Shown here: positions 1 through 21,955 of the stretch, in pieces
How the letters are laid out: every line of letters starts with the position of its first letter
Numbering within the stretch: the stretch's first letter is position 1
Assembly (NCBI GenBank): GCA_048882505.1
Contig: JBHLRO010000037.1
Coordinates: 1-21,955 of the forward strand
Origin: Candidatus Thorarchaeota archaeon
GTDB lineage: Archaea > Asgardarchaeota > Heimdallarchaeia > Hodarchaeales > Hodarchaeaceae
Length of the DNA stretch: 21,955 nt
Reading direction: 5' to 3'
Made by a program: the position numbers and the translations under genes
The notes under the pieces: model-generated
Seen by the model: only the letters and a program-made list of their open reading frames with translations
The model's database searches: none
Told to the model about the DNA's origin: nothing

Positions 1-276
1 GGAATATACAGACTTTTGCCTCACCGCCCCCGTCGATCGCGAAGGAATATCCCGAATATGCCTCAGAATAAGCCCATCTCTTGTTAATTTTTCAAATTGC
101 GGATAAATGGTACCTGCCCTGATACTCAATTTACCCTGGGACAATTTCTTGATTTTTTTGATGAGGGAATATGCACTATGCTCGTGATCTTGCTCTAAAA
201 GGCTTAATATTAATAGAGTCGAGGTTGTTCTTCCAAGAAACTGATTGAACTCCGTTGAACCCTCTGGATCTGACAT
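1..276 (-). CDS. PadR-family winged-helix transcriptional regulator (3' end runs off the window start)
   Basis: Manual translation from ATG at 276, open to base 1: MSDPEGSTEFNQFLGRTTSTLLILSLLEQDHEHSAYSLIKKIKKLSQGKLSIRAGTIYPQFEKLTRDGLILRHIRDIPSRSTGAVRQKSVYS. The pattern LLILSLL...AYSLIKKI...GTIYPQFEKL..DGLI matches the PadR wHTH consensus. Absent from the ORF track because there is no stop in the window. Confidence 0.85.
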   Translation of the reverse strand, partial: MSDPEGSTEFNQFLGRTTSTLLILSLLEQDHEHSAYSLIKKIKKLSQGKLSIRAGTIYPQFEKLTRDGLILRHIRDIPSRSTGAVRQKSVYS

Positions 277-303
277 GACTTGCTAGAAAGCGATTCGGTC
301 TGG

Positions 304-338
304 ATTTATAAAGTATTCGATTTTCGAATATTCGAATA
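304..338 (-). promoter_or_regulatory. Putative TATA box and palindromic operator upstream of the PadR-like gene
   Basis: CTTTATAAAT on the - strand (304-313) lies about 30 nt upstream of the ATG. The perfect 14-bp palindrome TTCGAATATTCGAA (323-336) sits within three TTCGA units spaced about 8 bp apart. Confidence 0.45.
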
Positions 339-407
339 GCGATAATGTATCTTCTCCCAATCTCGTTGGATTTGAGGAATTCACGACTTTGCGATCTAGC
401 ATTTCTT

Positions 408-569
408 TTCCTTTTAGATGCGTCATACGTCATCGATTGCCCATAGATTCACCAACCTCCCCTCCAACAGCAGATAAAACAGTCTTATGATGGCCTCGAC
501 TTTAATCCCGTCAATGAAATCCTCCGTCAGAGTGAACAGACAAGCATAAATCCAAGAACATAACAGTGA
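408..569 (+). pseudogene. R1 copy 1: decayed relic of the 3' end of a HerA-like ATPase gene
   Basis: Translates FLLDASYVIDCP*IHQPPLQQQIKQSYDGLDFNPVNEILRQSE, versus FPLDVSHEVDWSRIHQHPLQQQIKQSYDGLVFNPVNEMLRRSQ at the end of 12534..14705. Bases 459-533 vs 14625-14699 are 67/75 identical. In-frame TAG at 444-446, no start codon. Confidence 0.9.
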
Positions 570-592
570 CATGACCGGGTAAAAACGAGACA

Positions 593-1015
593 TTAGAGAA
601 CTATCAAGTAGATGTTATTTAGAGCCATTAGTGTGAATAGGAACGCCGAGACCCAGATGAAACTCTCGAATAACATCAAGAAAAACTTATTTTTGCTCGA
701 ACTCTTCTTTAGGTCTTTAAAATCGTTTTTGAGAAGGCCTCTTATCTGGGGGTCTCTTAATAATAGAAAAGGATAGATTGTCACTGGTAATCCAATGAAT
801 GCAAAGACCATGAGAAATAACACCTGTAAGAGATCCAGGAAAATCATTCCGGCCATTAGAAAAGCCCTAGTACGGAACAAATAGGTGATCGTAACTAAAT
901 TAATTGAAAATATGGCATACCAAGCTGTATATAATATTATTCCAGCTCCAGGGCGTTTTTTCTTCTCAATTGAGTCGATAAACGATCTCTCAAGAAGCTG
1001 AAACAATTTCATCAC
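593..1015 (-). CDS. Hypothetical integral membrane protein (about 3 TM helices)
   Basis: 140-aa ORF with GAGGAGTG RBS just upstream and three long hydrophobic segments. No family recognised. Confidence 0.7.
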   Translation of the reverse strand: MMKLFQLLERSFIDSIEKKKRPGAGIILYTAWYAIFSINLVTITYLFRTRAFLMAGMIFLDLLQVLFLMVFAFIGLPVTIYPFLLLRDPQIRGLLKNDFKDLKKSSSKNKFFLMLFESFIWVSAFLFTLMALNNIYLIVL

Positions 1016-1107
1016 TCCTCATCCCCGTATTACGAGAATTGGCTGCAAGGGTTCCTGGGAGGATCGGCCGCTTGAGGGCATCGATGTACTATGAAAAGAC
1101 AACCCCA

Positions 1108-1485
1108 TCAGTAATAGTAACTCCGATGGAGAAAATCTGCCTTGAGGTACAACCTCTTTGCCTCTTGATCCTTGGGGTTGATCTGAAGCACCTGATAAAA
1201 ACAATAGGCGGCCAGCTCCCAATTTCCCTCCTGGAAAAGGGATTTGCCCCGGTTCTTCCACGAAATCCATGAAACATCCTTCGTCATAATGAGCGGGGAA
1301 TCGCAATACGGACAATTATCCAGGTCAACCCATTTCACACTCTCAAAACAACTCTCACAGATCAATCTATGACATACTGGACATTCCACTCGATTATTGC
1401 TTCCTCCGTACGTCTCTCCACATAGGCCGCAGAAAAACGAATCTTCTAGGACTTCGGGATCGGTTTTCATTACTTGTCCTGGCAT
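1108..1485 (-). CDS. RING-like (C4C4) zinc finger plus single TPR protein
   Basis: C-x2-C-x12-C-x2-C-x4-C-x2-C-x11-C-x2-C (CGLC...CPVC...CESC...CPYC), followed by a 34-aa TPR motif WKNRGKSLFQEGNWELAAYCFYQVLQINPKDQEA. AGAAGGTA precedes the ATG. Confidence 0.8.
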   Translation of the reverse strand: MPGQVMKTDPEVLEDSFFCGLCGETYGGSNNRVECPVCHRLICESCFESVKWVDLDNCPYCDSPLIMTKDVSWISWKNRGKSLFQEGNWELAAYCFYQVLQINPKDQEAKRLYLKADFLHRSYYY

Positions 1486-1632
1486 TTACCTTCTCTGTTT
1501 ATATTCCGAGTAATCGAGAAGCACCATCTCGTTCTTTAAACTTCCTATCCCAGATATCCGTACAATTGGGTACCTGGAAAATGAGAACTATCTGCAATTA
1601 GAACAGTTTTAGGAGGCGATTGGTTGTTGGTT

Positions 1633-2328
1633 TTAACTATTGATCGGATTTCTAGCCCTATCTAACCAAAAAGCTACTCCCGCAAATGCTAGGTAGAAAA
1701 ATTCGGAGCCAAGAGCAAGACCTTGTAAATCAATACCAGGTGGTGGGCTAGAAGTAACAAAGGTAAGGAGACCCACTATAAGAACCAGTATGAAAAGATG
1801 CATGCCATACCTGCTCACAAAGCCAGTGCCTGACGAAGTCGAATAGGTATAAATCAAAAACCCACCCACCAGAAAAGCTGCCTCTAAAGTAAGCGCAATT
1901 AAGAGAAAATTCCATACTCCTAATCCGATTTTAAAGTCAATCCCAGGGATGATCAATAAATCGGGTGTATGAACCAAAAAATCCACTACATAGTGGGAAA
2001 AGACGGCAATTCCAATCAAAAGAGAAGTATGGGTCTTTTCTGCATCGGATTTTGATGAGGTTCTAAGGACCACATATCGAAAAACAGAAAAGCTTGCAAT
2101 CGCCCAGAGGAGTGTTCCTAAAAGACTATGAGTAAAGGGTAAATCATAGAGATCGAAAAAAGAAGCTTCAGTGAAGCCAGGCACCAGTCTCGCATTTTCA
2201 ATCCCAAGGATAAGGAAGAGAAAAAACGCAATATCAACCAACTGAACCGCGAAGAATAAGACTCCGAGGGATAGAGTCTGATCATACCTCTTTAACGCCA
2301 TTGAAATACCATAATGCCCGACAAACAT
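1633..2328 (-). CDS. Membrane-bound metal-dependent hydrolase (YdjM-like)
   Basis: N-terminal GH motif, xDI motif, FTHSL and SHYVVD His/Asp motifs set in multiple TM helices, the pattern typical of this family. Confidence 0.75.
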   Translation of the reverse strand: MFVGHYGISMALKRYDQTLSLGVLFFAVQLVDIAFFLFLILGIENARLVPGFTEASFFDLYDLPFTHSLLGTLLWAIASFSVFRYVVLRTSSKSDAEKTHTSLLIGIAVFSHYVVDFLVHTPDLLIIPGIDFKIGLGVWNFLLIALTLEAAFLVGGFLIYTYSTSSGTGFVSRYGMHLFILVLIVGLLTFVTSSPPPGIDLQGLALGSEFFYLAFAGVAFWLDRARNPINS

Positions 2329-2593
2329 CTTTAGACCGTCTCGTCAACCTTAAAACTGGAAATACGCTGGAAAACTCTGAATCGCCAGCTTTTCATTTAC
2401 TAAAACCTACCTAGGAATGGAGTTTTATGGATTTGGCTCATTGAATAAGGTAAGAAAGCTCACAGTCCAAGACTGAAAGAGAATAATATCTCCCTTCTTG
2501 CTAGAAATTTAACTCCCTCTGGCATTCGTGCCTTGTTTCTCGGGTCGATAAAGGCAATTCGAACTCTTCGTGCTTTTTTTTGGTAAGGTGCGC

Positions 2594-2659
2594 CCTAGAG
2601 AAATTCTCCGGATAATGCCATCCGTGTGATATCAAAAAGGGATTTCCTTGTAGTACCGC
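2594..2659. repeat. R2 copy 1: 66-bp dispersed direct repeat
   Basis: CCTAGAGAAATTCTCCGGATAATGCCATCCGTGTGATATCAAAAAGGGATTTCCTTGTAGTACCGC, 61/66 identical to 5449-5514. Confidence 0.9.
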
Positions 2660-2780
2660 CTTAAAAAACCGTCCTCCGCTATTATTGAATGTTCACTGGA
2701 TTCCGAACTCACTTGGGAATGGTGATAGTTAGATGTCCACAGTGGAAAAAAAAGAGAATGAAGAGCAGTTAGACAGGTCA

Positions 2781-3167
2781 TTACTCCGAGGTCTTGCTTG
2801 GCACCGCAAAAGAGATCGAAAAAAGATATTCGTGATATGCAAGATACCCGTATCTAGTCCCGTTTACCACCAATAACTCATTATTAATCGAGTCTATTTC
2901 TGACAATGAAATGCGTAGCCAAACACGCGTTTTATTTTGAGAGGGGTCAATAATCTGATCTATAGCTCGTTTCAGGGTAGGATTTGAGGTCAAATCATAT
3001 TCCGTGAGGTTAATATACTCATATTGAGCCGGATCTTCTTCAATGAGGTCAAGTGATATAACACCACCCTGATCAGGTAAATCTAGAACATAATACCCGA
3101 TAAAGGCAACCATGACAAGACCTAGCGTTGACAATGCCAGTAATGCAATAACCTTAGCTTTTCTCAT
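2781..3167 (-). CDS. Hypothetical secreted or membrane-anchored protein
   Basis: 128 aa with a basic N-terminus plus hydrophobic signal/anchor, then an acidic domain with N-x-S/T sequons (NLT, NKT, NGT). Confidence 0.7.
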   Translation of the reverse strand: MRKAKVIALLALSTLGLVMVAFIGYYVLDLPDQGGVISLDLIEEDPAQYEYINLTEYDLTSNPTLKRAIDQIIDPSQNKTRVWLRISLSEIDSINNELLVVNGTRYGYLAYHEYLFSISFAVPSKTSE

Positions 3168-3412
3168 TAAGGACGCTCCTGATTCCTTTAAACTACGTCA
3201 TCTGGTTCTTTTTTTCCCAGAAATAATATATAACAGCTCCTTTCTTTATGCCTATGCGAATTATTTCTTCAAGACTATCATTCCCCACTCCTCTCCTCCG
3301 AGGCTGGTGGTTAGGTTTACCACTCTACGTCGAAAATGAGATTGGGCTTCCCCTTTCAGTCTTATTGCAAGTGCCCCGACAGTCTCATTCTGATGTATGA
3401 CGAAAAACGCTT

Positions 3413-5299
3413 CTATCTAGGGCCCCCCTTCTCGCTTTTCTTTGATTGTTTCCTTTTGTAAAGCAATACAAGAAGAAGGCCCACTGTAGGTGGTGGAATC
3501 AACACCAGAGCAAAAATGACCATGAAGGATACAAAACGATTAAAGGGATTGAAAACAGGATTTTTGGGATCTAATAAGAATTGTCCCACTTCTTCTCCGT
3601 CCAGGGCCCCGTCATTGTCCGTATCAGGGTTAACAGGATCTGTAGCCAATTGAAATTCTTCATAATTGGTTAATCCATCACTGTCATTATCCAATAGGGC
3701 ATCACTAGGATTATTTGGATCAAAACCGTATCCTACCTCCCATCCATCAGGCAACTTATCTTCATCACTGTCAGGATTGGAGACATTGGTACCAAACCTG
3801 TCCTCCGAATAGTCAGATAAGAAATCTTGATCCTTGTCCACATATAATAGATTTCTGGTCCTGTCAAAAGACATTGTCCCCCCGTATCCTTGCCAATAAA
3901 TACGCTGCCCAGTAATCGGTGGATCAAGAACATAAAGACAACCATCCTCGCTCCCCACCACAATTTCCATATCCCCATCCCCATCGACATCGCCTAACGC
4001 GGGTGAAGAAACCACACCCGCACCAGTCTGGTAGGTCCAAAGACCTGAGCCATCCTCCCCATTGATGGCATGAATTTTACCATCCCAACGACCCACCACA
4101 ACCTCCAGCTTGTTATCTCCATCGATATCCCCCAATGCCGGCGAGGAATAGCCACCAGCATGGGGTGTGCTGTAAGCCCACCGCAAGGAGCCGTCCTCGC
4201 CATTTAAGGCATACACGCGTTGGCCATAGGTGCTCCCAAAGATCACTTCGAGCTGGCCATCGAGGTCAATATCACCTAATGCTGGCGAGGACCAAATATC
4301 CCCGGGGGTCTTGAACTTCCAGATCACAGTTCCATCTACCCCATTTAACGCGTACATGTGATCATCACCGCTGCCAAAGATGACATCTAGCATTCCATCG
4401 TTATTGATATCGTATAACGAGGGAGACGAAAAAGCAATAGTATCGGTCATGTTACGACTCCAAAGGAGCGATCCATTTTTGCCGTCAAACATATGGATTG
4501 AACTCCCGAAGGCCGGATTCTCCATGTGGGTAGGTCTGAAAGTGGATTGAATTACCACATTTAATATCCCATCACCATTCAAGTCTCCAACAGCAGGTGA
4601 GGTGCCCAAAAGTGAATCTCTTGTACTGAAATCCCACGAGAGCGAGCCATCCTCTCCGTTTAGCACGAACAAGTTGGGGGCACGTGCTAAAATCCCAAAG
4701 GTTACCTCATACTTGCCATCGCCGTCAAGGTCGATCACAGCGGGGGACGAAAAATCCAATCCACGATTGATTGCATATTTCCATAATATCGACCCATTTT
4801 CCCCATTAAGGGCATAAATGTAACTCTCACCTCCTCCTGAATCACCAATAACAATTTCTACTCTTCCATCGTTATCTAGATCTGCTACCGCTGGCGATGA
4901 ATCAAGTGTCCCACCCATTTGAAATGCCCACAATAATGCAGCTGTCTGACCATCTGCTGCATATAAAAATCCATCGCCACTCCCGAAAATGACCTCCAGT
5001 TCATCTTCATCTGCATCTAAATTCGCAAGGGCAGGTGAGGGAGTGACCGTGCCTTCTGTTCCGTATATCCATAGTGAAGGCGGTGCGGATGTTTTTAATG
5101 GCGATATATTAGCTTGATTGATGTGTGCTCGTTCATTAAACCTCCCTGAGGATGGAATCAACCCATTCCTATCGGTAACAAGAGACGTAGTAGAAATGAT
5201 GAAAATTATAAGAAAAACTGTACAGAAATGTCGCATCCTGAGATCAAACGAACGTTGCCCAACGGAATTTTGGCAGACAGTTCTTCCCATCATTTCCAC
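3413..5299 (-). CDS. Cell-surface FG-GAP/PQQ-like beta-propeller protein with thrombospondin-type-3-like Ca-binding repeats and C-terminal TM anchor
   Basis: Eight repeats of SSPAL.D.D.DG..E.V.GS.DG..YAL.G.DG..LW, then DxDxDGLxDxxE/DPxNPDTD repeats, then a hydrophobic helix and basic tail KRKQSKK. The true start may be the ATG at 5236 (MRHFCTVF..., signal-like). Confidence 0.88.
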   Translation of the reverse strand: MEMMGRTVCQNSVGQRSFDLRMRHFCTVFLIIFIISTTSLVTDRNGLIPSSGRFNERAHINQANISPLKTSAPPSLWIYGTEGTVTPSPALANLDADEDELEVIFGSGDGFLYAADGQTAALLWAFQMGGTLDSSPAVADLDNDGRVEIVIGDSGGGESYIYALNGENGSILWKYAINRGLDFSSPAVIDLDGDGKYEVTFGILARAPNLFVLNGEDGSLSWDFSTRDSLLGTSPAVGDLNGDGILNVVIQSTFRPTHMENPAFGSSIHMFDGKNGSLLWSRNMTDTIAFSSPSLYDINNDGMLDVIFGSGDDHMYALNGVDGTVIWKFKTPGDIWSSPALGDIDLDGQLEVIFGSTYGQRVYALNGEDGSLRWAYSTPHAGGYSSPALGDIDGDNKLEVVVGRWDGKIHAINGEDGSGLWTYQTGAGVVSSPALGDVDGDGDMEIVVGSEDGCLYVLDPPITGQRIYWQGYGGTMSFDRTRNLLYVDKDQDFLSDYSEDRFGTNVSNPDSDEDKLPDGWEVGYGFDPNNPSDALLDNDSDGLTNYEEFQLATDPVNPDTDNDGALDGEEVGQFLLDPKNPVFNPFNRFVSFMVIFALVLIPPPTVGLLLVLLYKRKQSKKSEKGGPR

Positions 5300-5448
5300 C
5301 CTACTGCAAGATTATCTTAAATCCCGTAGGTAGCCCTACGAGCATTACCCAATGAAAAACCAAGGAATAAAAATCCTTTTCCCATGGATCCAAACCCTCT
5401 AGAGGTTCTCCTTATGCGCCATCTACGGACACTAAAAACAGAGAATAG

Positions 5449-5514
5449 CCTAGAGAAACTCTCCGGATAATGCCATCCGCATGATATCAAAAAAGGATTT
5501 CCTCGTAGTACCGC
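5449..5514. repeat. R2 copy 2: 66-bp dispersed direct repeat
   Basis: CCTAGAGAAACTCTCCGGATAATGCCATCCGCATGATATCAAAAAAGGATTTCCTCGTAGTACCGC. Five mismatches to copy 1, all transitions. Confidence 0.9.
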
Positions 5515-5562
5515 TTCGATCGTTGCGTAAGCAACCACTTTTTTTTTCAAATCAAGGGAAGC

Positions 5563-5607
5563 TTTTATTCCTCGAAAGTTTTGGATTCGAAGGTTTGCCA
5601 CCTTCAC
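5563..5607 (-). pseudogene. Possible N-terminal relic of an OLD/SMC/AAA_15-type ABC ATPase
   Basis: GTG start gives (M)KVANLRIQNFRGIK, matching the usual first strands (MKI..I.I.NFRGI) of these ATPases. No Walker A follows. Confidence 0.4.
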
Positions 5608-5652
5608 ATGTTTTTTGAAATAATGTGTATTGAATGAAATAGTGATTGATTT

Positions 5653-6342
5653 ATGGTGAATGAGCTCAGGATTCAAATTCAACACGATTCTCCTCACCTT
5701 AATTTTTCAAAATCCTTCTTAGATACAGACCTTTATGGCTATTGCAATTCAAAATTCGATATATTAATGATTCCAAGTAAACTTAATGGACAAAAATTGG
5801 AAATAGCAAAAGAATATTATCCAAATACTCAGGATTGGAAAATTACAACTATTGAGAGTAATCCAACAACGATTTCATATATTAGCATGAACTGCCTGTG
5901 TGATAAAACGATAAATTCCCAGATACAACAACAAGGAGGAATATCCATTTATCCAATCCGATTTTCTAAAGGCTGGAGTCATTATCAGATCGTTTGTTTA
6001 GACAATTCCATATTATCGTCTGTGCTGCAAGTCTTACAAACCTATCCACACACAAAAATTAATTCGATAAGGGAATTAGAATCTAACGGGATTTTTCCTT
6101 CTCAAATGATATCTACTACGGAATTCACTAGTGATTTAACACAACATCAACTTTCAATCCTAATTAGGGCGTTTGAAGAAGGATACTATGAAATTCCAAG
6201 AAGGATTAGAACTCAAGACCTTGCGGTGGAATTTAAGGTCTCTAGGTACGCGGTGGAGAAAACTCTTCGAAAGGCCGAAAACAAGTTATTCACTTCACTC
6301 ATGCCCTATCTTTTACTTAAGAAGAGTTTAATCGAGAATTAA
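5653..6342 (+). CDS. Bacterio-opsin-activator-like (HTH_10) transcriptional regulator
   Basis: C-terminal LTQHQLSILIRAFEEGYYEIPRRIRTQDLAVEFKVSRYAVEKTLRKAENKL is the characteristic archaeal HTH_10 motif (LT.RQ...L..A...GY...PR...L..LA). Confidence 0.88.
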   Translation: MVNELRIQIQHDSPHLNFSKSFLDTDLYGYCNSKFDILMIPSKLNGQKLEIAKEYYPNTQDWKITTIESNPTTISYISMNCLCDKTINSQIQQQGGISIYPIRFSKGWSHYQIVCLDNSILSSVLQVLQTYPHTKINSIRELESNGIFPSQMISTTEFTSDLTQHQLSILIRAFEEGYYEIPRRIRTQDLAVEFKVSRYAVEKTLRKAENKLFTSLMPYLLLKKSLIEN

Positions 6343-6540
6343 ATCCGGAAATACGCAATTCTGAATAGATGTGTTGAATTTAGATCCTAAAAAATGAAGG
6401 AAATCGGAAGCTATTCTTGAGTCGATTTTTGTTTTTTACTTCCTTAGGCCTTACTCTCCTCTAGGAAACCGTCGGACACAGTACTCATGTCCTTATAATG
6501 TAGTTGCATATGCTACCAATCTCCTTTTCCCAATCAGAAG

Positions 6541-7467
6541 ATGTTGATATTTCATAAGTGTACTGCTAGTCTTAGGAGAGTTTATTATTTGGATCTGATC
6601 ATAATTGCTGTTTTCGCTCTCTTTTTACGAATCTTTTTGTTAGGCTCTGAAAGGATTTTCTTAAAACAGCTTGAAGAATATGATTCGGTGATAATCAGCG
6701 CGGTATTCTTTTTAACTGGATCCTTTTTCTTGCTCCCTATTTTTTTAGTAATCCCTCAAGAAACACTTCTAACAGGATTGGAGGATTTACAATTCGCGCT
6801 GATCAGTTCATTTATTTATACATTCGGCTTTTTTGCGTATGTAAAGGCATTATCTGAGGAGGATGCTTCTTTAATAGCTCCTCTTTATAACGCATCCCTA
6901 CTTTGGTTACTGGTATTAAGTGTACTTTTTCTAGGGGAGGATGTCGGAATATTCCGCGTATTCGGAGCATTTATAATGTTTATTGGAGTTTTTTTCTTAT
7001 ATCCTGGCAAAATCACAGAAAAATTCCATAAGATTCGAGAATCAAAAGCCTCTTTATTGATGATTGGAGGATCATTTTTTTTGGCATTGGGAAGGACAAT
7101 TGATACTTTCGCCATACGTACAATTGATTCAAGAGTCTATGCTTTCTCTATCCTTTTTTTTGCCGGACTGTTTTTCTTAGGTATTGCTATCTTTACCAAA
7201 AAGTGTAATGATGGCTTTCTTGCCTTGAAAAACGACCTCAAGACCATCCTTTGCGCTGGTTTTACTAATGGATGGGCTTATATTATGCTATTGATTGCGA
7301 TTGCCGGATTGGAAGTAACTGTTGCAGAACCCGCTTCCTTGCTCTCAGTTTTTGTTACCGCATTCCTAGCTAAATTATTTTTAAAGGAAGAAATCGAAGA
7401 GCGATTATTTGGCATGGTCCTAATGGTTTTAGGAGCCATTTTGTTGGTTATAAAGATACCAATATGA
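6541..7467 (+). CDS. EamA/DMT family transporter
   Basis: About 10 TM helices in two repeats, each ending in the DMT motif (LSVLFLGED; AKLFLKEE). The start may be the TTG near 6589 downstream of GGAG. Confidence 0.88.
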   Translation: MLIFHKCTASLRRVYYLDLIIIAVFALFLRIFLLGSERIFLKQLEEYDSVIISAVFFLTGSFFLLPIFLVIPQETLLTGLEDLQFALISSFIYTFGFFAYVKALSEEDASLIAPLYNASLLWLLVLSVLFLGEDVGIFRVFGAFIMFIGVFFLYPGKITEKFHKIRESKASLLMIGGSFFLALGRTIDTFAIRTIDSRVYAFSILFFAGLFFLGIAIFTKKCNDGFLALKNDLKTILCAGFTNGWAYIMLLIAIAGLEVTVAEPASLLSVFVTAFLAKLFLKEEIEERLFGMVLMVLGAILLVIKIPI

Positions 7468-7721
7468 CAAAGCGAGTAAGAAGTTTCGATTCAAGCTGTG
7501 TTATATAACGAAAAGGCCACCATTAATAGATGTATAAACGTCACGAACACTGAGTTTTAATTGACTATCAAAGCCCGTCTTACCGCAAATAACACAAACC
7601 CTCCGTGGAAACTCATACAATTGGCATTTCTTACGGTATTCGTGGAATCCGTGCAAAAAGCTTCCGGAGTGCCTTATATTTGCTTCGAGAAACTATCTAC
7701 TAAACGATGAAAACAATTGGT

Positions 7722-8468
7722 TTACAATGAAGTGACAACTATTCTCTCGATTAAACGCCCTTTTAAAGCCAGTGTCGTAATCAAACCTATAGTGCCCATA
7801 ACCAGTGATGTCGCAACTATTGGTCCCGTTGTCACTAGAATTGTCGGGTCGTCAATGATTACCATAAATAACAGTGGAATCCAATATGCAGAAATTATCG
7901 TAGCCACAAATATCAATACGACATACTTCTCTGAAAGGATTAGGGCAATGAGATATATTATATAACTTAGGGACAACGCAAGAACCAAAGCCAATCCTAA
8001 TATCATGATTATAAAAAATGGATCTAAAAAACCTACAAATAAAATCGTTGAAATGTAGTTCACGAATACGAATACGAATACCACGGTTAAAATGATCGGG
8101 GTCATGGCAACAAAACGGTAAAAGACTACCTCCAGTTTGGACATGGGAGCCATAAAGATTTGCTCCGTAACCTTGTCTATCTTTTCCGTTGAAATAAATA
8201 TAATAGAGGTGAAAGCCGCTATTGTAGCATACGTGGATGTAGATGAAATAAGCATTAATTTTACCATTTCGCCTATCAATGATTGTGGCACATCAGGGGT
8301 TAGCGGTGGTGAACCAGGGGGCAAGTCTAAAGATGTCAACAATTCATTAAGTCTACTTAGATATGCCCATTGGAGAAAAACAAACGGGATGATAAAAAGT
8401 AACATCTGAAATCTTATGGTTCTGAATATAAATCCTGTCTCATTGAGGATGAATCTTATTTTGTTCAT
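7722..8468 (-). CDS. ABC-2 type exporter permease (paralog 2)
   Basis: Multi-TM protein with EK.DKVTEQIFMAPMSKLEVVFYRF (ABC-2 permease E...gt.e.l...P.s pattern). Third gene of the ABC operon. Confidence 0.82.
   Translation of the reverse strand: MNKIRFILNETGFIFRTIRFQMLLFIIPFVFLQWAYLSRLNELLTSLDLPPGSPPLTPDVPQSLIGEMVKLMLISSTSTYATIAAFTSIIFISTEKIDKVTEQIFMAPMSKLEVVFYRFVAMTPIILTVVFVFVFVNYISTILFVGFLDPFFIIMILGLALVLALSLSYIIYLIALILSEKYVVLIFVATIISAYWIPLLFMVIIDDPTILVTTGPIVATSLVMGTIGLITTLALKGRLIERIVVTSL
8032..8178. repeat. 147-bp tract identical to 8840-8986 inside the paralogous permease
   Basis: Base-by-base identity over 147 nt (offset 808), while the flanking parts of the two genes are clearly diverged. 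Confidence 0.9.
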
Positions 8469-8529
8469 TTTTTCAGTCCTTAACCTCCATTCGAATTGAT
8501 TAAGGTCATAAACAGCTCCATATCCTAAT

Positions 8530-9216
8530 TTATACCGAAGTTACTACTATCCTTTCCACAAGACCTTTTTTTAGAGCTAATGTTGTAATAAACCCTATTA
8601 TACCTAGCAAGATCGATGTGGCAATTATTGGGGCCAGAATCATTTGCAGTGTTACTGGTTCTGTTGCTTCCATAAACATCGATGGCAATAAAAAGAAAAT
8701 CATGATTGCGAAGGTAAACATAAATGAAAGATACTTCTGAGAAAGAATTAACGAGGCATAATATGTCAAATAATTTAGCGGCAGCGCAAGTATCAAAGCC
8801 ATTCCTAATATCGAAACCACAAAAAATGGATCCAAAAATCCTACAAATAAAATCGTTGAAATGTAGTTCACGAATACGAATACGAATACCACGGTTAAAA
8901 TGATCGGGGTCATGGCAACAAAACGGTAAAAGACTACCTCCAGTTTGGACATGGGAGCCATAAAGATTTGCTCCGTAACCTTGTCTGCCTTTTCCATTCC
9001 AAGTATTATTGTTGAAGAGGAGGCCGCCATCATGGCATATACGGGGATATACCCGATAAATACTGGCTCTAACTCCGAAGATGAGGGGATTCGAGCAAAC
9101 AAGATTAGATAAGTCACTTGCACTAAAACTAGCAATATGATTAAAAAACTCGTCTGTCCTCTTATTGTTTTGAAGATGAATCTGGATTCATTGAGAATGA
9201 ACCTTATTTTTTGCAT
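8530..9216 (-). CDS. ABC-2 type exporter permease (paralog 1)
   Basis: Same motif as 7722..8468. N-termini are homologous (MQKIRFILNESRFIFKTIR vs MNKIRFILNETGFIFRTIR). Starts 6 nt after the ATPase stop. Confidence 0.82.
   Translation of the reverse strand: MQKIRFILNESRFIFKTIRGQTSFLIILLVLVQVTYLILFARIPSSSELEPVFIGYIPVYAMMAASSSTIILGMEKADKVTEQIFMAPMSKLEVVFYRFVAMTPIILTVVFVFVFVNYISTILFVGFLDPFFVVSILGMALILALPLNYLTYYASLILSQKYLSFMFTFAIMIFFLLPSMFMEATEPVTLQMILAPIIATSILLGIIGFITTLALKKGLVERIVVTSV
8840..8986. repeat. 147-bp tract identical to 8032-8178
   Basis: See 8032-8178. Includes a (CGAATA)3 microsatellite encoding VFVFVF. Confidence 0.9.
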
Positions 9217-9222
9217 TTTTGT

Positions 9223-10149
9223 TTACTCGGAGCTATGCAGCTTGGCATAAATCGTTTCCAAACTATCCTTTTCTATTCTGGTTTCATAGAGCATCAAACC
9301 TTTAGCAAGTAGCATCTGGGTCATACGAGGTATATCCTCTCTGCTGTCAACAGTTACCAGCAGAGCATCATCCACCTCAGCTACATCGTAAGCGTCCAAG
9401 ACCCGATAGGCTTTGGCATTATCACTAGTAGACATCTTTACCGATATCGTTTTCCGTTTAAGTTTTTCATACAATCCAACGATTCTTCCCGTGAATAAGA
9501 TTTCTCCCTCCTTGATCAGGGTCACATAATCACAAAGTTCTTCTACATCTCCCAGGATGTGTGTGGATATCAGGGAGGTTACTCCGTTGTTTCTTTGATT
9601 TATGAGAATCTCTTTCAAACGATGTCTCCATGTGGGATCAATGTTCTGTAAAAACTCATCCAAAATTATTAGTTGGGGTTTTCCCATCATCCCTCGGGCG
9701 ATTGCTACCCGTTGCTTTGTTCCTGCTGAAAGTTTCCTAATGGCTGTATCGCGGTATTCCACCAGGTCGAGTTGAACGATAATCTCCTCAACCAAGGAGG
9801 TGCAATCAGTAATATCATATAATCGGCAAAAGCGGATTAAATTATCTCTGACACTCAGGGAGGAATACAATCCTAAGTTCTCTCCAACATACCCGAGTTG
9901 GGTCTTGGAATACGGCTGATCTGATAACTCCGTACCAAATATCTCAATCTTTCCGTCGCTGGCCTTCAATAGGCCCAAAATAATCCGAAAAAGTGTCGTT
10001 TTCCCAGCGCCGTTATGGCCAATGAGGCCATGAATCACACCTCGAGGGACATCAAATGTTACATCTTTTAACACCGTTTTCTGCCCGAAGTTCTTGAAGA
10101 CATTTCGAATTTTGATAGCTGATACCGCTTCACTTATCACCCGACACAC
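9223..10149 (-). CDS. ABC-2 type exporter ATP-binding subunit
   Basis: Walker A GHNGAGKTT, signature LSAGTKQR, Walker B LIILDE, H-loop STH, and a C-terminal domain ending in SLETIY. The real start is probably the GTG a few codons downstream, after the GAGGTG RBS. Confidence 0.93.
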   Translation of the reverse strand: MCRVISEAVSAIKIRNVFKNFGQKTVLKDVTFDVPRGVIHGLIGHNGAGKTTLFRIILGLLKASDGKIEIFGTELSDQPYSKTQLGYVGENLGLYSSLSVRDNLIRFCRLYDITDCTSLVEEIIVQLDLVEYRDTAIRKLSAGTKQRVAIARGMMGKPQLIILDEFLQNIDPTWRHRLKEILINQRNNGVTSLISTHILGDVEELCDYVTLIKEGEILFTGRIVGLYEKLKRKTISVKMSTSDNAKAYRVLDAYDVAEVDDALLVTVDSREDIPRMTQMLLAKGLMLYETRIEKDSLETIYAKLHSSE

Positions 10150-10761
10150 CTCAGTTAAACCGTCTTCTATTTCCAGAAATAAGGCCCTGACTATAATAAA
10201 GATGTTTGGATACTAGCAGTGAAACATATTTGTCATTGACAAACTTCGTTACTTTAGATGAGGAACGTAGGTATTAAGTTTTCGCATACACTAGAAGATG
10301 ATTTAGAGGGACGCTACAATCACCTCGTGTTTTTTCCGACCTTAATATTGCAGCAGATGTCCCTCGATAGGACGTAGGTCTTTTTCATTGAAGCCTTAAT
10401 TACGATAATGATCTTTATAGATCTCTCCTCCAACGTAGTTTCCATAGTGAGGATGTCCATCTCTATCACGAAGGATATCTTTGAAGAAATACCCTTTTGC
10501 TACCTAACTACCAAATAGCGAATTCATACTCAGATTCCTGCCTAGAAAACAGATCATCAGTCCGTACTGGTCATTAAATGTCATATCTTCCTTTCTTCTT
10601 CAGCCTCCGAGGTTCCTTTTTCCAGATTTGGCCCTCTCCCGTTTTATTTTTTGATTAATACTGAATTCAAAGCTTCTCTCATTAGATTAATATAGACAAT
10701 TAATCTCTTCTAACGGATTAAATTGGGAAGTTTCTTTCTACTAATGGAGGTGTAAACAACG

Positions 10762-11694
10762 GTGGATCGGTTTAATGTAATAAGTATTATTGCCGTTATC
10801 TTGGGGGCATCGGGAATGGCCCTTGGAGCGATTTATGTTGTAAATTTCCAAGTGATAGAAGGCCCGCCAGGTCCTCAAGGGCTTCAAGGTACCCAAGGAG
10901 TAAACGGAATCGATGGCCAAAATGGGATCGATGGTCTTAATGGAACAGATGGTCGCGATGCACCTGGTAGTATCATAGTTGGGATATTAGATCCTGACCA
11001 TGGAGATACTGTCTCAGGGGATGTCACAATAAGGGCCCTAATTTTTGGAAGTGAAAATTACTCTCTTTCCATTCTCCTAAATGGCACCGAGATTGGAACC
11101 TCTTTGCCTATGGTATGGAATAGCTTAACCGTTGCTGATGGCTGGTGGAATCTCACGGTGGTGGCTAGAGATCTTACGACAAATAATATTACTAGCGACG
11201 AGGTCGTCGGATACGTAAATAATTTCGGGTTCACATATGTTGATGTGTTCCCTTATATTATAATTCCCAATAATGGCTTCACTTCTGGAAGCACGAATGT
11301 AAATTTTGGCGGTTCCGCAGGAAACATCGTTCATGGTTCAACTTCGATGACGTCTGGAGCTTTTTGTTATTATCGATTTGTTGTTCCCGATAGTTATATC
11401 ACGACTGAAAACATCATATTTCACCTGGTATGGGCCTATTCTGGACTGAATCCCACCATTGACTACTTTATCGGTTTTTCTTATGACACGGATGGAAACC
11501 CAGATACGCCTTTTGCAGCTGGTCAGTCAAGTTGGACAGGAGCAGGTCAGAATAGAAGGAACTTTGAAATCCTAGGCGTCCAGAACATAAACCTACCTGG
11601 TGCTTTACTCACTGCCGAAGTCCATATGGAGGATCAAACCGGGGCAAGATATACTTCTTGCTTCGGGGTGTGGCTCGAAGTCCCAATAAGATGA
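10762..11694 (+). CDS. Membrane-anchored collagen-like surface protein with Ig-like and C-terminal beta-sandwich domains
   Basis: GGAGGTG RBS and GTG start, N-terminal TM, 11 consecutive Gly-X-Y triplets (10861-10959), then an Ig-like segment (ILDPDHGDTVSGDVTI...WNSLTVADGWWNLTVVARD). Confidence 0.82.
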   Translation: MDRFNVISIIAVILGASGMALGAIYVVNFQVIEGPPGPQGLQGTQGVNGIDGQNGIDGLNGTDGRDAPGSIIVGILDPDHGDTVSGDVTIRALIFGSENYSLSILLNGTEIGTSLPMVWNSLTVADGWWNLTVVARDLTTNNITSDEVVGYVNNFGFTYVDVFPYIIIPNNGFTSGSTNVNFGGSAGNIVHGSTSMTSGAFCYYRFVVPDSYITTENIIFHLVWAYSGLNPTIDYFIGFSYDTDGNPDTPFAAGQSSWTGAGQNRRNFEILGVQNINLPGALLTAEVHMEDQTGARYTSCFGVWLEVPIR

Positions 11695-11876
11695 TTTCCG
11701 CCCTAGTTGACGTCAGATGACCATTCCGTGAATAGATATAGGCCCCCAATACTTTGATATTGAACCAATTGGAAAATATTTTTAGGATGAATAGAATTTT
11801 CTCTCATAGCTCCTCGTACCTCTCAGAATGTTTTCAAAAACCGATTTGGCAAAATAAGCCTGGAAAAGAACTTCAG

Positions 11877-12335
11877 ATGAAGCTTAACCACCGGAAATCC
11901 GCTTTGTTTGGGATAATGATCGCTATTATTCTTGCAGGAGGCTTTTTTGGGGTTCTTTATTGGCTTCAATCTCCGACCAACCTCCAGATAGAGTTGAATC
12001 CTTCCTCGCCAGTGAGTGTCCAGTCGGGATCAAGTTTCGCTCTAGAAATTTCAGTACGAATCACCTCAGGATTTAAACCTCCCGCAAGACACGTACGAGG
12101 CGAACTGGAACTCCCAGAGGGTTTCATCGAGGATTCCCTCCAGACCAGGACACGACAACTTACCTTTGGTACTATTTGGCCTGGTGATGCCAGCCATTAT
12201 GGTTTAACCATAATCGTCTCAGACACCGTTACCCTTGGAGAATGTCAGGCCAACCTCACCATCTGGGGGGAGAACATACCTAAAGAGGTCATCCTCATCC
12301 AGATTTGTGTGAACTCTTCTAATTTTCCTGGGTGA
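11877..12335 (+). CDS. Membrane-anchored protein with a single Ig-like beta-sandwich domain
   Basis: Start moved from 11754 to the ATG at 11877, which gives a basic N-terminus plus TM (MKLNHRKSALFGIMIAIILAGGFFGVLYWL) followed by an alternating-residue, beta-rich domain (LELPEGF, FGTIWPGD). Confidence 0.7.
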   Translation: MKLNHRKSALFGIMIAIILAGGFFGVLYWLQSPTNLQIELNPSSPVSVQSGSSFALEISVRITSGFKPPARHVRGELELPEGFIEDSLQTRTRQLTFGTIWPGDASHYGLTIIVSDTVTLGECQANLTIWGENIPKEVILIQICVNSSNFPG

Positions 12336-12533
12336 AATGTATTCCAAAAACGAAACACCCTATTAAGACGATTTCTTCCTGATATATTGATCGTGCAGTT
12401 TATTGGGCATTCGATCTTCTCATGATCAATAATTAGAAATTCTTTCGCTCTTTTCATGAGCTAATAAGTGAGACCTCCGGTTACCTAGCGATGAGTGTTC
12501 AGATAACATTCCTCCTTCCTGGAGATTTCAGAA

Positions 12534-14705
12534 ATGGTGAATAACTGGTTATCAACGGTTCCTGTGTTCCACTTTAAACATATTCCAAGTGAAGTGAACA
12601 AAGATAGTGTTAAGGTCTTTAAAAATACTAAACACCTCTTTTCCCTCGAGTATGAAATTTACGCGCCCAACACCGTCCATATCAACTTGATTCCGTTTTC
12701 CTCAGGACGATTTCGGAAACCAAAACTCGAACAGGGGCTCGCCATCACCCAACTCTTTGCTTCTGAAATGGGATTACACCAGGATTTTCATCTCATCCAA
12801 GATTGGCGCATCCAGGTGGTATTCCCGTTCTTACAGCGTCGCCTTCAGATCGAGAAGAACGGCATAGAGTTCTACTGTGGTGGAATCTATGGCAAAGAGG
12901 GTACAAAAGATCGTGTTTTCACCACTTCTTCGGGATTCACAGATAGTCTCCTTGAAATTTTGACCGATTCCCCTCACTTTGCGCTCCTTCAAATGCTGTT
13001 TAAAGCCGTCAAAGTTCCCAAAGAATTTCAGACGGAAGGGGAACAAGATAAACGTATCCCCCAGGTTCGTTTTGACATTCAAGCCGGAACTGTCAGTAAA
13101 CGGTACGGGGCCCCCCATATTAATGTCATGGAAGAGGCAGGATGTTTTGAATTTTCTCCCCGGATTCTTCTGGCCGAATCTTCCAAAGAACGATTGAAGG
13201 AGAAGTTGAATCGCGTGGCAGCGGTCTTTCAGACCTATGGATTCAAAGTAAAGGAAATCCCCACCTTTTTCCACCGCTTTGCTCGCTTTAAGGGCCAGTG
13301 CGCCTCTCGAAAAATGCTCTCCCCCATTCTTTTGGATGGCCATTCTCTGATGAACCTCATTGTTCCCCCTCAGCGGCAATATACGCACGATGGCTATTCA
13401 TTGGTTCCCAACAAAACCCACTACTCCTTGTCCGCTAATGTTTCGCCTCCTACCTCGCAACACACCATCAATTTTGGCATTCCAATCTTAAGTGGTAAAA
13501 CCAATCCTACGCCGCTCTTTGTCGATGGAAAAGACCTATGTCGTCATATGGCTGTGTTTGGGATGACAGGGGAAGGAAAAAGCCGATTTGTGTATGGTCT
13601 GCTCAAGGAGTTTTTCTTGAAAGGAGTCAAGTTTATCATTTTTGATCCAAAAGGCGAATATCTCCGTCCTGTCCAGAGCTTCTGTTCTAATGTCCTATAT
13701 CTAAAGCCAGGATCCATTGAGTTCCCCTGGGGAGTCAATATCTTTCAGGTTTCCAAAGATGAGCGTGGAGAAGATCTTATCCCTCTGGAAGATCATGTTC
13801 AATTCGTTGTCTCTGTTTTTGAGAACATCCTGGATGATTCCGATGGGGTGTCCCCGCAGATGCGGCGGATGCTTCACCTGGCCATCCTACGGACGATTCA
13901 AGATCGAGGAGACTTTCGAACCCTACTTGATTATCTGGACGAACCGACTGTCCTGGGATTGAAAGGGGCTTATATTGAAAATACGGCTGCAGGTTTACTG
14001 AATCGGATCGAAAAACTCTTTTTCGGTAATACCGGACGCTCCTTTTCGGTGGCGGAGACCACTTTCGAGATCGCAGAACTCCTGAATCGCAATGTTATCA
14101 TTGACCTATCTGCGTTTGAAAGCATGGAAGATCAACGTGGACGGAATCTGTTTCTTGAAGTGATCTTGCACTACCTCTACTACTTCCTCCGTCGATTTCG
14201 TGAACCGATCAAAGAAGAATCGCTACCTCAGAATACTTTGATCTTCGACGAGGTACAAAAGCTCCTTCCCACCCCGAAACGCTGGAGCCGTCAACCCGAA
14301 TCCATGATTGGCAAAGGGCCCTGGACATTGCGAGCATACGATATTTCTATGATTTTCATTGGCACGGACCCTGTAGTAGATCAACCTATGTTGTCCAATA
14401 CAGGCATTACCACCATCTTCTACACCAATTACAATCCCCAAGTGGTATCTAATATGTTGGGATTATCTTATCATGATTATGACCAGATGCGCCGTCTTCT
14501 CAAGGCTAAAAATGAAGACCGTCGGTGTATCATTTCCGTCAATGGCCAGTCGTCCTTACTCAAAACGAATGAATTCCCCTTGGATGTCTCCCACGAGGTA
14601 GATTGGTCTCGGATACATCAACATCCCCTCCAACAGCAAATAAAACAGTCATATGATGGCCTTGTCTTTAATCCCGTCAATGAAATGCTCCGTAGAAGTC
14701 AATAA
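12534..14705 (+). CDS. HerA/FtsK-superfamily ATPase (DUF87-type) with an uncharacterised N-terminal region of about 300 aa
   Basis: RHMAVFGMTGEGKS (Walker A), FIIFDPKGEY (HerA/VirB4 motif), NVIIDLS, LIFDEVQ (Walker B), LRAYDISMIFIGTD (Arg-finger region). Confidence 0.88.
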   Translation: MVNNWLSTVPVFHFKHIPSEVNKDSVKVFKNTKHLFSLEYEIYAPNTVHINLIPFSSGRFRKPKLEQGLAITQLFASEMGLHQDFHLIQDWRIQVVFPFLQRRLQIEKNGIEFYCGGIYGKEGTKDRVFTTSSGFTDSLLEILTDSPHFALLQMLFKAVKVPKEFQTEGEQDKRIPQVRFDIQAGTVSKRYGAPHINVMEEAGCFEFSPRILLAESSKERLKEKLNRVAAVFQTYGFKVKEIPTFFHRFARFKGQCASRKMLSPILLDGHSLMNLIVPPQRQYTHDGYSLVPNKTHYSLSANVSPPTSQHTINFGIPILSGKTNPTPLFVDGKDLCRHMAVFGMTGEGKSRFVYGLLKEFFLKGVKFIIFDPKGEYLRPVQSFCSNVLYLKPGSIEFPWGVNIFQVSKDERGEDLIPLEDHVQFVVSVFENILDDSDGVSPQMRRMLHLAILRTIQDRGDFRTLLDYLDEPTVLGLKGAYIENTAAGLLNRIEKLFFGNTGRSFSVAETTFEIAELLNRNVIIDLSAFESMEDQRGRNLFLEVILHYLYYFLRRFREPIKEESLPQNTLIFDEVQKLLPTPKRWSRQPESMIGKGPWTLRAYDISMIFIGTDPVVDQPMLSNTGITTIFYTNYNPQVVSNMLGLSYHDYDQMRRLLKAKNEDRRCIISVNGQSSLLKTNEFPLDVSHEVDWSRIHQHPLQQQIKQSYDGLVFNPVNEMLRRSQ

Positions 14706-14735
14706 GAGCGTACAGCTCCGAGTTCTCGTGGCTGA
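14574..14735 (+). repeat. R1 copy 2: 3' end of the intact ATPase gene plus 30 nt beyond its stop
   Basis: Core TTTAATCCCGTCAATGAAAT at 14667-14686, aligned TGA at 14733-14735. Confidence 0.88.
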
Positions 14736-14886
14736 ACCAGGATATAAACAGTGGATTGCTTTTAGTTCTTTTTTTAGGAAACACAGCCCTTTCGGTGGTC
14801 AACTTTTTAAACGAGCTTCTCTCCCCTTGAGCCAAGCTCCTGAAATCTCCTAGTCAACTCACAGAAAGTGACGGGGTATCCGTAGA

Positions 14887-16530
14887 ATGATCGTTAACGT
14901 CATTAAAGACCTGTTTGAGCATGGACAATTCCAGACCATCCACGATCGGCTCGCTCAACCAGACATCCAAACCAAAATCGCTGCGCTCAGCGAACCTGAC
15001 CAAATGGAACTCAGTTATTACCACAGCAATACCCTGATAACGTTGGGGGATTCCAAACATGGACTTCATGTGGCCACCGCCGCCCACACAATCCTTCAGG
15101 CAACAGACAAGAAGTCTCCGTTGCTTCTAGCATCATTGAGCTCTCAAATTCGTGCTTTGGAAAGCTTAGGGGAGATCGACCAAGCCCTGAAACTCCTCAA
15201 ACAGGGGGACCTGCTCTTAAAGGCGCTAACCATGGAAGATCGAGCGCCCCCCTCTGTATGGATTCCCGTCTTCAATCTAATCAAGGGGTCGTTTTGGGCA
15301 GATAATAACCAAAATCTCGCGTTAGACTCCCTTTCCCAGGCCCTAACTAGCTTTGAGAGCCTGGATACCCCGTCCCACCTGGCTGCTACTTTAGTGGAAA
15401 TAGGCTATGCCAATTACCACAAAGGGGAATATGATACTACGGTAGAATACTGCCAACGGGCGCTCGCTATATACGAAAAGTTAAAACACAACCGAGGGAT
15501 TGCAAGCGCATTTCTCATCATGGGGCTTGTCTATGACCGGAAGGGCGAAAGGGACACCATGGCCGAGTACTATCAACGCAGTTTAACGTTCGCTGAGGCC
15601 AGTGGCCTTTCACGCTGGATTGCCGTGACGTTAACGTATGTTGGGGTGGTCTATGTTGAAAAATCCGAGTATGATACCGCTTTAGGGTACTTACGACGAT
15701 CTTTATCCCTCGCGGAATCCCTAGATGACCAGGCGCGCATTGCTGATACCTCTGATATTATTGGTTGGGCGTATTATAAGAAAGGGGAGTTAGAGAAGGC
15801 CGACGAATATTGTCGAAAAAGCCTCCTTATTGCGAACCTTCTAGAGAACGCCGTGTTGCAGAGAAGAGGCTTAGTTCGTCTTATTCAGCTAGCTTTATCC
15901 CGCCAGGATCTCGTTCAAGCCCAAACATACCTGACTACCCTACAAAACCTAGCGACCAGGTCATCTAGCGAGGATATCCACTTCCGAAGCCGTCTAATGG
16001 AAGCGATGGTCTCCAAGGCCAGTCCACAGCTGACCGACAAAGTTCAAGCTCTAACCGTTCTAAAGCAACTGGTAACGGAGGAGCATTTTAGAAAACGATG
16101 GGATTTGGCAATGCAGTCCTTACTCCATCTGTGTGATCTTTTGATCTTTGAAGCACGAGCAACTGGGGAAGAAGAGGCCTGGGAAAAAGCGAAAACGTTT
16201 CTTGACCAGTTCTCCAACCGTGCCCAAAACAAAAAGGACTCTGAGTTTATGACAGAAGGCTTAGTGTTGCAAGCCAAATTTGCTCAGATTGACGGAGAGC
16301 TGCAACAAGCCCAAACCCACCTTAGTGAAGCCAAAGCGCTCGCCATGGGTCTGGATCAGCCCTTAATCGTAGCCCGGGTAGAAGCAGCACAAACACAATT
16401 GGCTACAGACTTCGAAAAATCGGCCGACTTAATCCGCCGGAACGCGCCCCTACAGGAACGGTTAATGGAGGCGCGCCTAGAAGAATATCTGCAGAGCGCA
16501 ATTCGTCAGGTAAAACACCATCACAGATAA
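14887..16530 (+). CDS. Tetratricopeptide repeat protein (MalT/TPR_12-like helical solenoid)
   Basis: Successive 40-aa-type repeats (e.g. LVEIGYANYHKGEYDTTVEYCQRALAIYEKL; FLIMGLVYDRKGERDTMAEYYQRSLTFAEAS; LTYVGVVYVEKSEYDTALGYLRRSLSLAESL). No catalytic domain recognised. Confidence 0.88.
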   Translation: MIVNVIKDLFEHGQFQTIHDRLAQPDIQTKIAALSEPDQMELSYYHSNTLITLGDSKHGLHVATAAHTILQATDKKSPLLLASLSSQIRALESLGEIDQALKLLKQGDLLLKALTMEDRAPPSVWIPVFNLIKGSFWADNNQNLALDSLSQALTSFESLDTPSHLAATLVEIGYANYHKGEYDTTVEYCQRALAIYEKLKHNRGIASAFLIMGLVYDRKGERDTMAEYYQRSLTFAEASGLSRWIAVTLTYVGVVYVEKSEYDTALGYLRRSLSLAESLDDQARIADTSDIIGWAYYKKGELEKADEYCRKSLLIANLLENAVLQRRGLVRLIQLALSRQDLVQAQTYLTTLQNLATRSSSEDIHFRSRLMEAMVSKASPQLTDKVQALTVLKQLVTEEHFRKRWDLAMQSLLHLCDLLIFEARATGEEEAWEKAKTFLDQFSNRAQNKKDSEFMTEGLVLQAKFAQIDGELQQAQTHLSEAKALAMGLDQPLIVARVEAAQTQLATDFEKSADLIRRNAPLQERLMEARLEEYLQSAIRQVKHHHR

Positions 16531-16606
16531 GACGAATTGACACTGACAGGCTGAGAGCACGCATCTAATTGATTCTTTAAATATGGAAAGACGTATGGAG
16601 CCCTGA

Positions 16607-16699
16607 AAAGAATCCTATAAAGCCCGCGTCTTCAACCCCGTCAATAAAATCTTATGACGGAGTCAACAGGAGCACACACCTCAGAAAAAACCGTATTGA
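16607..16699 (+). pseudogene. R1 copy 3: decayed HerA-like 3'-end relic
   Basis: Reads KESYKARVFNPVNKIL*RSQQEHTPQKKPY*. Core TTCAACCCCGTCAATAAAAT at 16631-16650. Bases 16628-16672 vs 18409-18453 are 38/45 identical. TGA at 16697-16699. Confidence 0.85.
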
Positions 16700-16840
16700 C
16701 ATAAATTGGGAAAACAGTTCTTCTAAGGTGCATATGTTGAAGGACTAATGCCATATTTCAATATAATAAACATTATTAATCCTTTAATTTTCTTCATTAC
16801 AATTCATTGAAAATCATTCGAAACAGAGGAATGTGAAAAT

Positions 16841-17491
16841 TTGTCGGGAAAAGCAATATTTGCAACTGTATTAATTTCTGTGATCGCTACAACCTCAATT
16901 GGTGTGTTTTTAATTCCTATTACTACTCCAATAATATCTAACATGTTTCCTGATTTGATACCACGATCTGGTGAAAATGCTACTACTGTCATCCAAAATA
17001 ATACCACCGTTAATATCCTAAATGATACAAATCTCATTCTCCAATCCCGCTACCTTGAAACGAGTTCAAAAGCTCAAATCTTTGATGAAAACACAACTTA
17101 TCAACCTATTCCAAACACAAATTTGTCAATAACTATCCAAGACAATTCAAAAATTTCAGTAGAATTCTCTAGCATCGTTATCCTTGGACGAGGACCTGGA
17201 CAAGTTGGATTTATGGCCATGTACATCCAGATTCGAGTGGGAAGCTTCAGTAATCGAACCTTGCAACCAGGCTACTTTTTCGCAACGGCAGCTGCTTCAT
17301 CGGAATCTTATTTCAATTACGTTCATGTCTATTTTGAAACGTCACCCTTATCCGCGGGAACATATGATATCACCACTCATTATAAGACGGGTAGCCCAGT
17401 AGCTGGGTCTAACATATATGAACTATCCGAAGGAGGAGGATCGCTGACCTTTCCACGCACCCTCCTCGTTCAAGAGATGAAAACCACCTAA
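16841..17491 (+). CDS. Membrane-anchored surface protein with beta-rich (jelly-roll-like) ectodomain
   Basis: TTG start after GAGGA, N-terminal TM, many N-x-S/T sequons (NAT, NNT, NDT, NTT, NLS, NRT), alternating beta-strand pattern. Confidence 0.72.
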   Translation: MSGKAIFATVLISVIATTSIGVFLIPITTPIISNMFPDLIPRSGENATTVIQNNTTVNILNDTNLILQSRYLETSSKAQIFDENTTYQPIPNTNLSITIQDNSKISVEFSSIVILGRGPGQVGFMAMYIQIRVGSFSNRTLQPGYFFATAAASSESYFNYVHVYFETSPLSAGTYDITTHYKTGSPVAGSNIYELSEGGGSLTFPRTLLVQEMKTT

Positions 17492-17590
17492 AGGTGCTCG
17501 ATATGGGAGATGGCTGAATTTCTTAAAGGAAATCAAGAATCCCCTCCATTGGCAATTAATACAATCCTCTGATGCCTTCCCTTTCTCACC

Positions 17591-17995
17591 TTATCCAATG
17601 ACCTGAAATTCAGCCTGTGTAAAATGGGAATCATAAGTAAACGCCGCGCCTATTTCCAATGATTGCATTACCACGAAACTTGTACAATCTGTGAAGCTAT
17701 AGGTCTTATCTTGACTCTCTTTAAACCATTCCCATGATTTTTTTTCTAATGCTTCCAATATCCAAATTATTCTGATATTGGATGAATTCCGGATCGCTTC
17801 ACCGATTTCGATAGCCTCTTCATGTGATACCCGCCTCCTAAGAAGAGTATAAAGCTCATCCAGAATATAGTTCGTGGTTACCATTTTTCCATACTTCCCG
17901 CCCCTAATTTCAGCTTCTACTCGGACTGCTGAAGAATGATTCACGTCATTTTTCACCTTAGAGGCAAAAAAAGCTCCTGTATCTATGAAAATCAA
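17591..17995 (-). CDS. vapC: PIN-domain toxin of a type II TA system
   Basis: IFIDTGAF, TTNYILDE, SFTDCTSF, FTYDSHF: the four conserved acidic PIN motifs. AAGGTGAT RBS with TTG start. Confidence 0.92.
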   Translation of the reverse strand: MIFIDTGAFFASKVKNDVNHSSAVRVEAEIRGGKYGKMVTTNYILDELYTLLRRRVSHEEAIEIGEAIRNSSNIRIIWILEALEKKSWEWFKESQDKTYSFTDCTSFVVMQSLEIGAAFTYDSHFTQAEFQVIG

Positions 17996-18031
17996 TTCAT
18001 CACCTTTGAGAATACCAATAAAAGAAATTAT

Positions 18032-18274
18032 TCATTCTCTTTTATAAATAATTTGATCTACTTCTTCTGATGCCTTCTCTTCCTTGAACTTCGACGTTAC
18101 CGCTAGATTAAAGTACGGATCGTTTTCGTCAATCGCGTCGCTCTTGAGTAGATTCAAAATTGCTCGTCTAACTGCTTCTTTGATTGAGATATCATGTTGA
18201 GTCGCATAATCAACCAGAATTGCATGCTCTTCCGGGGATAGAGTGGTTTGAACGACTTTTTCTTTCGACTTCAT
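18032..18274 (-). CDS. vapB: CopG/ribbon-helix-helix antitoxin
   Basis: VVQTTLSPEEHAILVDYATQHDISIKEAVRRAI (RHH pattern) with an acidic C-terminus, directly upstream of the PIN gene. Confidence 0.85.
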   Translation of the reverse strand: MKSKEKVVQTTLSPEEHAILVDYATQHDISIKEAVRRAILNLLKSDAIDENDPYFNLAVTSKFKEEKASEEVDQIIYKRE

Positions 18275-18275
18275 C

Positions 18276-18318
18276 TCACATCTCTCATATCGAATGCAAG
18301 ATGTGATTGATATAAACT
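18276..18318 (-). promoter_or_regulatory. vapBC promoter with inverted-repeat operator
   Basis: TCACATCT (18276-18283), N15, AGATGTGA (18299-18306), lying between a TTTATATC TATA-like box (about 18311-18318, - strand) and the vapB start. Confidence 0.55.
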
Positions 18319-18396
18319 TTCTGGTAGATCATTGATTTCTGCCGGAGAGCGTGTCATTTGCCATGAACTTACCCGCGTTTTCCCAACAGAAAGTTC

Positions 18397-18480
18397 TACG
18401 ATAGCCTTGTCTTCAATCCCGTCAATAAAATGTTACGCTGGAGCCAACATGAGAGTACAACTCCAAGAAACTCACGTTGA
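18397..18480 (+). pseudogene. R1 copy 4: decayed HerA-like 3'-end relic
   Basis: Reads YDSLVFNPVNKMLRWSQHESTTPRNSR*. Core TTCAATCCCGTCAATAAAAT at 18412-18431. TGA at 18478-18480. A partly deleted CAACAG segment lies upstream (about 18382-18396). Confidence 0.85.
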
Positions 18481-18556
18481 ATTAGGAAATTTTAGAGTTT
18501 AATTGAAATACATTAAACATCCCGTGCAACAAAGAAGAGACACGTCCCAGGCCGCC

Positions 18557-18826
18557 TCAAAAACCGAACAGAGAGGTGAAACCAAAAACGAACATCACTA
18601 TCATCATGAAAGCCATGAATATTATGAAAACAATGAACATTAACATCATCGGAGGAAAACTCCGCACTCTCCTTGGCCTCCATTGCTGAGCTGGAATTGG
18701 TGTTTGAGCGGACGGGGGTTGATACGTATATTGAGCTTTAGGCTCATCAGAAAACTGAGCCGCTCCACAATTGGGGCAGAACTTCGCATTACCTATTTCT
18801 TCACCGCAATTACTACAAAATGCCAT
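18557..18826 (-). CDS. Zinc-ribbon domain membrane protein
   Basis: FCSNCGEEIGNAKFCPNCGAAQ zinc ribbon, Pro/Gln-rich linker, C-terminal Met/Phe-rich TM segment. Confidence 0.82.
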   Translation of the reverse strand: MAFCSNCGEEIGNAKFCPNCGAAQFSDEPKAQYTYQPPSAQTPIPAQQWRPRRVRSFPPMMLMFIVFIIFMAFMMIVMFVFGFTSLFGF

Positions 18827-19033
18827 GGTGATTCCTTACCGTCAATATTCGGTACGTTCTTCCATTCCACCAAATTGGGGTTTATAAGAAAATTCTTGCG
18901 TTTATCGTAAAAACACATCTTCTGGAGATTTCGGTCAATAAATTAGAATCTTAATACCCCATTTGGTCTTTTGATCTATCAAACTGGAAATTAGTTTTTA
19001 GATTTCTGCCTTTTATGCCTAGCTTACGGATAT

Positions 19034-19087
19034 AAAAGTAAAAAAGGATTCTAGTTGAATTTTCTCAAGACCACTCAATTCACCTAG
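19034..19087 (-). terminator. Putative hairpin plus U-tract terminator downstream of 19132..21807
   Basis: On the - strand: CTAGGTGAATT, 15-nt loop, AATTCAACTAG (10/11 bp stem, 19051-19087), followed by AATCCTTTTTTACTTTT. Confidence 0.45.
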
Positions 19088-19131
19088 GTAAATTAAACAA
19101 TGAAAGACAGAATAACAACATTATTTCAAGG

Positions 19132-21807
19132 TTAACTTTTTCTACTTTTTATCGTTATTGGAATGACAAACAACGCAAAAATACAAGCTAGCAATCCTAA
19201 ACTAGTGGTAGTTGATTTTGAGGTAATTTCAGTGGTGGTTGATTCTGAGGAAGGTTCAGTGGTGGTTGATTCTGAGGAAGGTTTTTCTATATAGACTCCC
19301 CCACTGGTATAATAGTGGATTAATTGATATGAAGGTCCATCATTTTGTTGAAAGTTCTGAATAAAAAGTCCAAACGAATACTTTTTTTCGTTCCATTCAT
19401 CTTCCTCGGAAATACCTGCGATAGCTCCTTGATATTTCATACTGGATCCAGCTATAACCTGATGACCTTTACCAAAACCACCACCAAAACTCACATCTAA
19501 CCCAAAACCTGAAACTTCAACTCCTGCTGAAACAGTAAAATCCCAAGTATGTTCCTCAGTCGTCACTTTTTCTTCTGTCCTTGTATATGTTAAAGTACTT
19601 CCAGTAAAGATGCCCTCACCCATTATAACTGAGATAGGAGGTTCTACTATCCTCTCAACAGATGGTCCAAGCTCTTTTACCTCCGTTAATGAAGGATAAG
19701 TTGTGGGTTGACCTATTGTATGCGTAAATGTTTCAGAACCAATTTTACTAGTCAATGTGGAATTTATATTATTATAATAGGTGACTGAAGTGCAATAAAC
19801 ATTTATATCAAGAGGGACATCAATTGAGAGATTATATCCTACCATTGAAGGATCGGGGTGTGTTAGTATTCTGTAAACATAAGATTCATAATCAATTGCA
19901 TCATAAATAACGTAATTATTGTCATAACCAGAGACATATTGGACTCCTATTGTTTCTGTTTCTGTAGTTGTTTCAGTATGTAAAAGCTGATAATTAAATT
20001 CGAATGCCGAATGAACTTTAACCCCTAAACCGAATAATTGACAATCTAAACCATATGAAATCTTTAGACCCGCATGGATATTGAATTGCTCTGAATACCC
20101 CGAACCTGTTGAGGTATCCGATGAAATCGAAGTATAACTGCAGTTATCATTTATTCCTTGATATGCTGGAGGGGCAGCTAAAACAAAGAGAGGTCTATTA
20201 GGCATTAAACTGGGAAAATGCACTCCTGAATACTCTATCATAATCCCATCCCCATCAAAATCACCAATAACAGGCATTCCTTCTGATTCAGGACTGCGTA
20301 TTACTGCCATGGTTCTGGTTATTGGATCATATTTGACTATCTTTGTATCTCGATCTTGAACTTCGGGAATAACGTGTCCAAACAAATAATTACCATAATA
20401 TTGAACAGAGGAGAATATAATTTCTGGAATACTATCAAGATCTACATCACAGAAATCGAACGATTTCGCAGCCCAATTACAATCAGTACCAGTAAAATGA
20501 CATATTTTTTGAAAATTATGCTTCTGGTCATCAAAAATCATGACAACCCAATTATCTTTCATGTTCATTTCAATCCCAGCAACGATGGTTTCACTTAAAC
20601 CATCTCCATCAATATCTGCTGCTCCAATAGAAGGATACCAGAGGTATTCCACTGGCATAGTTCCACTTGCAGGATATGTTGTTGTTGAACTTCCGTACTT
20701 CCAAATAACTCTTTCCAGGTATTGATGATAAGGTTGATATTCGTCAGGATCCTCATCAAATGGATAACGACAATCCATTAAAACTACATCTTGGACTATA
20801 TCACCATCAAAATCTCCTGTCGCGAGATATTGAGGCATGTTTACCGGATAACCTTGATTTGCTCCAATATCTTCTGGTCCATCGACTTGAACCAGCATAT
20901 TTTCGATTGTGAGCTCCCAATGATAGTATTTTCCAGAAAAACAGATAGCTACAATCTCATTTAGGTTATCATTATCAAAATCTCCAATTTCAATATCTTG
21001 AATAATCTCCGTGTCAATATCTGTAATTGCAAAGGCAATTCCGCCAGGTCCTGTCGGTCTAGCATATTCTGTTGTCCCAGGAATATAAAAAGTTCCATCA
21101 TTTTTGCATGGATCCCAAATTTGGATCCCAGCAGAAGTTTGCAAATGTTCCGCAGAAGTAATGGCGATTTCTAAACCAGGATCAGCGTTAAATTGACCCA
21201 GTTCAATTGTTGCATACTGTGCAATAATATCTAGGGAATAATTGTTGCCGTTTGAATCCTCTTTCACTTCCAATAATTGATTAGTATTATCATAACTATA
21301 AATTCTAACACAACCCTCCTTATCAACTGTGACAAGCTCATCTTTATTGTCCCCATCAACATCTCCACATGCAGTCGATAATATATATTTTCCTGAAAAT
21401 GTGGCTGCAGAAGCTAATAAACTACTATACGGGTCATTAGCAATTGCATTCTCGATCAGATACCCATTCCCACCGGTGTCTGGCTGGTCTGTAGGCATAA
21501 CAAATCCGATTTCATCAATGCCAATTATAGCCATCTTATCGTCACCTAGGGGATGATTCCCATTCGCAACCCCAGGAGTATCAGTAGTAACTTGATTACT
21601 CTCCGTTGTTCGTTCTATTTGTGTTCCATCTGCTTTATAATCCACATGAAGGATACTTAGATCCCTTATCTTATCGTTCAAAACTCCATTATCCATTTCG
21701 TTTTTATTATTCTGATTTGAAGGAACAGAAAGAATAGATACAATCATAAGAAAAGTTATTATGGTAGCTAATAGGAATGTAATTGAATTTGAATATTTAA
21801 CTCTCAT
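19132..21807 (-). CDS. Large cell-surface FG-GAP repeat protein with two Ser/Thr-flanked amphipathic beta-hairpin modules, S/T linker and C-terminal anchor
   Basis: Signal/TM at the N-terminus; FG-GAP motifs (CGDVDGDNKDE, IGDFDNDNLNE, TGDFDGDIVQD, AADIDGDGLSE, CDVDLDSIPE, IGDFDGDG); LAAPP module; SESTTTE linker; LGLLACIFALFVIPITIKSRKS anchor. Confidence 0.88.
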   Translation of the reverse strand: MRVKYSNSITFLLATIITFLMIVSILSVPSNQNNKNEMDNGVLNDKIRDLSILHVDYKADGTQIERTTESNQVTTDTPGVANGNHPLGDDKMAIIGIDEIGFVMPTDQPDTGGNGYLIENAIANDPYSSLLASAATFSGKYILSTACGDVDGDNKDELVTVDKEGCVRIYSYDNTNQLLEVKEDSNGNNYSLDIIAQYATIELGQFNADPGLEIAITSAEHLQTSAGIQIWDPCKNDGTFYIPGTTEYARPTGPGGIAFAITDIDTEIIQDIEIGDFDNDNLNEIVAICFSGKYYHWELTIENMLVQVDGPEDIGANQGYPVNMPQYLATGDFDGDIVQDVVLMDCRYPFDEDPDEYQPYHQYLERVIWKYGSSTTTYPASGTMPVEYLWYPSIGAADIDGDGLSETIVAGIEMNMKDNWVVMIFDDQKHNFQKICHFTGTDCNWAAKSFDFCDVDLDSIPEIIFSSVQYYGNYLFGHVIPEVQDRDTKIVKYDPITRTMAVIRSPESEGMPVIGDFDGDGIMIEYSGVHFPSLMPNRPLFVLAAPPAYQGINDNCSYTSISSDTSTGSGYSEQFNIHAGLKISYGLDCQLFGLGVKVHSAFEFNYQLLHTETTTETETIGVQYVSGYDNNYVIYDAIDYESYVYRILTHPDPSMVGYNLSIDVPLDINVYCTSVTYYNNINSTLTSKIGSETFTHTIGQPTTYPSLTEVKELGPSVERIVEPPISVIMGEGIFTGSTLTYTRTEEKVTTEEHTWDFTVSAGVEVSGFGLDVSFGGGFGKGHQVIAGSSMKYQGAIAGISEEDEWNEKKYSFGLFIQNFQQNDGPSYQLIHYYTSGGVYIEKPSSESTTTEPSSESTTTEITSKSTTTSLGLLACIFALFVIPITIKSRKS
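19203..19283. repeat. 27-bp tandem repeat (2 perfect copies plus 1 degenerate) encoding the PSSESTTTE linker
   Basis: CAGTGGTGGTTGATTCTGAGGAAGGTT at 19230-19256 and 19257-19283, degenerate copy at 19203-19229. Confidence 0.9.
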
Positions 21808-21953
21808 GATTTACTCAACACCACCGCAATTCTTGGAGTTCCATCTCCTCGTGAACCTCCCGGCCTACCTGGAAGTGGTTTTCTCATTATCATTTGGGTT
21901 TCTTGTAGAAACATCTGTCTGTTGAAACTAAGCAACAGAATAATAAGCAATAA
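21804..21953 (-). CDS. C-terminal end of an upstream membrane protein gene (5' part outside the window)
   Basis: Open frame LLLIILLLSFNRQMFLQETQMIMRKPLPGRPGGSRGDGTPRIAVVLSKS*. Its TGA overlaps the ATG of 19132..21807 (ATGA coupling). Confidence 0.5.
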   Translation of the reverse strand, partial: LLLIILLLSFNRQMFLQETQMIMRKPLPGRPGGSRGDGTPRIAVVLSKS

Positions 21954-21955
21954 TA

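Follow-up and report, generated by a model that had tools for sequence, protein, structure and literature searches.

Same-strand copies of the 3' end of a VirB4/HerA-like ATPase gene beside small gene blocks in a Hodarchaeales archaeon

Introduction

In the genome of an Asgard archaeon of the order Hodarchaeales, the 3' end of a gene for a VirB4/HerA-like ATPase recurs in the gaps between other genes, which raises the question of how the end of one gene came to lie, in several copies, beside unrelated neighbours. Some genomic islands integrate at the 3' end of a protein gene and bring a replacement for it, among them SCCmec at rlmH/orfX, SGI1 at trmE and e14 at icd. A first-pass annotation of this DNA had drawn on SCCmec and SGI1 to propose that the ATPase 3' end is an attachment or recombination hotspot with a candidate crossover core. 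Here we analysed the window, that is the whole stretch of 21,955 nucleotides (contig C37 of the source genome, G000), together with the remainder of the genome, the metagenome-assembled genome (MAG) of a sister species (G016) and other relatives.

Results

Copies of the ATPase gene end form a same-strand array

The 20-mer TTYAAYCCCGTCAATRAAAT was found four times in the window (501, 14667, 16631 and 18412), each time on the + strand, against an expected count of 0 in shuffled sequence. A repeat search of the window recovered a 76-nt family of four copies with 68-78% identity to the gene copy, together with a 129-nt pair (408-536 and 14574-14702) at 78% identity, and tblastn with the ATPase matched 408-536 in copy c1 to residues 681-723 (70% identity, E 7e-13), 18388-18447 in c4 to residues 704-723 (70%) and 16607-16666 in c3 to the same residues (65%). 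The three orphan copies are all intergenic and lack a start codon, and c1 and c3 carry in-frame stops, just as the first-pass annotation had described; its four + strand copies were all recovered, within a repeat set that proved larger than it had reported (Table 1).

Mutual likeness of the copies is 70-90%, and they span unequal lengths (82, about 50 and about 30 aa). In every copy an aligned TGA, which by sequence comparison is the ancestral stop of the ATPase gene, lies ~30 nt (10 codons) 3' of the gene's present TAA, and the G016 ortholog reads through to this TGA. Differences summed over copy pairs fell on codon positions 1/2/3 in the numbers 123/121/189, and in the first 60 nt in the numbers 59/50/100. 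Since third positions are the most variable, the copies derive from coding alleles, and the proposed descent from coding HerA alleles is thus borne out.

Table 1 Features of the window. The TGA positions given are those of the aligned ancestral stop.
Feature	Coordinates	Strand	Description	Evidence and G016 counterpart
Orphan copy c1	389..572	+	Longest copy in the window; ~aa 675-733 of the ancestral gene; in-frame TAA; TGA at 567-569	nhmmer E 4e-44; ortholog on G016 C136
Intact VirB4/HerA-superfamily ATPase gene	12534..14705	+	723 aa; TGA at 14733-14735, 10 codons past the present TAA	Pfam DUF87 4.5e-17
Copy c2	14553..14737	+	3' end of the intact gene plus 30-nt former coding tail	G016 orthology stops inside, at about 14695-14702
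Cassette 1	14887..16530	+	MalT-like TPR protein, 547 aa; between c2 and c3	Not found in G016
Orphan copy c3	16559..16702	+	Short form; in-frame TGA; clear homology from near aa 702-705 onward	nhmmer E 9e-27
Cassette 2	16841..17491	+	216-aa protein, one N-terminal membrane helix	No family match; orthologous in G016 C124
c5'	17539..17576	+	Probable degenerate copy, between cassette 2 and the vapC end (repeat family D5)	Weak: 73% over 40 nt; nhmmer E 0.82 genome-wide, G016 ortholog E 0.012
Cassette 3 (vapBC)	17591..18274	-	PIN-domain toxin 17591-17995, antitoxin 18032-18274	Pfam PIN 7e-11; weak DUF6290 match
Orphan copy c4	18336..18484	+	Short form; TGA at 18478-18480	G016 orthology stops at 18471, just 5' of the TGA

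The resulting island reads c2 - TPR - c3 - 216-aa gene - c5' - vapBC - c4, and each block between copies, 0.8-1.9 kb in size, consists of a single gene or operon. The window does not stand out in base composition, and searches of it returned neither tRNA genes nor Rfam matches.

Further copies were located on contig C6, at 26290-26571 (-) and 103613-103705 (-); these are older copies whose core has decayed. Contig C6 probably abuts the window, a join for which a 77-nt exact overlap between the ends of the two contigs is the sole basis. If it does, the array comprises six to eight copies on one strand over ~125 kb, and at least two of them, c1 and those on C6, precede the intact gene. The leftover copies, at least six in number and all same-strand, hold the last 20-80 codons of the ATPase gene. 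The first-pass annotation had allowed that they might be assembly artefacts, which they are not, since orthologous copies occur in the independent MAG G016 and one copy lies on a metagenome contig, L108.

The parent gene encodes a predicted VirB4/HerA-like ATPase

Judged by sequence and structure prediction, the product of the parent gene is a VirB4/HerA-FtsK superfamily ATPase with a P-loop core and a VirB4-like N-terminal domain. Its matches to the NCBIfam models CedD (3e-15) and VirB4-like (9e-11) both lie far under the curated cut-offs, and for a model of the N-terminal 330 aa (pLDDT 76.5) the best Foldseek matches were TrwK/VirB4 (E 1.8e-5, TM 0.42-0.46). The G016 protein is 95% identical in amino acid sequence. 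No partner genes that would form a secretion or import system with the ATPase were identified, and synteny with rps12/nusA was seen for the C16 paralog only, not in relatives. A defence system (HerA with a swapped effector) was considered and rejected: PADLOC returned just weak matches of the ATPase core to HerA and mad8 and a generic TPR match, and the genes beside the ATPase are not kept at 27 other ATPase loci.

Gene content differs from the sister species at the copies

At a core locus, G000 and G016 are fully syntenic, and their baseline identity is 92%. The window, in contrast, shares just four blocks with G016, at 89-94% identity, and window positions 14703-16761 have no G016 match. Three of the eight ends of these shared blocks (≥89% identity) fall inside copies, which cover ~3% of the window (binomial P about 1e-3 at that coverage); some breakpoints could partly reflect assembly, as the G016 contigs are 3-12 kb long, a length that yields no clean empty sites at the ATPase locus. 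This concentration of breakpoints argues that the copies are recombination-prone. The proposed hotspot therefore stands in part: the copies bound small gene blocks and coincide with differences in gene content, but a site-specific attachment site did not emerge, as set out below.

Other genes carry the same kind of scar

When 3235 ORFs of the genome were scanned for orphan fragments no more than 15 kb from a parent gene, 12 C-terminal fragments (10 of them same-strand and downstream), 3 N-terminal and 2 internal ones were returned. Ten other, unrelated genes thus have, downstream and in the same orientation, a stray 3' end that lacks its 5' part, with no common motif. Those parent and inserted genes that were checked by Pfam have ordinary functions in metabolism or transport, and no sequence is common to the inserts.

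At the Pirin locus the sister species preserves the empty site, Pirin-SDR, while G000 has the order Pirin - foreign SDR - DLH - duplicate Pirin 3' end - resident SDR. The first 200 nt of the duplicate are 99-100% identical, and compared with G016 the foreign SDR stands at about 70% and the resident one at 90%. At a second locus compared in this way, the uridine-kinase-like one on C5, the orphan end is already present in G016.

Additive gene gain by homologous recombination as the favoured reading

On balance we favour the reading that genes were added by homologous recombination, with circular DNA inserted through a single crossover, and that the copies are the scars of these gains; the circle, the crossover and the order of events are inferred. 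Circular DNA from a related strain would bring the last ~100-250 nt of the ATPase gene together with that strain's downstream gene or genes, and a single crossover would join the circle to the resident gene end. The ATPase gene would remain whole, with a hybrid or new end and the new cassette behind it, and the old end would be displaced downstream as a silent, 5'-truncated fragment. Repeated insertions would build an array, and neither a dedicated recombinase nor a fixed crossover site would be necessary. For rhs loci, too, C-terminal displacement has been ascribed, as a proposal, to homologous recombination with circular intermediates (Jackson et al. 2009, PMC2935791).

Since some copies precede the intact gene, this additive scheme needs extra steps. 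Recombination among copies might loop out circles of one copy and one block, which could reinsert at any other copy; such copy-to-copy exchange would explain both the upstream copies and the 5' limit that the short copies share. A core of 20-23 nt is the longest stretch still identical among the diverged copies, and exchanges would for that reason tend to resolve near it. Two observations weigh against additive gain: copies with a likeness of 70-90% are ill suited to homologous recombination, save where the exchanges date far back or took place between partners that were then more alike, and scars are far more numerous at the ATPase gene than at any other gene.

A site-specific attachment site is poorly matched by the junctions

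A rival reading, which extends the idea of the first-pass annotation, is that elements carrying a substitute gene end insert at CCCGTCAAT, with a recombinase supplied in trans or lost afterwards, and that tandem insertions leave the displaced ends behind. We regard it as unlikely. It draws on a 20-nt block that the four window copies, G016 and L108 share with little or no change; on the single 5' limit common to the three short copies (c3, c4 and L108, with unrelated upstream genes), as expected of an element-borne attP; and on the difference in block content at the copies between G000 and G016.

The core did not behave as a fixed crossover site. Orthology between G000 and G016 breaks off at differing positions, about -10 (c1), +28 (c2) and +53 (c4) nt relative to the start of the core. 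Its reported invariance holds for the four window copies and fails beyond them, as the G016 ortholog of c4 reads CCCGTCCAT and the core of both C6 copies has decayed. F712 and P714, encoded in this stretch, are invariant across the ATPase protein family, so protein constraint accounts for much of the core conservation. RNAalifold predicted 0 pairs on 8 copies, with neither a conserved hairpin nor inverted symmetry. Of the 50 matches in a metagenome scan with the 20-mer, L108 alone was related and the others were chance; a viral-contig scan gave one match with no further similarity, likewise chance, and a 2-mismatch pattern search across the genus matched as often as in a reversed control. The equal scars at ten other genes without a common motif also speak against a dedicated site.

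Nor did a candidate enzyme come to light in the island. Pfam searches of the larger ORFs of the window and of 36 kb annotated of C6 found no integrase, transposase or reverse transcriptase, and ~58 kb of annotated island held no integrase or remnant of one. The genome-wide check for recombinases returned one tyrosine recombinase (PF00589), on the other contig C5 only, and no serine recombinase (PF00239). The C5 enzyme could work in trans, and, the source MAG being 94.6% complete, an unbinned contig could hold another recombinase gene. The blocks themselves consist of ordinary genes and, at 0.8-1.9 kb, are too small to have carried an integrase. Finally, by the SCCmec/SGI1 analogy the array should begin on its left side with the intact gene, but at least two displaced copies lie upstream of the ATPase gene.

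A diversity-generating retroelement or retro-copy was also considered and rejected: no reverse transcriptase (PF00078) was found in the assembly, mismatches between c1 and c2 are of all kinds and not adenine-specific, and the diverged copies number at least six.

Independent decay and a selected element

The copies could instead be the last remnants of full-length, tandem or dispersed ATPase paralogs whose 5' parts were deleted and overwritten by other genes, a prospect already raised in the first-pass annotation and one that we think improbable. In its favour, genomes of the genus have several copies of the ATPase family, ATPase fragments of all three kinds, N-terminal, internal and C-terminal, occur in relatives (for example G007 C37, G001 C77 and G011 C3), the copies are of unequal length, and two intact genes in tandem are an expected intermediate of some insertion routes. 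Against this, N-terminal and internal ATPase fragments were not found in G000, where only C-terminal pieces occur, all of them on one strand and all extending exactly to the ancestral stop, three with a common 5' limit. Each of the c2-c3-c5'-c4 intervals is smaller than one ATPase gene and holds an unrelated gene, and C-terminal orphans outnumber N-terminal ones across the genome (12 vs 3), which points to a directed process or a filter.

It is very unlikely that the gene end is a functional DNA or RNA signal (a protein-binding site, terminator or small RNA) kept wherever copied, as the core, better conserved than the rest of the copy, and the T-rich stretch that L108 retains 3' of the stop, as c2 does, might suggest, given that there is no Rfam match or consensus structure, that orthologous orphans of G000 and G016 differ by about the genome baseline even in the core, and that the core residues and the codon-position bias both reflect protein constraint. 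A conserved module of vapBC plus copy was rejected as well, the PIN toxin-antitoxin pair that precedes the L108 copy being unrelated to the pair before c4.

Discussion

Among known systems, displacement at rhs and cdi loci (orphan cdiA-CT and rhs-CT modules) is among the closest in form. There, as here, 3' fragments that lack the 5' part of the gene lie on the strand of the full-length copy, each next to a gene of its own, no dedicated recombinase takes part at rhs, and arrays differ among close relatives; the exchange points at the ATPase locus likewise lie inside the homology. The displaced tip in rhs/cdi is a variable toxin domain with the homology upstream, whereas at the ATPase locus the displaced piece is the conserved C-terminus (the FNPVN... 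tail) and the variable genes follow the stop. Toxin/immunity logic is not apparent save for one vapBC pair, and, unlike in rhs, the gene is that of a VirB4/HerA-like ATPase in an Asgard archaeon, with copies also upstream of the intact gene. Because the displaced ends are conserved and the variable part lies past the stop, the locus works like rhs displacement but is no rhs/cdi polymorphic toxin locus.

Insertions of the SCCmec, SGI1 and e14 kind share with the ATPase locus a gene that stays intact, a displaced end that forms a direct repeat beyond the insert, and the possibility of tandem accretion. They differ in carrying a dedicated recombinase and a short fixed crossover site, neither of which was found here, and in that the ATPase locus has single ordinary-gene blocks, with its intact gene off the array edge.

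Integron cassette arrays, which have been reported in Archaea too (PMC9668308), resemble the island in their one-strand, single-gene cassettes, each followed by a ~100-nt repeat, and in the inclusion of a toxin-antitoxin cassette. They differ from the island in that it has no IntI-type integrase, no attI and no attC-like imperfect palindrome, and in that its repeats are pieces of coding sequence. A bolder proposal would make the 3' end of the VirB4-like ATPase gene a gene-capture platform in Hodarchaeales, recombinase-free or served in trans, a functional analogue of the integron whose single-gene cassettes, tagged with a ~100-nt repeat of the gene end, leave as circles and pass from strain to strain, maybe in connection with a predicted DNA-import role of the ATPase; we hold this to be quite improbable.

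Under the favoured reading of additive gain by homologous recombination, the ATPase locus and the ten similar scars suggest that accessory genes are often added beside an existing gene by plain homologous recombination. Gene gain of this kind needs no integrase or transposon and leaves a datable scar, the displaced gene end. Direct repeats of a gene end that flank small blocks should accordingly not be taken for att sites where a recombinase and a fixed junction are lacking. In uncultured lineages, scars of displaced ends could serve to tally gene gains and to place them in sequence.

Copies of the ATPase 3' end in the window

The four plus-strand copies of the ATPase 3' end reported in the first-pass annotation (c1-c4, where c2 is the end of the intact gene) are real. 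Their common 20-mer core was found four times against none expected, the copies could be aligned over 76-129 nt at 68-90% identity, and tblastn with the ATPase protein recovered c1 (aa 681-723), c3 and c4 (each aa 704-723). Inter-copy differences were most frequent at third codon positions (123/121/189 at the three positions), an excess that upholds the proposed descent from coding alleles. We also found a probable degenerate copy, c5'. No common secondary structure was found among the copies, and the window contained neither an Rfam match nor a tRNA gene.

Pfam matched the parent protein to DUF87, the HerA central domain (4.5e-17), and NCBIfam matched it weakly to CedD and VirB4-type conjugation ATPases, while a model of residues 1-330 (pLDDT 76.5) gave TrwK/VirB4 of plasmid R388 as top Foldseek match (E 1.8e-5, TM 0.42-0.46). 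From these matches and the N-terminal model, "VirB4/HerA-like" is the better description. In several relatives a conserved ~108-aa ORF lies directly upstream of this gene; it is missing upstream of the window's gene.

Each copy runs ~30 nt past the ATPase TAA (14703-14705), up to an aligned TGA (14733-14735 in the window). At the TAA position, c1, c3, c4 and the ortholog in the sister-species MAG G016 carry a Gln, His or Arg codon; this ortholog is 95% identical and open through to the TGA, leaving the protein of the window's genome (G000) 10 residues shorter. Because the ortholog and all copies extend to the aligned TGA, the G000 gene has gained a premature stop, and the copies stop exactly at the end of the ancestral ORF.

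Locations of features in the window and in related sequences
Feature	Location	Strand	Details
c1	389-572	+	core start 501
c2	14553-14737	+	core start 14667
c3	16559-16702	+	core start 16631
c5'	17539-17576		40-nt stretch between 216-aa gene and vapC
c4	18336-18484	+	core start 18412
VirB4/HerA-like ATPase gene	12534-14705	+	723 aa
G016-shared block	458-1584		c1 and sequence after it
G016-shared block	5881-7503		EamA region
G016-shared block	12450-14702		ATPase gene
G016-shared block	16762-18471		216-aa gene, vapBC, c4
Interval	C6 fragment to c1		26 kb, including complete chemotaxis operon and TFB gene
Interval	c1 to c2		14 kb, ordinary accessory genes: FG-GAP surface protein, HTH regulator, EamA transporter, ABC transporter, two anchored proteins, ATPase
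Interval	c2 to c3		one TPR gene
Interval	c3 to c5'		one 216-aa membrane-anchored protein
Interval	c5' to c4		one PIN toxin-antitoxin pair
66-nt direct repeat	2594-2659 / 5449-5514	-	92%
ATPase 82-codon fragment	C6 26326-26568	window copies' strand if C6 abuts	just after two aldo-keto reductase genes
ATPase tail fragment	C6 103613-103705		nhmmer E 1e-4, model R1 E 4e-5
ATPase fragments in G007	C37:65000-84500 (L031)	same strand	downstream of full-length gene: aa 3-72 (N-terminal), 22-aa tail (91% identical), aa 629-724 (C-terminal), second N-terminal
~108-aa upstream ORF	L008:1118-1447
~108-aa upstream ORF	L010:1134-1466
~108-aa upstream ORF	L009:3759-4082	-
~108-aa upstream ORF	L012:3673-3999	-
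~108-aa upstream ORF	L013:3738-4061	-
Stranded 3' end, G000	C3:225346-225591
Stranded 3' end, G000	C5:114448-114579
Stranded 3' end, G000	C22:51868-52029
Stranded 3' end, G000	C31:22049-22234
Stranded 3' end, G000	C6:129970-130107
Stranded 3' end, G000	C1:361011-361245
Stranded 3' end, G000	C2:62956-63253
Stranded 3' end, G000	C11:64390-64596
Stranded 3' end, G000	C17:21509-21712

Comparison with relatives

Against a core-locus baseline of 92% identity and full synteny over 11.5 kb, the window shared only four blocks with G016 (89-94% identity) and otherwise differed, making this a hypervariable island; all compared genomes are MAGs, and G016 is fragmented. Three of the eight block ends fell inside copies (binomial P about 1e-3, given that copies make up ~3% of the window). 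By fine alignment these ends lie ~10 nt before the core start in c1, and 28 nt and 53 nt after it in c2 and c4, so the copies are preferred exchange points at which the position of exchange is not fixed. After c4, G000 carries an FG-GAP surface protein, and G016 an ATP-grasp protein, a B12-binding radical SAM protein and a Ras-family GTPase (L027, C124:2079-5449).

Nucleotides 1-77 of the window's contig are the exact reverse complement of nucleotides 1-77 of G000 contig C6. The contigs are probably adjacent, a join resting on this 77-nt overlap; the assembler may have halted at a branch point. Besides two ATPase fragments, C6 yielded two weaker copy candidates, also on the window copies' strand. 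A genus-wide profile search (22 genomes) found this type of copy only in G000 (n=6) and G016 (n=5). On the metagenome contig L108 there is a short copy whose 5' limit is that of c3 and c4; before it comes a PIN/antitoxin pair unrelated to the window's, and after it the T-rich stretch also seen after c2.

Stranded 3' ends elsewhere in the genome

A tblastn scan of 3235 ORFs against the G000 genome, with contig-end artefacts and matches inside larger ORFs removed, recovered 12 C-terminal, 3 N-terminal and 2 internal orphan fragments (5'-truncated leftovers in the C-terminal case) within 15 kb of the parent; 10 of the 12 C-terminal orphans lay downstream on the parent's strand. Each tabulated stranded end follows an intact parent at a distance of 0.1-10 kb on the parent's strand, with unrelated genes between. 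Among the parents checked by Pfam were Pirin, a uridine-kinase-like protein, DUF362, RibD_C and aldehyde dehydrogenase, and among the inserts checked were SDR plus dienelactone hydrolase, cupin, ArsP permease and NhaA; no sequence was common to the orphan-bounded inserts. That 3' orphans outnumber 5' orphans may be due to selection, because a 5' orphan would keep its promoter and start codon.

At the Pirin locus, G016 has a single Pirin-SDR pair, and G000 has Pirin, a foreign SDR, a hydrolase, a Pirin 3'-end duplicate and a resident SDR, the foreign and resident SDRs being ~70% and 90% identical to that of G016. The duplicate comprises the last 249 nt of the gene, and over its first 200 nt it matches the end of the intact gene at 99-100% identity. 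A single crossover joining the chromosome to a circular fragment with "Pirin end + alternative downstream genes" would give this layout, with no recombinase involved.

Interpretation of the ATPase copies

The best reading of the ATPase copies is that this Pirin-type additive process left them as repeated scars. Once several copies were present, recombination between them could excise and re-insert blocks, which would explain why some copies lie upstream of the intact gene, why the short copies have a common 5' limit and why blocks are shuffled between G000 and G016.

The core had been put forward as a candidate crossover site, invariant in the four copies. Its invariance held in c1-c4 but not in G016's c4 (one substitution) or the two C6 copies (largely decayed), and since F712 and P714 are invariant across the ATPase protein family, most core conservation is inherited protein constraint. 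The inter-copy stretches of the window and the C6 part yielded no integrase, transposase or reverse transcriptase. The whole assembly (a 94.6% complete, 4.32-Mb MAG of 83 contigs and 41% GC, with the window an entire contig) contained one PF00589 match, on contig C5, and no PF00239 or PF00078 match. Site-specific attachment at the core, served by an enzyme acting in trans, is possible, but it fails those tests that were run: no recombinase was found in the island, the exchange points are unfixed and the core is decayed on C6.

That the copies are ends of longer, independently decayed ATPase paralogs, also raised in the first-pass annotation, agrees better with relatives such as G007 than with G000, which yielded neither N-terminal nor internal ATPase pieces. 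Orphan pieces were rare at 27 further loci of the family, taken with 10-kb flanks, and a same-strand set, including N-terminal pieces, occurred only in G007. No integrase was seen at that locus, where NosD, LRR, NYN and radical-SAM genes lie among the fragments.

Other repeats and genes in the window

Tandem ABC-2-type permease paralogs (7722-8468 and 8530-9216, minus strand) have a common 320-nt stretch at 84-87% identity and adjoin an ABC ATPase gene (9223-10149). A 125-aa protein (1108-1485, minus strand) has a RING-like zinc finger together with a single TPR unit, and the gene for an 891-aa FG-GAP protein (19132-21807, minus strand) contains three tandem 27-nt units at 19204-19284. The 66-nt direct repeat flanks a 2.8-kb block that contains a 128-aa gene and an FG-GAP protein. 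On the minus strand both copies resemble an ORF end with stop TAG. G016 has several related copies (C93, C111, C125), and the repeat looks like the same type of scar, from another gene.

Follow-up and report, generated by a model that had tools for sequence, protein, structure and literature searches.

Background

Arrays of the ICE/CIME kind, such as ICESt3/CIME at fda in streptococci, are built around a single fixed att core and a tyrosine integrase, which is encoded by one or more of the elements. Tandem accretion of integrative elements, and of others mobilized in cis, behind the 3' end of a protein-coding gene is described in PMC7563491. Arrays arising by C-terminal (3'-end) displacement are known from the rhs, CDI and T6SS effector-immunity loci (Jackson et al. 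2009, PMC2935791, cited in Kirchberger et al. 2017, PMC5361080). For these arrays, homology-facilitated illegitimate recombination, followed by homologous exchange of whole arrays, has been proposed (PMC5361080).

The array described here lies in a window of 21,955 nt, namely contig JBHLRO010000037.1 (positions 1-21,955, forward strand; assembly GCA_048882505.1) of a Candidatus Thorarchaeota archaeon of the Hodarchaeales. Its genome (G000) is a metagenome-assembled genome (MAG) of 4.3 Mb, 94.5% complete, with a mean GC of 0.411. We compared it with a sister species from another sample (G016) and, at single loci, with G007, G009, G011 and G015. Among known organisms, the Heimdall/Hodarchaeales Asgard archaea stand nearest to eukaryotes, and their genomes are large and rich in genes. 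Apart from a few viruses and integrative elements (PMC8813620, PMC11529989), the ways in which they acquire genes are poorly documented.

Results and discussion

R1 repeats at the ATPase gene

A repeat search of the window identified a family, R1, of four direct copies (matches at 481-556, 14647-14722, 16611-16686 and 18392-18467; Table 1). Their start-to-start spacings are 14166, 1964 and 1781 bp, the last two reproducing the distances from copy 2 to copy 3 and from copy 3 to copy 4 that an earlier, sequence-only reading of this DNA had given. The copies are 68-78% identical to copy 2. When the whole 4.3-Mb genome was searched with an nhmmer model trained without copy 3, that copy was recovered at E=1e-15 and the remaining ones at 1e-32 to 1e-35; the similarity within the family is not due to chance. 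All four, in direct orientation, are in-frame 3'-terminal fragments of the gene for a HerA/VirB4-like ATPase (its last ~20 codons in the relics between the downstream genes), and their in-frame translations all end at one aligned ancestral stop, TGA, to which the ATPase orthologue of the sister species is still read through.

Copy 1, which is located 12 kb upstream of the intact ATPase gene, is chimeric: its left part resembles the sister-species ATPase and its right part the type found on contig C136 of the same sister genome, with the nearest relative switching within the core. The tail of copy 2 is of the type seen in copy 4 and in metagenome contig L123, and its homology to the sister-species orthologue ends at 14702. 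Copy 3, copy 4 and L123 have a near-identical left boundary. Just 9-12 nt are the same in all copies, and the variable sites are distributed 7/5/11 over the codon positions, a bias that is only suggestive. The window may hold a fifth, partial copy, to judge from a weak match (Table 1), and further ATPase relics, one of them of 82 aa, are present on contig C6 of the same genome. A scan of metagenomes with the R1 core pattern returned 16 contigs, of which L123 alone contains a true R1 relic; the other 15 were rejected, their match being limited to the core. R1 has no match in Rfam, and DNA folds of both strands (z-scores of -1.2 to +1.8) gave neither a hairpin for R1 nor one common to the copies.

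Table 1. Features of the window, with positions counted from its first nucleotide
Feature	Position	Strand	Remarks
R1 copy 1	408..569	+	ATPase 3'-end relic, aa 681-723 and tail, one internal stop
ATPase gene, intact	12534..14705	+	HerA/VirB4/CedD-like P-loop ATPase, 723 aa, DUF87 core; anchor gene, 3' end = R1
R1 copy 2	14636..14735	+	functional ATPase 3' end and 30 nt past the present TAA, to the aligned ancestral TGA
Unit A	14736..16600	+	single TPR gene (14887-16530), MalT-like TPR, E 4.5e-22
R1 copy 3	16601..16699	+	relic, ~20 codons and tail, in-frame stop, end at the aligned TGA
216-aa gene	16841..17491	+	no family; hydrophobic N-terminus, many N-x-S/T sites
Candidate fifth R1 relic, partial	17535..17595	+	~aa 696-714 of the ATPase, overlaps the vapC stop; weak match
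vapC	17591..17995	-	PIN toxin, E 7.2e-11
vapB candidate	18032..18274	-	80 aa, 36 nt upstream of vapC; weak DUF6290 match below cut-off
R1 copy 4	18381..18480	+	relic, frame open to the ancestral TGA
Zinc-ribbon membrane protein gene	18557..18826	-	context beyond the array
FG-GAP surface protein gene	19132..21807	-	891 aa; context beyond the array

The ATPase array is not an assembly artefact. Concatenation of strain variants might be suspected in a MAG, and in a region that varies between strains, yet this reading is extremely improbable: the R1 copies differ by 22-32%, and their exact matches amount to ~12 bases at most, which is not enough for k-mer joins; all three junctions are bridged, with 0 differences, by contigs from an independent study; and the sister species, from another sample, has unit B together with copy 4, as well as orthologous SMC relics. 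Positions 13677-20000 are spanned by one contig of the probable source run. The contigs matched to the array contain no joint that deletes a cassette, a kind of evidence to which rare variants are invisible and which cannot prove absence; the same holds for the lack of cover of unit A in contigs of G016-like runs.

Cargo units between the repeats

The ATPase could be placed only loosely, among HerA/VirB4/CedD-type ATPases, with the PADLOC and NCBIfam libraries. Behind it follow unit A and unit B, the latter consisting of the 216-aa gene, vapBC and copy 4. The earlier description of complete, unrelated genes between the repeats, none of them crossing R1, agrees with what we found, as the TPR gene, the 216-aa gene and vapBC are all intact; so does the claim of separate upstream regions, which measure ~140-150 nt for both the TPR gene and the 216-aa gene. 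A fall in GC content at copy 3 had also been suspected from spot counts, and it is located there: GC drops from 0.484 in unit A (99th percentile of 1.5-kb genome windows) to 0.382 in unit B (12th percentile). The 216-aa gene has a patchy distribution within the genus. The label of surface protein given to it earlier is only a guess, from its hydrophobic N-terminus and many N-x-S/T sites. With a PIN-domain toxin and a small candidate antitoxin gene upstream on the same strand, the next two genes form a VapBC-type pair; their counterparts in the sister species overlap by 4 nt. None of the cargo matched the defence-system models of PADLOC and NCBIfam, except for a generic TPR-repeat model matching the TPR protein, and neither terminal inverted repeats nor a common end motif was found in the cargo. 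The zinc-ribbon and FG-GAP genes beyond the array (18557..21807) have no counterpart in the sister species at the DNA level.

The locus in related genomes

Homology breaks against the sister species fall within or at the edge of R1 copies. Copy 2 diverges from the sister-species ATPase at about 14700; copy 4 and unit B are common to contig C124 of that genome at 94%, with homology ending at the right edge of copy 4; and contigs of a G016-like strain from other samples cease to match at 16762 and 18468. The breakpoints occupy three different positions within R1. Unit A has no counterpart in the sister genome. Its nearest TPR relatives (58-62% aa and 73% nt identity) have only the gene in common with it; their surroundings are different and include neither an ATPase nor R1, and no donor was found among them. 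In the sister species, unit B begins 62 nt after copy 3 and lacks a copy-3-like repeat in front of it. This, together with the shortness of the contigs there, precludes a reconstruction of how events followed one another at the ATPase locus, where unit A is missing from that genome and unit B is common to both. Among the relatives examined there was neither an empty site nor an ordered series at this locus.

G007 has the same layout with an allele of its own: the last 22 aa of its ATPase are repeated 6.6 kb downstream at 91% identity, and an older 95-aa relic lies 11.7 kb downstream. A common ancestral neighbour was considered and rejected, as the zinc-ribbon genes behind copy 4 and the G007 relic share the zinc-ribbon motif only, and the radical-SAM genes near the G016 and G007 relics are only 23% identical.

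Search for a recombinase

The window has no PF00589 match, in agreement with the earlier statement that it contains no integrase. The sole tyrosine recombinase match in the genome (C5:211534-212040) is distant, no serine recombinase or archaeal phage integrase (Phage_integr_3) was detected in the 94.5% complete assembly, and none of the arrays and cassettes examined encodes an integrase. A recombinase on the DNA missing from the assembly is possible. These results bear on the idea that site-specific integrative elements (tandem ICE/CIME accretion) left the units behind as remnants, with R1 as the attachment site and the integrase lost or acting in trans. Such elements classically leave direct repeats of a gene 3' end on either side of the inserted DNA, the left boundary is common to copies 3, 4 and L123, and unit B travels with copy 4 in the sister species. 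We nevertheless regard the idea as unlikely, given the outcome of the recombinase search, crossovers at differing R1 positions, only 9-12 invariant nt, cargo of one ordinary gene per unit, and at least 13 unrelated targets (see below), which are too many for one site-specific enzyme.

A genome-wide pattern at gene 3' ends

We probed the genome with the terminal 150 nt of each of 2331 long ORFs. Eighteen non-genic local matches, from 13 genes, were direct and downstream, and every other class had 0-4. The ATPase gene and 12 others are affected, among them those for SMC, TFB and Hel308. The ATPase array is one case of a genome-wide pattern, and the platform is not ATPase-specific, with at least 13 unrelated genes serving as such. 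Local short repeats are 92 direct vs 3 inverted, repeat length ranges from 45 to about 250 nt across loci, and the left boundary is nearly equal within arrays (SMC relics f1-f4; three TFB relics). Every cassette examined carries one ordinary gene as its cargo.

Clean empty sites are present in the sister species at two loci, and real insertion with 3'-end duplication occurred at both. At Hel308, the sister genome has RpiA directly 3', and the relic plus RpiA of our genome are 90.5% identical to it. The functional 3' ~850 nt of our Hel308 gene are only 60-80% identical to the sister gene, as opposed to 85-95% for the 5' part, and the divergent 3' part therefore came with the cargo. With an anchor crossover, a non-homologous junction and an empty site, this locus bears the footprint of homology-facilitated illegitimate recombination, although the transfer of a pre-formed cassette by two homologous crossovers would look alike. 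At the MFS locus, the sister species has DJ-1 directly 3', where our genome has a ~2-kb NosD-type insert between 62-nt duplicates. Both 62-nt copies are of the recipient's own type, and in this they resemble a long duplication of the target more than a tail brought in from elsewhere. The distal cassettes of the SMC array recur in the sister species at 85-91%; those near the gene are different in the two genomes. In G009, G015, G007 and G011, the ~19 kb behind SMC yielded no SMC relics.

The R1 copies could also be deletion remnants of tandem ATPase paralogues, with the genes between them being old neighbours. The family is rich in paralogues, pseudogenes and N-terminal fragments across the genus, and longer relics such as the one of 82 aa exist. 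This reading is very improbable and largely refuted: the window contains no N-terminal or internal ATPase fragment, all relics have an identical 3' boundary, copies 3 and 4 have a common left boundary, unit A is atypical in GC and missing from the sister species, and the same pattern is seen, with empty sites, at single-copy core genes (SMC, Hel308).

The uniform repeat length within arrays, the nearly all direct orientation, the growth of the SMC array next to the gene and the recipient-type duplicates at MFS are what would be expected if a dedicated, undescribed mechanism inserted gene-sized DNA behind gene ends and duplicated a terminal unit of 60-130 nt, giving polar arrays. We would give such a mechanism only a slim chance, as our searches gave no candidate for an enzyme, a terminal motif or a structure, repeat length varies between loci, and at Hel308 850 nt were acquired from a divergent allele, a recombination signature rather than one of cut-and-fill. 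The same slim odds apply to its supposed mode of action, staggered cuts followed by fill-in, which would formally match the duplication of repeats in CRISPR adaptation. Hodarchaeales of this clade would then build their arrays at core genes (SMC, TFB, Hel308 and the ATPase) by a counterpart of CRISPR repeat duplication on the scale of genes, or by what amounts to an integron lacking its integrase.

Proposed explanation

We favour, at somewhat better than even odds, the explanation that the ATPase locus is an accretion array formed by 3'-end displacement, through homology-anchored recombination at gene-tail repeats and with no dedicated integrase. Copies 3 and 4 (and copy 1) would be former or imported ATPase 3' ends left in place, and blocks of foreign or relocated genes would have been joined in beside an R1 copy, such that the gene retains a complete tail while its previous tail and everything behind it are pushed outward. 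The driver would be ordinary recombination on short gene-tail homology, with one homologous crossover in the gene or a relic and, at the other end, either an illegitimate join (homology-facilitated illegitimate recombination) or a crossover in another relic. Existing relics would go on recombining: copies would become chimeric or undergo gene conversion, and units would be stacked and exchanged between strains. One half of sister-species relic f2 is decayed and the other matches the functional end exactly, and the relics of our genome compared beside it keep frame and stop, with variable sites at 3/3/13 by codon position; these sequences support ongoing recombination among the repeats. Several observations speak against the explanation. 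The ATPase locus gave neither an empty site nor a donor, the TPR relatives have only the gene in common with unit A, unit B of the sister species lacks a copy-3-like repeat in front, both MFS duplicates are of the recipient's type, and a recombinase may lie on DNA missing from the assembly. Near-equal left boundaries within arrays are not predicted by independent illegitimate joins, and require either one founder relic that was inherited or a defined site.

The sequence-only reading had likewise seen a small accretion array, with new units entering at the ATPase 3' end and driven by an enzyme in trans or by homology. The array itself is backed by the ATPase-tail relics, the breakpoints at R1, a foreign-like unit A missing from the sister species and a unit B common to both, but not by an empty site or ordered series at this locus. 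Outward polarity is seen directly at the SMC array of the same genome, but not at the ATPase locus, where event order is lost. As to the driver, homology-anchored recombination is judged most likely, and no dedicated integrase was found.

Implications and comparison with known systems

Relic tails are a readable record of single-gene additions, giving the entry point of each block and the relative order of events and, together with a sister genome, exact empty sites. They can be used to spot recent acquisitions in other genomes, and should not be annotated as genes or as regulatory repeats. Gene-tail relics and empty sites, as read from the sequences, point to an integrase-free addition of genes at gene ends. 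If so, this lineage would have, in ordinary recombination at the conserved ends of genes, a notable route for gaining genes by addition, even beside housekeeping genes.

Among the systems compared, Aloposons (Wu et al. 2022) were dismissed as a candidate, being tRNA-targeting elements with giant genes and unrelated to the ATPase array. The array resembles integrons in its apparent polarity, its short gene units, the recurring sites between them and the toxin-antitoxin pair in the cargo. However, the analogy with integron cassettes drawn earlier fails every defining test: there is no IntI and no attI, the R1 repeats are gene fragments without an attC hairpin, which is an imperfect palindrome folding in single-stranded form, and the cargo has its own upstream regions and occurs in both orientations (vapBC being on the opposite strand). 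Integron cassettes, by contrast, mostly lack promoters, point the same way and are transcribed from one shared promoter. With ICE/CIME arrays it shares direct repeats, derived from the 3' end of the target gene, that separate successive units, some of which have no recombination gene at all; it differs in that no integrase was found, the targets are many and unrelated, and the crossover points vary.

The array is most likely kin, by analogy, to the 3'-end displacement at rhs and T6SS loci. At the ATPase, an intact anchor is followed by direct, truncated 3'-end copies with other genes between them; as in rhs, CDI and T6SS arrays, the anchor gene is conserved, the displaced 3' pieces lie behind it in direct orientation, newer modules adjoin the gene (clearly so at the SMC array), and no integrase is involved. 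In those systems the variable part is in-frame (a toxin domain) and the cargo is an immunity gene, whereas the repeat in our genome is formed by the very end of the frame and the cargo after the stop consists of unrelated genes. Further, some of the anchors are housekeeping genes (SMC, TFB, Hel308), in an Asgard archaeal host.

The R1 array and its reality

Four direct copies make up the single R1 repeat family, and our repeat search of the window reproduced the spacings of 1964 and 1781 bp given in the sequence-only reading, with 14166 bp between copies 1 and 2. Gene calls agree with that reading that complete genes lie between the copies and none crosses a repeat: one complete TPR gene fills the interval between copies 2 and 3 (unit A), and a 216-aa gene plus a vapBC-type pair, the latter on the opposite strand, fills that between copies 3 and 4 (unit B). 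The suspected step in composition is also present, located at copy 3: unit A has a GC of 0.484 and ranks at the 99th percentile among 1.5-kb windows of the genome (0.411 overall), and unit B drops to 0.382. In a whole-genome search, copy 3 was recovered at E=1e-15 by a profile built without it.

The array is real DNA. A single contig of the probable source run covers 13677-20000, and each array junction is bridged, with 0 differences, by contigs from an independent study. The window (21,955 bp) is the complete contig C37 from a 4.3-Mb metagenome-assembled genome (MAG; G000). Its HTH_10 regulator and other genes are consistent with an archaeon, and the ATPase relatives retrieved by sequence search come from MAGs named Hodarchaeota, Heimdallarchaeota or Promethearchaeota, which places the organism in the Asgard archaea, as one of Hodarchaeales type.

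Coordinates of the R1 copies and of two further arrays of gene-tail copies in the host genome G000
Feature	Position	Orientation	Basis or detail
R1 copy 1	481-556	direct	repeat search
R1 copy 2	14647-14722	direct	repeat search
R1 copy 3	16611-16686	direct	repeat search
R1 copy 4	18392-18467	direct	repeat search
SMC array (L126)	G000 C7:771-12366		relics at C7 5662, 8106, 9570, 12267 and weaker ones
TFB array	G000 C11:49077-59696		three downstream relics of the last ~20 codons

A 723-aa HerA/VirB4/CedD-like ATPase with a DUF87 core is encoded by the gene whose 3' end is copy 2. Read in the ATPase frame, copy 3 gives KESYKARVFNPVNKIL and then a stop, copy 4 gives RKFYDSLVFNPVNKMLRWSQHESTTPRNSR and then a stop, and copy 1 yields 43 residues interrupted by one stop. 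All R1 copies end at one aligned TGA, through to which the orthologue in the sister species G016 stays open (ending in RRSQREKMTSKNPR); the window ATPase stops ten codons sooner, at a newer TAA. All ATPases of this family, which is restricted to the genus, end with the motif SY..L.F(N/D)P. The relics, as we call leftover copies of a gene's 3' end, are nearest to the window's own ATPase subtype (66-80%), with at most 50% to alleles of other species. More ATPase relics lie on G000 contig C6, and a weak candidate for a fifth R1 piece may be present at 17535-17595. The window holds no N-terminal or internal ATPase pieces, no hairpin was found in R1, and R1 matched no Rfam family.

Two other genomes carry N-terminal fragments of this ATPase family arranged in tandem, at L108 (G001 C77) 136-3667 and at L107 (G007 C37). 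Three such fragments in G001 are followed by a C-terminal relic, so gene starts can be displaced too.

Gene-tail relics across the genome

The ATPase array is one instance of a general pattern in this genome. For 2331 long ORFs, 150-nt probes from the 3' end, the start and the middle were run against the genome, counting non-genic local copies: 3' ends gave 18 direct downstream hits (13 genes), as against 0-4 for any other class of probe and position. Of the local short repeats, 92 were direct and 3 inverted. The anchors, whose tails are copied, include SMC, TFB, a Hel308-type helicase, two aldehyde dehydrogenases and an MFS transporter, and the cargo between relics includes a methyltransferase, NosD-type beta-helix proteins, a YdjM-like protein, a glycosyltransferase, NhaA and a LAGLIDADG protein. 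Cargo ends share no common motif and carry no inverted repeats.

The clearest array in the genome is that of SMC, where the gene's own 3' end recurs downstream as at least four direct 84-nt relics, frame and stop codon kept, with single-gene cargo between them. Each TFB relic carries a conserved stem-loop from the 3' untranslated region. Frame and stop are kept in G000 relics, whose variable sites number 3/3/13 by codon position. Separately, 80-160-nt direct repeats in non-coding positions extend over 8.5 kb at G000 C31:25260-33843; no anchor gene was identified there, and these repeats may form a further relic array.

Comparison with the sister species

Core genes of G016 and G000 share 86-100% amino-acid identity, and insertions can be read directly at two genes. 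RpiA directly follows Hel308 in G016; in G000 the two are separated by a 1.8-kb block and a 60-nt relic. The G000 relic and RpiA are 90.5% identical to G016, but the functional 3' ~850 nt of Hel308 are only 60-80% identical (5' part, 85-95%), so a divergent 3' part arrived along with the cargo, leaving the native tail behind. At the MFS gene, directly followed by DJ-1 in G016, G000 has a NosD-type insert of ~2 kb flanked by a 62-nt duplication that is of the recipient's own type in both copies. The SMC array bears out the proposed polarity, new units near the gene and old ones outward: distal cassettes are common to both species at 85-91% and proximal ones differ. Recombination among the relics is indicated by a G016 relic, one half of which has decayed and the other half of which equals the functional end, and by the G000 relics with their preserved frame and stop.

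At the ATPase locus, window 12450-14702 matches G016 at 90%, with flanks unmatched on both sides. Unit A has no counterpart in G016 (top TPR match, 32% identical). Another G016 contig carries unit B with copy 4 (16762-18471) at 94% identity and then runs into different genes, and a third carries copy 1 with block 458-1584 at 89%. A G016-type contig from run X5 extends 1309 nt upstream of unit B. Sliding identity shows that copy 1 is chimeric, its nearest relative switching inside the repeat core; that copy 2 departs from the G016 orthologue at ~14700 and continues with a copy-4-type tail; and that copy 4 and its G016 counterpart diverge at the R1 right edge. An R1 relic without the ATPase is present on a metagenome contig (L123); its left boundary is that of copies 3 and 4, and its tail is of the copy-2 type. 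A different species (G007) repeats the layout of the ATPase array with an allele of its own. Because neither an empty site nor a donor was found for this locus, and no copy-3-like repeat precedes unit B in G016, the order of events here rests on analogy, composition and the contrast between a near unit absent from G016 and a far unit shared with it. The accretion reading of the array is supported in substance.

Homology between the two ATPase loci begins only 84 nt upstream of the start codon, which makes the 5' edge of the gene a further breakpoint; window 12435-12559 (promoter region and first codons) matches a separate G016 contig, C62, at 80%.

Other repeats and variants nearby

A second direct repeat (2594-2659 and 5449-5514; 66 nt, 92% identical) encloses a 2.8-kb block with an FG-GAP/PQQ surface-protein gene. 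Further copies occur at G000 C6:25410-25507 and on L034 (4669-4762, 8692-8781 and 9161-9210), and in three places copies sit 0.8-2 kb downstream of ATPase tails. The match of a contig from a G016-like strain to the window ends exactly at 5514. An independent-sample contig lacks the 482 nt of 1015-1498, with six other letters instead; this skip takes out a small RING-TPR gene (1108-1485), so the population contains a variant with a deletion or replacement here. Position 18024 has one extra base relative to G016-type sequences. The only possible start of the window vapC is a TTG 36 nt downstream of vapB (17995-18032); G016 vapC has an ATG start and a 4-nt overlap with vapB. A 279-nt direct repeat (7953-8231 and 8761-9039, 87% identity) corresponds to two neighbouring paralogous ABC-2-type permease genes beside an ABC ATPase gene.

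Mechanism and relation to known systems

Three observations together speak against a site-specific system and leave the integron-type framing unsupported. The G000 genome holds one tyrosine recombinase, distant from the array, and neither a serine recombinase nor an archaeal phage (Phage_integr_3) integrase; the target genes are many and unrelated; and crossover points vary. The best fit for the ATPase and similar arrays is recombination anchored on gene-tail homology. Units would enter by recombination anchored on homology of the gene tail, and later exchange and stacking would proceed via the relics themselves. The same mechanism has been put forward for C-terminal displacement at rhs loci and for T6SS effector modules that are displaced sequentially (PMC5361080). 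Independent illegitimate joins explain neither why relics of one array start at nearly identical left boundaries nor why both copies of the MFS duplication are of the recipient's own type. These same two features leave room, beside tail-anchored recombination, for a founder-relic effect or an undescribed duplicating insertion mechanism.

The literature searched holds no description of such a process for Asgard archaea. The kind of process is already known from bacterial polymorphic-toxin loci and tandem integrative elements; the present case differs from these in that it occurs in an Asgard archaeon, involves many ordinary genes and proceeds without an integrase.
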